From positions 44,480-108,479 of the IMG/VR virus record IMGVR_UViG_3300025769_010106: a DNA stretch of 64,000 nucleotides. One strand, given 5' to 3'. The position numbers and the translations under genes were made by a program. The number at the start of each line of letters is the position of its first letter. The stretch's first letter is position 1. Origin of the DNA: a virus. A model generated the notes under the pieces. The model saw only the letters and a program-made list of their open reading frames with translations. It was not told where the DNA came from and searched no databases. Positions 1 through 64,000 of this stretch are shown here, piece by piece.

Positions 1-326
1 TCGAAGAACCAGTTGAAGAGACCAATGAAGAAAACACTGTTCATGAAGTTAAGCCACAACAGCAGACCCTAAGCATTCAGGATCTTACGTTAATGGTTAA
101 TATTCTTGAAGTAGTGAGTAATCGAGGTGCCATTAAAACTAATGAGATGGAATTAGTAGGTAAATTATATAATAATTTAGTACTATTCCTTAAAGAAAAT
201 GGTGTGATTGCTAATCAAACTCAGGAAGATGCAGTAGCACATGATGCTGAAAAAGTAGAAAACGAAGAAGGTGATTCAGATACTGCTGAAAAAGTAGAAA
301 ACGAAGAAGGTGATTCAGATGCTTAA
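1..326 (+). CDS. hypothetical acidic phage protein, 5'-truncated
   Basis: Frame 3 is open from the window start (EEPVEETNEENTVHEV...) through the tracked ORF 93..326; stop overlaps the next gene. Confidence 0.7.
   Translation, partial: EEPVEETNEENTVHEVKPQQQTLSIQDLTLMVNILEVVSNRGAIKTNEMELVGKLYNNLVLFLKENGVIANQTQEDAVAHDAEKVENEEGDSDTAEKVENEEGDSDA
245..320 (+). repeat. perfect 37-nt tandem duplication, 39-nt period (AEKVENEEGDSD x2)
   Basis: tgctgaaaaagtagaaaacgaagaaggtgattcagat at 245-281 and 284-320. Confidence 0.95.
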
Positions 327-957
327 ACATGTAGGTAGACATGGTGAACAAAGAGTCGCTGTTGTCTTTAGAGAAGTACCCAACGAGGAACATATGTGCT
401 TGGTAATCTATCCAGGTCAGCTACAATCAGCATATCATAACGATCTTATGAAGTGTATTGAAAGTAACGCAGGACAAACTGCAAGCAATTTAGGCGAAGC
501 CATGCAACGTTATGTTGGTGCTGACGGCCGCAATCTACTAGTAGCCGCTCACCGCGAACGCTGGATGAAGAAGGTACGGTGTCAGGACGTTATTATGACA
601 CCAGTTCCTAATCAGCAGGGTGCACGCCTTGATGAGATCAACAAGATCATTAAGGAAGTGGAATCAGGCGCAGATGCTGCCAAGCGTATGGCAGAGATTG
701 ATGCACAGGCTGGTATGGCAGATCCTGCAAAGACTGTAAGCGATACAGCATATGCTGCAACTGCACCTGCAGGTGTACTAACTGATTCAGATATTGCCGC
801 AGACATGATGAAGCAGGCAGCACAAATGGAGTCACAGATTGCAGGACTACAGGCAGAAGTTGCACGTCTTACTGAAGAAGCAACTGCACTTGATCCAAGT
901 GTTGCTCCAGCACCTGCTCCTAAGAAGCGCGGTCGTCCTAAGAAGGCTGCTGCCTAA
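319..957 (+). CDS. hypothetical protein with coiled coil and C-terminal AT-hook-like tail
   Basis: ATG at 319 behind GAAGGTGA SD (track starts at 310); ends PKKRGRPKKAAA; TAATG coupling to thyX. Confidence 0.75.
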   Translation: MLKHVGRHGEQRVAVVFREVPNEEHMCLVIYPGQLQSAYHNDLMKCIESNAGQTASNLGEAMQRYVGADGRNLLVAAHRERWMKKVRCQDVIMTPVPNQQGARLDEINKIIKEVESGADAAKRMAEIDAQAGMADPAKTVSDTAYAATAPAGVLTDSDIAADMMKQAAQMESQIAGLQAEVARLTEEATALDPSVAPAPAPKKRGRPKKAAA

Positions 958-1637
958 TGAAGGTAAGCCTGGTTAGTTTTAGCCAAGCCAGTCCAGAGTT
1001 TTTAACTGAACACGATCTTGCTGATGCAGATGTGCAGGACCTTATTGCGTTCTGTGCTAGAGTCAGCAACCCTAGTGGACAGTTAAACATGGAGACTAGT
1101 GCAAAGCTCATTAAATATCTGATCAAACACAAGCACTGGAGTCCCCTAGAAATGGTCAGTGCTTGTATGGAGATTGAAACTACTCGTGATATAGCAAGGC
1201 AGATCCTACGTCACAGGAGTTTCAGTTTCCAGGAGTTTAGCCAACGCTATGCTGATCCCACAAAGGATCTAGAGTTTGTTATTCGTGAAGCACGTTTGCA
1301 GGATACTACAAATCGTCAAAACAGTATCGAGAACGATAATCAGCAGCTGGCTGTTGACTGGGAAGAGTATCAGAGAGATGTAATTGAATATGCCAATAGA
1401 GCATATCAATTTGCTATTGAAAATGGTATTGCAAAAGAACAGGCTCGTGCTGTTCTCCCGGAAGGACTGACCGTTTCTCGGTTATACATGAACGGCACAC
1501 TACGTAGTTGGGTACACTATATTGAACTACGTGGTGATAATGGTACTCAAAAGGAACACATGGAGATTGCTCATGCTTGTGCTAAGGTTATTGCAGATGT
1601 GTTCCCACTTGCAGACGAAATGTTTGAATGGTCATAA
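957..1637 (+). CDS. thyX: flavin-dependent thymidylate synthase
   Basis: HWSPLE and RHRSFSFQEFSQRY (RHRx7S) ThyX signature; TQKEH. Confidence 0.97.
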   Translation: MKVSLVSFSQASPEFLTEHDLADADVQDLIAFCARVSNPSGQLNMETSAKLIKYLIKHKHWSPLEMVSACMEIETTRDIARQILRHRSFSFQEFSQRYADPTKDLEFVIREARLQDTTNRQNSIENDNQQLAVDWEEYQRDVIEYANRAYQFAIENGIAKEQARAVLPEGLTVSRLYMNGTLRSWVHYIELRGDNGTQKEHMEIAHACAKVIADVFPLADEMFEWS

Positions 1638-1897
1638 AACATAACTGGGTACCTACACATTCATACCCACAGGGTTGCGGTTACTCGAAAGTATACGAAC
1701 ATCAGGTTACACTAGAGTGTGATGGCGTAAATTACCAGAGCATGCAATGGGCAGCAGAACATTGCAACCGTCGTTGGGGTTGGTACTTTACAGTGCTAAC
1801 TACTAACTATGAGAAACATGCAGTTATGACATTTGAAGACCCGGAAGAAATGATGCTTTGGGTATTGCGTTGGCAAGCAGAACATAGGAGAAAATAA
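1628..1897 (+). CDS. hypothetical protein
   Basis: 89-aa ORF overlapping its neighbours in operon fashion. Confidence 0.65.
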   Translation: MVIKHNWVPTHSYPQGCGYSKVYEHQVTLECDGVNYQSMQWAAEHCNRRWGWYFTVLTTNYEKHAVMTFEDPEEMMLWVLRWQAEHRRK

Positions 1898-2181
1898 TGG
1901 GCGGCGATAAATCATTTGCTAATATTGAAAAGATATTAACCAAGTATGAAAATGAAACTAACAGGTTGGAATTGGTTATTCATGCTGCTCAACTTGCAAG
2001 ATCCAAAAAGATTTCAGGACGAGCTGCATTAAATGTTTTAGAAACAGAAACTATTAATTTAAAAGATTTAGACGAGCAACTGATGGATAAACTACAGAAA
2101 CAAATCCAGAAAGACAATAAAGAAAAAGAAAGCAAAAAGGTAGATTCAGATGATCCACCTACACAACCTAAACAGACTTAA
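1897..2181 (+). CDS. hypothetical protein
   Basis: AGGAG SD, TAATG coupling, 94 aa. Confidence 0.65.
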   Translation: MGGDKSFANIEKILTKYENETNRLELVIHAAQLARSKKISGRAALNVLETETINLKDLDEQLMDKLQKQIQKDNKEKESKKVDSDDPPTQPKQT

Positions 2182-3142
2182 TAAAGAATTAAATACTGCT
2201 TTAATAAAAGCTAACGACCTGGTTCTAAAATCAGGTCGTGTCATGATGGGTGAATATACACTGGAGTTTGAAAGCAGAATAGCAAAAGTATCTGGAGCAA
2301 ACTACGCATGTGTAGTAGGAAGTGGAAGCGACGCTCTGTTGTATGCGTTAGTATCTAGTAACACTACAGGACTTGTTGGCATGCCTGCTCAAACTTTTAT
2401 TGCTACTAAAAATTCTATTTTAAGAGCTGGATGCATACCTTATTTGGTAGATGTAAAGAATAATGCTCTATTAAATTGGGATTTAATTCCAAACAGTGTT
2501 GATTGTGCTGTATGGGTTGGGTTATTTGGTAACTCTGAACCTCTACCTGATAACTTATTTGTAATAGAAGATGGAGCTCAACATTTTGGAGCAAGGCTTC
2601 AATCCAATATTGCAACATATAGTTTTGATCCTACAAAAAGTCTACCTAACTTTGGCAATGGCGGTGCAGTTGTTAGCAACGACAAACGTGTTATAGACAA
2701 TGTAAAACTTTTACGCAGACATCAAATAGTAAATGGACACACGGGCGGCAACAGCATAATGAGTGAACGTGAGTGTGCTGAAATGTGTGTTAAGTTAGAT
2801 TACTTTCCTCTTTGGCAAGAGCGTAGACAGGAGATTGCTAGAGATTATTACACACATTTAGGACATCTTGTAAATTGTGTCACTCAACTAGATGGACAGA
2901 TAAGCAAGTTTATTATTGAAACAACTATGCGGGCTGACCTACAAAAATACCTATCTCACAAACATATAGAGACCAAACGTGCCTATGAACATCCAATATA
3001 CGAATTTGACCAGGCATCCAAAAACTGTAAAAGATTTCTACAATTACCCTGTGATCCTTATATGACTGATGAAGAACTGTTAGCTGTTATAATGGCTGTC
3101 AAAGAATTCTTTGAGGAAAGCCCACTCGAAAGTTTGCTGTAG
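2150..3142 (+). CDS. DegT/DnrJ/EryC1/StrS PLP-dependent (sugar) aminotransferase
   Basis: EFESRIA..GSGSDAL, TFIAT, IEDGAQHFG, SFDPTKSL (PLP lysine), GNGGAV, LQLPCDPYM. Confidence 0.9.
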   Translation: MIHLHNLNRLNKELNTALIKANDLVLKSGRVMMGEYTLEFESRIAKVSGANYACVVGSGSDALLYALVSSNTTGLVGMPAQTFIATKNSILRAGCIPYLVDVKNNALLNWDLIPNSVDCAVWVGLFGNSEPLPDNLFVIEDGAQHFGARLQSNIATYSFDPTKSLPNFGNGGAVVSNDKRVIDNVKLLRRHQIVNGHTGGNSIMSERECAEMCVKLDYFPLWQERRQEIARDYYTHLGHLVNCVTQLDGQISKFIIETTMRADLQKYLSHKHIETKRAYEHPIYEFDQASKNCKRFLQLPCDPYMTDEELLAVIMAVKEFFEESPLESLL

Positions 3143-5389
3143 ATCATTTCCATCTTCAACATACTTGACAGCATCCTCAGCACCTCGTACACTCCACTTA
3201 CCATTCTCTCCATTACCAACTGTAGTCCATTGCTCTAGTCTATAACGACTTTCAATGTCTGACTGTTGAGTAAGTTTTACACATTCGCGGAAGGCTGTAC
3301 GCCAAGTTTCATATGGCGTGGTGTTAAAGTCTGCTGTACTTGCTATTACAGGAACAACTCCGTGTCTAGCACTTAGCGTAAAGTCTAGCCCCCATTCAGT
3401 AGCATCCAATACCATTTGTTTGTGGTACGCAATAATACCCATGTGTCCATACTCTAATCCATTAACAGGATTACGACTGTGGAATATCCAATGCTTGGGG
3501 CCTTGCAGCCAATCTGGTTGCCAGTTAAAATTAAAGTCAGGTTCTACAATACACTTAGCAAATACGTTAAAGAACCAGGGTGTCTCACTGATCTCTGCAC
3601 AGGCCTTATATGCTTCTGCTCTACCCGTTACACCATCTATGCGCTTGGCTCTAGGGCACATACACTTGAGTAGAAACCAGTTTTTATCGGCGTTTTTTTC
3701 ACCATTACTAAGATACACAACATCTAGTAGTTTTTCTTCTATATTATAGTCATTATGACGCAATATGTATGGGTAGTCATAGAATTGAGTAGAAAAATGC
3801 TGTTTACAGTCCCTAGGCACTAGTAGTACGCTACCGCTCTGTGTAAAGACGTGCAGATCGGGTTTTTTCCAAAAACTAGGAACATAGTCCAAAGATTTAG
3901 TGTCTGTATTCAATATCCAACTATATGACTGTGTAACTTCATGTAGTGCATTAACTGTGGGCCAGGGTCTATAAGGGACTGTAACATCCTCTACGTAGTT
4001 TATAGTATCAAACCACCCTAAAACTTTTAGGGTACTGTGTTGACTCTTAAAACGCTCCACAGGGACTAAAAATGTATCACCCTCACGCTGATTACAGCTA
4101 GGGAATACATGTAGCATATCCTTCTGCCAGGGTTCCGGTTCCCAGCCAAAATCAAAGTTAGTGTAATCACAAGTGCTACTCGTAACCCATATATACTCGC
4201 TATCTGTACGCTCGCATATTCTTCCCAGAGTTTCTAACCAGGTACTGAAAAATCTAGTTGTTTTATGATCTAGATCAGGTGTAAACTTATATCCATTACC
4301 AAAGTCTACATATACTATTTCTCTGTTGTCATCAAATAATTCTACCGTTTGATCTTCAACAAAGTTTAATTCTGGAAAGTCTTTAACATCCTCAAACCAA
4401 GGTACCAGTCGTAGGAATTCAAGTCTTGGTACTCTAAACACATTAGCCCATTTTTGAAACTTGCTGCCAAACACATGTATCATGTTGCTTTGCCAAGTTT
4501 CTGGATACCATCCAAAGTCAAAGTCTGTGTAGTCATAGTCACTGCTGACTATCCACACAAAATCACTATTACTATTTTCACAAGCCTTTTTAATAATACT
4601 GGCCCAGTTGCCTACACCTCTAATTTTACGAGCATTTGAATCTTGTGCTAATACTGTGTCAAAACTTTTTTTGTTGTTTTTATTAAATTGGTCTACAACA
4701 AAAATATCACTAGTGATCTTGCTTTTAACCTGTTGCACACTTTCATACTTGATTTCACTAGCACCAGGTGTGTGATATTCAGGACCGCCTTGTCTAGCCC
4801 ATTTACTACCAAACACATGAATGTAACTGTCGGACTTTCTTGGATGCCAACTAAAATCAAAATTATCCAAATCAGCGTTTGGTGGCACATGCCAATTGTT
4901 TAAATTTTCTAGTGCTGTTGATCGTTGCACACTTTCATATTTTATTTCACTAGCACCGGGTGTATGATATTCAGGACCTCCATCAGGTTGCCATTGTGTT
5001 CCAAAAACATGAATATAATTTTCATTTGGATCTGGATGCCAACTTAAATCAAATTTGTTGGTGTCAATGTTTGAAGGTATTTGCCAGTTGTCAACACATG
5101 GCAGTCTAGTTACACGTTGATCTTTCATGTAGTGTAAAGGACCAGGATTGTGTTTGGGTGTTAGATAAACTTGTCCGTCTTGTTGCCATTGACTGGGCCA
5201 TACATACACATGATCATGCTCCCAGTGCGGAGGCACCATGTCAAAGCGAAAATCTGTGTAGTCATTTTGACCCGATAAATACCAGCAGTATTCAGTACGA
5301 CTTTGCTGTTGTGCTGCTTCAATTGAATCTGCAGGCTGCTCGTGAGCAAATAGATTAGGCTTAGAACCTGTATAGAAAACATCAAACAT
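3080..5389 (-). CDS. 769-aa repeat-built glycosyltransferase-like protein
   Basis: About seven FDFxWxP..W....HVF modules; C-terminal domain aligns by eye with the 17543..18469 protein (KRIDGVTG, NGLEYG, AFRECVK). Confidence 0.6.
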   Translation of the reverse strand: MFDVFYTGSKPNLFAHEQPADSIEAAQQQSRTEYCWYLSGQNDYTDFRFDMVPPHWEHDHVYVWPSQWQQDGQVYLTPKHNPGPLHYMKDQRVTRLPCVDNWQIPSNIDTNKFDLSWHPDPNENYIHVFGTQWQPDGGPEYHTPGASEIKYESVQRSTALENLNNWHVPPNADLDNFDFSWHPRKSDSYIHVFGSKWARQGGPEYHTPGASEIKYESVQQVKSKITSDIFVVDQFNKNNKKSFDTVLAQDSNARKIRGVGNWASIIKKACENSNSDFVWIVSSDYDYTDFDFGWYPETWQSNMIHVFGSKFQKWANVFRVPRLEFLRLVPWFEDVKDFPELNFVEDQTVELFDDNREIVYVDFGNGYKFTPDLDHKTTRFFSTWLETLGRICERTDSEYIWVTSSTCDYTNFDFGWEPEPWQKDMLHVFPSCNQREGDTFLVPVERFKSQHSTLKVLGWFDTINYVEDVTVPYRPWPTVNALHEVTQSYSWILNTDTKSLDYVPSFWKKPDLHVFTQSGSVLLVPRDCKQHFSTQFYDYPYILRHNDYNIEEKLLDVVYLSNGEKNADKNWFLLKCMCPRAKRIDGVTGRAEAYKACAEISETPWFFNVFAKCIVEPDFNFNWQPDWLQGPKHWIFHSRNPVNGLEYGHMGIIAYHKQMVLDATEWGLDFTLSARHGVVPVIASTADFNTTPYETWRTAFRECVKLTQQSDIESRYRLEQWTTVGNGENGKWSVRGAEDAVKYVEDGNDLQQTFEWAFLKEFFDSHYNS
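4732..4978 (-). repeat. intragenic direct repeat, 55 nt, 192-nt period (GPEYHTPGASEIKYESVQ x2)
   Basis: 4732-4786 vs 4924-4978; only four mismatches, peptide unchanged. Confidence 0.9.
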
Positions 5390-6446
5390 GTATAATTTAG
5401 AAACCTTTTATCCTACTATCAGCACATGGTTTAGACGCAAATATGACCATTTGGAACCTGCTGTGGTATACCCTTATCCATATGGCAGTGAACATCCAGA
5501 AGATACTGTGTTTGACAGTGCTTATGAATTTCCTAAGACTGTGTTACTATTATACGATCAAGAACCTTTTTGGTCAAGTATTCGTTGGCTAGATCATTTT
5601 GCTGAAATGTTTGCTGATTGGGGCTCAACAGTAATACTTATTACCACACAAGAATGGGGCACTAATTTAGACTATTATGTTAAAAACTTTAATTGGAAAC
5701 ATGTTTGTTACCAGCACCACCTGTTAGCATGCAGAGATTGGTATAGGGGTTATAGAAATCATCCACAACTGGTTTCACCTCAACAACGAAAACTTTATAA
5801 TCATTTTGTATGTTATAATAGACTTTTTGCTGAAAATAGACCACATAGAGTTAATCTTCTTAAAGACCTATATGATGATAACATACTATGCAAAGTTGAT
5901 ATGAGTTTTCCTGCAACTGATCCTATTACAAATAGTTCTTATGCAGATATATCTGGTCGTAGTGATATACAGTTTATTCTACCATTAGACATAGACGATC
6001 CCAATCATAACAACAATAGTTTTACTTTAGATATACAATCTGCTAATGAAACTGCTATACATATTATTACTGAAACTATTTTCAATATTAAAGAAAATTA
6101 TCTAAGCGAAAAAAGTTATAAACCTATTGCCCTTAAACAACCATTTATAATATTTGGCGCTCCCTATAGCCTTAAGACTTTGCAGGATTTAGGATTTAAA
6201 ACTTTTGCTAATTTTTGGGATGAAAGTTATGATAACATTGAGGACCATGATCTAAGATACAGCAAGGCATATAAAATTGTTAAAGATATTGCTAGCATGT
6301 CATTAAATGATATTCAAAATATTCTAATACAGTCTACGGATATTCTTGAATATAATTATAACCATTTTTATGCACAGGAAACTTTGGATAATATAGTTAA
6401 TAATCTATTTTTAGATATTACTAAGGCCGCTAGTTACGTAAATTAA
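5388..6446 (+). CDS. putative glycosyltransferase (GT10/fucosyltransferase-like C-terminus)
   Basis: CYNR..RPHR, IITET, LSEKSYKPI, PFIIFG, GFKTF..WDESYD; AT-rich and opposite strand to its flanks. Confidence 0.55.
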   Translation: MYNLETFYPTISTWFRRKYDHLEPAVVYPYPYGSEHPEDTVFDSAYEFPKTVLLLYDQEPFWSSIRWLDHFAEMFADWGSTVILITTQEWGTNLDYYVKNFNWKHVCYQHHLLACRDWYRGYRNHPQLVSPQQRKLYNHFVCYNRLFAENRPHRVNLLKDLYDDNILCKVDMSFPATDPITNSSYADISGRSDIQFILPLDIDDPNHNNNSFTLDIQSANETAIHIITETIFNIKENYLSEKSYKPIALKQPFIIFGAPYSLKTLQDLGFKTFANFWDESYDNIEDHDLRYSKAYKIVKDIASMSLNDIQNILIQSTDILEYNYNHFYAQETLDNIVNNLFLDITKAASYVN

Positions 6447-6447
6447 A

Positions 6448-6891
6448 TCAAACATCTATTTGTTCCACTGGTATATTACATTCTTTTAAAAACTCTAGTC
6501 CATCGTTTAATCGGTAGGGATGAACATAGAATATTTCCTTAATACCTGCTTGATATAAGCCTTTAGAACATTCCATGCAGGGCTGATGTGTTATAAAGGC
6601 ACTAGCACCTTCGCCACTTTCAGTAGATCGGGCCAACTTCATAAGAGCATTCATTTCCGCGTGAAGTACTTCTGGTTTGGTCACTAACTCAACATGATCC
6701 GCAGTGCCATTGCCTGTCATAAATTGTGTCTCACATTCATTAGTCCAGCCGCTGGGCATGCCATTATAGCCAATGCTAATCACACGATTGTCTTTTACAA
6801 TCACACAGCCAACCTGTAGTCTAACCGCAGTACTACATTCGGCATATGCAAATGCAGCCTTCATGTGAGCTACTTTGTGTTTTTCCTTCAC
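6448..6891 (-). CDS. dCMP deaminase
   Basis: HAEMNAL and PCMEC zinc motifs; VGCVIV..IGYNGMPSG; GTG start at 6891 preferred over ATG at 6912. Confidence 0.95.
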   Translation of the reverse strand: MKEKHKVAHMKAAFAYAECSTAVRLQVGCVIVKDNRVISIGYNGMPSGWTNECETQFMTGNGTADHVELVTKPEVLHAEMNALMKLARSTESGEGASAFITHQPCMECSKGLYQAGIKEIFYVHPYRLNDGLEFLKECNIPVEQIDV

Positions 6892-6955
6892 CAGCCTATG
6901 CCTCGTCGCCATCTCATTTTATATAGTTTTACTAAAAGTTTGAATAACATAATCT

Positions 6956-7315
6956 CTAAAATCCTAAATCCATTCTCCATGGATACATTGTATAGCCAAG
7001 AGGACGTAAGACGAACTCTTCAAACAGTACGATTAAAACAATACCAAATACCCATTGTACCCAACGTGGCCAAGTTGTTCGCCAACGTGTAAAGGGACGC
7101 AATATCCATGCTAATATATTGGTTACCTTACCCCAGAACCAATCACCTACACTAAAGGGAGGAACTTTCCACAGTACTACAGGAACTATTAACCACCATA
7201 TCCACTGTGGATAGTCGTCATTGGGCTCATCTATTACAATCATTAGAACCAGTAGTGCTAGTAGGTATGCACCAATCCATTTTTTCATATGTGCTAGTTT
7301 ATGTTTTTCTTTCAT
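6956..7315 (-). CDS. Trp-rich membrane protein
   Basis: Three hydrophobic segments; first 11 codons duplicate the dCMP deaminase N-terminus. Confidence 0.7.
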   Translation of the reverse strand: MKEKHKLAHMKKWIGAYLLALLVLMIVIDEPNDDYPQWIWWLIVPVVLWKVPPFSVGDWFWGKVTNILAWILRPFTRWRTTWPRWVQWVFGIVLIVLFEEFVLRPLGYTMYPWRMDLGF

Positions 7316-7609
7316 TTAAAATATACCTATCATTAGTTTAGTATCTTCCGGTATAAGATCAGGTCCCCACTGTGGTTCCCATACAAGTTCACGTTCTACT
7401 TCTGTCACACCGTCAACATTTTTGCAGGCTTGGTATATGTCTTCGCATATTTGATCGGCAAATGGACACATAAAACTTGTTAAGCTATGCTTTACATGAA
7501 CTTTAGTTTTTTCTATTTCTATACTATATATCAAACCCAAATCGTAAACATTAACGCTTATCTCTGGATCATAGACAAGACGTAGTGCTTCTATTATCTT
7601 ATCTTTCAT
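7316..7609 (-). CDS. sufT: DUF59 / SufT-PaaD-like Fe-S cluster maturation protein
   Basis: DPEI.VNVYDLGLIY, LTSFMCP, LVWEPQW motifs. Confidence 0.9.
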   Translation of the reverse strand: MKDKIIEALRLVYDPEISVNVYDLGLIYSIEIEKTKVHVKHSLTSFMCPFADQICEDIYQACKNVDGVTEVERELVWEPQWGPDLIPEDTKLMIGIF

Positions 7610-9087
7610 GAGCAGACCTTCACACCATACTGCTTTTCAAAACGATCTGCGTCAGCACGATCATTTACCATGGGCTCGCCACGGATGTTTAGGCTAGTGT
7701 TTAATAGCATTGGGCAGTCTGTCATTACATACCACTTTTCAAGTAGGTCCCTTGCGCCAGTACGATCATCCTTGCCTACTGTTTGTACACGACTGGTGTT
7801 GTCATAATGTACTATTGCAGGGAATAGATCTGGACGCTTACATTTATAGGTAAACTGCATATAGGGACTCGTATCCAGTCTGGGCATATCAAAATAATCG
7901 TGTGCATGCTCCTCTAATATCATAGGAGCAAAAGGTCTGAACTTTTGTCTGCGTTTGATCTCGTTAACACGGTCTTTTATATCATCGCCGCGTGGGTCAG
8001 CAAGTAGACTGCGATTGCCCAGAGCACGTGGGCCAAACTCTGCACGACCACTTGCAACTCCTACAATACCTTCACGCTGTAGTTCGCCAATAATTTCTTC
8101 ACTGGGATATTCACCGGGAATGTTTGTTCCCAGATATGGCCCTTGCCAGTTTAAACGTTTGCCATATGCAAGAGCAGCAGCACCTAAACTACTACCACAG
8201 TCGCCAGGGTTTGGCATAACCCATAGTCTATTCCAGATATCACGAATCGCACTATTTGCAACACAGTTAAGAGCAACACCCCCCATGAACACGCAATCAT
8301 CAATATCAGTATTTGTAATACTTAATTGATGCATTGCCGTTCTGAGCATGCCTTCAGTGATCATTTGTGCAGCTCTGGCTATTTCTTCGATTGTATATTC
8401 ACTGGCGAAACTGTCTTCTACACCAACGTGAAAATTTCGTTTAAAAATCTGTTTATGTTCATTATCTAAACTACCAGTAACAACCTCGCGATATGCATTT
8501 GGAGATCCATACGCTGCCATACCCATGAGAATATATTCTTCTTCCATGGGTTTTAAACCACAACGCTTGGTCATTGCGCTGTAAAACAATCCTAAACTAT
8601 GAGGGTAGCGACGTGTATAAATCCTTTTATATTGTGCCCGACCTTGGTCATCGTATTCAGCACGATATGTTGACCAACAGTCCCATTCACCAATAGCATC
8701 TATTACTACCACAACAGCACGATCAAAGGGTGATGTTTGAAACCCTGCCGCAGCATGACTTAAATGATGTCCTGAGTATTTGTCTACTTTAAGTCCGTAT
8801 GGTTTTAATTGTTTAGTAGGACTAGGGTCACCAAACACTTTACGCCACTCACCACTATATAGTTGACGTGTTTTTTTCAGCCATGGACGTTCATACCAAG
8901 CAACTAAATCAGGCGTACCATAACCGAGTGCCTCAGCCATAATGCCTTCATTTAGTGTAGCATCATTTTTAACTTTACTATAGCGTTCGCTGTGACCTGC
9001 AAAAAGTATATTGCCTCTACTGTCCACGACACTGACACCAGCATCATGAAAGCCTGCACTCACGCCCATGTATGTTTTAAGTTTCAT
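7606..9087 (-). CDS. NodU/CmcH/TobZ-family O-carbamoyltransferase
   Basis: GFHDAG, HHLSHAA, DAIGE, MGMAAYG, GGVALNC, EFGPRALGNRS, FRPFAP, SRVQTV, LLNTSLN. Confidence 0.96.
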   Translation of the reverse strand: MKLKTYMGVSAGFHDAGVSVVDSRGNILFAGHSERYSKVKNDATLNEGIMAEALGYGTPDLVAWYERPWLKKTRQLYSGEWRKVFGDPSPTKQLKPYGLKVDKYSGHHLSHAAAGFQTSPFDRAVVVVIDAIGEWDCWSTYRAEYDDQGRAQYKRIYTRRYPHSLGLFYSAMTKRCGLKPMEEEYILMGMAAYGSPNAYREVVTGSLDNEHKQIFKRNFHVGVEDSFASEYTIEEIARAAQMITEGMLRTAMHQLSITNTDIDDCVFMGGVALNCVANSAIRDIWNRLWVMPNPGDCGSSLGAAALAYGKRLNWQGPYLGTNIPGEYPSEEIIGELQREGIVGVASGRAEFGPRALGNRSLLADPRGDDIKDRVNEIKRRQKFRPFAPMILEEHAHDYFDMPRLDTSPYMQFTYKCKRPDLFPAIVHYDNTSRVQTVGKDDRTGARDLLEKWYVMTDCPMLLNTSLNIRGEPMVNDRADADRFEKQYGVKVCS

Positions 9088-9185
9088 TTGTAGATAAAAG
9101 GGTCCCTACGTCTCAACTCTTTTAGTCGCTTGCGATACTGTATCTCAAGTTTAATTCTGTTAATAAGGTTGCGAATCCAACGCAT
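9084..9185 (-). CDS. 33-aa basic peptide (MRWIRNLINRIKLEIQYRKRLKELRRRDPFIYK), absent from the ORF track
   Basis: AGGAG SD upstream; TGA overlaps the carbamoyltransferase ATG (ATGA); fills the intergenic gap. Confidence 0.8.
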   Translation of the reverse strand: MRWIRNLINRIKLEIQYRKRLKELRRRDPFIYK

Positions 9186-9197
9186 TATATTCTCCTG

Positions 9198-9422
9198 TTA
9201 TTGTCCGTACCAGTTATGTATTCCAAGGAACGCTGCGCCAAAGTAAAACATCTCCATTAGCATCCTAGGCATGTCACGATCTTTATAAGCAAAGTATGCC
9301 CATGCGGCGCAAGACACACTACTGAGTGCCCATCCCATCCATTGTATGCTGACTATGCCACTTGTTAAAATAAACAATGCTGTAACAGCACCCACAAACC
9401 CCAACCATCTTTGTATTCTCAT
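9198..9422 (-). CDS. small membrane protein
   Basis: Three hydrophobic helices; start overlaps the upstream stop. Confidence 0.7.
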   Translation of the reverse strand: MRIQRWLGFVGAVTALFILTSGIVSIQWMGWALSSVSCAAWAYFAYKDRDMPRMLMEMFYFGAAFLGIHNWYGQ

Positions 9423-10492
9423 GGTATTAATCCTAGTGCTTGCATCTGCACATTTTCGTAGTCTTCATCGTCTACAGTATAATCAAAGTAGTAGGGAACG
9501 CCATCTACTTCAATACTATATATGTTTAGAAGAGGACTCATCATATCCCAAATCTGCACAGGATCGGTTGTTCCAAAACTACTTAGCATATCTACTTGGC
9601 CCAGTGGCAAATATCCTAAACTAAGTCTTGGATCTGTTATATCCTTGCCATTGTCAATCATCCATTGATGGAATTCATCTATATCTTCGTTATGCCATTT
9701 ATGATCACCACCATATACTACATCTTTAGCCCACTCTATATCGAATTCACCACTATAATATTTTAAATCTGTAATTGCTTCGCATACTGTGTCAGTTAAC
9801 ATCGGAGCATCTTCGTCTCTCCATACTTCAAAGTATGTTTTTCCTATCTGACACCAGTGCATGTACACGCCACCAAACACACGATCATATCCGTTAGTCA
9901 CAAAGCCTGCACGATATTCATCTTCTAAGTGTAGACGCGGAGCGTTAAGAAATGTAGTAATCTGGCTGGGCCTTACCCACTCAGGTGCTAGGGCATCTTT
10001 AACTAAACTTAGTATGTATGTTTCCATCTCATGGCATAGGTTGTTTAATTGTCTAATACTATATTTTACTTTAGGAGATGCATTGTAATAATAATTACTT
10101 AAATTTCCAACTGTACCTTGTAATATTTCAAAATGATTATGTAAACGATTTAAAATATTGTGTTTGACATAATGCTGATGTCGAGAAAATTTATATTCTT
10201 TGGGATCAAACCAAACACTATCAGGCGTAAAGTGTTCTTCTATTCTGTAATCCAAATCACTTTTATTAATACGTTTTATATGCTTATTAAGTTCACTAAC
10301 CATAGCATGTAAGCCACGTGTCTGTTTTGGAAACCCCATAAAGCAAAAGTTCTTTTCTAGGTGTAGTCCGCGCTCAAGAATCTCTAATAGAGCAGTTTTC
10401 CATGCACGACCCAAGGGAATATCATGGGGAGTTATTGTGTAGTCTAACTCAACACCAGTTTCATGAGGACTTTTAAGAACTATTCGTATCAA
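9419..10492 (-). CDS. hypothetical protein of the modification operon
   Basis: 357 aa, coupled to neighbours; His-rich helices LNRLHNHFE and LNNLCHEME. Confidence 0.75.
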   Translation of the reverse strand: MIRIVLKSPHETGVELDYTITPHDIPLGRAWKTALLEILERGLHLEKNFCFMGFPKQTRGLHAMVSELNKHIKRINKSDLDYRIEEHFTPDSVWFDPKEYKFSRHQHYVKHNILNRLHNHFEILQGTVGNLSNYYYNASPKVKYSIRQLNNLCHEMETYILSLVKDALAPEWVRPSQITTFLNAPRLHLEDEYRAGFVTNGYDRVFGGVYMHWCQIGKTYFEVWRDEDAPMLTDTVCEAITDLKYYSGEFDIEWAKDVVYGGDHKWHNEDIDEFHQWMIDNGKDITDPRLSLGYLPLGQVDMLSSFGTTDPVQIWDMMSPLLNIYSIEVDGVPYYFDYTVDDEDYENVQMQALGLIP

Positions 10493-11750
10493 TACTTTCC
10501 CACCATTTTGCTAACTCAGTGTCGCGTAATGTATCAACGAACGGCATCCCGGCTCTTGCCGTATCTAGGCGTTCCATACGTCGCTTGGCCCGGGCTCTAG
10601 CCTTAGCATAGTCTTCGGGATACTCTTCCTCAAACGTAGGCCGTTTAATTAAGTTCATTAATACATCACGCATTGGACCTGATGTGTCAGGTAACACATC
10701 TGTTATTATAGCATGTAATATGTCTCTGGGCAAGAATAAAGGACTCATGGCAATATCAGGTGTGAACGCAAATGTAACTTTAGCAAGTATGTCTACACCC
10801 AAATCTGCTGCTAGTTTTTGTATATTGCGTATCTCAAATAAGCCTGGCACGGTTAGTGTAAAGTCTATACGCATTTGCCTACGGTATTTGCTAACAGCAA
10901 TACCCTGCTTGAAGTTTTCCAGCCACTGATCATATTTGAGTCCAGTGCGTATGTATTCTCCTACAGCACCAGTGCCATCCAAACTAGCACAAATCTGCCA
11001 GTCTCTTATCTTCGGCAATATATCAGTATAAAGGTTACAGCCACCAAACTCAATACGACTAAGGTTGGTATTGTATCTAGCGTATATACGTGGACCATCT
11101 CCTAGTTCAATAATACGTTGCATATAACGCCAGTGCTGTTCATACATAAGAGGCTCGCCGCCTACCCAGTATATTTCTTCAACACGATGTTCTTCCACTG
11201 CACAAGCAAACTCCTGTTCAACAGTATCTTTTTGAAACTTTTCTATTGCTTGCTTTACAGGCGTTTCCATCCAGGGTTCTATTTTGCCATCCATACGTGC
11301 TTCTGCTTCCCAACTGCTACTAAGCATTGGGCCGCACATACGACATTTAAAGTTACAGAGGTTAGTAAAACGATAGTCCCAACTCACAGGCTGCATACTA
11401 GTATAGCCCGTGTCATCTGTTGTTCGTGCTATGTCATCATACTTGTGTTTGAATAAATGCCAGAAGTAATCACGATAAACATCTGTGTTTAGTAATTTCT
11501 TGTCGCAAACCTCACACTCAGGTGGCAGTTCACCTGCTAGCATTTGACGGCGCACTCTGCGTATATGTTCACCGTTCCACCACTCATCCAGTGTTTGTGG
11601 CAAATATTCATTAGTGCCGGCGGCGGTGTCTATATACTGACGAAAGTTCTGAGCAGGTTCTCTGCTGGCACAACATAGCCTACGCTCTGTCTGTGGTGAC
11701 AGATAGGTGTGCGTCCAGGGTGCCATGCACAAGGTATCAGGTTTATTCAT
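10473..11750 (-). CDS. radical SAM enzyme with N-terminal twitch/SPASM-type domain
   Basis: CNFKCRMC, GGEPL, YNTN, ASLDG; N-terminal CMAPW..LCC..CEVC. Confidence 0.92.
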   Translation of the reverse strand: MNKPDTLCMAPWTHTYLSPQTERRLCCASREPAQNFRQYIDTAAGTNEYLPQTLDEWWNGEHIRRVRRQMLAGELPPECEVCDKKLLNTDVYRDYFWHLFKHKYDDIARTTDDTGYTSMQPVSWDYRFTNLCNFKCRMCGPMLSSSWEAEARMDGKIEPWMETPVKQAIEKFQKDTVEQEFACAVEEHRVEEIYWVGGEPLMYEQHWRYMQRIIELGDGPRIYARYNTNLSRIEFGGCNLYTDILPKIRDWQICASLDGTGAVGEYIRTGLKYDQWLENFKQGIAVSKYRRQMRIDFTLTVPGLFEIRNIQKLAADLGVDILAKVTFAFTPDIAMSPLFLPRDILHAIITDVLPDTSGPMRDVLMNLIKRPTFEEEYPEDYAKARARAKRRMERLDTARAGMPFVDTLRDTELAKWWESIDTNSS

Positions 11751-12312
11751 CTGCTAATGGAAATTCAAATTTCCCATCTGCTGCTTTCCTAAACAAGTCC
11801 GATACCCACTGATGCCATTCTGGTGCATAATGATGTCCCAATTTACTGATTGGCCATCGGTCGGGATGGTCGATATAGGGTATCAGATCATAAAGAGTCA
11901 TATCAATCAAGCGACATTGATTCTGCTCACAAATTGATTTCAAATCTATTAGATTCCTAGAAAAGTTTTTCCTACACCAGTCATCGTCGTGTGTTTCCAT
12001 AAAATAGATTCGATTACTGCATGTAGGAAGACTCTGATAAAACTTTCCATCTTTTTGATATTCAAATCTACTCCAATCTGGCCAAAGACAGTAGACTATG
12101 TTTGGTTTATGTTCCGGTACGAGATCTTGTGCCAGACGAACAACCTGATCACCGCTGGCTGATCCAACCCCAAAATTCTTAGCCCCTAACAGATAAGGCC
12201 AGGTTTCGTTGTTTTCTACTCCAACACCCCAGGTATGGCTGCAACCAAATGCTATAGAATCCGAATTGGTGATTTTATTCCTAAATTTCAGTGGATTTTC
12301 ACTCATAGCCAA
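11743..12312 (-). CDS. SGNH/GDSL-like esterase or O-acyltransferase
   Basis: AFGCSHTWG (block I), ETWP, NFGVGSAS (block II), C-terminal GHH. Confidence 0.6.
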   Translation of the reverse strand: MAMSENPLKFRNKITNSDSIAFGCSHTWGVGVENNETWPYLLGAKNFGVGSASGDQVVRLAQDLVPEHKPNIVYCLWPDWSRFEYQKDGKFYQSLPTCSNRIYFMETHDDDWCRKNFSRNLIDLKSICEQNQCRLIDMTLYDLIPYIDHPDRWPISKLGHHYAPEWHQWVSDLFRKAADGKFEFPLADE

Positions 12313-13532
12313 GACTTTCTGCCAGCTCCCATAGCTATAGCAATAGGCGTGTGTGTTTCTAGAAAACTTTCATTTCTGAATTCGTCTGCCTTTTTCATCA
12401 ACCTTACAAATTTTTCACCATCACCAGTTGGACCATTTTTTATAAATTGTATTATTTTTTTTATTTCGTCTCTGTGTTGAGGAGGGAAATGATCCTGAGT
12501 TAGCCTATTAATAACTAAGTCTTTTGCTGCTTTAGTCATCTCACCTATATTCATATGCCTAGGGTCATGTAGCATATTAAAGTGATCGTAATCAAAATTC
12601 TGTTTTGAAACCCAGTCACAAAGATCCTTTAAATAGTAAACGTTTTGAGCGTTTATTGTCATACAAATTTGTAGTTGAATATTATCATTCTGCTCTCTTA
12701 AAATTTTAAACTTTTTGATATTTTCCTGTACCTGCTCCCAATCAGCACCATATCGTTCAAGTTCAAATCGTTTACCTACGTTATCAATACTAAATGCTAT
12801 TTCCACATACTTAAATTGTTTCCAAAGATCTATATGCTGTTCAGGATAGTGTGTGCCATTTGTATTATAATGTATTTCTATATTTTTTGCCAGATCCAGA
12901 TCAACAGCCCGTTGTAGGAGATTGAAGTGTTCCTGAATCATAAATGGTTCTCCGCCAGTAAATTCAAAGTGACGAATATTTGGTAGTATAGTTTCCATAT
13001 GCTCCCAAAAAATGTCACTTTCCCTAGGCCATCTTCCTTGCTTTAACCACGTATGTGCAATATTAAATTTAGTATCTGCCTTCCATTCTTTTTTATGATA
13101 TTCAATTTCTTCTGCTGCCCATTTGCTACTACTCCAACTGCCGCATATGCGACATTTAAGGTTACATATGTTACCCAACTTTAAATCTAAAAACCAAATA
13201 TCTTCAGGTTGAATGTTACTGTAATCTATTTTTTCACGTTCGTGTTTAAAACGTATGTCTGTATTCATACGCTTACTGGTTCTTCCAGCATCCTCTTCGT
13301 CCCAACAACGTTGACATGTTTTAGGACGCTCACCTTTTAGAAATTGTTCACGTAAATCTTTCATATAGTCACTCTGAAAGATATCTTTTAGTGTATGTTC
13401 TTTAAGATCATATTTCTCGCCATTTGGCTGGAGAATTTCATCTATAGCCATACAGCATGGACGAGTTGTGCCGAGTGGTGTTGTTTCTAAACTTACCCAG
13501 GGCAACATACATAAGGTTTTAGGGTTTTGCAC
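12303..13532 (-). CDS. radical SAM enzyme with N-terminal twitch domain
   Basis: CNLKCRIC, GGEPF, YNTNGT, FSID; CMLPW..RPCC..CQRC. Confidence 0.92.
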   Translation of the reverse strand: MQNPKTLCMLPWVSLETTPLGTTRPCCMAIDEILQPNGEKYDLKEHTLKDIFQSDYMKDLREQFLKGERPKTCQRCWDEEDAGRTSKRMNTDIRFKHEREKIDYSNIQPEDIWFLDLKLGNICNLKCRICGSWSSSKWAAEEIEYHKKEWKADTKFNIAHTWLKQGRWPRESDIFWEHMETILPNIRHFEFTGGEPFMIQEHFNLLQRAVDLDLAKNIEIHYNTNGTHYPEQHIDLWKQFKYVEIAFSIDNVGKRFELERYGADWEQVQENIKKFKILREQNDNIQLQICMTINAQNVYYLKDLCDWVSKQNFDYDHFNMLHDPRHMNIGEMTKAAKDLVINRLTQDHFPPQHRDEIKKIIQFIKNGPTGDGEKFVRLMKKADEFRNESFLETHTPIAIAMGAGRKSWL

Positions 13533-14847
13533 GAGCCGGCTCCAGTTCAGGAAAAGTTTTCCAGAAGTCTTCTTTTCTGAAGTTATCTAATTTTGCTACT
13601 TCAAATTCAAATCTTTCCCAGTTTTTTTCATAATTATCCTTAGCATTTAAGAAACTTATTACACCTTCTAAACCAGTTGATGCCCTGTTAAGTGAATCTT
13701 GAGGTCTTAACCATTCAATATGCTTCCTATATGCAGGTTCAATAACTTCCTTCTTAAACCAAGTTGGGAATATATCTATTCTGTACCAATCAGGACTTTG
13801 ACATATATTAATATTTAAGTCTTTAGGTTGTATGAACCCACGCTCTACCCAATCACGATGAAAATCAAGCACATGTAATACATTTTGACTTGTAATAGTT
13901 GCACTAATATAGAAGTCTATATGTGGAACTTCTTCAATCATTCTCTGTCTGTTTTCTTCTGTTTTTTTCCACACGGCACCCTTGCGTATTAGTTCCCCTT
14001 GTTTGCCCATTCCGTCTAGACTTGCACCAATACTAACATTATTAAAGTGTTTCCAATACTCTATGACATGTTTGTCTTTATATCTAAGTTCACTAAAGTT
14101 AGTGTTATATAGTAAACGTACATTTGTCTTTCCATGCTCGATAAGTTTTTCAAGTAGATAATAATGCTCTTTCATTATAAGCGGTTCGCCGCCTGCAAAA
14201 TATACTTGTTCTAAGTATGGTATATGCTTTTCCATTTGAGCGATCATACCATCTTCATCACCAGTCGTATATTCAACTCTTGCCATATCTCTGCCAAGTA
14301 CATCTGGTTTGACACCATAGAGTCCTATATAATCCTCATACCAATTACTACTAAAAATAGGGCCACAACTTCTACATTTAAAATTACAGAGGTTACTAAA
14401 CCTAACATCCCAGTATCTTATTTTAAACTCATCATGGTTACCATCTTGACTTGTTTTATCAAGGTCCTTGATTAAATGACCATAGTTACGATTAGCATCA
14501 TTACGCATACTGAAGAAACCATTTTCTTCTTGTTCATAACATTTACCACATTCAACACAAGTATTTTCTTCCATCATGTTCTTGCGTAATCTTTTATAAC
14601 CTTCTTGATTCCAAACTTCCTCCATTGTATTCTTTCTTAGATCACCAACTGGATGCCAGTAATCAGCAAAACAACAGGGATATGCTCTGCCGTCCGGAAA
14701 CGCATGCATATGTACCCATGGAAGCATACAGAATCGTTTGCTCTCAATGAGTTTAAATTTTTCGTCTTCAGTTAATTTTTCTAATTCAATGAAGTGTGGT
14801 TTACGTTCATCATATTTGAAATTTTTGTAAAAGTCCTTGTTAGACAT
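13519..14847 (-). CDS. radical SAM enzyme with N-terminal twitch domain
   Basis: CNFKCRSC, AGGEPL, YNTN, ASLDG; CMLPW..YPCC..CGKC. Confidence 0.92.
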   Translation of the reverse strand: MSNKDFYKNFKYDERKPHFIELEKLTEDEKFKLIESKRFCMLPWVHMHAFPDGRAYPCCFADYWHPVGDLRKNTMEEVWNQEGYKRLRKNMMEENTCVECGKCYEQEENGFFSMRNDANRNYGHLIKDLDKTSQDGNHDEFKIRYWDVRFSNLCNFKCRSCGPIFSSNWYEDYIGLYGVKPDVLGRDMARVEYTTGDEDGMIAQMEKHIPYLEQVYFAGGEPLIMKEHYYLLEKLIEHGKTNVRLLYNTNFSELRYKDKHVIEYWKHFNNVSIGASLDGMGKQGELIRKGAVWKKTEENRQRMIEEVPHIDFYISATITSQNVLHVLDFHRDWVERGFIQPKDLNINICQSPDWYRIDIFPTWFKKEVIEPAYRKHIEWLRPQDSLNRASTGLEGVISFLNAKDNYEKNWERFEFEVAKLDNFRKEDFWKTFPELEPARAKP

Positions 14848-16186
14848 TCTGATACCAATCCTTCAATTCTGGAAATACTGAGATTAAGTCCTTTTTTCTA
14901 CGCACGTCATACTGACTATAAAACTTTTTAAAGTCATTGTGTAGTTTAGGCATTTCAAATGCTTCACTGTGCGGTGTTTCTACTGTACGCAAATATGTTA
15001 CCAGTCGTTCCAACTGTCCTTGTTCAAACTGGTGCATGGGTGTACTACGGTTAAGAAACTTGGGTGCCCAGCGTTTGTATAGGTCTTCCAATTTATCAGC
15101 GTGACGATTGCGTATATCCAATGGAAGTACTAGTGCCGACTGGAAACTTGGAAAGCGTAATATATTTAAACTGAATACTGCAAAATTATTCCCTAACAGT
15201 CTTCTTGTTTGTAATATTTGCTCGATTAGGTCTGGTAGTGTCTCCAAGCACAGCGCATTAACTGTCATCATGCAATGTGTGCCAACGCCTGCCTCACTCA
15301 ATCTGCAAATATTTTCCCACCAATAGTCCCAATCTAATCCGTCACGTATATATTCTGCAGGCGCCCCTACTGCTTCACAACTGGTGTAAACATCCAAGCT
15401 AGGCAAGTAATTACGAGCATCAATTAGTCTGTCAATTAACTCACCCTTGCCTCCTAAGTTACTATTAATAGCAAGTTTGGTTTGGCTTTTGTCTGCGTTT
15501 GCTTTGAACCAATCTATTAAACGCCACAAGTCTGCGCTCATTGTTGGCTCACCGCCGGTAACTCGTAGTTCACGTAATGTTTTATGTAAGTCTGTATCCC
15601 ACCATTTAAAAAATGCTTCTACGTAAGGATTTCTATCCTCCACCCCATAAAGCTGGCTACTACTATGAACGTGAGTAAAGTGGTTACGGCCATCACTAAC
15701 AAGGCCCTTATAACTGCCATTTGTTTTTAGGTCCTTTACCCATGTGGTGCTAAAAGCAGGATTACAGTAACTACAAGCAAAATTGCAGGTACGATCAAAT
15801 GCAATTTCGAGTGTACGGAGATTGACGTCAATATCATGCGGGCTATTTCGTGCATCTTGTAATTCCTCATCAGTATATATCTTGCTCTTATATACACGGT
15901 CACTTATAAAATTAGGACCCATATCTTCAATTTTCCAACAATACTCACAGCCGGTTGGACGCTCTCCACACTGCATTTGTCGCCGCTGTTCTTTTTTCTC
16001 TGGTGTATTGTGTAACAATTTTGGATTAGTTTCAACAGCAACAGGATCTACTTTATGTGGTAATGGATGATGGCAACTAGTAGTCATGCCAGATCCTAAC
16101 CAGATAGTAGCATTATACCATTTAGCACCACAAAAGGTCGGACTAAGTTTGTCTAGAACTTCCTGTTTATAAATTAAGTCATCCAT
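14840..16186 (-). CDS. radical SAM enzyme with N-terminal twitch-like domain (SCHH type)
   Basis: CNFACSYC, TGGEPT, INSN; FCGAKW..SCHH..CEYC. Confidence 0.92.
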   Translation of the reverse strand: MDDLIYKQEVLDKLSPTFCGAKWYNATIWLGSGMTTSCHHPLPHKVDPVAVETNPKLLHNTPEKKEQRRQMQCGERPTGCEYCWKIEDMGPNFISDRVYKSKIYTDEELQDARNSPHDIDVNLRTLEIAFDRTCNFACSYCNPAFSTTWVKDLKTNGSYKGLVSDGRNHFTHVHSSSQLYGVEDRNPYVEAFFKWWDTDLHKTLRELRVTGGEPTMSADLWRLIDWFKANADKSQTKLAINSNLGGKGELIDRLIDARNYLPSLDVYTSCEAVGAPAEYIRDGLDWDYWWENICRLSEAGVGTHCMMTVNALCLETLPDLIEQILQTRRLLGNNFAVFSLNILRFPSFQSALVLPLDIRNRHADKLEDLYKRWAPKFLNRSTPMHQFEQGQLERLVTYLRTVETPHSEAFEMPKLHNDFKKFYSQYDVRRKKDLISVFPELKDWYQNV

Positions 16187-17546
16187 TTGCTATATACCTA
16201 CATTCATCCCAAAATTCTCTCATCTCAGGAAATGTTTGTTCAAAGTTTGTGCCGCGGCGACGATCATGCTCACTAAAAAATCTATAAAAGTCTGCTCTGC
16301 GCGTGTCCACATCACTTACATTATCCACACCCTGCATCCAGACTAGATCACGTCTCATCTTTAGTACTTCGTAGTCCTTAAATCCGTGCATCTCATCTAA
16401 ATTTGATTCCATAAATTTTATACAGTCTTTAAGATATAACTGATATGCCGGAGTTAATATCTGCATACTTTGCCATTCAGGAGTATACAGTAATGGAGTA
16501 TCAAACCAAATACGCTGATAACTTTTGGTATAAGTCTTGCGAAGGTATAAAATATATTCTAGCAGTCTTTTCAAACTAATAATATTAAGATTACTCATAG
16601 TAATTATTAGAGTTAAACTACTGCGATAGGGAATGTCGCGCACAAATCTTTCTATGCGTGACTTACAAAGTTCAAAGTCAAGTCCATGTCTAATATATTC
16701 AGCCTGTGCACCCCAGGTATCTAAGCTAACAAACTGCATGAAGTGTTCAATCTTTTCACCCTGTGTAAGCTGATGTATATAACCCATATAGTTTTCAAAA
16801 ATATAATCATCTGTACTAAAGTTACTAGTAGTGTTTAAATGCAAATCTTTTTTAGGATTATCAAGCACATAATCAAACACACGATAGGTATTTGGATCCA
16901 TGGTAGGTTCGCCACCAGTCATACGAAAATGTTTTAGGTCTTTGTATAGATCAGGCCACCAACGCCAGAATGCTTCACGGTATGGATTGGCATCTTTATT
17001 GGGGATTGGTTTGCGTTCACCAATAAAATGTGCAGGATCATTATGTGGTGTGCTAGTAGGATAAGAACCATACTGCTTGGCTTCGCGTTCCCAGGTACTA
17101 CTAAACTGTGGGCTACAATAACTGCACTTCAAATTGCAAGCGTGATTAAAGTTAACTTCTACATAACTTGGATTTACATCTGCTTGTGGATTTGCTACAA
17201 TATCAGCAAATGATTCCATAGCCCAGGGTTCACCACTGCGATAATGACGATCACTGATTGCGTTAGGTTGACTTTCAATATTCCAACAGTAGTTGCATTC
17301 AGTACACTTGACACCCTGTATCATTTCAGCACGGCGCTCTTTCTTATGTGCAGTATTATGCAGGGCACTTGGATTGTCTGCAAGCGGCTCAACAGGAATG
17401 CGATGCAGTGGGGGATGGTAGCAACTATTGGTATGTCCGGTTGTTAAGTGTAGACTAACCTGTTTCCATTTAGCCAGGCAGAAACTATCGCTCACAGTAG
17501 CGAGTTTATACTTTGCTATATTAGCATCAAAAAGGTAATCACTCAC
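16179..17546 (-). CDS. radical SAM enzyme with N-terminal twitch-like domain (SCYH type)
   Basis: CNLKCSYC, TGGEPT, VSLD; FCLAKW..SCYH..CNYC. Confidence 0.92.
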   Translation of the reverse strand: MSDYLFDANIAKYKLATVSDSFCLAKWKQVSLHLTTGHTNSCYHPPLHRIPVEPLADNPSALHNTAHKKERRAEMIQGVKCTECNYCWNIESQPNAISDRHYRSGEPWAMESFADIVANPQADVNPSYVEVNFNHACNLKCSYCSPQFSSTWEREAKQYGSYPTSTPHNDPAHFIGERKPIPNKDANPYREAFWRWWPDLYKDLKHFRMTGGEPTMDPNTYRVFDYVLDNPKKDLHLNTTSNFSTDDYIFENYMGYIHQLTQGEKIEHFMQFVSLDTWGAQAEYIRHGLDFELCKSRIERFVRDIPYRSSLTLIITMSNLNIISLKRLLEYILYLRKTYTKSYQRIWFDTPLLYTPEWQSMQILTPAYQLYLKDCIKFMESNLDEMHGFKDYEVLKMRRDLVWMQGVDNVSDVDTRRADFYRFFSEHDRRRGTNFEQTFPEMREFWDECRYIANG

Positions 17547-18469
17547 CAGCCTTCGGCCTTTCTAATAACTTCTATTTCTGTAGTCATAGGATCGTATGCA
17601 TGATAGGTTTGACTATAATAGTGCTTGAAGAATCTACTTTGTTCTGGTGTGTAATCAACGATTGGTAATTCAAGTTTACGTCTTAGTATAGCACCATATT
17701 CAGTAAAGTTTTCATCCCCAATATCCCATTCTTCTTCCCAAATTCTATCCAAACTAGCAAAGTCTCTAACTTCATGCCAGTCCCAATCAGTACACATTAG
17801 TTTATATGTACCGTACCTAGCACCATACATTGCCTCAAACCCATATTGTGCGTCAGCACCAACACTGTGCCAAACACAGAGCTTGTCAAAGTTTTTAGCA
17901 TGTACCTGTTGCTTAAATTCTTCTACAGTAGGCTTGCGTCCTTTGTTAAGGCACATCTTAACGCCTTCTCTAAAACCAGCACGGAACGCATGTCTAGCAC
18001 TACCATTAGGATATGTAGTACTATAAACATTGTTCATTGCAAGATACTTGTCGTCAAAGCAAAACTCTACTACAGTTTCATCTGTACCGTCAGTTGCTTC
18101 ATGTGTCTGCATATTATTAACAAACTCACGTGTCCAGCAACTAAGTCCACCGTTGCCATACATAAGCCCGTTTATATTATTGCGAGCTTTCCAACGAAAC
18201 ACGCAATCAGCATATTCCTCTTTTATATCTAATACAAGATTGAAAAACGATTCATCAGGTATGTTGTCACCGTCTATGAGAACAAAGCGTTCTGTTTCAC
18301 TTACTGCTGCCGCTGCTTTGTGTGCTGCATCACTTCCTTGCACACCATCCACACGTTTGGCCCAGGGAACCATATTTTGGATTTGAATCCAGAACTCTTC
18401 CTTTTTAGGTTCGTCAAATGAAAGATAGATGCAGTCTAGATCTGCAATATCAATTATTTGTCCAGCCAC
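17543..18469 (-). CDS. putative GT-A-fold glycosyltransferase
   Basis: FVLIDGDN (DxD) after AHKAAA helix; YGNGGL; paralogous to the C-terminal domain of 3080..5389. Confidence 0.6.
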   Translation of the reverse strand: MAGQIIDIADLDCIYLSFDEPKKEEFWIQIQNMVPWAKRVDGVQGSDAAHKAAAAVSETERFVLIDGDNIPDESFFNLVLDIKEEYADCVFRWKARNNINGLMYGNGGLSCWTREFVNNMQTHEATDGTDETVVEFCFDDKYLAMNNVYSTTYPNGSARHAFRAGFREGVKMCLNKGRKPTVEEFKQQVHAKNFDKLCVWHSVGADAQYGFEAMYGARYGTYKLMCTDWDWHEVRDFASLDRIWEEEWDIGDENFTEYGAILRRKLELPIVDYTPEQSRFFKHYYSQTYHAYDPMTTEIEVIRKAEGW

Positions 18470-18684
18470 TCGTGCAACCTTGCTACATCTTGGTCACTGT
18501 CTATACATACACGAATACCACGTGCATACACTGTGCGGTCTAGTTCATAGCTAGAACTAAATGACTGTTCACAAAACAATTTTAGCTCTGTGAATAGTTC
18601 TTGATTGTCTCTAAATTGAGCATCATAAATTATATCACCTGAATTTGCCACATGTGGTAGAGGAACATATACTTCATTCTGCAT
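18454..18684 (-). CDS. hypothetical protein
   Basis: AGGAG SD; overlaps both neighbours. Confidence 0.65.
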   Translation of the reverse strand: MQNEVYVPLPHVANSGDIIYDAQFRDNQELFTELKLFCEQSFSSSYELDRTVYARGIRVCIDSDQDVARLHEWLDK

Positions 18685-18991
18685 TTTCTATCTCCTTTAT
18701 ACAAAAATATGGATTATTTTTTAATGTAATTGCTGGTGTGGCTTGCCAGTAAACATGGACGGCTGTATCTATATCAACGATTTTGCCATCCTGAACACGC
18801 TGTCTTATAGGATATACCAGTGTATCCTCTGATATAACGATATAGTCTTCAGTCCAGTGTTCAGCTTTATTTACATGACAATAGTTAATAATTTCACCAG
18901 TTTCTTTATTGTAGCGCAAACGAACCTCAAGTTCAACCTTAGTGCGATTGCCTAATAATTCAACTATTAATTTTTTTAACTCTGTACTCAT
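18674..18991 (-). CDS. hypothetical protein
   Basis: 105 aa, overlapping operon gene. Confidence 0.65.
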   Translation of the reverse strand: MSTELKKLIVELLGNRTKVELEVRLRYNKETGEIINYCHVNKAEHWTEDYIVISEDTLVYPIRQRVQDGKIVDIDTAVHVYWQATPAITLKNNPYFCIKEIENAE

Positions 18992-19808
18992 ATCTATCTA
19001 TCAATTCTGGAGTGCAAAATGTTTTATCGTAATAGTGGAATGGATACTGTTGTGCATATCCGCCTACAATTAAATCAAAATCGTCTGTTAGTGTCCATGA
19101 TACAGCATCCTGCCAGCGCATACTATTCTTCCAGTTATTAATTGCCGGCTTCATATGTGTAAACGTCGGATAACTTAATTTATTTGAACAAGGTATTCCA
19201 AGATTTAACTGTGCTAGCGCATAAAGAACATCAGTGTCAGGTTTGTCATAGATACTATACTCAAGAACACTGTCACGCAACTCAGCCCAATGGTGTATCG
19301 CCTGCTCAATAGCTCTACAGAAGCCCACACTAGTCCTACTGTACCTAAAATATGAAAACCCATTATAAGCATCATCAAGCTGATTGGCATCAAAAAACTT
19401 CCTGTAGTAACGTGTTTGGGCAATATTACCCTGGTAATCTCTTACACTATTAGTATAGCACACATCATTTAATCTACAACCGTTCCACCAGTGATCCAAA
19501 CTGCGAGGAATAATCATGTCACTTTCTACTTTAAATGTTTCCTTAAAGGGTGTAACATTTATAATCCATGCTTCGTTGTAGAAAGGTTCTGTGCGTGGTA
19601 CTGTAATTATGTGATCAAATATCTTACGTTGCTGTTCTGTAATAGTTGCCTCAGATTCAGCATCAACTACTACGGCAAATCTGTTGTGCTTACAAGTTGC
19701 CTTTACGCTTAGAGCAAGTAAGTAGGCGAGGTCAACATAGTTTGTTGCCTTACTGTTCTGTGCAAATGTTAGCCAACCCTGTGGCTCATCCTTGGGTTGC
19801 ATACGCAT
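18960..19808 (-). CDS. putative GT8-like glycosyltransferase
   Basis: YVDLAYLLALSVK, TPFKETFKVESDM (DxD-like), FSYF, PDTDV, HMKP; paralogous to the next ORF. Confidence 0.6.
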   Translation of the reverse strand: MRMQPKDEPQGWLTFAQNSKATNYVDLAYLLALSVKATCKHNRFAVVVDAESEATITEQQRKIFDHIITVPRTEPFYNEAWIINVTPFKETFKVESDMIIPRSLDHWWNGCRLNDVCYTNSVRDYQGNIAQTRYYRKFFDANQLDDAYNGFSYFRYSRTSVGFCRAIEQAIHHWAELRDSVLEYSIYDKPDTDVLYALAQLNLGIPCSNKLSYPTFTHMKPAINNWKNSMRWQDAVSWTLTDDFDLIVGGYAQQYPFHYYDKTFCTPELIDRYEYRVKKINS

Positions 19809-20571
19809 CTAGTGCTCCGTATATTTCTGGGTCCTGTAAACAGGCTTTGTTCATACAGTGTAAGTTTACGCCTTTGAGTTTAACAGCATTATACTTGTCA
19901 CCGTCTTGATAGCGTATGCGTAGTTCATCACCTTTAGCAGAATAGATAGTGTCCATTGTGCTTAAACTACCCAGTGGATGATTAAAGTAAGTACCACTAG
20001 CATAGCCATTCATAAGCTGATGTGCAATAGTTAGACTAAAGTCATTGCGATATTTGCCTGCTACAAATCCCCAAAACTTTGCGTAGTAACGCCAGTTGGT
20101 CTGTACGTTTTTCATCATTTCAAATATATTATGGGCTAGGTCGCACTTGCGAAAGTAAACGACCGTAGCCCATAACATTGGATGGCCGGCCCTGGTCATC
20201 CTTTGATCGTTACGGAAACTATTTGTGGAGGTAACATCCCATACACGATCATAACATAAAAACTCATTTGCACTACCAAAGTACTGTTTTAGATTATCAT
20301 TAAACGTAAGGTAGTCTACGTCTATTAAGAGTGTTTCATCATAAGGGCTTAAATCATATGCCAGTGTTCTATCACTGTTATACCATGGCACTGTAACAAC
20401 TTGACCATCATGCCAGCGGAACGCTCTAGTATTGCCTGGCTGTGCTTCACCTACATGTATGTGTGTTTCAATGTCTAAATGTTTTTCTACAAGTTTTGCC
20501 GCTAGGTTAGCAAAACCCGTATAGTCTATTGTTTCATGTGGTGTAGCAAGTAAGAGTGCGCCCTTACTCAT
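19786..20571 (-). CDS. putative GT8-like glycosyltransferase
   Basis: SPYDETLLIDVDY (DxD), WATVVYF, YRNDF, HCMNK. Confidence 0.65.
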   Translation of the reverse strand: MSKGALLLATPHETIDYTGFANLAAKLVEKHLDIETHIHVGEAQPGNTRAFRWHDGQVVTVPWYNSDRTLAYDLSPYDETLLIDVDYLTFNDNLKQYFGSANEFLCYDRVWDVTSTNSFRNDQRMTRAGHPMLWATVVYFRKCDLAHNIFEMMKNVQTNWRYYAKFWGFVAGKYRNDFSLTIAHQLMNGYASGTYFNHPLGSLSTMDTIYSAKGDELRIRYQDGDKYNAVKLKGVNLHCMNKACLQDPEIYGALDAYATQG

Positions 20572-20968
20572 TAATACGTTTCCTTAAATCACTTGTACTA
20601 AAACGATGCTCTCTTTTATTAAAATAAAATTCTATACCTCGTTTTGCACATATGGCTCTTCCAGTAAACTTTCCATCTCTATATTCTTCGCCAAGTATAC
20701 GAACATTAATATGATACATTGACAAAATATCTTCTAAATCCTGTTCAGTGCAGTAGGGAACAATTTCGTCTACGTATCTTACTCCCTTTAGTTGTGTATA
20801 ACGTTCAACCACAGTTTGAACTGGCTTGTTCTTTTCCGGTCTATCAATACTAGGATCAACCTGTAATCCGCATATTAGGTAATCGCATTGTTCTTTTGCT
20901 TCACGTAACATTTGCACATGGCCAGCATGTAAAAGATCAAACGCAGATGCTGTAAATCCTACTCTCAT
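20564..20968 (-). CDS. cytidylyltransferase (TagD/RfaE-like)
   Basis: FDLLHAGH (HxGH), YVDEIV, RFSTS. Confidence 0.92.
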   Translation of the reverse strand: MRVGFTASAFDLLHAGHVQMLREAKEQCDYLICGLQVDPSIDRPEKNKPVQTVVERYTQLKGVRYVDEIVPYCTEQDLEDILSMYHINVRILGEEYRDGKFTGRAICAKRGIEFYFNKREHRFSTSDLRKRINE

Positions 20969-21291
20969 AGTTGTTCTACACGTCTAACCTTTTTTAATTC
21001 AGCATGCTGATTGTGCCAATCGTTCATTACTTCGTACCAGCGTTGTCTACATTGTACTAACATGTCACAAGCATCTGTAATCTTTACTGGATTATCGTAG
21101 TCGTCTACGAGATATAGCAGTTCATCTGCTGGCCATGTTGCTAGTAGAGACATTAGTTCTACTGTAACTTTAAACTGTCCACCATCATATGTGATAGTGA
21201 GACGCTGTTCCTGTTGTTCTTTAAGAGCCAAGCGTTGACGATTGTGGTCAAGACGCTGGCGTGCGAATTGTTCGAATGTTTCTAAGGTCAT
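20965..21291 (-). CDS. hypothetical protein, first gene of the modification operon
   Basis: ATG at 21291 lies 7 nt after a -10 box; the track's 21327 TTG start falls inside the -35 box. Confidence 0.7.
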   Translation of the reverse strand: MTLETFEQFARQRLDHNRQRLALKEQQEQRLTITYDGGQFKVTVELMSLLATWPADELLYLVDDYDNPVKITDACDMLVQCRQRWYEVMNDWHNQHAELKKVRRVEQL

Positions 21292-21298
21292 GTAAGAT

Positions 21299-21327
21299 AG
21301 TATAACAGGGCTATATAGCCCTGTCAA
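21299..21327 (-). promoter_or_regulatory. sigma70-type promoter with 20-bp perfect palindrome over the spacer
   Basis: TTGACA-17-TATACT; ACAGGGCTATATAGCCCTGT at 21305-21324. Confidence 0.8.
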
Positions 21328-21333
21328 TTACTA

Positions 21334-22281
21334 TTAAGATTCTGTGTTAACTGTTGTTGCCCAGCTGGGTGTGCCCCAGCTTGCACTAATATATGTTGTA
21401 GCTGATGCTTGGTAACTGAATGTTGTTGTCTTGCTACCATTTACTTGGTCAAGTACGTTATAAATGTTCTTGTTGTATGATGTTTGGTCCGCTGCATCAT
21501 CCTTCCAAGTGCTGGTTAGTGTCATTACAGTTGAACTACCTGCTGCGGCATTCAGTGAAGCTTGTAGCTGAATATAGTTAGCTGTGTAGGGTGAGGTATC
21601 TGCAAGTTGTTTAAACATTGTTGATGTGCCTGTGGTCAAGTCCCAGAAACCTGCGTTTGTTAGATTAGTTGATGGACTACCACTACCACCACTTTTACCA
21701 CTAGTGGTATTGTAGATGTAATATGTTCCGCACTTAGAGTTTGCTAAATCAACCCACTCGTTGTACTTGGCGTCGGCAGTACCACCAGAAATGTTCCAAC
21801 TTACATAAACGCGGCCGCCTGCGTTGAAGAAGTAACGCATAGCATTTGCACTCGCAAATGTAAGTGTATTGGTTTGTGTAATTGTGTTTGTAAATGTTCC
21901 GCTTACTACTGCGGTATCTGTAACTGCTGTGGCATAACCAGGTGCTGGAGTGACTACAGCAATCTGTGCTGCATCAAGTGTACCAATGTCAGCTGATAGT
22001 GTTGCGAGTGCACTAATTGTATCACCGGTAGTTGGGTTAGTTACTGTATCAATAGTAATGCTACCGTCCTGACCGTACTGATCACTAAGTAGACGTATTT
22101 TGTTTAACAGGTCTGCCCACTCCGCGGCCGCAACGTTATCGCCTGCGGACCTTGAGCTTGGTGACACAGCAGTTTGACCAAGTCCTCTATTTCCCGTTCC
22201 GGTACTCCATAAATTGTTTACACTTGCTACAAAACCGTTGTAGTGTGAAGCTTCAATTGTACCCCCAGTTGTATATGCCAT
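21334..22281 (-). CDS. virion structural protein (short fibre-like)
   Basis: MAY start, Thr/Ser/Gly-rich, RYFFNAGG; follows the fibre genes. Confidence 0.65.
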   Translation of the reverse strand: MAYTTGGTIEASHYNGFVASVNNLWSTGTGNRGLGQTAVSPSSRSAGDNVAAAEWADLLNKIRLLSDQYGQDGSITIDTVTNPTTGDTISALATLSADIGTLDAAQIAVVTPAPGYATAVTDTAVVSGTFTNTITQTNTLTFASANAMRYFFNAGGRVYVSWNISGGTADAKYNEWVDLANSKCGTYYIYNTTSGKSGGSGSPSTNLTNAGFWDLTTGTSTMFKQLADTSPYTANYIQLQASLNAAAGSSTVMTLTSTWKDDAADQTSYNKNIYNVLDQVNGSKTTTFSYQASATTYISASWGTPSWATTVNTES

Positions 22282-22296
22282 GTTTTGTTCTTCCTA

Positions 22297-23763
22297 TTAG
22301 TTAATTGTTACGAAGGCTTCAACTGTACCTTCACCTTCAGTAGTTTTGGATTCGATAGCACGGCCAATTACGTTAAAGCTGGTTGCTTCGCCTGGTTGTG
22401 CTGCTCTTGCAAGACCGTTGCCTGCACTAACAAGTCTCTCACCTTTATTTACCATTCCTAGTACTTTAACTGGTACACGACCGGTTACAGCAACTGGTAG
22501 GCCATCTGCTAGTCCAGCGTTCATTAGGTAAGCTGGCTTATCAGAGATAACACCAAATACCTGATCGCTTGCTTCTTCATTTACACGAGTAATTTCTTCT
22601 GCACCACCTAGTGCAACAACTGTGCCTGGCGCGTACTGTGCGTCTGCTGCGAAGTTTTCTGCAACGTCAGCGTATTGTGCCACTGTTGCTGTACCGTTGA
22701 ATGTTGTTGCATAAATTGTAGCAAATTTAGCACCTGATGAACCAAAGTCACGTGTATTATTTCCATCTGGTAATATAACACCTGTAATAGTATTACCACC
22801 GTCTCTAGCAAGAAGTGGTGATGATGCGTCACTTGTAAGGTTATCAACATACTGCTTTGTAGCAACACCTAGTAGAGTAGTTGGATCGCCAGCAACTACT
22901 AGTCTTGATGTTGCACCATCAACTGTAAGTGCGGTTGTAGTAACACCACCATCATTTACTTTGAAAATAATATCGCCGTCGCTGGTTACGTTTGAAACTG
23001 TAACATCGCTACCGCTAACGCCAACTGTAAAGTCACTGTCAACACCAACTACGATACCTGTATCGTTGAGGATGCTGAGAACGCCGCTTGTGCTATCACT
23101 GGCATCAGCACGTAGATAGTTAGCTGAAGCTACGCCGCCTAGTGCGTCTGCGTCTGTTGCGGTGCCGTGTAACTTAGCGCCACTAACTGTTGAACTTAAT
23201 TGGATACCAGGGCTAATTGTAGCAAATCCTGAAAGCGCAGATTGTGGAGTAAATTGTGCGTCTTTACTTACTGTTCCTACTACTGAATTAGCAACATAAA
23301 GTTTAACTACGACATGGTCTGTAGCACCGCTATCTGTAACGGTTTCAACAATAGCACCTGAGGTACCTGATCCACTAGTAAATGCAGGACCAACTGTAGT
23401 AAATGAACTACCGTTGTAAACTTTCAACTGTCCGTTGGTTGTATCCCACCAAAGATCACCAGTTACACTACCAGATGGTGTGCTAGCACTAGCTGTACTT
23501 GAACTTACTGTCTTAAATGCTGTACCAGTGTAAACCTTAAGAAGACTAGTGCTAGTATCCCACCACATTTGTCCTGCAAGCGGACTTGATGGTGCACTTG
23601 AGTTAGCAAAATTTTCAAGTAACTTAACTGCATTTTCGTTCAAAAACTCGCCGTAACCAGCGTAGTTTTTACCAATCAGGGTAAGATCAGTGGTCGTGTC
23701 AATAGTACCATCTGAAATGGTTGTAAGCACTGCTCCTGATGTTTTATTAATTGTATAAGCCAT
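22297..23763 (-). CDS. tail fibre protein with C-terminal peptidase G2/IMC-type chaperone domain
   Basis: LLENFA, GQMWWD/GDLWWD repeats, ATKQYVD; C-terminal AQYADVAE..PAYLMN..GRVPVKV. Confidence 0.8.
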   Translation of the reverse strand: MAYTINKTSGAVLTTISDGTIDTTTDLTLIGKNYAGYGEFLNENAVKLLENFANSSAPSSPLAGQMWWDTSTSLLKVYTGTAFKTVSSSTASASTPSGSVTGDLWWDTTNGQLKVYNGSSFTTVGPAFTSGSGTSGAIVETVTDSGATDHVVVKLYVANSVVGTVSKDAQFTPQSALSGFATISPGIQLSSTVSGAKLHGTATDADALGGVASANYLRADASDSTSGVLSILNDTGIVVGVDSDFTVGVSGSDVTVSNVTSDGDIIFKVNDGGVTTTALTVDGATSRLVVAGDPTTLLGVATKQYVDNLTSDASSPLLARDGGNTITGVILPDGNNTRDFGSSGAKFATIYATTFNGTATVAQYADVAENFAADAQYAPGTVVALGGAEEITRVNEEASDQVFGVISDKPAYLMNAGLADGLPVAVTGRVPVKVLGMVNKGERLVSAGNGLARAAQPGEATSFNVIGRAIESKTTEGEGTVEAFVTIN

Positions 23764-23790
23764 TCTAAGTTCTCCACAACTTTATAAGAT

Positions 23791-23797
23791 TATTTAT
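23791..23797 (-). promoter_or_regulatory. gp55-type late promoter ATAAATA
   Basis: Intergenic, upstream of the GGAG SD of 23763. Confidence 0.65.
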
Positions 23798-23818
23798 CTT
23801 AAACATAAAGTAATCATA

Positions 23819-24475
23819 TTATATACTGCTCAAATTTGTCAGTGTTTGTATCCTTATCGTATAGTCAATTTGGATAAGTCTATTAAGAGATTTCTGTACT
23901 GGATGGAATACAACATGTGTAAGAAGTTTTCCTGTATTCACAGTACCTATCCAACTCTTTAGTCCAAGCTCGTCAAACGTATAAATTTCGTTAAAGTTGC
24001 TAGTATTGTCAAAAGATTGTTGTCCACTTGGTTCACCATAGTCTAATAAACAACTTACAACAATATCTGTGTAAATGTTACCACTAATATGATTAATAAC
24101 TAGTCTATTTCTACCAATATCTGTATTTAAACTTGAGTTATTGTCTACAACTTTATAATATGTTTGGTTATATAAAGCTGCATTGGCACCACTTGAGTTT
24201 GCTGGCAAATAGGTAATAACACCTGTTGGGTCAACACTTGTGCCGCCATTGCCAAATGCCATTTCGTGAATGAAACCTGTGGTCTTATTACTCAAACTAA
24301 GTGCTAATGCTTCACTCATATTTTCATAGTGAATAGCATTGCGCTTGTTTACATAATCCTCACCAGATTCAGGATCGAAAATGCGAATGTGTCCTTCCAT
24401 ATGGACACCGCCCTTTTCCTTGAAGGGTGTTTGGGGCTCTTCTATTTTATTATCCATATCTTTCTCTTCACTCAT
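23819..24475 (-). CDS. virion structural protein (baseplate/fibre attachment)
   Basis: 218 aa between fibre genes; FDELGL, HVVFHPVQKS, IDYTIRI beta-rich pattern. Confidence 0.6.
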   Translation of the reverse strand: MSEEKDMDNKIEEPQTPFKEKGGVHMEGHIRIFDPESGEDYVNKRNAIHYENMSEALALSLSNKTTGFIHEMAFGNGGTSVDPTGVITYLPANSSGANAALYNQTYYKVVDNNSSLNTDIGRNRLVINHISGNIYTDIVVSCLLDYGEPSGQQSFDNTSNFNEIYTFDELGLKSWIGTVNTGKLLTHVVFHPVQKSLNRLIQIDYTIRIQTLTNLSSI

Positions 24476-24481
24476 AGTATA

Positions 24482-27400
24482 TTATACCTTTAGTACACAT
24501 TCAACAAGTTTTTCACCTGTGTCGTCATTTGTTTCAAGAGCAATACCAACACGCTCACCTTCTGCTGTCGCACTAGCAACACCGTCGTGATCCGCATAAA
24601 CCGCTTGACCCTTTACCACTGAACCTACTACTCTCACAGGAACACGACCTACCAGTGCGACAGCAACGCCGTTTTCTAAATCGCTATTCATTAGATAGGC
24701 TGGCGCAGTACTTATTACACCTACAGGTATGCTGTCTTGTCTACAATATGTTACTTCTGCACCACCACCCACTGTCATTACTGTACCAAATGGATATTCT
24801 GCATCTGGTAGATAACGTTCTGCCAAGTCAGCGTATTGTGCGCTTGATGCTACACCATCGAATGATGTTGCTGTTACTGTGCCAGTATTATCAATGCTCA
24901 TACGTACTGTGCCGCTAGCGTGTGTTGCACTGCCAGTAGCAAACTCATATCCTGTTACTGTGTCAAAACGGAACTCTTCAGATGTACTTGCGCCCTGACC
25001 CATAACTGTGAGGCCAGTACCATTACTTGCGATGAAATCTATCAGTGCCTTTTCTGTAGCAGTAGTTCCGCTTGCTTGAACGCCTATTGCAATCTTAGAA
25101 GCACTGTCTGGATTGACTTGTAATTTTCTACTTGGGTTGGCACTAGTAAGTGAACCGGATCCAACCATAACATTACCTGTGCCTTTGGTGCTCAAACCAA
25201 GACTTATATTTGTGTCACTACCTTCAACGCCAAACTGGACAACAGGATTAGCTGCGGTAACTGCGCCTCTAACAGCACCGTAGTTTACGGAGCTTGCCAG
25301 ACCATAAACCCTAAACGTCTCACCAGCCCCTGCTGCGCCGCCTAAATACACGTCACCGCCCACAACTCGAAGGGAATTGATGCCGTTTGAGGTGCCGATA
25401 ACCTCGCCAGACCCCTTGCTCTTTATCTGCGTGTTTACATTCGTGTCCGTGTCGCTTTCCGCCGACAACACCACGGCATTGCCTGTCTGCCCGCCGGTGG
25501 CCCGCAGCCAGTTCGCCGTAGTCCCGCCAATCGTATAGGCGTCAAATTGCTTCTGGCCGTTTGCAATTAGTTCGACATAAGTACCACCGCCACCATTACT
25601 TACAAGACTTAAATTACCGCTAGTGTCTGCTGTGGCGTAACCACGAACAGTTCCGCTATCAACCCACCTAAGTTGATTTGTTGAAGCAATACGAATATTA
25701 CCACCGACAACGTCTAATATATCTCCGGGATTTGTCGTCCCAATACCGACGTTGCCGCTGCTGGTGACTGCAAGATCGGGTGCACCAGACGCGGCTGCTC
25801 CACCCCACAGCCCTGCAACATAGTTTGTTCCGTCGCTATACCCACCGACAGCACCGAAATAAGACGCGCCGCTGTTAGACCTAAAGTCCATAGCAACGCC
25901 GCTACCAGCAACGCTAGGGTTCTGATTACCTGCGTCCAACAGGGCAATATTGTTGATTGTTCCGTTGGAGGTGTTTTCGTAAACATGCAGGTTTGTAGCG
26001 ACGCTGCTTGTCCCAATACCGACATTGCTGTTTAGTTCAATAGCACCACTGCCTGCTGTATCAAGTGTTAAATTCTGGTTTGTGTTTACTGTGCTTATTG
26101 CACTACCACGAATGTGTAAACTTGGACTATCTGTATCACCTATCTCTAGTGCTTCTGCTTGTAGTGTTGCAAGATTAAAGAAAGCATCACTAGTATCAAT
26201 ATTATTTGTTACTGGTTCAACATTATATGTTCTAAATAATTTGAACTTACCATCAGTTGCATCACGAATAAGACCTGCATGCTGCAAGTTTACGCCGTCG
26301 TAATAGTGTCCAATAAATCCAATATCTAGTAAATCACTAGAGTCATTGTTACGAGCAAGTTTGATCAAGCTATCTTCAACATCTAGATCTGTTGTATTAA
26401 CAGTAGTTGTTGTACCATTAACTGTTAGGTTTCCGCTTACAACTAAGTGATTCCCTACAGTTAAATCGTTAGTAACAATAGCTTGACTTGAAGTAAGTGT
26501 ATCAGTAACTGTTAGATCATTACTAATAGTTACATCATTTGGTAGTCCAATAGTAATTTTGTTTGCGGTTACCGCAGTCTCAATTTCATTTGCAGTACCT
26601 TCAAAGTCAATGGTATCGCCTGTTTCAACTGTATCGTTTGATCCACTGTCTGCTTGTAGTGTAAAGATTGTTGTGCCAGCCGATAAGGCATTATCAACAT
26701 AGTTCTTAGTTGCTGCGTCTTGTGCACTAACAGGATCTGTAACACCTTGTACTCTGTTAGTACCCATTTGTACGGTTTGACTGCCTGCAATAGTTAAGCC
26801 ATTAAGTGTACCAACACTTGTAATGTTTGTCTGTGCAGCGGTAGTGAGTGTACCTGCAACGTTAGTTGCTGTAACAGTATCTACAAATGCAGTTGACCAT
26901 TCATTGCCACTTGCACCTAAAGTGTAGGTACTATCAGCATTGGGTTCTAAGTTACCATCTATTTTCACTGAACCTGTACCGCCAGGTGCTAGGATCAAGT
27001 CTGCGTTTGTGCTTGTATTTTCAATAGTGTTTGCAGCACTGTTAATTTTAATGTTTCCAAACTCTGGTGAACTGGCAAGTGCAATGTTTACATCATCTGC
27101 GTTTTGTGTAAGAACTATATTACTATCGCCGGTAATACTTCTAAATCTAAGTTCGACGCCGGCTTTTTCTTTGAATAGGCCTACGCTATTTGCTACTGCT
27201 TGGTTAGCAGCACGGTTTGCTTCACCGCCTGCTGCGCCTGGCGCTTCTGCTGGTTGCCAGCCACTACCTGTCCAGGTTAGAACATAGTTTAAAACTGGAC
27301 CTCCGTTATAATCCACATCACTAACATCAGCTAATGATGCGACGGCAATGCGGGCATCCGCTCTAGCATTTGTGTAGTATAGGTTTGTTCCGCCTTCTGG

Positions 27401-28090
27401 TAGTACATCAGTGTCAACCTGACCCGCGCCTGTACCGAAGTCAATTAGTGTATCGTCAATTCCGTCCACTTTTAGTACTACTGCACCTGATGTAACTGTA
27501 AAGTGATCTGAACTAAAACTTGCAACACCTTTATTACTATCGCTGGCATCTTCTGCGCTTATGGTTAATGTGTCTCCACTCTGTGCAGTATCAATACCTT
27601 CGCCGCCTGTTACAGTTAGTGTATCACCTAGATCAATAGCAGTGCTTCCACTGTCGCCTGTGACTGTGATTGTGCTGTTTGTAATACTTGAATTAGGAAT
27701 ACTTGCAAGGGCAATAACGCCAGTACCAGCAGTGTAAGTAACGCCAGTTGCTGATGTAGCACTAATATGTGCACGTACTTCACTAGCACTTGGACCTACA
27801 TATGTAATAACACCGGTTGTGCTATTATAACTTAGACTACCATCACCGCCACTATCAGTAACACTAATGCTAGCTCTTGCACGAGCATCAGTGTAAAAAA
27901 GATTTGTTCCTTCAGTTACATTTGTTGTAGTTAATGTAAGAGCGTTTGAAGAATTAGGACTTACGCCATTAATAGTCTTAACATACGTTGTTTCAACTGT
28001 GTTAAGTCGCGTGTTTAGATCGGTAAAGTTACCGTCCATTTCAGTAAATGTCAATGGTGTAGATTTACTACTTCTAAGAGTGATTGCCAT
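24482..28090 (-). CDS. long tail fibre protein with C-terminal peptidase G2/IMC-type domain
   Basis: MDGNF start, EGTNLFYTDARA repeats, DAATKNYVD, NVGIGT repeats, C-terminal AQYADLAE..GRVPVRV. Confidence 0.85.
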   Translation of the reverse strand: MAITLRSSKSTPLTFTEMDGNFTDLNTRLNTVETTYVKTINGVSPNSSNALTLTTTNVTEGTNLFYTDARARASISVTDSGGDGSLSYNSTTGVITYVGPSASEVRAHISATSATGVTYTAGTGVIALASIPNSSITNSTITVTGDSGSTAIDLGDTLTVTGGEGIDTAQSGDTLTISAEDASDSNKGVASFSSDHFTVTSGAVVLKVDGIDDTLIDFGTGAGQVDTDVLPEGGTNLYYTNARADARIAVASLADVSDVDYNGGPVLNYVLTWTGSGWQPAEAPGAAGGEANRAANQAVANSVGLFKEKAGVELRFRSITGDSNIVLTQNADDVNIALASSPEFGNIKINSAANTIENTSTNADLILAPGGTGSVKIDGNLEPNADSTYTLGASGNEWSTAFVDTVTATNVAGTLTTAAQTNITSVGTLNGLTIAGSQTVQMGTNRVQGVTDPVSAQDAATKNYVDNALSAGTTIFTLQADSGSNDTVETGDTIDFEGTANEIETAVTANKITIGLPNDVTISNDLTVTDTLTSSQAIVTNDLTVGNHLVVSGNLTVNGTTTTVNTTDLDVEDSLIKLARNNDSSDLLDIGFIGHYYDGVNLQHAGLIRDATDGKFKLFRTYNVEPVTNNIDTSDAFFNLATLQAEALEIGDTDSPSLHIRGSAISTVNTNQNLTLDTAGSGAIELNSNVGIGTSSVATNLHVYENTSNGTINNIALLDAGNQNPSVAGSGVAMDFRSNSGASYFGAVGGYSDGTNYVAGLWGGAAASGAPDLAVTSSGNVGIGTTNPGDILDVVGGNIRIASTNQLRWVDSGTVRGYATADTSGNLSLVSNGGGGTYVELIANGQKQFDAYTIGGTTANWLRATGGQTGNAVVLSAESDTDTNVNTQIKSKGSGEVIGTSNGINSLRVVGGDVYLGGAAGAGETFRVYGLASSVNYGAVRGAVTAANPVVQFGVEGSDTNISLGLSTKGTGNVMVGSGSLTSANPSRKLQVNPDSASKIAIGVQASGTTATEKALIDFIASNGTGLTVMGQGASTSEEFRFDTVTGYEFATGSATHASGTVRMSIDNTGTVTATSFDGVASSAQYADLAERYLPDAEYPFGTVMTVGGGAEVTYCRQDSIPVGVISTAPAYLMNSDLENGVAVALVGRVPVRVVGSVVKGQAVYADHDGVASATAEGERVGIALETNDDTGEKLVECVLKV

Positions 28091-28110
28091 TTTTTACTAG
28101 TCCTCTGATA

Positions 28111-28118
28111 TATTTATA
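28111..28118 (-). promoter_or_regulatory. T4-type late promoter TATAAATA
   Basis: Exact T4 late consensus upstream of the GAGG SD of 28090. Confidence 0.75.
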
Positions 28119-28125
28119 CACTTTT

Positions 28126-31100
28126 TTATTCTCTGATTTCAACATAATCTTCTTCAACATAATCAGCAGCAACATATCGAGGACTATCTAGTTCACGTAA
28201 ATAATTACCAACTGTAGCTTCTTTATCCTTAAGGAAGTTTGCGTTAATTGTAGAAGAGGATTGCAAACCTAAACCATTTGCTGCTGTTGTAGATCCTTGA
28301 GTATACCAAACTTTAGTATGGGTACTAGTGTCTGGTAATTCCTGTGCAAGACTACCATCAATTACAGGAGTCATCTTTCTGTGAATTGGGAAAAATGAAG
28401 TTCCACTAGTTCCTCGTCTAAAATTCGTTATATAATTGTCTTCATAACTTATTTCCCAATAAGTGACTCGTTCTGCACCTATATATACAACGCCAGGTTG
28501 TTTGTCATTTACCCTTGCCAATGGCAACTTAGTTGCATCTTGTACATATATTTTAGTATCAGTTGGTAACAGATCCTTAGCAAGCTCTGTCCTGAAGTCC
28601 TTCGCAAGTCTTCTATATTCCCATTCACCTAACATATTATTCAAAATTCTGAAACCAACTGTTGGTTGAATAACATTTTCACTAAAGCTAGTAATTACTA
28701 TTATACTATTAGATGTTACACTCTGCCCAGATAGACTTACTTTATTATTACCAACAATTGTGTATTCACCAGCATGCAGTTTGACGCCATTGAGTGTTAC
28801 CCACAGGTAGTTAGTGTTAGTAATATTCCTATCCATAGTGTATTCAAAAGTGCTTAGTCCAGATATAGCTGTTCCATCAAATCCCGAACTATCAAATATT
28901 ACATCATCAAATCCTACTTCTGAACTAACAATTTCACTTCCTAGTCCTTCAAATACCTTGGTTTGAATTCTTAAAGGATTATGATTAGCAAAACTAGTAA
29001 CATATAACTTATCCCCGTTACTAAATGAAACAGTGTCATCCAAAGTGATTATATTACCATCAATTTGATAATCACCAGTTCGGACACTTACAATAACTGT
29101 ATCTCCAGTACTGGGCGGATTGAAAAACTCAATAGTTCTAACACTGCTGCCATCTGATGGATTGACAAAATAGTCTATATTTGGTGTTTTATTGGTAACA
29201 GGATTAAGAGTGCTTCTATCGTCAGGACTTATAACAGTTACTCTAATATCACCATCTGCAAGTGTTGGCAATTCTCCCGCTGTAGTAGGTATACTATAAA
29301 CTAAAGTACTACCATCAGCAACATAATGTTTTGCATTACTTGGACGTAATCTTAAATTACCAAGTTCTACTACTACATTACCCTCAAATGGCTGAGTGTA
29401 TTGTATTGTTTTTTCTAGATCATATGTTTTTGTTCCGGATACCAATGTAATTTCCTGAGTATAAACCTCAGTCCATGCCTGTCTGCTTTCATCCTGATCA
29501 TACATAAAGACATGTATATGATCACTATTAGCAGGTACATCAGTAAACTGTAAAAGAACTTTGTTATCACTGTCATTAACAGTGTAATCAATACCCTTAA
29601 CTAATCTTATACCATTTTTAAGTACAAGTTGTTGATCAGCATTGGCAATTGGTATACCGGAAACAAATCCTGCTGTGCTTCCGTCACCAATAAATGTCTC
29701 CTCGTGAGACATTTTTTCACCTGTAACACCAAATCCATAAATGTAAACTGCACTACCAGCAGCTGGAGTATTTTCTAGTGTTACTGTTCTATCAAAATAA
29801 TCAAGGGTAAGATTGCGTTGTGGTGTAGCACCTACCCAAACTCTAATAAAATCCACATCTTCTTTTGCTTGACTGCTGGCAAAACTAAATGTTTTTGTTG
29901 ATCCATCAGCAGAATAAACTTTACTAATAACCTCAAAGCTGCTGCCGTCATACTCGAAGTCATTACTAGGATCAGTATAAACTTCCATGTCAAGGGTATC
30001 AAAAATAATTCCTGGTATAACCTCTTCTGGAGCATGACTATTATAGACATCAACAAACTTGCCACCGTCAATGTTTATATCTTCTGGGCGAGTTCCCAGA
30101 GCTAAATCCGCAAAGGTTCCTCTTATTATAGTATCTAATGAGCTTGTCCCACTTAAAACTGCAAGTCCGTCAGTATCAATGTCAAAATCATCATAGCCTA
30201 TAGTATCAAAATTACCCTGATCAAACCCAGGCTCTAAATCAAACCCAGCACCAGTTACTCTATTTCCAGTATAATCAGTACCTAGCTGTAGAAGATTAAG
30301 ATCGTCACCTAGCATACCAGATGTTGGTGCATAATAAGCTGCTATCCTGTCCGCATTAGAGGCTAATAACTCATCGCTGTATACTTCAAGTACTGTCGTT
30401 CCATTGGAAATTTCAGTACTAAATGTTGACCCGCTAGTAAATCCACCAGTAACAATACACTTATAAACTTCCTGCTCACCGCTAGTATTATTTTTATATG
30501 AGATAATATCTTCATAAGCATATGTTGTATTGGCAGTCCAGTCTTTTACTATAGAACTATAGGTAATTCTATCAAACTTAATGGTGACATCAAACTCTCT
30601 TGATGTTATATTTTCCATGCGTGGGGCTATAATACAACCCGTTCCTGCACCAGTAATAGTGATGGTTGGAGTTCTAGTATACCCACTACCGTTTTCTAGT
30701 AGGATAACTTCAATAATTTTATCTGAATTTGTTCTTGCTCTCGCAGTTGCAGTAACACCGCCTGGAAGATCAGGTGCACTGATAGTTATAGAAGGATCAA
30801 TAATATATCCAGTGCCCTGATTAAGAATTACTAAACTACTAACTCTAAGACTATAATTGTCATTCCAAGGTTTATTAAGTCCTTGTTTTTGAAGTATCTC
30901 ATCTCCGGAGTAATCGCCACTTGGTTTTCTAAAATATTGAAGCTTCTCATCATAAAAAGCATGAACATCAAAGTCTGTTATGTCACCACCAAAGGTATCT
31001 GTTCCATTGAATTTTGTAATATATTCGCGAATCTTTGTCTTATAAGGTTTAACTTCGTTAATATATGATTCAATAAACTGACTATTATCGCTTTTATATG

Positions 31101-34100
31101 TAGGATACTGATTTAGATTTCTTAATTTATGGATAACTTTTAAGAAGCTAGTTTTGAAAATCCAATCTGTTATACCAGTGTCTTCACTGAGTACATATTC
31201 AATTAATCTAAAAAATAACTTGTTCAAATGTATACTTAGATCATCAACAAATATTTCATCCTTTATTGCTGTAAGAATACTTCTTATCTCAGTAAAAGGA
31301 ACATTATCATAATACTTAAAGTCAAATATATCATCGTCAAACCCAACATTCCTTGTAAAATCTGAGGTCGAGAATGTATACAAACTACTGTTTAATTCTA
31401 CTGTTCCGTTTTCAATAATAACTTCTTTCCAGGTATTAGATCTTGTATATTCAAAGAAGCTAAAGTTTCCGTCGTCATTAGTTAAAACTTTTGCTGTCTG
31501 ACCCACACTAGCATCCAAAGTAAGAAGTTCAGGTTCATTTTTCACTTGATAATGAGGAATTGTAGTTTGGTTATATCCTTCAGCATACCATGTTTTATAT
31601 GACCAATATCCACTTGTAGTAAAAGACTGCACCTTAGTAAGGAACCAGGTCTTGTCTGCCTTTAAGGTGTAAATTGTCCAATTATTATCTAATGATTCAT
31701 CTTTATCTACAAGAACGTTATATCCAGTAGACAGAGTGTTTACGTTTAAATAATCTCTTTCATCAATATTGTTGACCTTTTTATCCCATTCACCACTTTG
31801 TGAAGTAGGCTGGAGTTGACTTGAGAACAGACCAGTAAGTGGTGATTGTCTAACTATTGGTATCGTTTTAAAGACATCGTTACAATAATCAACAGCTATT
31901 TTAATAGCCATTCTCCTATTCTTTAGTAGTGTTTGTCTTGGTCTTATGAATATACCATACCTGTTAAACTCATTTAATGTAGGATCTGGAATAATGTTTC
32001 CTGTCGCGTCTGTTCCAGCCATACTGTCTACTAGCTTATTCCAAATTTTAGATGGAATTTTTTGTGCACTATCTCCCTCAGAAACAATATCAAATTCACT
32101 GTGAAGAATTCCTTCATTGGGAACAACATCATAGTTAATACTCAATACAGTATTGTCGCCACTAATATTTTCTTTTACATTTGTAAGAGAAAGTGCGCTC
32201 TGAGATAAGAAACTAACAAACTTAATTCCTTGACCTTTAGGGTCTGCAATAAGGTTAGCAACTGATTGTATACTAATGTTCCTAAAATCTGCTTCTGGAA
32301 CACTGAGTTTTCCTTTTACCCAGAAATAATATTTTGTTGTTGTACTATTAGTAGCCGTGTTATATTGTTGAGTTGAGCTATAATAGGTGTCATCTTCATG
32401 TTTTGGTGTTCCTTCATATCCCGCTGCAATATATTCACTGGGCAACACATCACTTTCTACCCATTCATATACGTCAATTGAGCTGCCAGGAAAGAATTGC
32501 CCCCAATGATTTGCCCTGTAATCTATATCGCCTTGTTCATATTCTATAATTGAACAGGTTTGCAGATCCCACCAAACTTTGCCAATATACTCATTATCCC
32601 ATGAACGCCCACTACTGTTGTCAGGACTTGTGGTATAGGCTGCTGGATCATATGGTGTCATATAGTTAATTTCAGCTTCAGCTTGTCCTACAAGTTTACC
32701 CTTATAAGGATCAATATAGTCAAGGAAATTTGTAACTATATCATTACTACGATCGTAAAGTATTGTACGATTTATTAGACCTATATCAACTTTCTCAACT
32801 TCATTTCTATAAAGCTGCCAGCCTTTCTTACGCAATGGATTAACAAATTCATAAACTGTGCCACTATTAACTGCTGAAGTATCATCTAATCTTGATCCAA
32901 CAAAAAGTTTAGAATCCATATATGCTACACTGTAACCAAATTGATCCAAATAACTTATGTCGTCACTTTGAAGTTGCTGTATAAACCCATATTTGAAAGG
33001 ATTAGTAATACTCGCAGTACCAGAGGGTAGTAGTTGTTCAAATGTATAAACTGCTCCACTCTGTGTCTTTCTATCAATAAACGTTGTACTGTCTGAATCA
33101 AAGGTTGTCAAGTATTTGCCGTAATTAACGCTAGTGGTGTCATTGTCTAAATCAAATCTTGTACGTGATAGCGTACTTGCTACATCACTAGTAATAACTA
33201 ATTCTTGCAGACTTAAATAACCATTATTTTCAAACTTGTTAAAGGCGATTGCGGTACCAAAGTTTTCATTTTCAAATCCGGCTGGATGATTGATTTTCTG
33301 CACTAGCCTAAATGGTGTTATTTTACTTGTCTTAAAACTAGACCCAACGCCTGGTCTAATTCTCATTAACCTATTAGTTGTATTATTCGCACTGCTTATG
33401 TAAGCATTACTGCCTACAAGAGATGTACTTATATTAACAATATTAGCATTAGCAATATCAGAAACCAATTTAGCTTGATCATTACTTGTAGATGACATTG
33501 TAACTTTAAAGTCATCTACATAAATTGTGTCCCCGCTGGTTACAGAAAATCCTGACTCTGTTGTTATGTTACCAAACTTCATTCCAGAATCAGCAAATAG
33601 GAATACACTTCCTGTGTTAGGATTAAGTTCATCTTCTCCAGGTGCGCCTATAGCTATAATAGATCCATAAGCATCTATTGCCACACTTCTTCCAAAATTT
33701 TCACTGTCTGATGGCGCCTGATCTGTTAAATTTTGATCTATCTTTTGTACTTCTTTGTATGTGCCTGTAAATATTCTTACCGTACTACCAGCGGTTGGTG
33801 TATATCTAAATGTAATGGTGTTGCTTGAAACACTATAATAGTTTATACTACTTCCATCACCATCATCAGGGTCTGTTATTGAGGTAAGTGTTTGTAAAAC
33901 TCCGTCAACTTCTACATAAAACTTACCTGGAAGATTGGTTTCTGTAGTGAACGATTTAGTAGTACCATTACAACTAAATGCTTCTACTGTCATATTAAAA
34001 ACATACGCTTCACCTGCGTCTTGATATACCGTACTTGCAGAGTTTGCAACTTCTGCATAAGGGGCGCCAACAACAAGTGTTCTACCACTGTTGTCAATAT

Positions 34101-37100
34101 CAATTGATTCTCCGAACCTATCTCCACTCATAGAATCACTACCAGTAATAGTTTCTATTAATTGATAATGAGTCTCCTGTCTAACAACAACTTTTAGACC
34201 GTTTGCTGGAATTGATGTAAAAGTAATATTATTACCGCTAAGTGTGTAATCTAAGTAGGGGAAATAAGTTTTACCCAAGGTGTCTTGTAAATATATACTG
34301 TTAACACTTAAAGGCGTAAAGTTTAATGTAAATGTGGCAGTAATCCCATCACCACTAATATTATCTATACTATTCTTATTTGTAGCAATATCATTTAAAG
34401 CATATACATACACTGTATTTGTACCAGGGGCACTAACAAACATATAACGATCATCTTTTGAAATTTTAATCTGTGTACCAAATTGTGCGCCTGAGGCTAT
34501 ACCATTAATTGATATTGCTTGCGTTTGAATATAAGATCCGGCTCCCTGATTTTTGAAAACAGTTACATAACCCTTTGAACTATTACTAGAAGGAGCACCA
34601 ACAGCACCGTATGATCCACCTAACCCTAAACCGGTACCAAAATCATCTACAAGTCCGCTCTTATCACTTAGTGTGATAATTCCAGTTTCAATGAAAGAAT
34701 TACTTTCATCAATAGCAAAAAATGTCGCAGAACCTGTTCCGTCATTGGGGGCGCCACTAGCAGCGGTTATACCTTGATTGCCTATAGCAATACTGTGGCC
34801 TAGATAAGCATTTCCTATCTTGCTATTAAGGGTTTTAAATGTTTGCTTGGCCCAGGGTTCATCTTTCTTATACACTGCCCATTTACTATTCGAATCATCA
34901 TCAATCCAAACAAGCTCATTTTTATTCCATCCAAAAGCTGGTGTGCTGGAAGTTATATCTGATAGGCTTGAAAATCTTGATCTTGTTAATTTAAACACAG
35001 GATCTCTTAGTTGCTGACGCTCTATTTCTATATCGGATTTAACAACAAAGCTATTTGGTGATGGTATACTGTCTATTTGATAAAAGCCTGAATATACATC
35101 TGTTGTTTTAATTAATACTTGTTGACTTAGTTTAAAGCCGTGATTTCCACTTGTTTTAAACGTAATAAATCCGTTAGTACTTGATACAGCACTAGTAATT
35201 TCAACAGTTGTTTCTGAAACTCTGTATACAGTCCAATCAGGAGAAACATTTTCATCTCCAGGACTTCTAGCTATCCAGATCTTTTTGCCTCTGCCTATCT
35301 TGTTGATTGATTGATTTAAATTTTTTAAATCTGTTGATGCCCACACTGTAAAGTCAATATCATCTAGTCTAGGATATCCAGCAGAAGTTAAATCACTATT
35401 TGGTGTATATGCAGACCGTACATTTAAAAACTTATTAGAATATTCGTTAGGAACAGTAAGTAAATCTTTTTTCAATAATGAAATATAGTCTTGATTAGTT
35501 TTCTGTGTGCTATCAGCTAATAGTTCAATAATGACTGGGTTATTCTCTTTCTTAGATTCTTTAACAATGAAAGATATAACCTGGTTACTGTCTATGCTTC
35601 CAAATTCACCAACTCTAAATCCCCATTCTTCATAGAAATTTATTTCCTGATCAACGTTAGTTAGATTAGCTTTAACTAATTTGTTTATACTTTCCTGAGT
35701 ACCCTTAGTTTTTAATAAACCTTGATAAAACTTTACTTGGCTTACATCGTCCAAGCCTAGATTTTCTAAATATCCTCTGCTCCTAAAACCAATTAAACCT
35801 TTAGCTGCTTTTGAAGTTCCAACCTCTAAATTCACCTTGTTAACATCAAAGAATTCGTTAAAACTCTCAGCCTTAGTAGCAATATTAGGAAGTAGACCAT
35901 TGGTCATGTACTCATTAACTACCCAATCGTTATAGTCAAAGACTGTCTTTCCGCCATGATTAACTTTTGCTGCATATACCTTGTCTCGGAAACTTACATA
36001 GTCACCTTTTTTATAGTCTTTATTTTGCTGCCATATTTCAAATTTATTGTCGTTAAAAATATAACCGGGTGCATGTAATGTACCATTCCATTGGCCAGCC
36101 TTGAATCCTACTAGTTTTACTCTATCCTGTCTATTTCCTAGCTCAGGTTGATATACTATGTCATTAAAAATAGTTTTGTTATCAAGAACAACATAATGTT
36201 CATATTGAATAGGACTTACATTTGCACTATACAACACATTTTGATCTGTATTTACAGTGATAGTAGTTTGATTATCTATTCGTGATACATTATAGTTTGA
36301 TTTACGTATGGATGCACTATTCTGATCCTTTAAAGTATTTGATTTAGAAAAGTCATCAGTCGTTGTAAATGGTCTTTCGATCTCCAAATAATCATAGGCA
36401 GGACTAATTGCTAATACACTACCAATAGGCCAATTTTGATCTGTCCAAAACAGGAATTCCCTTGCCCCAAGAATAAAATCTTGCGGTTCGCCTTTTTCTG
36501 TTACACTCTCAAATTTCATACCTTTGGCATTTAAATACCTTTGATAAGCATTTAAGAAATCAGCAACCTGTCCCTTGGATTTGAGTACTGTCCCGTAGGG
36601 AACATCTGCGTAAGCATCCATAAAATTCTTAAAAATTTTAATTGATTGATTACCAACAGTTACAGTTGTTGTATCAGTTCCACGTACACTTGGCACTATT
36701 CTAAAAAACGGATTTTCTATATCGTAACCTGTTATCTTATATCCACTATGTACAATCGAAATTTTTACGCCGGAGTAAATTACTCTTTCTAATGGATTAG
36801 ATTTATGCATTATAAGGTTATAGTTTTCGTCTGGCAAAAATATTGTTTTGTTACTGCTCGATGGCGTAGCCTGCTCGGATATAATTTTTAGATACTTTTT
36901 ATCACTAAATCCTGATAGTTGATACATTAGATTTAGTGTTAAGTTTCTAATTCTAGTTTGAGTATCAGCAATAGACAAACCACGATTTACTATGTAGTTG
37001 TAGATAAATTGGTTATATCCCTCTACTCGATTTACTTCAGTAGTATTTTCTTTTGCAACACCGTGTATATAGAAATCACCTAACTTTGGTCTATAGCTTT

Positions 37101-40100
37101 TGTCTGTTTTTATTATCTGAGAATACTCTGTCTGTTTGCTATAAAGTCCAGTATCAAACATCAAACTTAGATATTTTGCTGGCTTTTTGATAGCACTAAT
37201 TATTTGTATTGCAAATGGCCATTCACTTGACCTTCTCCAAGCAGTCTCCTGAGGACTATAATCACCAAAACGCCATGCATCATCGCTATTCGCAGAAGTT
37301 ACATCCTTGATTAAGAATTCGGTGGGAGAGCGTAAACGACCTTGATCATCGACTGGAATATAATCTAATAATTCAGGCTTTTTATAATTGTTATTAACAG
37401 TATAGGTATCAGTAACTGCGCTAGAATATACTTTTCCGTCTCTAATGTCTTCCCATAAAATATTATTACCGCGAGTATATGGTGCAACACCGTACCTATC
37501 GTCCCACCAACTTGGTTTTTGACTATGCCCTAACATTTCCCATGGAGTTAAATGTGGAGTATCAGTATCATAAAACCATTTGTATATTCCTCTCCAGAAA
37601 CCCGGAACTCTACGACCTTCTAATTTGGTTGTACCATTAGTGTGATTCCATGAAAATTGATTAGTCTCATTCCATGTAGTATTTTCAACTGTATCAACTC
37701 TATTTTTGATAGCCCATTTACCATACAAACTTCTTATTATTGAAAGTTCGCGACTTAGTGATACAGAGCTGTTGGGTCTCCAATAACCTGAAAGCACTGA
37801 GTCAAAATCAAATAAATCATTTCTAAACTGTGTCTTAATATTGTTATAAACACGCTTTTCAAATTCAAGTATAACGTCGTCTCTTATGTCTCCATAAGTT
37901 GCCCAAATACTTCCATCATGTCCTTGTAATACTTCTTTTGGCACACTGTAGGTATTATCAATATATTTACGAGGTGTATACTTTTTCCACAATCCTAATT
38001 TAGTAGGAGTTGGAGGCACGAAACTTCCATCTGTATTAGTGTATTCTCTAATTTCAAATTTATCATTAAGAAAAGTGACAAAACTATCATTTAAAATAAA
38101 CGCGGCATTAATAGTATCAAAGGTATAGTCTACACCTTCGAGCAGTTGTGTTTTAACATTATTTCTTATATGATAGATAATTACTGCTCTTTGACTTATG
38201 CTAGTTAAGTCAAATTGACTACCGAATTCATATACTCTTTCTTTGATATCTTCAACTGTTAAATTAACAGTAGAAAAAGTATTGCCCCAAGGTACCATAT
38301 CAGAATAATAGAAGGGGAAAGATACTGTTTTGTTATTGACCATAAACAAGAGAATATCATCAACACATTTCGTTATATTTCTATAGTCAAGATCTAACTT
38401 ATCTATATTCTCTATAAACCTATTCTTGAATCTAGTATATTCCTCCATACTATAAATTAGACTATCAATTATATTAGCTTCATCGCTAGTAATGAGATAT
38501 TGTCCTAATATAGCACCAGCACTGTGCTGTAAAATTTTTCCAGGATATACTCTGTAATTTAAATCTCTTATATTATTTGATCCTAAACTACTACCCTCAA
38601 ATTCTTTAATGTTGTTGGTTATTATAATTAAATGATTGCGAATTTGACCTAGTGATAGATTTTCAAAATCATCATTGTTAGCATTATTTTCTATATTTTT
38701 TGGTATCTCGAAGTACCCATTTTCAATTATTGTATCTGAAAATACACGTAATGTTACAACATCATTTTTAGTTAACGACTTTTTGAACACAACATAGTAT
38801 TTCTCATTCTGATTTAAAATACTGTATTGATTGTTTGATATAAAGTTACTGTTAACAAAAACCTGTAGGCTGCTTGTTACAGTGTCTTTAGGTTTCGCTC
38901 CAATTTCAAAGGTATAAAGTTCAGAGGCAACAGTATATGTTACTATTTGAAACTGCTTGCTATCTTCTAGTACCTGTGTCCAACCATTCAATAGACTTCT
39001 TTTATTTGTCTTTTTGTCTATGTAATGAACGTGGCCACTTCTTACAATAACTTTGGTTAACCCTGTATTTTTTACATATGTAAATGTATCTTTTATATAA
39101 TTGTTCTCAAAAACAATGTCACCAATGTTTTCAAAATTATTATAGGTTAAACCAAATTCTAAAACCTGATCAGTTGCTGCATTACTGTTTCGTTTGTAGC
39201 TAAAAAGTTTACAACCAGAAAAAGTTGAGCTTGGATAGACACTGGTATCTCCAAAACTTTTATGATTGCCGTCAAATACATCAAACAATGGTTCTTGATT
39301 AATCTTGGTTTTCTGTTGTGCTCTGAGCCACGTGCTGTTCTTATAATAAAAAACTACGCCTTGATTTTTAGCACCAAGTATACTTGTTACATTACTGTCA
39401 TTAGGCACAGTGCCTATTTGAACAAGGTTTATAATTTTTCTTGTATTAGCATTAGCATCTTCGTCAATAAAATCTACTCTAAAAATCTTGTTCTTTAAAT
39501 CTGGATCAGCCGTGAATATAACTGTCATCTGAGGCAATAGATCTATACTGTCACTAAAGTAACCGGTCTGACCATTTACATTTGACAGAGCATCTGTTTC
39601 AGTAACATCAACTACAGATACAGGATCAATACTATAAACGCCATAGTTAAAGAGGGACAAGTTTGGAGTGAATTCAATAATTGGCCGTTTAGCTCTTGCA
39701 GTATCATCCACAGCAGGCGTAAACTTATTATATTTGGCGGTTGCTTCAATAACCTGTCTATGAAACCATCTATTTCCTCTTGCCCAAGCATTGTTATCAA
39801 CACAACTCCTGTTGGCAACTATATAGTCTTGCAATACTGGACTGTTTGAACTACCATCATAGTTTGTTGAATCAAAGACTACACTATCATAAGGTTCTTC
39901 CAGGGTTTCTGTAAAAGGCTCTGGTGTAGTTAAACTTTTTGCTAGAGTCAAAGTAATTGAAGACCCAACTCCTTCAACATAATAAGTTTTGTTTTGATAA
40001 CTGGTTGGTGTAACGGTTGTGTCAAACTCTATTTTAAGGCCATTAGTAAAAATGACACCATTGGGACTTGTATAATTTTCTTTTCCTAGAACATCATTAA

Positions 40101-41460
40101 CGACGTCAATAATAGAACTTTTTCCATCATCAATAAGAACAATGCGACCAAATCGAGTTGAATCAACGCCATCCTGATAATAGAGTTCGTCTGCTAGTGA
40201 TGTTAAAGGAGGGATAAGTTCAAATTTATTACTTGTGTTTTTCCATAGCTGACGATTTCCGTAAGTTTTGCCTTGCTTGATTCTAACTTTTTGACCCTGC
40301 GGAACTGCTGTAGTTCTTGTAAGTGTAATAGTCTGTGTTCCGCCAATATCTTTTAATGCAATAGCATACACATCATATCTTTGACTAAGTGATATTCTGG
40401 TAGTCGCATCAAAAGTAGTTCCTGCTTGACTAAATGGATATCCGTCAAATGGTGATCCCGCGTCCCATAAAGTTTCATCTTCACTGTCATTTAAAAATAC
40501 AAGAGTCTTACCATTTATTTCAGTAAATGTATCTATACCACCATACGTATCAACGAATTTACTATAGACCTGGTTATGTATTTGACTATATGATAGAGTT
40601 GAACAAAAATCCACAGAAGCAGCAGTTGTCATTTCTGTAAAAAAGGATTGATCATCCTTCATTGGCACATTGAATGTGATTCTTCCAACGTCTTCACCAT
40701 TGTTACTTACACCGACAACATCTCGCGTGCTTACGTTTTGTTGTGCAGAACTTATACCTGTTAATCCTATCTCTGTTTGAATCCAGAAGGGGATACCTGG
40801 CTGACTTACATTAAATGTATAGGTGCCACCCCTAGCCAGATAGAGAGTTTCGTTGCTGGTTGCGGTAGTGTTATTAAATCTGTATACGGGTTGACCTGTA
40901 ACAACTTGACTCGTTTCTTCATCAAACGTAGTAGAATCATATCCTACTGTATCCCAGGGTATTTGTGAATAGGTTGTTCCTTCTCTATAAACAGTATAGT
41001 CCTCTGTCATATCTACAGTGTTGCCAAAAACATTAACTCTGTCAGGACCACCGGGTAACCAGAAGTATTCTCCGTAGTTGACTAATTTATCTAAATCTAC
41101 AAAGCCACTCCAGTTATAGTATTCCTGGCTGAATAGGTCATTGGGATTTTCTGTATTACCGTTGTAGTATCTAATATTATTCAAAAAGTCTATATAGGAA
41201 CTTGCACTTTCTACAGTACCTTCACTATTTCTATAGACTACGCCAGGCTCTAATTGATAGTTTGTTCTGTCAGTAGATATTTCACTAAGATATCCATCAC
41301 CTGCTGTATAGTTCTTAGCAAACTTTCTGCCAATAAAACCGTCAAATCTTGTGTCTCTGGGTTCGCTAATTAGCTGGTCTAGAGTAGCGTTTAAAAACTT
41401 ACGGTTACGTTCAGTTTTAAAAACTTCTGGTAAAAAAGTCTGACTTTTACGAGTTGCCAT
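28126..41460 (-). CDS. 4444-aa baseplate wedge-associated structural protein (gp7-like position) with FG-GAP propeller
   Basis: Coupled (TAATG) to the gp6-like gene; KPYKTKIRE motif; seven FG..GAP-like blades; GDG..F repeats. Confidence 0.75.
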   Translation of the reverse strand: MATRKSQTFLPEVFKTERNRKFLNATLDQLISEPRDTRFDGFIGRKFAKNYTAGDGYLSEISTDRTNYQLEPGVVYRNSEGTVESASSYIDFLNNIRYYNGNTENPNDLFSQEYYNWSGFVDLDKLVNYGEYFWLPGGPDRVNVFGNTVDMTEDYTVYREGTTYSQIPWDTVGYDSTTFDEETSQVVTGQPVYRFNNTTATSNETLYLARGGTYTFNVSQPGIPFWIQTEIGLTGISSAQQNVSTRDVVGVSNNGEDVGRITFNVPMKDDQSFFTEMTTAASVDFCSTLSYSQIHNQVYSKFVDTYGGIDTFTEINGKTLVFLNDSEDETLWDAGSPFDGYPFSQAGTTFDATTRISLSQRYDVYAIALKDIGGTQTITLTRTTAVPQGQKVRIKQGKTYGNRQLWKNTSNKFELIPPLTSLADELYYQDGVDSTRFGRIVLIDDGKSSIIDVVNDVLGKENYTSPNGVIFTNGLKIEFDTTVTPTSYQNKTYYVEGVGSSITLTLAKSLTTPEPFTETLEEPYDSVVFDSTNYDGSSNSPVLQDYIVANRSCVDNNAWARGNRWFHRQVIEATAKYNKFTPAVDDTARAKRPIIEFTPNLSLFNYGVYSIDPVSVVDVTETDALSNVNGQTGYFSDSIDLLPQMTVIFTADPDLKNKIFRVDFIDEDANANTRKIINLVQIGTVPNDSNVTSILGAKNQGVVFYYKNSTWLRAQQKTKINQEPLFDVFDGNHKSFGDTSVYPSSTFSGCKLFSYKRNSNAATDQVLEFGLTYNNFENIGDIVFENNYIKDTFTYVKNTGLTKVIVRSGHVHYIDKKTNKRSLLNGWTQVLEDSKQFQIVTYTVASELYTFEIGAKPKDTVTSSLQVFVNSNFISNNQYSILNQNEKYYVVFKKSLTKNDVVTLRVFSDTIIENGYFEIPKNIENNANNDDFENLSLGQIRNHLIIITNNIKEFEGSSLGSNNIRDLNYRVYPGKILQHSAGAILGQYLITSDEANIIDSLIYSMEEYTRFKNRFIENIDKLDLDYRNITKCVDDILLFMVNNKTVSFPFYYSDMVPWGNTFSTVNLTVEDIKERVYEFGSQFDLTSISQRAVIIYHIRNNVKTQLLEGVDYTFDTINAAFILNDSFVTFLNDKFEIREYTNTDGSFVPPTPTKLGLWKKYTPRKYIDNTYSVPKEVLQGHDGSIWATYGDIRDDVILEFEKRVYNNIKTQFRNDLFDFDSVLSGYWRPNSSVSLSRELSIIRSLYGKWAIKNRVDTVENTTWNETNQFSWNHTNGTTKLEGRRVPGFWRGIYKWFYDTDTPHLTPWEMLGHSQKPSWWDDRYGVAPYTRGNNILWEDIRDGKVYSSAVTDTYTVNNNYKKPELLDYIPVDDQGRLRSPTEFLIKDVTSANSDDAWRFGDYSPQETAWRRSSEWPFAIQIISAIKKPAKYLSLMFDTGLYSKQTEYSQIIKTDKSYRPKLGDFYIHGVAKENTTEVNRVEGYNQFIYNYIVNRGLSIADTQTRIRNLTLNLMYQLSGFSDKKYLKIISEQATPSSSNKTIFLPDENYNLIMHKSNPLERVIYSGVKISIVHSGYKITGYDIENPFFRIVPSVRGTDTTTVTVGNQSIKIFKNFMDAYADVPYGTVLKSKGQVADFLNAYQRYLNAKGMKFESVTEKGEPQDFILGAREFLFWTDQNWPIGSVLAISPAYDYLEIERPFTTTDDFSKSNTLKDQNSASIRKSNYNVSRIDNQTTITVNTDQNVLYSANVSPIQYEHYVVLDNKTIFNDIVYQPELGNRQDRVKLVGFKAGQWNGTLHAPGYIFNDNKFEIWQQNKDYKKGDYVSFRDKVYAAKVNHGGKTVFDYNDWVVNEYMTNGLLPNIATKAESFNEFFDVNKVNLEVGTSKAAKGLIGFRSRGYLENLGLDDVSQVKFYQGLLKTKGTQESINKLVKANLTNVDQEINFYEEWGFRVGEFGSIDSNQVISFIVKESKKENNPVIIELLADSTQKTNQDYISLLKKDLLTVPNEYSNKFLNVRSAYTPNSDLTSAGYPRLDDIDFTVWASTDLKNLNQSINKIGRGKKIWIARSPGDENVSPDWTVYRVSETTVEITSAVSSTNGFITFKTSGNHGFKLSQQVLIKTTDVYSGFYQIDSIPSPNSFVVKSDIEIERQQLRDPVFKLTRSRFSSLSDITSSTPAFGWNKNELVWIDDDSNSKWAVYKKDEPWAKQTFKTLNSKIGNAYLGHSIAIGNQGITAASGAPNDGTGSATFFAIDESNSFIETGIITLSDKSGLVDDFGTGLGLGGSYGAVGAPSSNSSKGYVTVFKNQGAGSYIQTQAISINGIASGAQFGTQIKISKDDRYMFVSAPGTNTVYVYALNDIATNKNSIDNISGDGITATFTLNFTPLSVNSIYLQDTLGKTYFPYLDYTLSGNNITFTSIPANGLKVVVRQETHYQLIETITGSDSMSGDRFGESIDIDNSGRTLVVGAPYAEVANSASTVYQDAGEAYVFNMTVEAFSCNGTTKSFTTETNLPGKFYVEVDGVLQTLTSITDPDDGDGSSINYYSVSSNTITFRYTPTAGSTVRIFTGTYKEVQKIDQNLTDQAPSDSENFGRSVAIDAYGSIIAIGAPGEDELNPNTGSVFLFADSGMKFGNITTESGFSVTSGDTIYVDDFKVTMSSTSNDQAKLVSDIANANIVNISTSLVGSNAYISSANNTTNRLMRIRPGVGSSFKTSKITPFRLVQKINHPAGFENENFGTAIAFNKFENNGYLSLQELVITSDVASTLSRTRFDLDNDTTSVNYGKYLTTFDSDSTTFIDRKTQSGAVYTFEQLLPSGTASITNPFKYGFIQQLQSDDISYLDQFGYSVAYMDSKLFVGSRLDDTSAVNSGTVYEFVNPLRKKGWQLYRNEVEKVDIGLINRTILYDRSNDIVTNFLDYIDPYKGKLVGQAEAEINYMTPYDPAAYTTSPDNSSGRSWDNEYIGKVWWDLQTCSIIEYEQGDIDYRANHWGQFFPGSSIDVYEWVESDVLPSEYIAAGYEGTPKHEDDTYYSSTQQYNTATNSTTTKYYFWVKGKLSVPEADFRNISIQSVANLIADPKGQGIKFVSFLSQSALSLTNVKENISGDNTVLSINYDVVPNEGILHSEFDIVSEGDSAQKIPSKIWNKLVDSMAGTDATGNIIPDPTLNEFNRYGIFIRPRQTLLKNRRMAIKIAVDYCNDVFKTIPIVRQSPLTGLFSSQLQPTSQSGEWDKKVNNIDERDYLNVNTLSTGYNVLVDKDESLDNNWTIYTLKADKTWFLTKVQSFTTSGYWSYKTWYAEGYNQTTIPHYQVKNEPELLTLDASVGQTAKVLTNDDGNFSFFEYTRSNTWKEVIIENGTVELNSSLYTFSTSDFTRNVGFDDDIFDFKYYDNVPFTEIRSILTAIKDEIFVDDLSIHLNKLFFRLIEYVLSEDTGITDWIFKTSFLKVIHKLRNLNQYPTYKSDNSQFIESYINEVKPYKTKIREYITKFNGTDTFGGDITDFDVHAFYDEKLQYFRKPSGDYSGDEILQKQGLNKPWNDNYSLRVSSLVILNQGTGYIIDPSITISAPDLPGGVTATARARTNSDKIIEVILLENGSGYTRTPTITITGAGTGCIIAPRMENITSREFDVTIKFDRITYSSIVKDWTANTTYAYEDIISYKNNTSGEQEVYKCIVTGGFTSGSTFSTEISNGTTVLEVYSDELLASNADRIAAYYAPTSGMLGDDLNLLQLGTDYTGNRVTGAGFDLEPGFDQGNFDTIGYDDFDIDTDGLAVLSGTSSLDTIIRGTFADLALGTRPEDINIDGGKFVDVYNSHAPEEVIPGIIFDTLDMEVYTDPSNDFEYDGSSFEVISKVYSADGSTKTFSFASSQAKEDVDFIRVWVGATPQRNLTLDYFDRTVTLENTPAAGSAVYIYGFGVTGEKMSHEETFIGDGSTAGFVSGIPIANADQQLVLKNGIRLVKGIDYTVNDSDNKVLLQFTDVPANSDHIHVFMYDQDESRQAWTEVYTQEITLVSGTKTYDLEKTIQYTQPFEGNVVVELGNLRLRPSNAKHYVADGSTLVYSIPTTAGELPTLADGDIRVTVISPDDRSTLNPVTNKTPNIDYFVNPSDGSSVRTIEFFNPPSTGDTVIVSVRTGDYQIDGNIITLDDTVSFSNGDKLYVTSFANHNPLRIQTKVFEGLGSEIVSSEVGFDDVIFDSSGFDGTAISGLSTFEYTMDRNITNTNYLWVTLNGVKLHAGEYTIVGNNKVSLSGQSVTSNSIIVITSFSENVIQPTVGFRILNNMLGEWEYRRLAKDFRTELAKDLLPTDTKIYVQDATKLPLARVNDKQPGVVYIGAERVTYWEISYEDNYITNFRRGTSGTSFFPIHRKMTPVIDGSLAQELPDTSTHTKVWYTQGSTTAANGLGLQSSSTINANFLKDKEATVGNYLRELDSPRYVAADYVEEDYVEIRE

Positions 41461-44400
41461 TAGTAATTATATCCAGTGTTAGTAATATTTGTATTGTTAG
41501 TCACTGTATTTACAGTTGTAGAAAGTGAGCTTTTTCCTGCACTTACGCTTTCAACACTAAGATTATCAGATGCGGTATTTACTACTGTTCCTGATGCAGT
41601 CAATTGACTAGCAGTAATAACAGAAATAATTTCTACATCATTAACTGTCGCACTGCTTATAAAGATCTCGTCTCTTGCACTTGTAATTTGAAGTAAACTA
41701 CCAAAGACGTTGGTTGTGTCTTTAGGTACTATAGTAATACTAAGAACATCTGGGGACAATTCTTGATGAAGATAAGCATCTAATTCACTGAAGTAAAAAG
41801 TGTCGCCAAAATCCCAATTTTCAAGAGCAAAATAATTATTAATTGCTCTGATTACATTTGCTTTAATTTCACTATCACTTTTTAAAGTAGCTTGATTTTT
41901 AATTACTTTAAATGTTGCTTGTAAACTAGCATCTGCTTTACTGCCAAACAATGGTCTAAAATTTATAGAGTGGAATATTAGAGCATCACTAACGCTTTTA
42001 TTGGATTCAAGATTGCCAAATGAATCTCTTAACTCTAGTGTTGAAGGTTTAGTAGGCTTTTCTACTCTGCCAGTGATATCTGTTACCCAATTTCTAAAAT
42101 CTGTGTTATATTGTCTTGTAAGAATATAAAGATCAATAATATTACTTGGACTTGGATCGATTCTTCTATTATTGGGCGCATTGTGACTATACTGGAATAA
42201 TAAATTATTTCTTCCAGTTTTCTTTATATAATCTGTTGTAATCTTTATATTTTTTGTACCGCCAGAAGCTTCATAAAGTATGTAAAATACTCCTGTACTT
42301 GAAGCATAAAATATTTGCCCTAGACTATAACTAGCAAGTATAGTTCTTATTTCACTTTCTGTGGTGTATGTTGTTTCTATAGTTGAATCAACTACTGGTT
42401 TGTATCTAGTAAACCCTGCCGAATCTAGGTATGTTGTATAAAAAACTACTTTTCTGGCACTGTTTGTATCAGGAGATACGATTGTTTCAAAAACCTCTGG
42501 ATCGTCAGGCACTCCATCACTATCACTGTCAGGAAAGGTTACTTTAATTTTTTCATTAAGAGTGAACCCATCTGATTCAATATATGCTTTATCTATTTGT
42601 AGGGGAATATCTAAACCTATAGGCAAACTGCTGTCAGGCTTGTTATTGACTTTTAAAACTTTAATAGTGTCCTTAACAGTTTTGCCTGATACGGGATCAA
42701 AAACTTTTAGATCGCTGTCAAAGTAAAAGCGAGTTTCCTTTACACTTTCAAATGTATAAGTGGTACTTCTATATTTTACAGTATAGGTTGCACCATCATT
42801 TGTGAATAATAGAAACCAACTGTTGTCTAATCCTAAATTACTTTGATCTCCAGTATTTGTAAGACTAAAAGTTGTACTTTGGTTTAGATTTAGGCTACTG
42901 ATAATTTCCCATGTTCCAGTTTCATAATCATATCGTAACCCAAAAGTTTTAAATGTAGCAATATTGTCTGCTATAGTTGACTTGTTTTGACTAGTTAGCG
43001 TGTTGTTCCACACAGGGTAAATTTTAGAAAGTATTGCCCCTGTTGGAATTATCTCGCTCATAGTCACTGGGCCTGTGCCATTTCTAAGATTACCCACGCC
43101 TTGATTTGTACCATCATCAACAACTTTAATAATACTTGCCCAAATATAATCTTTAGTATTCAAATCTCCACTTGAACCAGTTATGATAGTATTATTAATA
43201 TCAAAAACTTTACCAGCTGGAGCAACAAATTTAAGTAAACTATTTGTATTAGCATACTTCAAACTACTACTAGCAAAACTACCAATTGATGCTGGATTGC
43301 CAGCTGAATTTTTAAAATAGCCAGTTACAGTACCAAAACTCCTTGTAGTTTGTTGCCATGTACTGTTAAGACTGGCAGCATCCTTTTTAGTATAATTTTT
43401 TATGTAAAAATGAAAACTTTCATTATTTTGAATAATCGGTTCAATTCGTCGTGAAAGAACATTGAATATGTCACTTCTAGTAGTAAAATTAAAACTAAAA
43501 CTATTAACAGGCTCGTCAATAAACAGAATACCATCACTAGCAACAATATTTGTACTGCTGTATTTTCCAGTTGTATCACGCACATCTAGGTATCTGCTGA
43601 TACCACTTGATGTACGATTTACCGCTTTACTTTTTAAAATATCTGTATAGTTTGTAAATGGGAAGATCTGATAATCTTCAGCGTTAATCATACGATTTTG
43701 AGTATAGTATTGCTGTTGTGCCTTTAACTTTACATCATTTAAATTTTCTCTGGCACTTGCATTAGAAATTGTAGTTTGAAGTGCAAGATTTACTGTAAGG
43801 CTCTGTAGTGTATTTGTCTTGCTGACATAGGGAATATTGATCTCTATATCCTGCATATCACGTGGAGCGATTTTATAGGTTAACCCATTACCCACTCTAA
43901 AATAGGTTCTAAAATTACCCACTGGGGTAGTAGTGAAAACATCATCACCAAATACTATATTGATTCTATCATTAACAGCACTTTCTACAGCGAATAAAGT
44001 TTTTATTTCCTTACTCAAGCTATTATAAATTACGTTAGTACCATTTAGCGCAGGTACTTTTGTCCATCTTGTTGATTCATTACCCTGTGAATCTAATTCA
44101 TATAACCAAACATCATTATTGTCAATGCCATTTACGCTTAATTCTACTACACGGTTTGGCAACTTTTCATTAATTGAAAAATCTACAGTTTGCAGGCTTC
44201 CTTGTTTAAAATAAAAGAAGAAACCAGTGTTAATACTATTAAACCCTCTATCGTCACTTCTGTAAATTAAGTTTAATGTATCCCTTGGTCCTGGGGGGAC
44301 TTCATATAGATAGTTTGAACCACTATATGTTCCATTAACTACTTCAAAATCTATAGTTCTACCATTTACGTTAGTAGAGAATTCATAAGCAGCAATACTA

Positions 44401-44981
44401 CTGGGTATAGTTCTAATATTATATTCTTCAATTTTAATTCCACCTATAGATGTTCTTAATGATGGATTACTAAACTGCTGCGTACCAACCATGGCTGCAT
44501 TCATAATAGTTGTAAATTGTTCTAGGAAATCTGGATTTGTTGTATCGCCCCAAAAAATTTCAGTATCTTGAAGATTGTTACCATTGCTATCAAAAACTTC
44601 TTCACTCGTGCGTACACTAGTTACTTTTAGTAACCCTCGCCCAATTTGGCTACGCTTTACATTGTAATTAAGCATCCTGGCAAGACGTAAAATACTTGAA
44701 CGTCTTTGTGCAGTTTCTAGGAAATTTTCTCTTGCATTAAGATCAACACGGAAACTCATACTCTGAGTTAGAAATGCTATAATATCAATTAGAGCTATAT
44801 ATTCACTACTCTCAATGAAGTCATTGAAATCTTCTGGATAATAGGTTCTAATATAATCAATTATAGTTTTACGAACAGTCTGATAGTCGTAACTTTGAAA
44901 GTTAACTTCCCTAAATGCTTCGTAAATCTTTGTCCAATCTTCAGCAGCAAATAAGTTTGATTCTCTAGTGGTACTAGCCAT
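41460..44981 (-). CDS. gp6: baseplate wedge subunit, T4 gp6-like
   Basis: DFIESSE, ENFLETAQRRSSILRLARMLNY, IVFGDD, QNRMINAEDY. Confidence 0.85.
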   Translation of the reverse strand: MASTTRESNLFAAEDWTKIYEAFREVNFQSYDYQTVRKTIIDYIRTYYPEDFNDFIESSEYIALIDIIAFLTQSMSFRVDLNARENFLETAQRRSSILRLARMLNYNVKRSQIGRGLLKVTSVRTSEEVFDSNGNNLQDTEIFWGDTTNPDFLEQFTTIMNAAMVGTQQFSNPSLRTSIGGIKIEEYNIRTIPSSIAAYEFSTNVNGRTIDFEVVNGTYSGSNYLYEVPPGPRDTLNLIYRSDDRGFNSINTGFFFYFKQGSLQTVDFSINEKLPNRVVELSVNGIDNNDVWLYELDSQGNESTRWTKVPALNGTNVIYNSLSKEIKTLFAVESAVNDRINIVFGDDVFTTTPVGNFRTYFRVGNGLTYKIAPRDMQDIEINIPYVSKTNTLQSLTVNLALQTTISNASARENLNDVKLKAQQQYYTQNRMINAEDYQIFPFTNYTDILKSKAVNRTSSGISRYLDVRDTTGKYSSTNIVASDGILFIDEPVNSFSFNFTTRSDIFNVLSRRIEPIIQNNESFHFYIKNYTKKDAASLNSTWQQTTRSFGTVTGYFKNSAGNPASIGSFASSSLKYANTNSLLKFVAPAGKVFDINNTIITGSSGDLNTKDYIWASIIKVVDDGTNQGVGNLRNGTGPVTMSEIIPTGAILSKIYPVWNNTLTSQNKSTIADNIATFKTFGLRYDYETGTWEIISSLNLNQSTTFSLTNTGDQSNLGLDNSWFLLFTNDGATYTVKYRSTTYTFESVKETRFYFDSDLKVFDPVSGKTVKDTIKVLKVNNKPDSSLPIGLDIPLQIDKAYIESDGFTLNEKIKVTFPDSDSDGVPDDPEVFETIVSPDTNSARKVVFYTTYLDSAGFTRYKPVVDSTIETTYTTESEIRTILASYSLGQIFYASSTGVFYILYEASGGTKNIKITTDYIKKTGRNNLLFQYSHNAPNNRRIDPSPSNIIDLYILTRQYNTDFRNWVTDITGRVEKPTKPSTLELRDSFGNLESNKSVSDALIFHSINFRPLFGSKADASLQATFKVIKNQATLKSDSEIKANVIRAINNYFALENWDFGDTFYFSELDAYLHQELSPDVLSITIVPKDTTNVFGSLLQITSARDEIFISSATVNDVEIISVITASQLTASGTVVNTASDNLSVESVSAGKSSLSTTVNTVTNNTNITNTGYNY

Positions 44982-45006
44982 TAATTTATCTCACGTTGTT
45001 ATACTA

Positions 45007-45013
45007 TATTTAT
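45007..45013 (-). promoter_or_regulatory. late promoter ATAAATA
   Basis: Intergenic, upstream of the gp6-like gene. Confidence 0.6.
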
Positions 45014-45034
45014 TTGTTATAGAATATACGTATA

Positions 45035-45400
45035 TTATAGGTTATTATCACGTAAGAATGTGATTAGTAATCGCTCACTAGCATCAGTAGCCACAAAAAC
45101 CAAGTCAACTTCTACTTGAATACCATTATCAAATTCAGATACTATTATATCTTGCGCAATTACCCTAGGATCGTAATCAATTGTGGTTTGCACTTCTTGA
45201 AGAATGGCATCTTTTGTTTCTTCAGTTAATGGATCCATTATATACTCGTATATACTTGATCCAAAGTCAGTGTTGAATAATTTTTCACCCTTACGTATAG
45301 CAAAATGGTTTAATATATCGCGCTTAATAAGATCTTCATCAGACAGGCTTACTGATTGGAAACTGTTATTTAAAGTAGTATAGCCACGGTATAAAGACAT
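45035..45400 (-). CDS. gp25: baseplate wedge subunit, gp25-like
   Basis: RKGEKLFNTDFGS, YDPRV motifs; 121 aa. Confidence 0.88.
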   Translation of the reverse strand: MSLYRGYTTLNNSFQSVSLSDEDLIKRDILNHFAIRKGEKLFNTDFGSSIYEYIMDPLTEETKDAILQEVQTTIDYDPRVIAQDIIVSEFDNGIQVEVDLVFVATDASERLLITFLRDNNL

Positions 45401-45415
45401 AGTATGTTATTTACC

Positions 45416-47566
45416 CTATATGTATAAACCTTGCCTAGCAAAGTAATCAAAGTTCTCTCTGGATTGTTCATAAGCACTTGCTCCCTTTTGAGCATATGTG
45501 GATAGCTTTTTATACAAGTCTTGAGAAGATTCAATAACTGTTGTGCCTGGTATAGGCTTAGGTTCTAAAAATTCGCCAGCCCTTAATTTTTTTGCATAAT
45601 CAGATCCAGACGCATATGATGCTGTTAGCATAGCTGATACGACATTGGGTGCATCTGTAGCTTTTATACCGCCATTAGTAGCTAATTCTTGATATTTTTT
45701 TGCCAGATCTTTTTGGAATATGTCTTCTTGAAGAAAAGAGTTAGCAAAAAAGTCGTCTAGATCACCAACACCATTTTTTCCAGTCCAAATTCTAGGATCA
45801 GATAGTTGGCCATTAAAGACAGCTTCAGGTTTAATAAATCCTTGCTCTTTTAAAGTTTGTGTAGTAAGTCCAAACTTACCTATAGCCCTCGTTACACTAT
45901 CAACATGATTATATTTTCCATTGCTACCTACTAACTCTGAAATGCCAGCTGAAATAGATCTCATGTTATTTGCATCTAGAACACCCAGAGGATCTGGTAA
46001 AGACTGGTTCACTAAAACTGCTTCGTTAATTTTTTCACTGTTGGCACCCTCTAGGATACTATCTAAACCATCGTCGCTAACCACAGGAGGATTTTTGGGA
46101 AATGAAACTGTTTTATTAATATCTCCATTAAACACTGTAGGTTGTGTTGTTATTCCATGTTCTACGTAAGGCTCGTGTGTTGGCGCACGATCCACTGTTG
46201 TTTTTAATTCGTTATTGGCATTCCAAAAACCTTTACCATCAATCATAGTATCTTTTAGAGTTGCTAAAGGTATAGCTTTGCCTTTGGCTGCTCCTGCTGC
46301 ACTTCCTTGTAGAGCTATACAACCTGCTTTAACGTTAAGTGATGGTCCAGCTTTAAGATTCATTGTGCCTGAGGATTCAATATTTGCTGCTGAACCACTC
46401 TTAATGTCAATCCCCTTCGAGCCAAACATTCTTGCTGATCCTTTGCCAGAAAATACATCTATAAGAGTTCCTCCCTCTAAGTGTGTTGTGTTTTCACTTA
46501 CTAATTGAATAGTAGACTTAGCATGAAACTTAATATTTTGATCTGCATGGAAATTTATATTTTTACTACGAACATTAACGTTGGTTTCACTGTATAGGTC
46601 AAGTTGACCTTTCTTATCCATCTGAATCCATGATGTGCCGCTGGAATTACTAATGTAAATAAAATCTTCTGTATCATGCAGTAGTATTTGATGACCATGG
46701 CTTGTTCTTATACGTACCTGATTGTTGTTACCTTCAATATCACCATCATCCATGGTTAGTGAGTGGCCACGAGCTCTTCCGGATTTCCCAAGAAGTGTGT
46801 TAAGGTCATCTCCCACTAATTTAGTAGCCGGGTTATTTTTGAGACTACTTATAACAGGTGTTTTTGATATGTCTACACCGGTTTTAGATTTTCGCCTTCC
46901 CTTTGTTGTTATACCTACAAGTTCACTAGGAGTCTCACGCATGTAATTACTGGTCGTAAGACCTCGAAATTCGTCCTTATCTAATCCCTGTTTCTTTAAT
47001 GAACTAAAAGAGTCTAAATCTATTTTCCTTTTAGGTTTGAGCCAGTTAGTTAATTTACTAGTATCTTCTATACGATCATTTAGGTCGAGCGCAGGTGCAC
47101 GAGTATGTCTAGGGCCATCACTTCCTTCACTAACAAAATTACTAGTCATCCCAGATTCAGGTAATGTTTGCATCATATATGCATCAGGTGCACAGGCAAA
47201 CCAAAAACCTTCAGCATTTCTACCTTCTGGAAACACACAAAGGACTCGTGTTCCAATGTCCGGACACGGATAAACTATACCACCTACACTCTTTGTACCG
47301 TCCTGGGCTTCAGATCTACTGTAAAACGGGGTTGCATATCTAACCTGTCGCCATTGCGAGGTAGTTTCTTCAAGAGGTTTACCAGTTTGAGTACCAGTAT
47401 TTCCGTATTGGGGGATGAATACACTTAAAACGCCCATATGAGTTGGATGTGAATTTACCTTTACAATACCAATTACTATGCCTTTATCTTCATGTATTCC
47501 GCGGACGTCTTCAGTTTTGAAATCTTTATCGCCACCCTTTGCCCCTAAATTTGTATAATCAAACAT
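45416..47566 (-). CDS. baseplate central spike, gp5/VgrG-like, with possible C-terminal lysozyme-like domain
   Basis: N-terminal OB-fold pattern PDIGTRVLCVF, RIRTSHGHQILLHD, beta-helix repeats, PTHEPY. Confidence 0.75.
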   Translation of the reverse strand: MFDYTNLGAKGGDKDFKTEDVRGIHEDKGIVIGIVKVNSHPTHMGVLSVFIPQYGNTGTQTGKPLEETTSQWRQVRYATPFYSRSEAQDGTKSVGGIVYPCPDIGTRVLCVFPEGRNAEGFWFACAPDAYMMQTLPESGMTSNFVSEGSDGPRHTRAPALDLNDRIEDTSKLTNWLKPKRKIDLDSFSSLKKQGLDKDEFRGLTTSNYMRETPSELVGITTKGRRKSKTGVDISKTPVISSLKNNPATKLVGDDLNTLLGKSGRARGHSLTMDDGDIEGNNNQVRIRTSHGHQILLHDTEDFIYISNSSGTSWIQMDKKGQLDLYSETNVNVRSKNINFHADQNIKFHAKSTIQLVSENTTHLEGGTLIDVFSGKGSARMFGSKGIDIKSGSAANIESSGTMNLKAGPSLNVKAGCIALQGSAAGAAKGKAIPLATLKDTMIDGKGFWNANNELKTTVDRAPTHEPYVEHGITTQPTVFNGDINKTVSFPKNPPVVSDDGLDSILEGANSEKINEAVLVNQSLPDPLGVLDANNMRSISAGISELVGSNGKYNHVDSVTRAIGKFGLTTQTLKEQGFIKPEAVFNGQLSDPRIWTGKNGVGDLDDFFANSFLQEDIFQKDLAKKYQELATNGGIKATDAPNVVSAMLTASYASGSDYAKKLRAGEFLEPKPIPGTTVIESSQDLYKKLSTYAQKGASAYEQSRENFDYFARQGLYI

Positions 47567-47591
47567 TAGCCATATCCTATCCTTTGTTTTT

Positions 47592-50500
47592 TTAAAAGTC
47601 TGTTGGCAACAGATCTATGTTAAAAGGTAAGTTAGTTACTTTAGATCTGCCACCCAAATTAGTATTACTATCTAAATTAGTAATTGAACTGGGATCATCT
47701 TGCAACTGTTCACTTATCCTTCGCTGGTTGTCTAATTCTACTAGAGCAGGATCATCTTGCAAGGATTCACTTGTTGTAGGTACATTAGCACGTACTTTAG
47801 CACCCGCAGTTGATTTTACTTTAACAGGCGTAGCACCAAGACCATATCCTATCATGTTCGCTTCTTCTATATCTTTTTGTTCTTGAATAGCCCTTTGGTT
47901 ATCCAAATATTTGCCAGATTCTTTACTACGAACAACTGTATCTTTTACTGGCTGCATATGAGTTCTGAACCCTTCTAGTTTTTGAGAGAATATGCCTCCT
48001 GCAAAAGTAGTTTGTATTTCAACAATCTGATAAACTCCACTAAATTCACTCGTAGAATACTTACTATTGGTGTTTGGATTAGCTAGACCTGACAGATCAT
48101 CATAGTCAATTGGAGTTTTTAGATTAACCTGTATATAGGGAGGACTTAAATCATAATTTAATGTGTCGTCTGGCATGTAGGGAGTATTATACAGTTCCCT
48201 TCTTAGTTCTTTATCTTGCCAAAAACTATCCCCTGTAGGAATATATGCAGGATCTCCTACAACATCTAATTTTAACCCAATAAGATCAGTACCATCATGC
48301 ATTATTGTACTGAATAAATCTTTTGCACGTTTTTCTTCAACTGTTGTATCTGTTTTTAAGCTTTCACCTTCAGTACTTTTGGGTGTGGTCCTTATTTGAG
48401 GAGATGCAAAAGTGTCATGAGTTTTATTGTCTACAGGTACACCTGTTCCTAAAGTATGTGCCTGATAGTATGCCGTATCAAAATCTAATGCAAACCCTGT
48501 TACTTGTGTATTTTCACCAGTGAAAATATAATTGTAAATTTTATGAATACCCTGTCCCTTAGGTTTACTTGGAGGTGCCCATGGAAAATCACTGTAATAA
48601 ACGTCCGTGGGAACAATATCATATCTTATTTTAAAAGCATACCTGCCTGTTTTTTTATCCCAACCTATCACATCAATGATTTTGGGTTTAACTTTAAACC
48701 AAGAAATAGGCATATTTGTCTTACTAGTTTCATTTTTGTTATTTTCAATATCTTTTATTATATTTTTATTGATATAGTTGCTACTGACCACAATATGGGA
48801 TATAAGTTGAACCAAGTTTGTACCTCTGTTAATACGAAAAAGTTGTTTTGATTTGTCAATAGTTACAGAACCTTTTAACGCTTGTCCAAACTGTTTTGAT
48901 AAATTATCAATCTCAGTAGGCGTATTCTGCGGGTCAAACCTGTCAGGGACTATTTTTGCATTTAATATTTCTGGAGCAACTAAAAATGATATTTCATCAG
49001 CTAGCTCTATTTCGGCAGGAACCGTTGTAAAATTATTACGACTTGTTTTATTAGATTCACTATCGGGAACCTGCCTAGGTTTAGTCAAACTTTTATAGTA
49101 GTCGTTTATAGCATCTGCAATATTGGTACTTGATTTTCCCAATATAACTTGTGTTTCAGCCCTTAGAGCATCCTCCACATTAATTGCGTTACCACCACTT
49201 AAGGTCGCGGCGGCTATATTATTTTGAATATCCTGATCAGTATATTTTCTTTCGTTTGTAAATCCCTGTACACTTTTAGAAAAAATATCTCCAACATTAT
49301 TTGCTTGTATTTGAATATTGATTGGAATGGTTGAACGAATATTTTTAAACACATCCTGATGGTATGGTATACCCGCACATTTATAAGTAGCTCCTGATGC
49401 ATCAACACTAAATTTAATTTCCATTATTCTTATTGGAATGTATTTTGGTGCAATTAACTTATTAGACGGTTTACCATTATCATCATATCCCTTGAATGAT
49501 ATTTCCAAACAATAGGGAGTTTGTATGTAGTTTTGTTCTTCTTCCAAACTTTGTTTAGCTTGTTCTCTTAATCTATCTATTAAAGTCACACCACGTGGTT
49601 CAGTAATATCAAAAGTCACCTCAACTGTGTTTGTATTAGCGTTAAATTTACTAGGACTTGCGGCTGAATTAACTAATTTAAGGTTATCAATATAAAAATC
49701 TGTGTTAAATTCACTTGCCCTATCTGGATCTCCATCTACCCCACCACTTCTGCAAACTAAAAATTTTGGTATTTGAGAAAATGACTTTGGTGCACTCATA
49801 AGATTAACATATGTTTTGGGTGTTAGCATGTACAATGCAATGTTATAGGTATAACTAGCATAGTCGTCAAGTAAATTACGTTGAGGATCAATAGTTACAG
49901 ATCCAGGAGGCTTAACGAAGGCACGGTTATTAGATTCATCATTATTTGTGCTAGTTTTAGGAGTACCTACTTGAGAAGTCGTTGGCCGACCAAAACTATC
50001 TACACCTTCGTCATCAACTGGTATACCCTGATCATCATCTTTTGAATTTCCTCTTATTATTCTGTTTCCGTTAGTAATTTCTTCTTGTCTTGGGGGCACA
50101 CCTTGAGGGTCGTTTCCAAATCCAGAGTTATTGTTTGCACTATTTGGTTGTGGACCTGTACCAAATTCGCCTTGCTCAAGCAGCAGCTTTTCCTGTGCGG
50201 TTAACACCCCAGGTTGAGGATCAAAAGGGCCAGTATCCTCTTCATTATTGCCTATAGCTGTGTCTAATGGGTTAATAGTAGGTGCACCACCAAATTCACC
50301 TTGAGGGTCGTTTCCAAATTCAAAGTTATTGTTTGCAGTATTTTCCCCTGCTGCCACAGAAGATCCACCACTACTAATTGATGGCCAATCTGGCGATATA
50401 CCAAAAACTGCGTCACCACCCAACTCAATCGCAGGAAGTTGTGAAGCTACTGACTGTTTAACAGTTCTTATACTGCTAGCAAAAACTGGATGTGTTTCCT

Positions 50501-50786
50501 GTTGTATTGTTTGTACACGTGGATCTAAAATATCATTACTATTAACAAGAAAATATCCCTCAGGTAGGTTGGGGTCATCTTGTACTCTATCTTCTCCTAA
50601 AACGTTTTTAAGTTCCTGTTTTTGAGGCTGGTAAAGTTTTTGTACTTCTACCTTGGACCAATCTCTAGCAATAGTAAGCTGTCGATCAGCTTCAGCGGCG
50701 GCGAGGGCACGGCCCAGCGGCCCTTGAACTTCATTAGCTTCTAAAACTTTAAAAATACCTTGAGGGGTTATTATTGTTTTCGCCAT
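47592..50786 (-). CDS. putative baseplate hub protein (gp27-like)
   Basis: FDITEPRG, LEISFKGY, VVGDPAY, FSGVYQIVEIQTTF; lies between gp53- and gp5-like genes. Confidence 0.6.
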   Translation of the reverse strand: MAKTIITPQGIFKVLEANEVQGPLGRALAAAEADRQLTIARDWSKVEVQKLYQPQKQELKNVLGEDRVQDDPNLPEGYFLVNSNDILDPRVQTIQQETHPVFASSIRTVKQSVASQLPAIELGGDAVFGISPDWPSISSGGSSVAAGENTANNNFEFGNDPQGEFGGAPTINPLDTAIGNNEEDTGPFDPQPGVLTAQEKLLLEQGEFGTGPQPNSANNNSGFGNDPQGVPPRQEEITNGNRIIRGNSKDDDQGIPVDDEGVDSFGRPTTSQVGTPKTSTNNDESNNRAFVKPPGSVTIDPQRNLLDDYASYTYNIALYMLTPKTYVNLMSAPKSFSQIPKFLVCRSGGVDGDPDRASEFNTDFYIDNLKLVNSAASPSKFNANTNTVEVTFDITEPRGVTLIDRLREQAKQSLEEEQNYIQTPYCLEISFKGYDDNGKPSNKLIAPKYIPIRIMEIKFSVDASGATYKCAGIPYHQDVFKNIRSTIPINIQIQANNVGDIFSKSVQGFTNERKYTDQDIQNNIAAATLSGGNAINVEDALRAETQVILGKSSTNIADAINDYYKSLTKPRQVPDSESNKTSRNNFTTVPAEIELADEISFLVAPEILNAKIVPDRFDPQNTPTEIDNLSKQFGQALKGSVTIDKSKQLFRINRGTNLVQLISHIVVSSNYINKNIIKDIENNKNETSKTNMPISWFKVKPKIIDVIGWDKKTGRYAFKIRYDIVPTDVYYSDFPWAPPSKPKGQGIHKIYNYIFTGENTQVTGFALDFDTAYYQAHTLGTGVPVDNKTHDTFASPQIRTTPKSTEGESLKTDTTVEEKRAKDLFSTIMHDGTDLIGLKLDVVGDPAYIPTGDSFWQDKELRRELYNTPYMPDDTLNYDLSPPYIQVNLKTPIDYDDLSGLANPNTNSKYSTSEFSGVYQIVEIQTTFAGGIFSQKLEGFRTHMQPVKDTVVRSKESGKYLDNQRAIQEQKDIEEANMIGYGLGATPVKVKSTAGAKVRANVPTTSESLQDDPALVELDNQRRISEQLQDDPSSITNLDSNTNLGGRSKVTNLPFNIDLLPTDF
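50100..50337 (-). repeat. intragenic 40-nt direct repeat (ANNNxxFGNDPQG x2)
   Basis: 50100-50139 vs 50298-50337, 198-nt spacing. Confidence 0.8.
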
Positions 50787-50796
50787 GTTTTACCCT

Positions 50797-51102
50797 TCAT
50801 AGACCCAGGGCTCTTTGTATATTCTGTTGTTTAGGTATAAAAAATTTTGTTCCTTGTGTAAAGTCAAAAACTGGATCTTCAAAAACATTAGGATTTCGCG
50901 AAATGAATACCCACCATAAATTGGAATTTCCATACAAATCCGCTGCTAATAGATCTGGCCTAAACTCATATAGTTTATCTAATGTGTATATTACATCATC
51001 TTTTTCAGCGGGAATAGATCTATATTCAAGGATATCTAAATAGTCATTGTTAACAATGTCTGTGTTAAAATATTGGCTATCAGGTGTATATTGAGTAACC
51101 AT
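50797..51102 (-). CDS. gp53: baseplate wedge subunit, gp53-like (LysM-like)
   Basis: RPDLLAADLYGNSNLWWVF. Confidence 0.85.
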   Translation of the reverse strand: MVTQYTPDSQYFNTDIVNNDYLDILEYRSIPAEKDDVIYTLDKLYEFRPDLLAADLYGNSNLWWVFISRNPNVFEDPVFDFTQGTKFFIPKQQNIQRALGL

Positions 51103-51920
51103 TATAAAGTTCCTCCTCTACCTTTAGAACTACCAATCAAATCACCTCTAGCATATTTTTCAAGACTAAATTCAGTTTGTTGTTTTCTTGAGTACACTGG
51201 TGATAGTGTTACGTTTACAGTCATTAATGTTGGGACATAGGATATGTCTTGAAGATTTTCATCAGGGTTCAATCCTGTTGCCATATAATCTACGCCACTT
51301 TCAAAATCCTGACTGAACTGAGAAACCACAACTGGCACGCTATTAAACATATAGGGTCCATAAGCACTAAAACGAAAAACAGGCGGCGGCGTGCCTTTAA
51401 GTTGGTCTTGGCCAAAAAACATTTTATTAGATGATCTTAAAAAATTTATTACCGCCAGTACATAACGTGCTTCTTCTGATGTATTTGCTGTGAATTGTCC
51501 TATAACAGTTATATCATTTGTAACACTGTTGTTATAGCTTTGTTGATTAAAATTGCTGTGTGTTGGATTTATTGGCGTATATATTGCACTATAACTTGAG
51601 TTTATAGTTGGAGTATAAGGCCACACTACACCACCTGAATCTGCCAAGGGTTTAAGTAATATATTATTTGGATCCTTATAAAGAATATTGCCACTACCCG
51701 GACTTAATGTTAACCTAGCACGGGGATCTAAAGAATTCGCAAACCGTGCATTCGTAGTCTGACCATTGGTTCTAGTTTGTTCAGATACACTAGCACCACC
51801 TGAATGCAATCCTGCTGTAGCTAGTCGCTGATCACGGGGGGTAAGGGCTCGTACAACTTTTTGTATGGTGCCACCTAATGTACTGCGAGGTGTAGTAGGC
51901 GGAGAATTAGGGGGTAGCAT
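51102..51920 (-). CDS. tail tube initiator-like protein (gp48/gp54 type)
   Basis: WPYTPTI, GTPPPVFRFSAYG, VPVVV; ATG at 51920 with AAGGAAG SD and late promoter upstream. Confidence 0.65.
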   Translation of the reverse strand: MLPPNSPPTTPRSTLGGTIQKVVRALTPRDQRLATAGLHSGGASVSEQTRTNGQTTNARFANSLDPRARLTLSPGSGNILYKDPNNILLKPLADSGGVVWPYTPTINSSYSAIYTPINPTHSNFNQQSYNNSVTNDITVIGQFTANTSEEARYVLAVINFLRSSNKMFFGQDQLKGTPPPVFRFSAYGPYMFNSVPVVVSQFSQDFESGVDYMATGLNPDENLQDISYVPTLMTVNVTLSPVYSRKQQTEFSLEKYARGDLIGSSKGRGGTL

Positions 51921-51936
51921 TTTTCTTCCTTTTATA

Positions 51937-51965
51937 TTGTTATAAGTATTTATAGGCTGTATAAT
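51937..51965. promoter_or_regulatory. overlapping divergent promoters: late TATAAATA (- strand, 51947-51954) and sigma70-like TTGTTA-17-TATAAT (+ strand) for gp55
   Basis: Motifs read directly in the 69-nt divergent gap. Confidence 0.65.
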
Positions 51966-51989
51966 GTACATAGTTTTTAAGGAAGGTAC

Positions 51990-52784
51990 ATGAAGACTAG
52001 GAAATATCTAAACAATAGAGACTTGTTAAAAGAAATACACATAAGCAAAAATAGCTATTGTAGTTTTACATCTGAAGAATATAATATATATGATATCATT
52101 CTCCCTAACATTGATAAGATTAATATTAAATCAGTAGCCCAGGCAAAACGCAATCATGCAGATAGGTTATCAAAGCAGGCCTATGAACAAGCTATTAATG
52201 AAGGCAAAAAAGTAAAACAAGCAGATTTTTTAATTAATTGGAAAAAAATAAAAAAAACAGATCTAATCTTTCGTATTATGACGTTTGATCATATACCACT
52301 ACAGCCAGGTCGCAAAAAGAAACCTAAGATTACTTCAGATCACCATACCCAAGTTAATTTCAAACCATTTCAACACTTTAAGTTTAATGATAATAATGAA
52401 CTTATTTGTGTTGGTAAGAGTCACTGGATAGGAGGAATGGAAAATGGCTATTTTAGTAAAGATCATGGACAACTAACAAATACTCTATCAATGATGTTTC
52501 TTAAATTGGTAGAACGTTATGCGACTCGCTATAATTGGCGCGGTTATACTTATAATGATGAAATGCAGGGCGCTGCTCTAGTACAACTATGCCAGGTAGG
52601 ATTACAGTTTAATGAATCGCTAAGTCAAAACCCATTTGCTTACTATACTGCCACCATTACTAATAGTTTTACACGAGTGCTAAATCTAGAAAAGAAAAGT
52701 CAAAATATTAGAGACGATATATTAGAACAAAACGGACTTACTCCAAGTTATACTAGGCAAGCACAATCAAGCTCAGAAAAATAA
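51990..52784 (+). CDS. gp55: late-transcription sigma factor, T4 gp55-like
   Basis: YLNNRDLL, NWRGYTYNDEM, NPFAYYT..NSF..EKK; adjacent to gp47. Confidence 0.88.
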   Translation: MKTRKYLNNRDLLKEIHISKNSYCSFTSEEYNIYDIILPNIDKINIKSVAQAKRNHADRLSKQAYEQAINEGKKVKQADFLINWKKIKKTDLIFRIMTFDHIPLQPGRKKKPKITSDHHTQVNFKPFQHFKFNDNNELICVGKSHWIGGMENGYFSKDHGQLTNTLSMMFLKLVERYATRYNWRGYTYNDEMQGAALVQLCQVGLQFNESLSQNPFAYYTATITNSFTRVLNLEKKSQNIRDDILEQNGLTPSYTRQAQSSSEK

Positions 52785-52787
52785 AAT

Positions 52788-53801
52788 ATGTCAAATCTTT
52801 TTAAGCGGGCAATATTCTTTACAGACATTCACTTCGGTCTAAAGTCCAACAGTAAGACACACAACCAGGACTGTTTGAACTTTATTGACTTTGTTATTGA
52901 ACAAGGTAAAGCCAACAACTGCGAAACGTGTGTATTCTTAGGCGACTGGCATCATAACCGTGCCAGTCTAAACATCAGCACACTAAACTACAGTGTTCGT
53001 GCATTTGATAAGCTAAGTGAAAGTTTTGCACAGGTGGTATTCCTTCCTGGCAATCATGATGAGCACTATCGTGATACACGAGAAATGAACAGTGTAGTGT
53101 GGGCTAAGAAGTGGGACAATGTTCGGCTGTTTGATGACATCACAGAAGAAGGCGATGTCTGTGTTATGCCCTGGCTAGTTGGCAAAGAGTTTGCTAGGGT
53201 TCCTAAGATTGAAGCCAAGTATATGTTTGGTCATTTGGAACTGCCCAACTTCTACATGAACGCAATGGTGCGTATGCCAGACGTGGGTGAACTCAAGCGT
53301 GAAGATCTCAAGTGTGAGACAGTATTTACTGGGCACTTCCACAAGCGACAGAATCATAAGAATATCACATACATTGGTAATGCGTTTCCTCACAACTATG
53401 CTGATACTGGTGATGATGAGCGTGGCGTAATGATCCTGCCCTGGGGCGGAGAAGCAGAGTACGTTGCTTGGCCCGATGCTCCCAAGTACAGACGCTACAT
53501 GTTAAGTGATTTATTAGCAAACACAGACAATCTCCTAAAACCCAACATGTATTGTCGTGTTGAGCTTGACATTGATATTAGTTATGAAGAATCAAACTTT
53601 ATTAAGGAACAGTTTATCCCAGAGTTTGGTATACGTGAACTAAGCCTTATTCCTCGTGTGGGAGAAGAGGAACACGCACAGGAGTTTGAGGGCGAAGTTA
53701 ACTTTGAAAGTGTGGATAGTATTGTTACATCACACCTGACTCAGTTAGATAGTCCACAGTATGACAAAACTCTTATGTTAGACATTTACCAAAATCTATG
53801 A
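52788..53801 (+). CDS. gp47: recombination endonuclease, Mre11/SbcD-like
   Basis: DIHFG, LGDWHH, GNHD, GHLE, GHFH. Confidence 0.93.
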   Translation: MSNLFKRAIFFTDIHFGLKSNSKTHNQDCLNFIDFVIEQGKANNCETCVFLGDWHHNRASLNISTLNYSVRAFDKLSESFAQVVFLPGNHDEHYRDTREMNSVVWAKKWDNVRLFDDITEEGDVCVMPWLVGKEFARVPKIEAKYMFGHLELPNFYMNAMVRMPDVGELKREDLKCETVFTGHFHKRQNHKNITYIGNAFPHNYADTGDDERGVMILPWGGEAEYVAWPDAPKYRRYMLSDLLANTDNLLKPNMYCRVELDIDISYEESNFIKEQFIPEFGIRELSLIPRVGEEEHAQEFEGEVNFESVDSIVTSHLTQLDSPQYDKTLMLDIYQNL

Positions 53802-54268
53802 TAGTGGGCATTACAGGCGCTAGCAGAGGGTTAGGCAAGGCTATTGCTGACTATTGTGCTAGCGCAGGAAACACAGTAAGAAGATGGGATAGTTCTACTG
53901 ACTTACGAATATGGAATAATAGACAGTATATTATTAAGCAATCAGCTGATGTAGATATATTTTTCAGCGTAGCCAAACCTGACTTTACACAAACAGAACT
54001 ACTATTTGAATGGTGGAGTGAATATCAGGACAAACTTTTTATAAGTATTGGTAGCAAAGTAGTAAACTACAACTTGTGGGGAGATGATATCCATATGAAA
54101 AGATATCATACTCAAAAAATAAGCCTTCAACATGCTACTAGACAAATCAAGAGTCCCCTGGCAATTATAATCAATCCAGGACACTTGTATAACGGTGACA
54201 ACTACAACTATGATGAACTTTTAGTGTGGTGTGATCAACACATTAAAGAATATGTAAATGGATCCTAA
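53798..54268 (+). CDS. short-chain dehydrogenase/reductase (compact)
   Basis: ITGASRGLG, SIGS, YHTQK (YxxxK), INPG. Confidence 0.8.
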   Translation: MIVGITGASRGLGKAIADYCASAGNTVRRWDSSTDLRIWNNRQYIIKQSADVDIFFSVAKPDFTQTELLFEWWSEYQDKLFISIGSKVVNYNLWGDDIHMKRYHTQKISLQHATRQIKSPLAIIINPGHLYNGDNYNYDELLVWCDQHIKEYVNGS

Positions 54269-55403
54269 GACTTACTTCTACAATAAAACCTTATGCCCGG
54301 CCGCATGGAATAATTTTTATATTGATCCTGCGGGTTCAGTGCGTACATGTTCAATTGGTAAAACAGAGCTAGGAAACATAAACACAAATACATTTGATGA
54401 AATACTTAAATCTAAAGAGTCAGTTAAGATTAGGCAGGCAATGATTGACGGCTACTTGCCTGATCAATGTATTGATTGTATTAACTTAGAAAAGAATAAT
54501 AAAAACGCATTTAGTGCTAGAATGCACTATAGAAAAACTATTACAGATACTAATAATCTATTAGATTACGACAAAGCTGAAGGTGAGTTCGCAATCACAG
54601 GTTTTGACATAAGACAAACCAATACTTGCCAGAATGCCTGCGTATATTGTGGTCCGCTACTGAGTAGCAAGTTCGCAAGTGAAATGGAAAAGTTTCCTAG
54701 AATCACGTCAGAAGAAAATCTAAAAAGTTTAAGTGAATTCATTATTAACAACCTTCTAAATCTAAAAGAGATATATTTTGCTGGTGGTGAACCACTTATT
54801 ATTAAATCCAACCTGAGAATACTGGAAGAATTATATAAATGTAACCCTAGCTGTAAAGTAAGAATAAATTCTAATATTATGGATATTGATAACAGTATCT
54901 ACGCACAAAGTTTAAAGTTCAAAAATCTACAATATACTATAAGCGTAGACAGTATAACAGACCAATATGAATATATTAGATGGCCAAGTAAGTGGCAACG
55001 GTTTCTAACTAACCTAGACCGTGTTATGTCTGATGTTCCAAGATACAACTTTAATATGGTGTTGAACATTCTCAATTGGGATAGCTTGCTTGATACTATA
55101 TCCTTGCTATTAGATAAAGGCATAAGTGAGAACGCTTTCATTATTACACACGCAACTATGCCTAGACAGTTAAACATTAACAATCTTAATAATGATCAAC
55201 TGGATCATTTTGTTCAAAAAACGAAAGCCTTTTTAAGTAATCTTGATACTGAACTATTTCTATATCACAGTCTTGTTGGTTGTGTAAACTTTGTTGACAA
55301 AAGGTTTCCAAAAGATATAGACAAAACGCGAAGCTATTTAAAACAAACAGATGCTAGGCGAAATTTGAACAGTCAAGCTCTTTTCCCTTACATTTATAAT
55401 TGA
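54258..55403 (+). CDS. radical SAM enzyme with N-terminal twitch domain
   Basis: CQNACVYC, AGGEPL, INSN, ISVD; CPAAW..RTC..CIDC. Confidence 0.9.
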   Translation: MDPKTYFYNKTLCPAAWNNFYIDPAGSVRTCSIGKTELGNINTNTFDEILKSKESVKIRQAMIDGYLPDQCIDCINLEKNNKNAFSARMHYRKTITDTNNLLDYDKAEGEFAITGFDIRQTNTCQNACVYCGPLLSSKFASEMEKFPRITSEENLKSLSEFIINNLLNLKEIYFAGGEPLIIKSNLRILEELYKCNPSCKVRINSNIMDIDNSIYAQSLKFKNLQYTISVDSITDQYEYIRWPSKWQRFLTNLDRVMSDVPRYNFNMVLNILNWDSLLDTISLLLDKGISENAFIITHATMPRQLNINNLNNDQLDHFVQKTKAFLSNLDTELFLYHSLVGCVNFVDKRFPKDIDKTRSYLKQTDARRNLNSQALFPYIYN

Positions 55404-55429
55404 CCCTAGGCTTCAAACCGTAGTATAAT
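55400..55429 (+). promoter_or_regulatory. sigma70-type promoter of gp46 (probably leaderless transcript)
   Basis: TTGACC-18-TATAAT, ATG 5 nt later, no SD. Confidence 0.65.
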
Positions 55430-55434
55430 ATAAT

Positions 55435-57192
55435 ATGTTTCAGTTAAATACGTTAACCGTTAAGAATTTCATGTCGGTTGGAAATCAGACCCAGGCTGTC
55501 GATTTTAACAGACGTGATCTCACTCTTGTGCTTGGTGAAAACTTAGATCAAGGAGGTGATGATTCTGGCGCCAGAAATGGCACGGGTAAAACCACAATCA
55601 TCAATGCACTGAGTTATGCTCTCTACGGCCAAGCTCTTACTAATATCAAGCGTGACAACTTGATTAACAAGACCAACGGTAAGAACATGTTGGTCACTGT
55701 AGACTTCGAGCTAAACGGTACACGCTATCATATCGAACGTGGACGTAAACCCAATGTACTAAAACTACAAGTGGGTGATGCTGAGATTGAAGAGCAACAG
55801 GGCGATAGCAGAGAAACACAGTCTGCTATTGAAAAGATGTTGAACATGAGTCACGAAATGTTCAAACACCTTGTTGCTCTCAACACCTATACGCAACCGT
55901 TCCTAAGCCTAAGTGCTAGTGACCAGCGTGATATTATTGAACAGATGCTGGGCATTACCATGCTTAGTGAGAAGGCAGAAAAACTAAAGGAACTTGGCAA
56001 GCAGACTAAGGATATGATTACTGAAGAAGAATATCGTATCAAAGCAGTTGAGGATGCTAACAAACGTATCGAAGAGCAGATTGACAGTCTAAAGAAACGT
56101 CAGCGCCTTTGGCATGCTAAACGTGATGAAGACGTAAAAAAGTTGCAGTCAGGTATCGAAGATCTAGCACATATTGATATTGATAGTGAACTTGCTAATC
56201 ATAAACTGCTGGAAGATTTTTATGTACAAAAGAAAAGGCGAGAAGAAGCAGAGCGTTGGATTAGTAGCATTGATAGTGACAATGACAAGCAGAATAAACT
56301 TATTGGTAAACTAGATAAAGAAATTAGTTTACTTGAAGAACACAAGTGTCATGCTTGTGGGCAGGATATTCATGATACTACGCAGGAAGAAATTCTAGCC
56401 AGTAAGCAGGAACAGAAGCGGGAAGCTGCAATGCAGATACTTGCTAACGAAACTCAACGTGTTGAACATTTGGATGTATTGCGAGAGGGCGAGCTTGGTG
56501 TTGCTCCGCAGGTGTTTTACGATACCATCGACGATGCTTATAATCATCGTACCACAGTTGCAAGTTTGGAAAAGGAACTAGCCAAGCGTACAGAAGATGA
56601 AGACCCTTACAGTGAGCAGATTGAGGAAATGGAAAGTCAGGGTATTGAGCAGGTAAGTTGGGATACTATCAACGAACTTGCTAGACTCCGTGACCACCAG
56701 GACTTCCTACTAAAACTGCTAACCAACAAAGACAGTTTCATACGTAAACGCATTATAGACCAGAATCTACAGTTCCTTAATGCACGGTTAACCTACTACT
56801 TGGGACACATGGGTTTATCACATACTGTTCGTTTTATGAACGATCTAACAGTAGAAATACAGGAACTAGGCCGTGACTTGGACTTTGATAATCTCAGTAG
56901 AGGCGAACGAAATAGACTGATTTTAAGTTTGAGCTGGGCGTTCCGTGATGTATGGGAAAGTCTATATCATCCAATCAATCTATTATTCATTGACGAGGTT
57001 GTTGACAGTGGCATGGACGCTAGCGGTGTTGAAAATGCACTTGCAGCCCTAAAGAAGATGAGCAGAGATCGTAATAAGAGTGTATGGCTGGTTAGTCATA
57101 AAGATGAACTTGGCGGGCGTGTTAACAATATCCTTAAGGTTGTTAAGGAAAATGGATTCACTAGTTACGAGACGGATGTAGAAGTGGTATGA
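55435..57192 (+). CDS. gp46: recombination ATPase, Rad50/SbcC-like
   Basis: NFMS, NGTGKTT Walker A, CHAC zinc hook, LSRGE signature, FIDE Walker B, VSH. Confidence 0.95.
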   Translation: MFQLNTLTVKNFMSVGNQTQAVDFNRRDLTLVLGENLDQGGDDSGARNGTGKTTIINALSYALYGQALTNIKRDNLINKTNGKNMLVTVDFELNGTRYHIERGRKPNVLKLQVGDAEIEEQQGDSRETQSAIEKMLNMSHEMFKHLVALNTYTQPFLSLSASDQRDIIEQMLGITMLSEKAEKLKELGKQTKDMITEEEYRIKAVEDANKRIEEQIDSLKKRQRLWHAKRDEDVKKLQSGIEDLAHIDIDSELANHKLLEDFYVQKKRREEAERWISSIDSDNDKQNKLIGKLDKEISLLEEHKCHACGQDIHDTTQEEILASKQEQKREAAMQILANETQRVEHLDVLREGELGVAPQVFYDTIDDAYNHRTTVASLEKELAKRTEDEDPYSEQIEEMESQGIEQVSWDTINELARLRDHQDFLLKLLTNKDSFIRKRIIDQNLQFLNARLTYYLGHMGLSHTVRFMNDLTVEIQELGRDLDFDNLSRGERNRLILSLSWAFRDVWESLYHPINLLFIDEVVDSGMDASGVENALAALKKMSRDRNKSVWLVSHKDELGGRVNNILKVVKENGFTSYETDVEVV

Positions 57193-57785
57193 AAGCATTA
57201 ATAACAGGAACATCAAGTGGTGTTGGATCTAATATCCACAAATTTGTAGATTGGAATATTACAAATTTAACAAGAAAAACTGTAGACTTAGATTACCCCC
57301 AGAGCATCACAGAGGCACAGATCCCATATGCGGATATTGTTATTAATAATGCCGGGCATGATCTCGGTGGGAAAGTTCTTTTTGCAGATCATAAATTTGA
57401 TCATTGGCAACGCATTTTAAACACTAATTTAGTGAGTGCGATGCGCATTACACAATTGGCATTACAAAAAAATCCCAACCTAATAGTTGTTAATATCACA
57501 AGTACAAACAATGACAAGTATTGGGGTAACGATCTTGTGTATAGTTTGAGCAAAGTTGCGCTGGAACACTTTGGAAAAATGCTTAAAATAGATTACCCTG
57601 ATGTAGTAGTAAAAGAAGTAAGACTTGGACTTACCAAAACAGAATTTAATAATAACAGGTACAAAGAAAACCACAAGCCTGTTGATGACCTTTATTCAAT
57701 GCCTTGCTTAGACCCTGTTTTGGTTGCAAATAAAATTGTTGATTTTATAAACAGTCATGAAAATTTTATTAGGATACAACCATGA
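57189..57785 (+). CDS. short-chain dehydrogenase/reductase
   Basis: ITGTSSGVG, NNAG, NITS, YSLSK. Confidence 0.88.
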   Translation: MKALITGTSSGVGSNIHKFVDWNITNLTRKTVDLDYPQSITEAQIPYADIVINNAGHDLGGKVLFADHKFDHWQRILNTNLVSAMRITQLALQKNPNLIVVNITSTNNDKYWGNDLVYSLSKVALEHFGKMLKIDYPDVVVKEVRLGLTKTEFNNNRYKENHKPVDDLYSMPCLDPVLVANKIVDFINSHENFIRIQP

Positions 57786-58873
57786 AAAACATATATGGCT
57801 GGCAACTATACCACTGGCATATAGAACCTAGCAGCAAATGTAGTTTGCGCTGTCCTAGGTGTCCTCGAACAGAAATGCCAGATACCCCATGGCTCCATAA
57901 AGAAATTAGTGTGGAGCAATTTAAGCATGCATTTCCTAGCGATTTTATTGCAGAGCATGTTCAACGCTTTACAATGTGCGGAGACGTAGGAGATCCTATT
58001 TACTGCAAAGATTACTTGAAAATTATCGAGTATATCAAAGATATAAAGCCTACCTGTCATGTTTATACAATAACAAATGGAAGTTATAAAACAGAAGGCT
58101 GGTGGCAAGAGTTTGCTAGAATTAGCAATGAATATGATACTGTGAACTTTAGTGTAGATGGTTACGATCAAAAATCGAATGATTTGTACCGTATTAATAA
58201 CAATTTTGAAAGCATTATGCTTGGAATGCGCATCATGGGACACCAAAGCACAGCATTTGTAAATTGGGCTGCTATCTATTTTAGTTTTAATCAAAATAAC
58301 TTACATAAAATTGAAGACTTAGCTAGACAAAACGGATGCGATGCTATACAATGGACCAAGAGTACAAAATTTAATTTTAAGTACCCAGGCGCTTGGGGAG
58401 AAGTTGATACACTAGAACCAAGCAGTGAATATATAAGCAAAACAGATAGATATGAAAGGTATGTACAGCGTTTAACCAATCGTATTCAAAATATTGATCA
58501 ATACATGCGTACCAACTTACAGAAATATCTTAATGCTAAAACAACCGATACCTTAATTCCGCTATGCTTGGTGGGAAATAGAGGTATGTTTATAAATGCG
58601 GAAGGCACTGTTCATCCATGCAGTTGGACTAGTTTTCCTTATAATGAAATGAGTTTTGAAGATAAGACTATTAAATATGAAGATAGTTTTTTTCAAAAAT
58701 ACAGACACATATTGAATGTAAAAAATGATCTAACTATAGAACAAGTGTTAAATCACGAGCTGTGGGAGAAGTTTTTTTTCAGTATGAACACAGATACCTG
58801 GGTAGAATGTAGTCTAAAATGCAGATCAAGCATTGTAGATGAAAACTACGCTGTTGGGTATGAAACAAATTAA
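57782..58873 (+). CDS. radical SAM enzyme with C-terminal SPASM/twitch domain
   Basis: CSLRCPRC, GDVGDP, TNGS, FSVDG; C-terminal CLV..GTVHPC..CSLKC. Confidence 0.9.
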   Translation: MKNIYGWQLYHWHIEPSSKCSLRCPRCPRTEMPDTPWLHKEISVEQFKHAFPSDFIAEHVQRFTMCGDVGDPIYCKDYLKIIEYIKDIKPTCHVYTITNGSYKTEGWWQEFARISNEYDTVNFSVDGYDQKSNDLYRINNNFESIMLGMRIMGHQSTAFVNWAAIYFSFNQNNLHKIEDLARQNGCDAIQWTKSTKFNFKYPGAWGEVDTLEPSSEYISKTDRYERYVQRLTNRIQNIDQYMRTNLQKYLNAKTTDTLIPLCLVGNRGMFINAEGTVHPCSWTSFPYNEMSFEDKTIKYEDSFFQKYRHILNVKNDLTIEQVLNHELWEKFFFSMNTDTWVECSLKCRSSIVDENYAVGYETN

Positions 58874-58943
58874 TAAAATATACACGCGCTACAGAAATTT
58901 CACTTTATGCAAATCTGAAACGGGTTGATTATATATAATATAC

Positions 58944-59363
58944 ATGACATGGTTATACAACGGCAAACCAGTAGAAGATATACCAGAGGGAGTAGTAGGC
59001 TTTGTCTACTTGATCTCTAATACTCTGGACAATAGAAAATACATAGGCAAAAAACTAGCTCAATTTAAAAAGACCAGGCCCCCTCTCAAAGGCAGAAAAA
59101 ATAAACGACGTTCAACAGTAGAATCAGACTGGCGCGATTATTACGGCTCATCAGACAATTTAACGGCAGACATAGAACTACTAGGCAAAGAAAACTTCAA
59201 ACGTGAGATACTTTTCTATTGTTACAGCAAGGGAGAGTGTAGTTACATTGAAGCAAGAGAACAGTTCAGGCACCGTGTTTTAGAATCCGACGAATGGTAC
59301 AATGGACATATACGAGTTCGTGTACACAAGAGTCAGAAAATTATCACAGAATCAAACAAGTAG
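58944..59363 (+). CDS. stand-alone GIY-YIG endonuclease (T4 EndoII/Seg-like)
   Basis: GFVYLI..KYIGKK, WRDYYGSS, FKREIL, conserved E and WYN. Confidence 0.85.
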   Translation: MTWLYNGKPVEDIPEGVVGFVYLISNTLDNRKYIGKKLAQFKKTRPPLKGRKNKRRSTVESDWRDYYGSSDNLTADIELLGKENFKREILFYCYSKGECSYIEAREQFRHRVLESDEWYNGHIRVRVHKSQKIITESNK

Positions 59364-59377
59364 GAGAATACAATATC

Positions 59378-60136
59378 ATGGATCCATGGTATCTAAAAGT
59401 TTTTGATAATCAAGTTCCAAAAGATCTTATGGAAAGAACTTGGGAATATGTCTTAGATGAAGAATATCATGTTACTTTCTATGATCCTCCAGCAAGCAAA
59501 TGGTATCCTAGAACTAAGACCTATCTATCTCCAGATACCAATTACCCTTCTACTCATCGTTGCCCATTAGCATGGGACGACAAGAGTCTTGAAGAACGCA
59601 GCCCTCGGATTTTTGAACTCTGGCAACACATTAATAATAACGTATTAGATGGCAAGTTTGAAATTGAAGGCAAAGCTGAAGGAATGCCAAATTATATGAC
59701 TGGGATAAGTCCTCGTTATGGCGAAAAGGGTACGCCTGGTATTGGCTGGAATGTATACATTCATGGTATTGACAACTGGTTAAGGAAAAGACCAAAGGCA
59801 ATTCATAGAGATAATCATAAACCAGAAGAAGCAGGTTATTATACACTAGTTTACTTTAGTAATATTGTTTGGTATCCCAGTTATTTTGGTGAAACTATAT
59901 TCTGGGCAGATGCTCCCGACACTGGGGACCATACTGGATTTATAGATAAAGACCAGGATAGAGGATTTCCCATAGGGCCTGCATCTAATGTAGTTAGCCC
60001 ATTGCCTGGTAGATTTATGCTCTATGACAGTAGATATCTACACGGTACTAAACCAGTACATGTATCCAGTGAACATCAATTATATGGCATAGTTTTTAGG
60101 CTCCGTCACAAAGAAGAATGGCAAGTATCGGCTTAA
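59378..60136 (+). CDS. 2OG-Fe(II) oxygenase (prolyl-hydroxylase-like)
   Basis: HRD, TLVYF, GETIF, PGRFMLYD..LH; AGGAG SD before ATG 59378. Confidence 0.8.
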   Translation: MDPWYLKVFDNQVPKDLMERTWEYVLDEEYHVTFYDPPASKWYPRTKTYLSPDTNYPSTHRCPLAWDDKSLEERSPRIFELWQHINNNVLDGKFEIEGKAEGMPNYMTGISPRYGEKGTPGIGWNVYIHGIDNWLRKRPKAIHRDNHKPEEAGYYTLVYFSNIVWYPSYFGETIFWADAPDTGDHTGFIDKDQDRGFPIGPASNVVSPLPGRFMLYDSRYLHGTKPVHVSSEHQLYGIVFRLRHKEEWQVSA

Positions 60137-60410
60137 TTTAGGCTCAATATAGCAACCTTGAATCAACGCCTTGAGGCAGTAGAAATACGGCTGGATCTGG
60201 CGAGTTGCGAGCAATACTCCTAAACACTGTATCAACTAGGAACGAGGATACAGAGATAGCGTATACTATCTGTCGACGTAGGTGGGAAAAGGTCAGAGTC
60301 CTTGGAGTGCTACAAATACCTACTTCCGGATGCTGGATAATGACGGGAAATGTCACCAGATTAGGCGGGACCATTACGTGGTTCCGTCTGACTGAAACTT
60401 CTGGGAAATA
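60137..60410 (+). ncRNA. candidate structured non-coding RNA (or ssDNA) element of unknown family
   Basis: GC-richer than its flanks; nested stems with G-U pairs and a GAAA tetraloop (see findings); strand inferred from G-U pairs and tetraloops. Confidence 0.5.
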
Positions 60411-60420
60411 TTAAATCATT

Positions 60421-60478
60421 AAAAATAAAGAAAAAAAACACGAACGAAAGTGAGTGTTTGGATGATCGTAGATCATCC
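60421..60478 (-). terminator. two hairpins followed by T-tract on the minus strand; possible intrinsic terminator
   Basis: GGATGATC-gta-GATCATCC (60460-60478), AAACAC..GTGTTT (60436-60459), A-run 60421-60438. Confidence 0.45.
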
Positions 60479-60485
60479 GTAACGA

Positions 60486-60513
60486 TTGACAAAACAAAAT
60501 AATAAGTTATAAT
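60486..60513 (+). promoter_or_regulatory. sigma70-type promoter
   Basis: TTGACA-16-TATAAT upstream of 60579. Confidence 0.7.
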
Positions 60514-60578
60514 GTAGTATTAATAAAGGTGTAAATACATCTACCCAAAACAAGACACTATTACGGAATGGGTAAGAG

Positions 60579-60821
60579 ATGGATAAAAGAACACGAAGTG
60601 ATCTAGAACATACATTTATCGAATTTGTAGACAAAGTTCAAGAATTAGGATTCAAATTTGATATAATGACAAAACTTGAACTTACATATGTAAAAGGTTC
60701 AGCTTTAGAATCGCCACATAATATAGCTAATAAAATTACTCTGAATCCTGATGATTTTATAAAAGAAGAACCTAAAGTACTAAAAGAAGAAGAGGGAAGT
60801 TCAGACTGGTCGAAACTCTAA
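60579..60821 (+). CDS. hypothetical protein
   Basis: 80 aa with its own promoter; abuts the convergent gene. Confidence 0.65.
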   Translation: MDKRTRSDLEHTFIEFVDKVQELGFKFDIMTKLELTYVKGSALESPHNIANKITLNPDDFIKEEPKVLKEEEGSSDWSKL

Positions 60822-61010
60822 TTAGAAAAACGGCAATCCCGACTTTTTTGTGGTTTCCAGATTACTATCAATAAGATCTCTTATTATTCCTCTTTCCTGT
60901 GGGCTGAGGAAACTTGCTTCTTCATAGGTCAGACCACCCCGCATATACCAACACAGTGTAAATAATTCCCGCTTTAGACTCTTAACTTCTTTTTCCATGC
61001 TTTCTAGCAT
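60822..61010 (-). CDS. gp51-like tail/baseplate assembly protein; probably made as a frameshift fusion
   Basis: WYMRGGLTYEEASFLSPQER; no SD; frame stays open upstream to the slippery site. Confidence 0.65.
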   Translation of the reverse strand: MLESMEKEVKSLKRELFTLCWYMRGGLTYEEASFLSPQERGIIRDLIDSNLETTKKSGLPFF

Positions 61011-61036
61011 GGATACTATTTCGTCGCGGGATAAGT

Positions 61037-61921
61037 TTAAGAGTCTAAGTCGAAAAAATTTGCGTTATCAAACGTAAATGGAATTTCATAATTGTGTTGA
61101 CATTCAGGACATACCATAGGCATTGGTTTTGTTTTAATTTTCTCAGCTATAGCAGTAATTGAGTCCTGAATAAATTTAAATGTTTTCCTATCTGTATTCC
61201 TAATAAATTCATCAATAAATCCAGGATGAGTAACAACAGTTTCGTCATCCATGGTAATACTAGCAATACCATCTTTTAGCATACTTACAGTAAAGCCATT
61301 TAGTCTTTCAAATATTTCATTTACTTTTGCAATCTTTTCATCGTCTGATAAACTTTGGTCCTGCGTAACTCTTACAAGTCTTTCAGTATTAAAAGTTTCC
61401 ATATTTAATGTATTGATAGTTTTATAATTTTGTGGTTTAAAAGCAAAAGTTAGATTGTTATGTGTTTTTGTTTCTTGAAAAACAGTAAAATCTATTGGCC
61501 TGTCAATGAAAAGTTTTAAATCAGCGTCGTAGTTATTTTCAGCTTTACAGCTTGGACATGTAGAAAGGAATTCCATCTTTTCTCCATAACTGGCTATACG
61601 AATAGCTATTAAAATGACATCAAGATCAATATTAGGAATAGCCCAAGGATCCTTAATAGCAGGTATACAACTTTTGATAACGTCTACCACTCCCTGACCA
61701 TTAAGTAGTGCATCCGGATTATTAAAAAGCATCTCATCTTTTGCAGTCATAGGATATACTGGATACTCTCCAGTTAGTGTAGGATCCAACGCACCTTGAC
61801 TCCAGTAATGTCCCTGACTGGGTAATTTTAACTGAATAGCAGGAGATCTAAAGTGTTTCTGTAGTGGATTTGGTTCTATAGGTCCTGGTAAATTGCTTAG
61901 ATCATCGGATGATAAAGCCAT
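61037..61921 (-). CDS. gp26: baseplate hub assembly chaperone, gp26-like
   Basis: LPSQG, PMTAKDE, IRIASYG, CPSC and CPEC zinc pairs, ends ..NFF. Confidence 0.8.
   Translation of the reverse strand: MALSSDDLSNLPGPIEPNPLQKHFRSPAIQLKLPSQGHYWSQGALDPTLTGEYPVYPMTAKDEMLFNNPDALLNGQGVVDVIKSCIPAIKDPWAIPNIDLDVILIAIRIASYGEKMEFLSTCPSCKAENNYDADLKLFIDRPIDFTVFQETKTHNNLTFAFKPQNYKTINTLNMETFNTERLVRVTQDQSLSDDEKIAKVNEIFERLNGFTVSMLKDGIASITMDDETVVTHPGFIDEFIRNTDRKTFKFIQDSITAIAEKIKTKPMPMVCPECQHNYEIPFTFDNANFFDLDS
61052..61061 (-). other. predicted -1 programmed frameshift site (A AAT TTT TTC)
   Basis: Two overlapping X XXY YYZ heptamers; the -1 frame is continuous with 60822..61010. Confidence 0.7.
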
Positions 61922-61933
61922 AGATTTCTCCTA

Positions 61934-61968
61934 ATAAATATAATGTGTAGATTTATAATAATATTTAT
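61934..61968. promoter_or_regulatory. divergent late promoters ATAAATA (+ 61934-61940, - 61962-61968)
   Basis: Intergenic gap between the gp26-like and tape-measure genes; imperfect inverted repeat TGTGTAGAT/ATCTACGCA. Confidence 0.6.
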
Positions 61969-61998
61969 CTACGCATATTATAGGGTCTAGGCTTTTTT

Positions 61999-64000
61999 AT
62001 GGACGAATCACAACTACAAGATTTAATACAACAACTGGAATCATTCGTAGCTGGTGGTCCTGCGAGTGAAGCAACACTGTCAAAAATCGCAGAAAAAATG
62101 GGCGCACTTAAAAAACAAAACGATAACACTGGTGCAGCTTCCAAAGGTCTTCAACAAGTAGCACAGGGAGCAGAGGAACTAGATGGCAGTTTTGATTCTC
62201 TAGATCGTGCAGCTAATGATGTAGCCAAAGCATTTAAAAAAGCCAAATCTGATATGCTAGCCAGCGGAAAAACAATAGGCTCCGGATTTAAATCACTTGG
62301 AGGTGGTGTTGAAGGTGTGACTACGGCTATCAAGACTATGATATCTGGTGTATTTGCAGTCGGAGGAGCGATCGCTGGATTGATACCTTTTATAGGAGGA
62401 GGTTTATCAGGTGCAGTAAAAGCTGCTGGTGAAGCACTTGGGGCAGGTTTTTCCTTCTTATTAGGCGCAGCTACTAAAACTGCTGATGCCTTTAATGCTG
62501 TTGCTGATACTGGCGCAACATTTGGCGGAAGCATGTTGGGGATGAGAGAAGCAGCCCACGATGCAGGTCAGAGCTTTGAATCGTTTAGCAAAGGTTTTCT
62601 TGAGAACTCAGCAGGACTGACACGATTTGCTGGTAGTGCAACTGCGGGCGCTAAGGCACTTAGTGGAATACAAAAAGCGGTTAGCGGAAATACCGGATTA
62701 CAACGTAGTCTACAGCTAATGGGTGTTGCTCTGAAAGACCAGCCTGCATATTTAGGCGAGTATCTATCCATGCTCGCTGGTAGTGGTGTACAACTATCTA
62801 ACTTTAATGATAATTTTACTGAGTTGGCAAAACGTGCTGTAGATTATAGAAAAGAATTAATTATTGCTAGACAGTTGACCGGTGAGAGTAATGAAGAACA
62901 AAAAGCTAAAATGCGAGCTATTGCTAAAGATGCCCAGTTTCAGGCAAAACTAAGCACAATGGGTGCAGATGCGGCTGAAGGACTTACAAAACAGATGGCT
63001 GCGCTTCCTACTTATATGCAACCATTATTTAAAGACCTTGTTCTATTTGGCGACGCTACAAAAGATAGTGCTGGGTTGGCGATGACGATGCCAGGAGCAA
63101 TGGAAGCAATGCGAGAAGCTATAGCAAACCCAACTTCAGGTGCTGCAGGCATAAATGCGGCAATGGAAAGCAGAGCAGCACAAATTTCTCAGGATGTTCA
63201 GGATAGCGCACAAGCAATTATTGTGTCAGGACACACCAGCAGTGAAGCATTAAAACAATCTGCCGGTGCATTTGTAGAGGCCAGGAATTATGCACAAAGA
63301 CTATTAGGTATTGATAAAATCAGAGAGGATCTTGCAAACGCTAGTGAGGGTATAGCTGGTGACAAATTTACAGAAAGTGTATTGAAATTCCAAGGGGATG
63401 TAAGGGACTTGCAGGTTGCTCTTGAAACTATGGTTACCGAACTCATGAAAAGTCCCCTATTCACCACAGTTGTGGATACGGCTGGTAATATGATTGGGGA
63501 GTTTGCAAGCAAACTTCAAGATGCAATTAAATTCATGGAAACAGTACAAGATCCTAGAAAGATGCTTTCTGATGCAGCGAAAAAAATAGGTGAAGCTTTT
63601 GAGGCAGCACTAAGAAAAGTTCTACCAGACTGGATGGTCCGCGGTGAGTCTGACCCCTTGACACCAGAACAAATTGAAACACAAACAAAAAATTTGCAAG
63701 GACCTGTAGAGCAGCTCCAATCAAACATTGAAGAGGCACAAGCTCGTGTTGACGCCAACCCCAATCACAGAGGAAACCAGGATCATCTGGACAGACTAAC
63801 AAGGAAACAACAGACGAACTACGAAACCTATAAAAAGCTTTATGCACTTGCTGTTAAAAACAATAGTATGACCCAAGAGCAAGCTGACGCTGAGTTACAA
63901 AAGCTTTTTCCTACCCCGGTTACACCTAGGGCATTTGGTGGTCCTGTAAGTATGAATAGACCTTACCTTGTTGGTGAACAAGGTCCTGAAATATTTTCTC
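61999..64000 (+). CDS. tape measure protein, 3'-truncated, absent from the ORF track
   Basis: ATG at 61999 (MDESQLQDLIQQ..), Ala/Gly-rich helical sequence, in frame with RAFGGPV..PYLVGEQGPEIF at the window end. Confidence 0.85.
   Translation, partial: MDESQLQDLIQQLESFVAGGPASEATLSKIAEKMGALKKQNDNTGAASKGLQQVAQGAEELDGSFDSLDRAANDVAKAFKKAKSDMLASGKTIGSGFKSLGGGVEGVTTAIKTMISGVFAVGGAIAGLIPFIGGGLSGAVKAAGEALGAGFSFLLGAATKTADAFNAVADTGATFGGSMLGMREAAHDAGQSFESFSKGFLENSAGLTRFAGSATAGAKALSGIQKAVSGNTGLQRSLQLMGVALKDQPAYLGEYLSMLAGSGVQLSNFNDNFTELAKRAVDYRKELIIARQLTGESNEEQKAKMRAIAKDAQFQAKLSTMGADAAEGLTKQMAALPTYMQPLFKDLVLFGDATKDSAGLAMTMPGAMEAMREAIANPTSGAAGINAAMESRAAQISQDVQDSAQAIIVSGHTSSEALKQSAGAFVEARNYAQRLLGIDKIREDLANASEGIAGDKFTESVLKFQGDVRDLQVALETMVTELMKSPLFTTVVDTAGNMIGEFASKLQDAIKFMETVQDPRKMLSDAAKKIGEAFEAALRKVLPDWMVRGESDPLTPEQIETQTKNLQGPVEQLQSNIEEAQARVDANPNHRGNQDHLDRLTRKQQTNYETYKKLYALAVKNNSMTQEQADAELQKLFPTPVTPRAFGGPVSMNRPYLVGEQGPEIFS

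Follow-up and report, generated by a model that had tools for sequence, protein, structure and literature searches.

A run of 21 coupled genes on the minus strand of a genome fragment from an uncultured giant phage (6448-21327 of the window, the whole 64,000-nucleotide stretch of DNA analyzed here) appears, with somewhat better than even probability, to encode a cytoplasmic pathway that assembles a sugar chain and edits it chemically through radical reactions and carbamoylation. This reading builds on the gene families, the conserved block, and bacterial homologs that occur in glycan loci and in fusions; from these, we infer every chemical step and the acceptor. The operon combines five radical SAM paralogs of the family NF033640 with a TobZ/NovN-class carbamoyltransferase, SufT, a small cytidylyltransferase, an SGNH-like protein and GT-A/GT8-like proteins; according to the CheckV estimate, the contig contains about 31% of the phage genome. 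From head to end, the features are:

21297..21334, minus strand: hairpin and overlapping sigma-70-like promoter (fold energy, hexamer match)
20965..21327, minus strand: first operon gene, no assigned function (120 aa from the listed TTG start)
20564..20968, minus strand: cytidylyltransferase-like nucleotidyltransferase, RfaE domain II/TagD-like (PF01467, E 7e-14)
19786..20571, minus strand: GT8-like protein B, 261 aa, motif D-V-D (hhalign, 98% probability to the 282-aa family; nine loci)
18960..19808, minus strand: GT8-like (glycogenin-like) protein A, 282 aa (profile against PDB; nine loci)
18454..18991, minus strand: two small genes, 105 aa and 76 aa (ORFs only)
17543..18469, minus strand: GT-A-fold protein, 308 aa, motif LIDGDN (fold matches)
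16179..17546, minus strand: N-twitch radical SAM, 455 aa, subtype A (306 bits; orthologs 55-60%)
14840..16186, minus strand: N-twitch radical SAM, 448 aa, subtype A (304 bits)
13519..14847, minus strand: N-twitch radical SAM, 442 aa, subtype B (391 bits; orthologs 62-70%)
12303..13532, minus strand: N-twitch radical SAM, 409 aa, subtype B (360 bits; orthologs 49-55%)
11743..12312, minus strand: SGNH-like protein, 189 aa, block I GCSHTWG (BLASTP to L004:17844-18581)
10473..11750, minus strand: N-twitch radical SAM, 425 aa, subtype B (294 bits; orthologs 60-65%; 20-nt overlap with the next gene)
9419..10492, minus strand: module-specific 357-aa protein (95 invariant columns across nine sequences)
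9198..9422, minus strand: 74-aa membrane protein (ORF, hydrophobic sequence; weak PnuC-like match, E 0.0016)
9084..9185, minus strand: unannotated 33-aa basic peptide, C-terminal DPFIYK (ORF; ATGA-coupled to the carbamoyltransferase gene)
7606..9087, minus strand: O-carbamoyltransferase, TobZ/NovN/GdmN/NodU class, 493 aa (PF16861, E 3e-50; PF02543, E 2.5e-31)
7316..7609, minus strand: SufT/DUF59 Fe-S assembly helper, 97 aa (PF01883, E 1e-17)
6956..7315, minus strand: 119-aa membrane protein (ORF, hydrophobic sequence)
6448..6912, minus strand: dCMP/cytidine deaminase, last gene on the strand (PF00383, E 2e-20)

From 21327 down to 6956, adjacent genes overlap or are separated by no more than 12 nt; 43 nt then precede the deaminase, a nucleotide-metabolism gene, not a tailoring gene, which occupies the same block end in seven loci (L004, L005 and L011 are near-identical). 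The tight minus-strand operon described in the first-pass annotation is thereby recovered, but three genes counted with it, for the aminotransferase and for two proteins with similarity to glycosyltransferases (GTs), are ruled out as members and belong to separate transcription units:

2150..3142, plus strand: DegT/DnrJ/EryC1 sugar aminotransferase, 330 aa (PF01041, E 4e-40)
3080..5389, minus strand: 769-aa protein with N-terminal 'FDFSWHPDP...IHVFG' repeats and, at the C-terminus, a homolog of the 308-aa GT-A-like protein
5388..6446, plus strand: GT10-like (fucosyltransferase-like) protein, 352 aa (nearest named Atlas clusters Glyco_transf_10, a lead only)

The DegT gene, whose product retains the catalytic lysine (in an alignment its 'PTK' lysine coincides with the one in 7b0d), is the last gene of the thyX operon and is not part of the conserved module. 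Within the operon, the first gene probably starts at ATG 21291 and would then encode about 108 aa; nine loci have orthologs of 104-107 aa (30-51% identity). The 105-aa and 76-aa genes have no Pfam match, nor does the former have a PHROG match; at their site relatives carry a single ORF of 121-141 aa with no detectable similarity to them. The 119-aa membrane protein matched no family in Pfam-type and PHROG-type profile searches.

The five radical SAM proteins originally claimed are confirmed, and all belong to NF033640 (NCBIfam N_Twi_rSAM, twitch domain-containing radical SAM protein), with 294-391 bits against a curated cut-off of 170 bits. Six copies in the window exceed this cut-off and share an N-terminal Cys-rich twitch-like domain; the N-terminal Cys ligands, CxxxCxxC and GGE are kept in all copies. 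The paralogs are 20-31% identical to one another (31% for the 455-aa and 448-aa proteins), whereas each is 49-70% identical to its own ortholog; the copies are therefore old and non-redundant. The family is named but has no assigned reaction, and a literature search yielded no paper giving the reaction of any NF033640 enzyme; the phage operon differs in its array of five or more old paralogs. BtrN, NeoN and DesII perform radical SAM chemistry on hydroxyl carbons of sugars or aminocyclitols, the former two with an auxiliary cluster. The auxiliary domain of BtrN and NeoN is C-terminal, whereas the twitch-like domain of the phage enzymes is N-terminal, and the latter have no significant sequence match to BtrN, NeoN or DesII (weak secondary matches are to MoaA, viperin, NirJ and SkfB). 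Each of the five anciently diverged enzymes could introduce a distinct change, initiated by hydrogen abstraction, on sugar residues, with epimerization, oxidation, deoxygenation and C-C/C-methyl chemistry as the candidates. The SufT-like protein, also correctly called at first reading (104 bits to TIGR02945, under the cut-off of 143), would assist the loading of ten or more Fe-S clusters.

The 357-aa protein probably is a partner of an N-twitch radical SAM enzyme and may cooperate with at least one of the five. A natural fusion protein, P0143, joins an N-twitch radical SAM (residues 1 to about 430) to a 357-aa-type domain (436-781; 32% identity). The AF2 model (pLDDT 76.5, pTM 0.77) has no Foldseek match and resembles only a cyclophilin-like barrel (Z 7-8); among bacterial genomes, the protein is confined to short contigs of MAGs.

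In bacterial chromosomes NF033640 is rare, with family-level matches in 2 further of 400 Pseudomonadota genomes and 4 further of 400 Bacteroidota genomes. One bacterial locus, which adjoins dnaE and accA, has the order rmlC, rmlD, wzm, a Wzt ABC protein with Wzt_C fused to an N-twitch radical SAM, three more copies, a TylF methyltransferase, a methyltransferase and a WbsX GT. Other copies neighbor an epimerase and GT2, GDSL with MT-GT2 and GT-C-like genes, or Maf-like/GT1 genes, and fusion proteins join NF033640 to GT2, EryCIII-like GT1 and methyltransferase domains. The phage enzymes might act on undecaprenyl-linked O-antigen or capsule intermediates of the host at the inner membrane face, so that host exporters display an altered glycan and superinfection is blocked. 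Such envelope remodeling, with a host glycan intermediate as the acceptor, is a possible but rather doubtful explanation. In its favor, the only bacterial copies with a clear pathway lie in an ABC-transporter-type O-antigen locus (Wzm/Wzt, with the carbohydrate-binding domain Wzt_C), one of them fused to Wzt, and the operon is headed by a sigma-70-like, early-type promoter. Unlike those loci, however, the phage operon has neither a transporter nor a membrane-anchored or lipid-carrier-dependent enzyme, and relatives lack conserved counterparts of its two small membrane proteins (the 74-aa protein has no match in the related loci). Remodeling would also be costly for a lytic phage, and the module is kept across phages of probably very different hosts (aquatic contigs, a Ralstonia phage) and hence different O-antigens. 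Profile searches of the operon matched no Wzx/Wzy/Wzm/Wzt or polyprenyl-phosphate transferase family, and the GT-like proteins, read by eye, have no long hydrophobic stretches, which together fit a cytoplasmic acceptor.

In the cytoplasmic glycan pathway that we favor, soluble GT-A, GT8-like and GT10-like transferases would build the chain from nucleotide sugars supplied in part by the phage, through the cytidylyltransferase, DegT and a second nucleotide-sugar cassette elsewhere on the contig (UDP-glucose dehydrogenase, epimerase, PurT-like protein and DegT). The gene at 20564-20968 is indeed cytidylyltransferase-like (TIGR02199, E 8e-21, and TIGR01518, E 4e-17, both under the cut-offs). Over residues 4-111, the profile of the 282-aa protein matches glycogenin-1 in many PDB entries (E 0.017-0.03); judging from sequence, its paralog is the 261-aa protein. 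The AF2 model of the 308-aa protein (mean pLDDT 64) retrieves nearly exclusively GT-A or nucleotidyltransferase folds with Foldseek (E from 6e-3; ArnC, PBCV-1 A64R, GtrB) and the same fold in 50 of 50 VIA rows (Z 5.7-7.1), so that the model suggests either a glycosyltransferase or a sugar nucleotidyltransferase; none of its more than 8000 metagenomic homologs is named. Its residues 11-172 correspond to residues 555-706 of the 769-aa protein (BLASTP, 32%), which has 554-aa orthologs in L009 and L010. The 352-aa protein has no match among PDB sequences but contains a conserved TETxF...FLTEKxFKPI block, and paralogs of its family sit within the radical SAM run in relatives. The GT-like proteins initially proposed thus have fold and profile leads, but of low strength (E 0.017, Foldseek E 6e-3, VIA Z <=7.1, Atlas 0.79), and this weakness counts against the glycan reading. 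The SGNH assignment likewise stands in part: the 189-aa protein has no direct Pfam match but is similar (E 3.5e-6) to a protein of a relative that matches DUF6071 and Lipase_GDSL; it might add or remove an O-acyl group.

The carbamoyltransferase call is confirmed by both Carbam_trans_N and Carbam_trans_C domains and by PDB matches to 7xb6 (E 4e-48), NovN, GdmN and TobZ. Both catalytic domains of the TobZ/NovN/GdmN/NodU enzymes (PDB 3ven, 9s2t, 7vzq, 7xb6) are matched over residues 104-480, but these enzymes comprise 576-702 aa compared to 493 aa in the phage protein, which scores 134 bits against the NodU equivalog (cut-off 1000). Its orthologs are 57-59% identical (46% for the copy in the cultured Ralstonia phage RsoM2USA). 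The enzyme would O-carbamoylate a hydroxyl, likely with the 33-aa peptide as its small partner; a conserved peptide gene of this kind is no part of the known TobZ/NovN/GdmN/NodU systems. This gene, missed in the first-pass annotation, is found in L002 and L004-L011 with invariant W3, E14, Y17, R18 and DPFIYK, and pN of 0.20 against pS of 0.83 indicates purifying selection.

Alternatively, the peptide could itself be a substrate or carrier, as in RiPP-like pathways, with the twitch radical SAMs modifying Phe-Ile-Tyr-Lys and the GT8-like enzymes glycosylating the product. Small peptides are common substrates of SPASM/twitch enzymes, and in mycofactocin glycosylation follows the radical SAM processing of a peptide tail. 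The invariant phage peptide contains Tyr and resembles such substrates, which counts against the glycan reading; it is under purifying selection, its last six residues do not vary, and it is retained in the reduced module of RsoM2USA, where it lies in an unannotated gap and accompanies one radical SAM, the carbamoyltransferase and SGNH-like proteins. Furthermore, in one Bacteroidota locus that has no glycosyltransferase, NF033640 radical SAMs are accompanied by six genes of the 2OG dioxygenase type and one for a secreted fiber-like protein, a setting that would suit the modification of a protein or peptide rather than a glycan. However, the phage peptide gene always lies beside the SGNH/carbamoyltransferase pair and not beside the radical SAM run; no such peptide was seen among ORFs inspected, non-systematically, in bacterial radical SAM-array loci; and the peptide, being helical and strongly basic, has the look of a small subunit rather than of a leader-containing precursor. 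We consider this scheme, and a peptide or free small molecule as the acceptor, unlikely.

The unusual decorated glycan proposed in the first-pass annotation remains the best-supported reading, given the bacterial glycan loci and fusions and the sugar genes in relatives' operons, but the data do not separate the three acceptors proposed with it; we rank a virion protein first, ahead of a host envelope glycan, a peptide and DNA in that order. The synteny check suggested there shows the block order retained in ten IMG/VR contigs at 43-70% identity. Genes inserted in relatives' operons encode UDP-Glc/GDP-Man dehydrogenase, a hexapeptide acyltransferase, a class-III aminotransferase, a B12-radical SAM and an SGNH protein. 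A tblastn search (E <= 1e-5) of the ten related loci, which extend about 10 kb to both sides of the match, retrieves nothing for DegT, the cytidylyltransferase or SufT; the latter two are accessory genes of the window phage. The ortholog of the 448-aa protein in RsoM2USA is gp202; the 448-aa protein is 53% identical to L048:2832-4148. Our literature search agrees with the original statement that no characterized pathway has this make-up, yet the gene neighborhood is in print within the pelagimyophage 'host recognition cluster' (PMC7029224), a variable region by the tail-fiber genes of pelagimyophages and cyanomyophages with GT8-type GTs, rfaE-like genes, UDP-glucose dehydrogenase and 'radical SAM cassettes'. 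That study reports gene content and proposes O-chain modification by these GT8-rich clusters, which favors the envelope as target; the radical SAM/carbamoyltransferase/peptide module is not defined there.

A virion protein, for example one of the neighboring fibers, is a plausible if tentative acceptor. Virion glycosylation is described for mycobacteriophage capsids and tail tubes (Freeman et al., 2023, as presented in PMC12619734). Such systems, that of the chlorovirus PBCV-1 included, rely on soluble, virus-encoded GT-A enzymes working in the cytoplasm, and the 308-aa protein has A64R of PBCV-1 among its fold matches; in the window phage, glycosylation of its own proteins is putative. We know of no radical SAM or carbamoyltransferase step in PBCV-1 or mycobacteriophage glycosylation. 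The operon adjoins the fiber genes but does not simply lie 'directly behind' them in terms of transcription, because a strong hairpin (-19.9 kcal/mol, z -5.1), starting at the stop codon of the fiber-like 315-aa gene, and a promoter intervene, which weakens the fiber link as originally stated. The promoter consists of TTGACA (21327-21322), 17 nt and TATACT (21304-21299), an 11/12 match with TG preceding the second hexamer. Hairpins with other sequences occupy this position in five relatives, and a TTGACA/TATAAT-like element was judged by eye to be present in 4 of 6 compared relatives (L002, L004, L006, L010).

This promoter, together with the neighboring thyX and dCMP deaminase genes, fits an early role tied to nucleotides as well as it fits a virion role, which counts against the glycan reading. 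The sugars could be placed on a modified base of phage DNA and then edited as anti-restriction armor, although DNA is an improbable acceptor, with something else taking up what remains. A NodU/CmcH-type phage enzyme can carbamoylate 5hmC; the contig encodes FolE, YhhQ and the nucleotide-sugar cassette, and the operon has an early-type promoter and ends in the deaminase, facing thyX. Against this, the lack of a dCMP hydroxymethylase noted for the window extends to the 108-kb contig, with no thymidylate-synthase-like hydroxymethylase and no TGT match, which is weak evidence because the contig is only about 31% complete; a Tet/JBP search of the contig also had no match but carries no weight, since its control matched in no genome. 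Moreover, the bacterial loci in which these radical SAMs have relatives are devoted to polysaccharides and not to DNA, and we know of no precedent for five radical SAM steps on DNA-bound sugars.

Outside the operon, the window contains one more member of the radical SAM family, flanked by Mre11-like and Rad50-like genes:

54258..55403, plus strand: sixth N-twitch radical SAM, 381 aa (NF033640, 232 bits; BLASTP to the five paralogs)

The window makes up the right-hand 64 kb of one phage contig of 108,479 bp, which CheckV estimates to be ~31% complete and which therefore represents a fragment of a jumbo phage genome; T4-like traits on the contig include a baseplate protein, a SegE-type nuclease and Mre11/Rad50-like genes. 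In the minus-strand operon (6448-21327) that adjoins the fibre genes, the genes from position 21327 down to 6956 overlap or are spaced by no more than 12 nt, and 43 nt then lead to the gene for a dCMP deaminase. Family searches of the operon identified five radical SAM enzymes of the N-terminal-twitch family NF033640 (hereinafter N-twitch), a carbamoyltransferase of the TobZ/NovN/GdmN class, a SufT/DUF59 protein, an RfaE-II/TagD-like small nucleotidyltransferase and the dCMP deaminase. The first-pass annotation, which had listed these genes, apart from the deaminase, together with glycosyltransferase-like and SGNH proteins and an aminotransferase as a single tailoring operon, was correct in outline, with a certainty that differs from gene to gene, but the genes for the DegT aminotransferase, the 769-aa repeat protein and the 352-aa protein are transcription units apart from the operon. 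The 769-aa gene (minus strand) and the 352-aa gene (plus strand) start head to head with a 2-nt overlap at window positions 5388-5389, which leaves no intergenic room for their promoters. A megablast search of the operon against phage records gave no match, and a PHROGs search with ten proteins without assigned function returned nothing useful.

All six N-twitch copies in the window exceed the curated NF033640 cut-off of 170 bits for the whole-protein HMM score, the five operon copies scoring 294, 360, 391, 304 and 306 bits. The Pfam domain order in these copies places SPASM N-terminal to Radical_SAM. Across nine aligned sequences, C8, C73, C76, C123, C127, C130 and G193-G194-E195 are invariant, and the N-terminal cysteines, the CxxxCxxC motif and the GGE motif are retained in every radical SAM copy. 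Two radical SAM genes of the window are located outside the operon:

54258-55403, plus strand, sixth N-twitch radical SAM (NF033640, 232 bits)
57782-58873, plus strand, seventh radical SAM, a radical SAM-SPASM protein with the canonical domain order (from the family search)

These two genes are found in a plus-strand region (52788-58873) in which a 156-aa protein and the sixth N-twitch enzyme are encoded between the Mre11-like and Rad50-like genes, and Rad50 is followed by a 198-aa protein and then by the radical SAM-SPASM protein. The 156-aa protein matches no more of an SDR than its N-terminal 33 residues, and the 198-aa protein matches the C-terminal two-thirds of an SDR; the two pieces may be the parts of a split SDR. 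Literature searches on NF033640 turned up no assay of reductive SAM cleavage and no defined substrate. A viperin-like role in the production of nucleotide analogues was considered and rejected: the viperin model, which has its cut-off at 180 bits, gave scores of only 23-38 bits.

The co-conservation of the gene set, for which the first-pass annotation had proposed a synteny search, is borne out for part of the set: the order of the block is retained in ten IMG/VR contigs (27-207 kb) at 43-70% identity. The conserved order consists of a fibre gene, a fibre-like gene, a small gene without known function, two GT8-like genes, a GT-A-like gene, the radical SAM run, the gene for the 357-aa protein and the carbamoyltransferase. 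Orthologous radical SAMs, one per paralogue, are 49-70% identical, whereas the paralogues share only 20-31% with one another; the array therefore is old, each copy having been retained for its own job. Within the run, the relatives carry insertions, namely further N-twitch radical SAMs, GT10-like paralogues, a UDP-Glc/GDP-Man dehydrogenase, a hexapeptide acyltransferase, a class-III aminotransferase, a B12-radical SAM and SGNH proteins. The related loci that were retrieved gave no match to DegT, to the cytidylyltransferase or to SufT, so these three are accessories of the window phage. Uncultured large phages carry the module very commonly, as its 308-aa component alone has more than 8000 scored relatives, and the module includes arrays of a radical SAM family for which no assay was found in the literature.

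The assignment of the carbamoyltransferase rests on a Kae1-like N-terminal domain (PF02543, 109.8 bits; cut-off 24) and a YrdC-like C-terminal domain (PF16861, 170.6 bits; cut-off 27), each above its Pfam gathering score, along with matches to PDB entries at E values from 4e-48 to 1e-30. Against the NodU equivalog model (NF041651) the protein scores 133.7 bits, with at least 1000 needed, and thus belongs to the same enzyme class without being NodU itself. The start of its gene overlaps a short open reading frame, a counterpart of which is found in the cultured Ralstonia jumbo phage RsoM2USA:

9084-9185, minus strand, 33-codon ORF for a peptide ending in DPFIYK, in ATGA overlap with the carbamoyltransferase start
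L048:5014-5136 (RsoM2USA locus; about 125,891-126,013 of the record), unannotated ORF for a DPFIYK-terminated peptide, in the gap between RsoM2USA_201 and RsoM2USA_200

Nine of the ten related loci encode the 33-aa peptide, L003 being the one without a match; W3, E14, Y17, R18 and the C-terminal hexapeptide DPFIYK are invariant. In a RiPP pathway with a SPASM/twitch maturase, this conserved peptide would be the candidate precursor for modification by the radical SAM. Its non-synonymous divergence is 0.20 compared with ~0.83 for synonymous sites. In the relatives, the peptide gene is located between two SGNH-like genes, directly upstream of the carbamoyltransferase. RsoM2USA carries a reduced module in which gp203, gp201 and gp200 are SGNH-like, gp202 is an N-twitch radical SAM (53% identity to the 448-aa copy) and gp199 is the carbamoyltransferase (46% identity); the genome paper of this phage is silent on them. 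In a Kyanoviridae phage with a carbamoyltransferase of only 36% identity, the surroundings of that gene contain no copy of the peptide and no radical SAM. Since RsoM2USA is in culture, its reduced module is directly accessible to genetics, and its virions, DNA and infected cells to chemical analysis.

The evidence for the glycosyltransferase-like proteins is comparatively weak. The profile of the 282-aa protein matches glycogenin (GT8) in the PDB weakly over residues 4-111 (E 0.017-0.03), and the 261-aa protein is its paralogue (hhalign 98%); neither has a Pfam match. For the 308-aa protein, the structural model is mediocre (pLDDT 64), and its Foldseek matches, with E values from 6e-3, are nearly all sugar-nucleotide enzymes of the GT-A fold, among them ArnC, GtrB and A64R, the capsid glycosyltransferase of PBCV-1; the GT-A fold also accounts for 50 of 50 VIA rows at modest Z scores (5.7-7.1). 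The acidic DxD-type motif 'DGD' is invariant in this family, and a domain of the same type forms the C-terminal end of the 769-aa repeat protein. The 352-aa protein has no Pfam or PDB sequence match, and its Atlas feature score of 0.79 for Glyco_transf_10 (GT10) is a lead only. PDB sequence profile searches with the 357-aa, 308-aa, 261-aa and 352-aa families gave nothing significant. The 189-aa protein lacks a direct Pfam match; it carries 'GCSHTWG' as a putative SGNH block I and is similar (E 3.5e-6) to a protein from one of the relatives that itself matches DUF6071 and Lipase_GDSL. DegT is well supported (PF01041, 138.7 bits), and its 'SFDPTK' aligns with 'SFYPTK' of 7b0d, so that the catalytic PLP lysine is retained.

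The 357-aa protein has a confidently predicted fold (pLDDT 76.5, pTM 0.77) for which Foldseek found no match; an Atlas search gave no usable match, and the sole VIA result was a cyclophilin-like barrel, whose Z of 7-8 falls inside the stated noise band of the tool. A natural fusion protein of 787 aa combines an N-twitch radical SAM (N-terminal half) with the 357-aa protein (C-terminal half), in the same order as two overlapping genes of the window, and the 357-aa protein therefore is most likely the partner of one of the radical SAMs, as judged from this gene fusion. In bacterial genome contigs, the 357-aa profile matched only short contigs in MAGs, which are probably binned phage DNA.

NF033640 is rare in the sampled bacteria: of 400 genomes in each phylum, 2 from Pseudomonadota and 4 from Bacteroidota gave family-level matches, query genomes not counted. 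On a Pseudomonadota chromosome, beside dnaE and accA, an O-antigen locus encompasses rmlC, rmlD, wzm, a Wzt-radical SAM fusion and three further N-twitch copies, which are followed by a TylF-type O-methyltransferase, a second methyltransferase and a WbsX glycosyltransferase. The fusion is as follows:

L034:8579-11143 (bacterial genome G104, contig 19), minus strand, natural fusion of 854 aa between Wzt, the ATPase of O-antigen export (ABC domain and Wzt_C carbohydrate-binding domain), and an N-twitch radical SAM

In other bacterial loci, NF033640 is paired with an epimerase and a GT2, or found beside GDSL, an MT-GT2 fusion and a GT-C-like protein, or beside a Maf-like/GT1 protein, and in metagenomic proteins it is fused to GT2, to EryCIII-like GT1 or to methyltransferase domains. 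An exception is a Bacteroidota locus (L045:2114-15104, genome G480) that encodes two N-twitch radical SAMs, five PhyH-type 2OG dioxygenases, a WelO5-like 2OG halogenase and a methyltransferase, next to a T9SS-secreted fibre-like protein with an endosialidase-chaperone domain; this context does not look like that of a glycan pathway. On balance, gene context and fusions suggest that the substrates of NF033640 are sugars or glycoconjugates. Given that the bacterial fusions point to glycan substrates, the reaction becomes testable, and the 854-aa fusion is a candidate system for uncovering it.

A cytoplasmic glycan pathway is the favoured explanation of the operon and somewhat more probable than not. 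Soluble transferases would assemble the glycan in the cytoplasm; five distinct radical SAM steps, one with the help of the 357-aa protein, would edit it; the SGNH protein would handle O-acyl groups and the carbamoyltransferase would O-carbamoylate the product. The potential acceptors can be ranked, from most to least plausible, as a virion protein, a host envelope glycan, the 33-aa peptide or a small molecule, and DNA. A more specific scheme of radical glycan editing, in which glycogenin-like GT8 enzymes prime a tyrosine of the DPFIYK peptide or of a virion protein, at least five N-twitch enzymes rewrite the chain residue by residue and carbamoylation follows, is improbable; if true, it would mean that large aquatic and soil phages bear a surface or carrier-bound glycan with sugars beyond any known pathway. 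Synthesis of an aminoglycoside-like small molecule was rejected, no inosose synthase being seen and DegT lying outside the conserved module. A published description (PMC7029224) assigns the gene neighbourhood to the 'host recognition cluster' of pelagimyophages. A literature search yielded no characterised example and no description of the defined module, its peptide or the chemistry of the radical SAM family, in line with the earlier statement that no characterised phage pathway of this make-up is known.

With respect to DNA, the lowest-ranked acceptor, a thymidylate-synthase-like hydroxymethylase (PF00303) and TGT had no match in the contig; a Tet/JBP search (PF12851) likewise gave no match, but its control matched no genome either. 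Because the contig is only ~31% complete, these negatives are weak evidence. Another region of the same contig (G000:C1:21240-28020; L013:4240-11020) contains a nucleotide-sugar cassette consisting of an NAD epimerase/dehydratase, a UDP-glucose dehydrogenase, a PurT-like ATP-grasp protein and a short DegT, a gene set similar to the Ugd/ArnA/ArnB logic for an amino-formyl pentose. FolE and a YhhQ/Vut_1-type transporter directly adjoin this cassette.

The transcription signals bear on the link between the enzymes and the fibres. The T4-type late-promoter motif TATAAATA occurs at two sites in the window, 28111 and 51947, and not at the operon; the first (28111-28118) directly precedes the gene for the 1202-aa fibre. 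A hairpin (-19.9 kcal/mol, z -5.1) separates the fibre-like 315-aa gene from the operon's first gene and is overlapped by a TTGACA-17-TATACT element with TG. Five relatives have a hairpin of other sequence at the same site, in several cases followed by a U run, and a TTGACA/TATAAT-like element can also be seen in L002, L004, L006 and L010, four of the six relatives in the alignment. Generic promoter and terminator counts show no excess over shuffles. The hairpin and the overlapping sigma-70-like element indicate at least partial insulation of the operon from late transcription of the fibres; the operon is probably driven by an early-type promoter, as predicted from these motifs, and the simple argument that it is co-expressed with the fibres is weakened. 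A single ORF of 4444 aa (28126-41460, minus strand) is followed by TATAAATA and then by the 1202-aa fibre gene. The product of this fibre gene shares a C-terminal domain with the 488-aa protein, and the domain gives a weak match to an intramolecular chaperone (Peptidase_G2).

What the first reader, a model, noticed from the sequence alone, without database searches (positions are those of the whole stretch)
60137..60480. Highly structured ~340-nt non-coding element downstream of a minimal GIY-YIG nuclease
Seen: the only long non-coding stretch in the window, GC-richer than typical intergenic DNA and almost fully pairable. Stems: TTTAGG 60137-42/CCTAAA 60219-24; GCAAC 60152-56/GTTGC 60204-08; CGCC 60167-70/GGCG 60199-202; GTA-GAAA-TAC 60179-88; CTGTATC 60227-33/GATACAG 60247-53; AGATAG 60254-59/CTATCT 60266-71; GTAGGT 60278-83/ACCTAC 60318-23. 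A three-way junction closed by 60324-30/60400-06 holds hairpin 60333-59 and a 13-bp hairpin with three G-U pairs (60361-91). Possible long-range or alternative pairings: GTCAGA 60292-97/TCTGAC 60387-92 and ACTCC 60216-20/GGAGT 60304-08. G-U pairs and GNRA loops favour a plus-strand RNA. I cannot match it to tRNA, tmRNA, RNase P or a group I core. Inference: a novel ncRNA, possibly the partner of the 139-aa GIY-YIG protein (by analogy to nuclease-associated RNAs such as HEARO/omegaRNA), or a replication-origin structure.
Basis: partly seen in the sequence, partly recalled or inferred. Interest (0 to 1): 0.8.

Follow-up and report, generated by a model that had tools for sequence, protein, structure and literature searches.

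The report
Twin-word knotted phage RNA gene
The gene-free stretch encodes a real, about 340-base, doubly knotted non-coding RNA of a family found only in uncultured giant T4-like phages; it shows the same 7-letter word twice to an unknown reader, so its function is still open.

Summary
Window 60140-60479 (+) is a genuine structured non-coding RNA gene. Single-sequence folding is weak evidence (z about -1.5 to -2). Comparison is decisive: more than 70 related copies were fetched from uncultured phage contigs. Across two alignments, 33 base pairs keep pairing through changes on both sides, far above shuffled and slid controls.

The outermost stem and the three-way-junction closure are not conserved.

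The RNA carries one 7-nt word twice (GGGAAAT, 60345-51 and 60403-09). Relatives carry at least 24 other words, and the two copies are always identical. I found no complement.

The RNA normally starts right after a small GIY-YIG nuclease gene. In this phage an oxygenase-like gene sits between them. The two are usual neighbours, not obligate partners.

Rfam has no match. However, the 3' half is homologous to the uncatalogued 3' part of longer RNAs whose 5' part is the orphan Polynucleobacter-1 motif (RF01718).

No deposited phage genome carries the RNA. The only cellular hits are two large contigs of one MAG. Function is unknown; my best guess is a trans-acting RNA that binds two copies of one matched partner.

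This scan has already reported the family at least 25 times on other DNA.

The parts
58944..59363 (+). Small GIY-YIG nuclease gene (139 aa), the RNA's usual upstream neighbour.
   Evidence: Pfam PF19835 SegE_GIY-YIG, E 1.9e-36. At least 8000 relatives at 70-90% identity. In L021/L024 its stop codon abuts the RNA.
59375..60136 (+). Inserted cargo gene, 2OG-Fe(II)-oxygenase-like (253 aa; 280 aa if read from 59294). It separates the nuclease gene from the RNA in this phage only.
   Evidence: 19 homologues, one cluster with PF13640. 15 loci with homologues of this gene lack the RNA. The gene is absent between GIY-YIG and the RNA in L021, L024 and L030.
60140..60479 (+). The whole non-coding RNA (about 340 nt).
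   Evidence: Homology with L021 starts at 60140.
60142..60212 (+). 5' domain: one long irregular hairpin. Stems are 60142-45/60209-12, 60152-56/60204-08, 60167-70/60199-202 and 60175-81/60186-92, with a GAAA loop.
   Evidence: Found only in the window/L023, L021/22/24 and L030. L030 and L021 give compensatory changes in the first and last stems, read from the alignment.
60216..60308 (+). P5, a long-range helix ACTCC 60216-20 / GGAGT 60304-08. It encloses P1, P2 and P4 and crosses P3, which makes the first pseudoknot.
   Evidence: 5 of 5 pairs change on both sides; 100% of cells are paired.
60227..60253 (+). P1 hairpin 60227-33/60247-53, with the near-invariant loop ACTAGGAACGAG.
   Evidence: 5 of 7 pairs have double changes; the loop is invariant.
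60254..60271 (+). P2, a variable hairpin 60254-59/60266-71.
   Evidence: 4 of 6 pairs have double changes. Its length varies from 18 to about 70 nt among relatives.
60278..60323 (+). P3, GTAGGT 60278-83 / ACCTAC 60318-23 (pseudoknot partner of P5). It encloses P4, 60284-87/60299-302, and its 11-nt loop.
   Evidence: P3 is 99% paired, with only G-C to G-U changes. P4 has 2 of 4 pairs with double changes. The T60302C difference in the near-identical contig turns a G-U pair into G-C.
60291..60393 (+). Second pseudoknot: the P4 loop GGTCA 60291-95 pairs with TGACT 60389-93.
   Evidence: 100% paired in 15 sequences; the two changes seen both keep pairing. Otherwise invariant, so this is inferred rather than proven.
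60333..60359 (+). P6, stem 60333-36/60356-59 with an inner stem 60341-44/60352-55. It displays word copy 1.
   Evidence: Single-sequence folds of 15 members place a closing stem here in all but L038 and L074, built from different sequences.
60345..60351 (+). Twin word, copy 1: GGGAAAT.
   Evidence: The same word lies 58 nt downstream. Relatives carry at least 24 other words, always identical in both copies.
60364..60388 (+). P7 hairpin 60364-72/60380-88. Its 3' strand and the linker GGTTCCGTCTGACTGAA are invariant.
   Evidence: 99% paired. All changes lie on the 5' strand and give G-U or A-U pairs, which is RNA-level pairing on the + strand. Fold z -5.8 on +, -1.3 on -.
60403..60409 (+). Twin word, copy 2: GGGAAAT, single-stranded.
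   Evidence: No complement inside the RNA, in the flanks or enriched in the genome.
60436..60459 (+). P8 hairpin: 6 bp, then tandem G.A/A.G (60442-43 and 60452-53), then 2 bp and a GAAA loop.
   Evidence: All 8 Watson-Crick pairs show double changes. The GA...GA flanks and the GNNA loop are kept.
60460..60478 (+). P9, the terminal 8-bp hairpin with a GTA loop. It is the probable 3' end of the RNA.
   Evidence: 6 of 8 pairs have double changes; 99% paired. A T-run follows it in only some relatives.
60486..60513 (+). Perfect sigma-70-type promoter (TTGACA, 16 nt, TATAAT) for the next gene. It is not part of the RNA.
   Evidence: 12 of 12 matches. Conserved in L021, L022, L025, L026 and L030 and degraded in L029; absent in other subgroups.
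60579..60821 (+). 80-aa ORF of unknown function, the conserved downstream neighbour in this clade.
   Evidence: 55-70% identical translated matches at the same place in L021, L026, L029 and L030. No Pfam or PHROG family.

Best explanation
Window 60140-60479 (+) is the gene of a stable, independently folding phage non-coding RNA. It belongs to a large superfamily of 'twin-word' RNAs of uncultured giant T4-like aquatic phages.

Shown:
- Fold: a 5' hairpin domain and a core of five helices with two pseudoknots. The core has about 60 invariant bases. After it come a module with two displayed copies of one 7-nt word flanking an invariant hairpin and linker, a tandem-GA/GNRA hairpin, and a terminal hairpin.
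- The RNA strand is +.
- The RNA is present once per record.
- It holds a fixed genomic slot: gp46, cargo, GIY-YIG, cargo, RNA, promoter, 80-aa ORF.
- Its 3' half is homologous to the uncatalogued tail of the Polynucleobacter-1 RNAs.

Inferred:
- It has no promoter of its own, because homology starts exactly at its 5' end behind two different upstream genes. It would therefore be made as the tail of the early GIY-YIG transcript and trimmed to a stable RNA ending at the terminal hairpin.

Most likely mechanism (inferred, about one chance in three): it acts in trans. The conserved knotted core is a scaffold. The two identical single-stranded words each pair with, or are read by, one copy of the same lineage-specific partner, most probably a nucleic acid encoded far away in the phage or in the host.

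The GIY-YIG nuclease is a habitual neighbour sharing the transcript. It is not the RNA's obligate partner.
For: Family and structure:
- Core covariation: 85% of cells paired against 68% in shuffles, 19 pairs with double changes, score 0.473 against 0.161 (0 of 500 shuffles), slid controls 0.05-0.13.
- 3' helices: 94% paired, 14 pairs with double changes, score 0.425 against 0.187 (0 of 500).

Strand:
- Fold z -4.6 on + against -1.0 on -. One-sided G-U changes occur in P7.

Twin word:
- The two copies are identical in every member across at least 24 different words.
- Both copies lie in unpaired places.

No own promoter:
- Promoter scan. The homology boundary is at 60140 behind the oxygenase gene here and behind the GIY-YIG gene in L021.

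Synteny and copy number.

Homology to Polynucleobacter-1 carriers:
- RF01718 matches directly behind the GIY-YIG gene in 5 of 50 records.
- The 3' architecture is shared.
- A 3'-half HMM hits those loci at E 4e-10 to 6e-7.

Phage-only distribution.
Against: - No transcript data exist, so the RNA's ends and stability are inferred.
- No partner for the word was found. It is not inside the RNA. It is not in about 9 kb of flank per locus (own word 0.88 forward and 0.46 reverse copies per locus, the same as for foreign words). It is not enriched genome-wide.
- Identical words only 58 nt apart are always inherited together, so part of the 'covariation' between lineages is linkage. What does need selection, or copying, is the identity of the two copies within each RNA.
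- A dimeric protein reader is not excluded.
- Positions 5 (purine) and 6 (A) of the word never vary. That could mean a structural motif rather than plain base pairing.
Confidence: 0.4

Rival explanations
1. RNP scaffold or protein sponge. The knotted RNA binds a phage or host protein, and the two words are the two half-sites of a dimer.
For: Many invariant unpaired bases lie in loops and junctions. Word positions 5-6 are invariant purine-A. No nucleic-acid complement was found anywhere searched.
Against: Five of the seven word positions change freely between close relatives, even by a 1-nt indel (GGTAAT in L030, GGGAAAT here). The two copies still stay identical. A protein's specificity rarely shifts that fast.
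Confidence: 0.2
2. A purely cis-acting 3' element. It would be a structured tail that stabilises or terminates the early GIY-YIG operon and insulates it from the next promoter.
For: It sits at the end of a co-directional gene row with no promoter of its own, directly before a perfect promoter. It ends in two stable hairpins.
Against: A 340-600-nt fold with two pseudoknots, about 60 invariant bases and twin words is far more than a terminator needs. The terminal hairpin usually lacks a T-run. The RNA keeps its sequence whatever gene precedes it. The downstream promoter exists only in this subgroup.
Confidence: 0.15
3. Replication-origin or primer RNA. The transcript would stay on, or re-anneal to, its own DNA and prime replication, with the identical words allowing a shifted register.
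For: An AT-rich stretch (28-30% G+C) and a strong promoter follow the element. T4 origins are promoter-plus-unwinding-element units (established knowledge).
Against: Nothing here tests it. The cumulative GC skew over 57000-63000 rises almost throughout and dips only around 60700-61300; I could not read an origin from it. The promoter and AT-rich part are not conserved outside this subgroup. The 98%-complete 354-kb relative lacks the RNA core.
Confidence: 0.1
4. Cofactor or guide of the GIY-YIG nuclease, by analogy with omega RNA of IscB and TnpB.
For: Strong same-strand adjacency in RNA-anchored loci and GIY-YIG-anchored loci.
Against: - An unrelated gene separates the two here and in L026.
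- Four RNAs have no GIY-YIG gene upstream and two have it downstream.
- About half of the GIY-YIG loci have no detectable RNA, as do the two cultured-phage loci checked, Melnitz and S-SRM01.
- The protein is 60-90% conserved while the word changes freely.
- The word is 7-8 nt, too short for a guide.
Confidence: 0.07
5. A self-processing or ligating ribozyme, in which the identical words mark two equivalent reaction sites flanking the 58-nt P7 segment.
For: The invariant, pseudoknotted core is of the size and conservation typical of ribozymes. Identical sequences at two boundaries would leave the same product wherever the exchange occurs (inference).
Against: No Rfam ribozyme or intron matches at E<=10. 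No family member lacking the P7 segment was seen, but my searches were anchored on the P7 hairpin or on the core, so such a form could have been missed.
Confidence: 0.06

Closest known systems
Polynucleobacter-1 RNA motif (Rfam RF01718; Weinberg et al. 2010, Genome Biol 11:R31, PMC2864571)
   Same: An orphan structured RNA from fresh-water and estuary sequences, function unknown. In phage contigs it lies directly behind the same GIY-YIG gene on the same strand. Its carriers continue into a tail with the same twin word, linker, tandem-GA/GNRA hairpin and terminal hairpin as the window's RNA. A 3'-half HMM built from the window's subfamily detects that tail at E 4e-10 to 6e-7.
   Different: The Rfam model covers only the 141-nt 5' part of those longer RNAs. 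The window's RNA has a different 5' part and core. RF01718 does not match it or its close relatives at E<=10. The twin-word tail is not part of the 141-position Rfam model, and the only paper found for the motif merely lists it in a table.
Large ornate bacterial and phage RNAs of unknown function (GOLLD, ROOL, OLE, HEARO; PMC12286853)
   Same: Long, intricately folded, pseudoknotted RNAs, often phage-associated, discovered by comparative genomics, with no known biochemical role.
   Different: No sequence or structure match in Rfam. This RNA is smaller (340-600 nt). None of those RNAs is described, to my knowledge, as carrying a freely varying word kept identical in two copies.
T4 SegB and the phage tRNA / stable-RNA gene cluster
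   Different: The 139-aa protein here has no DNA-binding extension. It is near-universal and 60-90% conserved. It sits in a fixed syntenic slot next to gp46, unlike a sporadic homing gene. Cleavage of the RNA gene was not tested.
T-box specifier and T4 gene 60 bypass signals (things that read a variable triplet)
   Same: In most words a variable triplet is followed by TGA or TAA, or, in the other register, a variable triplet is followed by an invariant A. The two copies flank a strong hairpin 50-68 nt apart. Identical take-off and landing codons flanking a hairpin are the gene 60 signature. A codon followed by a conserved purine is the T-box specifier signature (both from established knowledge).
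   Different: - There is no ORF through the words.
- The 'stop' is missing in four word types, including this window's.
- No T-box match in Rfam.
- No tRNA gene is available in the fragments to test matching.
This is a resemblance only.

Membership tests
Polynucleobacter-1 (RF01718) | Match to the Rfam covariance model at or above 37 bits. | tested here: not met
   No match at gathering score, at E<=10 on 59900-60800, on L026, or in the whole records of the window, L021, L024, L025 and L026.
Polynucleobacter-1 (RF01718) | Same genomic place and homologous remainder of the transcript. | tested here: met
   RF01718 matches lie right behind the GIY-YIG gene in 5 of 50 records. Their tails share the window RNA's 3' architecture and are hit by its 3'-half HMM at E 4e-10 to 6e-7.
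Twin-word phage RNA superfamily (uncatalogued; defined in this scan) | One 7-8-nt word present twice, 50-70 nt apart, identical in both copies, flanking a hairpin plus a conserved linker. | tested here: met
   GGGAAAT at 60345-51 and 60403-09. The same rule holds in every relative examined.
Twin-word phage RNA superfamily (uncatalogued; defined in this scan) | 3' hairpin with tandem G.A pairs and a GNRA loop, followed by a terminal hairpin, both covarying. | tested here: met
   60436-59 and 60460-78. There are 8 and 6 pairs with double changes.
Twin-word phage RNA superfamily (uncatalogued; defined in this scan) | Starts directly after the small GIY-YIG gene on the same strand. | tested here: not met
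   Here a 253-280-aa ORF lies between. The feature is met in the close relatives L021, L024 and L030, so the window shows an insertion into the usual arrangement.
Nuclease-guide RNAs (omega RNA / HEARO with IscB, TnpB) | Obligate co-occurrence with the nuclease gene, and a variable guide of about 16 nt or more. | tested here: not met
   Each occurs without the other. The only variable segment is 7-8 nt. No HEARO or omega RNA match in Rfam.
Group I/II introns, RNase P, tmRNA, tRNA | Match to the family's covariance model or detector. | tested here: not met
   cmscan at E<=10 gives only a chance miRNA hit. ARAGORN finds no tRNA or tmRNA. The upstream ORF is full length against its homologues, so nothing is interrupted.
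Intrinsic terminator | G+C-rich hairpin followed by a T-run. | tested here: not met
   No terminator-like site is called in 60137-60480. P9 is followed by GTAACGATTG here, and only some relatives have a T-run.

The most novel reading that the evidence does not exclude
The two identical words are specifier-like elements. On this reading the knotted core is a scaffold that captures two copies of one lineage-specific nucleic acid through a short, freely re-programmable word. The partner could be, for example, the anticodon loops of one tRNA species (the word read as a variable triplet followed by an invariant A). That would make this a new kind of phage RNA that sequesters, shields or delivers a chosen host or phage RNA.
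Probability: 0.1. Interest if true: 0.9.

Novelty: new variant of a known kind. Interest (0 to 1): 0.7.

Why it matters
Large, multiply knotted RNAs with dozens of invariant bases are rare. They have usually turned out to be ribozymes, riboswitches or cores of RNP machines. This one is abundant in uncultured jumbo T4-like phages of natural waters: more than 100 contigs for this subfamily alone, and about half of all loci with the conserved GIY-YIG gene.

Only the 5' part of the sister subfamily is catalogued, as an orphan motif from 2010.

The RNA obeys an unusual rule. A short word may change to almost anything, provided both copies change alike.

The window adds one useful fact to the earlier sightings. 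A cargo gene has been inserted exactly at the nuclease/RNA junction without disturbing the RNA. This marks the RNA's 5' boundary and shows that it does not need to abut the nuclease gene.

Tried and rejected
1. Known RNA classes: Rfam at gathering score and at E<=10, and ARAGORN, found nothing.
2. Coding or pseudogene: the 69-aa (+) and 76-aa (-) ORFs have no PHROG family. Relatives show frame-breaking indels and compensatory stem changes.
3. Repeat or mobile element: there is no second copy or partial copy in the 108-kb record.
4. Link to the oxygenase gene: 15 loci with homologues of that gene lack the element.
5. Membership of RF01718: no match.
6. A complement of the word was not found inside the RNA (6 of 7 pairs, G-U allowed). 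It was not enriched in five large records. In 505 kb of flanks, own and foreign words occur equally often.
7. 'Sense codon plus stop codon' reading of the word: it fits most words but fails for ACAGGAA, ACAGAAAG, GTCGAAAG and this window's GGGAAAT.
8. tRNA matching could not be tested. There is no tRNA gene in the 108-kb record, and the only one in the fetched loci lies in L186, which is not a family member.
9. T4 EndoII identity of the GIY-YIG protein: no PDB sequence match at E<=1.
10. Cultured carriers: blastn of three family members against 50,697 deposited phage genomes found nothing. The Melnitz and S-SRM01 loci have no core or P8 motif.
11. A full-length covariance model failed to build, so I modelled the 126-position core only.
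Relatives known only from ENA or Logan, such as the 64%-identical oxygenase P0002, could not be fetched.
Full report
**What is at the coordinates.**

The window is a fragment of an uncultured T4-like phage. The record is 108 kb and CheckV rates it 31% complete, so the genome is probably about 350 kb.

Around the finding, all on the + strand, the gene order is:
- gp46 (homologous to L021's 585-aa ORF);
- a short-chain dehydrogenase and a radical-SAM gene;
- a 139-aa GIY-YIG gene at 58944-59363 (PF19835, E 1.9e-36);
- a 253-280-aa ORF at 59294/59375-60136. This ORF has 19 full-length homologues, one of them annotated PF13640, a 2OG-Fe(II) oxygenase;
- the gene-free stretch;
- a perfect sigma-70-type promoter at 60486-60513;
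- an 80-aa ORF.

The gp51-like and gp26-like genes follow on the opposite strand.

So the element is not directly behind the nuclease gene, as the title of the finding says. One gene lies between them.

**The observation on one sequence.**

- The stretch has 45-47% G+C against 28-40% in the flanks.
- Folding alone is weak evidence. The whole element has z -1.47 and -2.0, and the first 88 nt have z about 0.
- Only 60324-60410 stands out, and only on the + strand: z -4.6 against -1.0. This is mainly due to a 17-bp hairpin with four G-U pairs (z -5.8 against -1.3).
- Rfam gives nothing at gathering score or at E<=10. ARAGORN gives nothing.
- The 108-kb record holds no second copy.

**Relatives.**

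Loci with homologues of the oxygenase gene do not carry the element.

A pattern taken from the strong hairpin found five further phage contigs. In L021 and L024 the GIY-YIG gene (90% identical DNA) is followed directly by the element (89% identical). The oxygenase gene is simply absent there. L026 has a different small ORF inserted at the same junction.

Homology with the window begins exactly at 60140, whatever gene lies upstream.

An alignment of GIY-YIG proteins was used to fetch 80 further loci.
- A profile of the element finds it on the same strand just behind the gene in 17 of them.
- A covariance model of the core (126 positions) finds 16 of those 17 loci and no others.

Of the 80 loci fetched, 57 are true members.

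**Structure.**

On the model-based alignment of 19 distinct sequences:
- 85% of cells pair, against 68% in shuffles.
- 19 pairs keep pairing through changes on both sides.
- The covariation score is 0.473 against 0.161 (0 of 500 shuffles reach it). Partners slid by 1-3 columns give 0.05-0.13.

For the 3' helices on 15 sequences the figures are 94% paired, 14 pairs with double changes, and 0.425 against 0.187.

The fold of the window's RNA is as follows.
- A 5' irregular hairpin spans 60142-60212. It is shared only with L021/22/24 and L030, which supply compensatory changes.
- P5 (60216-20/60304-08) has all five pairs covarying.
- P1 (60227-33/60247-53) carries a near-invariant 13-nt loop.
- P2 (60254-59/60266-71) is variable.
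- P3 (60278-83/60318-23) crosses P5 and so makes a pseudoknot.
- P4 (60284-87/60299-302) follows. The single difference in the near-identical contig, T60302C, turns a G-U pair into G-C.
- A second pseudoknot joins the P4 loop (60291-95) to 60389-93. It is invariant, so it is only inferred.
- P6 (60333-36/60356-59) has a counterpart, built from different sequences, in the single-sequence folds of most relatives.
- P7 (60364-72/60380-88) changes on its 5' strand only, always to G-U or A-U. That identifies the + strand as the RNA.
- P8 (60436-59) has six pairs, tandem G.A, two pairs and a GAAA loop.
- P9 (60460-78) is the terminal hairpin.

TTTAGG/CCTAAA is not conserved and clashes with P5. The closure 60324-30/60400-06 is broken in the sister L030.

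**The twin word.**

GGGAAAT occurs at 60345-51, in the loop of P6, and again at 60403-09, single-stranded after the invariant linker.

Every relative has such a pair 50-68 nt apart, but the word differs:
- GGTAAT in L030, a 1-nt indel relative to the window, present in both copies;
- GTATGAA, ACATGAA, ACATGAT, GCATAAAG, ACATAAT, ACGTGAA, ACAGGAA, ACAGAAAG, GTCGAAAG;
- in other subfamilies AGATGATG, GCATAAT, AGGTAAT, GGATAAT and more.

That is at least 24 words, and the two copies are always identical. Only position 5 (a purine) and position 6 (A) never change.

I found no complement inside the RNA. The word is not enriched in five large records. In 505 kb of flanks there is no excess of the own word or its complement over foreign words: 0.88 against 0.88 forward and 0.46 against 0.45 reverse copies per locus.

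Most words read as a sense codon followed by TGA or TAA. Four word types, including this window's, do not. No tRNA genes are available in these fragments to test a codon-like reading.

**Relation to the nuclease.**

- In RNA-anchored loci with enough upstream DNA, nearly all have the GIY-YIG gene just before the RNA on the same strand.
- Four have none within 3.0-13.7 kb of upstream DNA, and two have it downstream.
- Conversely, only about half of the GIY-YIG loci show the RNA's 3' module. The two cultured-phage loci checked (Melnitz, 60% identical; S-SRM01) have no such RNA.
- The slot is syntenic: gp46, cargo, GIY-YIG, cargo, RNA, promoter, 80-aa ORF, then the gp51-like and gp26-like genes.
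- The left part is well conserved (84-90% DNA identity). The baseplate genes are much less so (45-56% protein identity).

The two are therefore habitual neighbours, probably on one transcript. The RNA is not a guide or obligate cofactor.

**Relation to known families.**

RF01718 (Polynucleobacter-1) does not match the window's RNA. It does match directly behind the GIY-YIG gene in 5 of 50 other records.

Those longer RNAs continue into the same 3' architecture: twin word, hairpin and linker, tandem-GA/GNRA hairpin, terminal hairpin. A profile of the window subfamily's 3' half hits them at E 4e-10 to 6e-7, and hits more than 20 further GIY-YIG loci.

So the window's RNA is a sister of the Polynucleobacter-1 RNAs, with a different 5' half. 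The 141-position Rfam model does not reach the shared tail.

The 2010 paper lists the motif only in a table, as a candidate from Burkholderiales and fresh-water or estuary sequences. I found no later paper on it.

A 29-nt core pattern occurs in only two contigs among 185,579 species genomes. Both belong to one marine MAG and are 335 and 153 kb long; they may be mis-binned phage contigs, which I did not check. No deposited phage genome has a blastn match to three family members.

**Verdict.**

- Identity: a real, plus-strand, doubly pseudoknotted phage ncRNA of the twin-word superfamily. I hold this at about 0.95.
- Mechanism: open. I rank them as trans-acting scaffold binding two copies of one matched nucleic acid (about 0.35), protein scaffold (0.2), cis 3' element (0.15), origin (0.1), nuclease cofactor (0.07), ribozyme (0.06).

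The scan's notebook shows that this family has been reported at least 25 times on other genomes, with the same open question. I re-derived the structure, the twin word and the Polynucleobacter-1 link from my own searches.

Noticed in passing
window 59294-60136: A 2OG-oxygenase-like gene has been inserted exactly between the GIY-YIG stop codon and the first base of the RNA. L026 has a small Cys-rich ORF at the same junction. The window also has an SDR plus radical-SAM pair between gp46 and the GIY-YIG gene, whereas in L026 only about 100 nt separate them. Both flanks of the nuclease gene look like cargo-insertion hot spots.
   Followed up: partly
window 60486-60513: A 12-of-12 sigma-70 promoter (TTGACA, 16 nt, TATAAT) lies 7 nt after the RNA's terminal hairpin. 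It is conserved with the RNA in L021, L022, L025, L026 and L030 and degraded in L029. It is absent in other subgroups of the family.
   Followed up: partly
L234:725-753 and L235:3939-3967 (PBPT01000016.1, PBPT01000082.1): The only cellular genome with the RNA's core is a 'Candidatus Neomarinimicrobiota' MAG from the Red Sea. The hits are on contigs of 335 and 153 kb that also carry the P8 motif. They may be mis-binned jumbo-phage contigs.
   Followed up: no
L051, L054, L056, L081 (about 2420-3010 of each locus): Rfam's Polynucleobacter-1 model covers only the first 141 nt of 450-600-nt RNAs. The uncatalogued remainder holds the twin word and two covarying 3' hairpins.
   Followed up: partly
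L026 versus L029: The two RNAs share a nearly identical 5' half. Their 3' halves differ (word GGGAAAT against GTATGAA, with different P6), so the RNA evolves by exchange of halves, and both word copies travel together.
   Followed up: no
L040, L047, L048 (about 1520-1590, minus strand): Weak matches (E about 1e-3) of the 3'-half profile lie upstream of the GIY-YIG gene on the opposite strand. They may be chance or a rearranged copy.
   Followed up: no
window 58944-59363: This 139-aa GIY-YIG protein has at least 8000 relatives at 70-90% identity. It is annotated 'NAD synthetase' in many deposited phage genomes (phrog_447), which looks like a propagated mis-annotation.
   Followed up: partly
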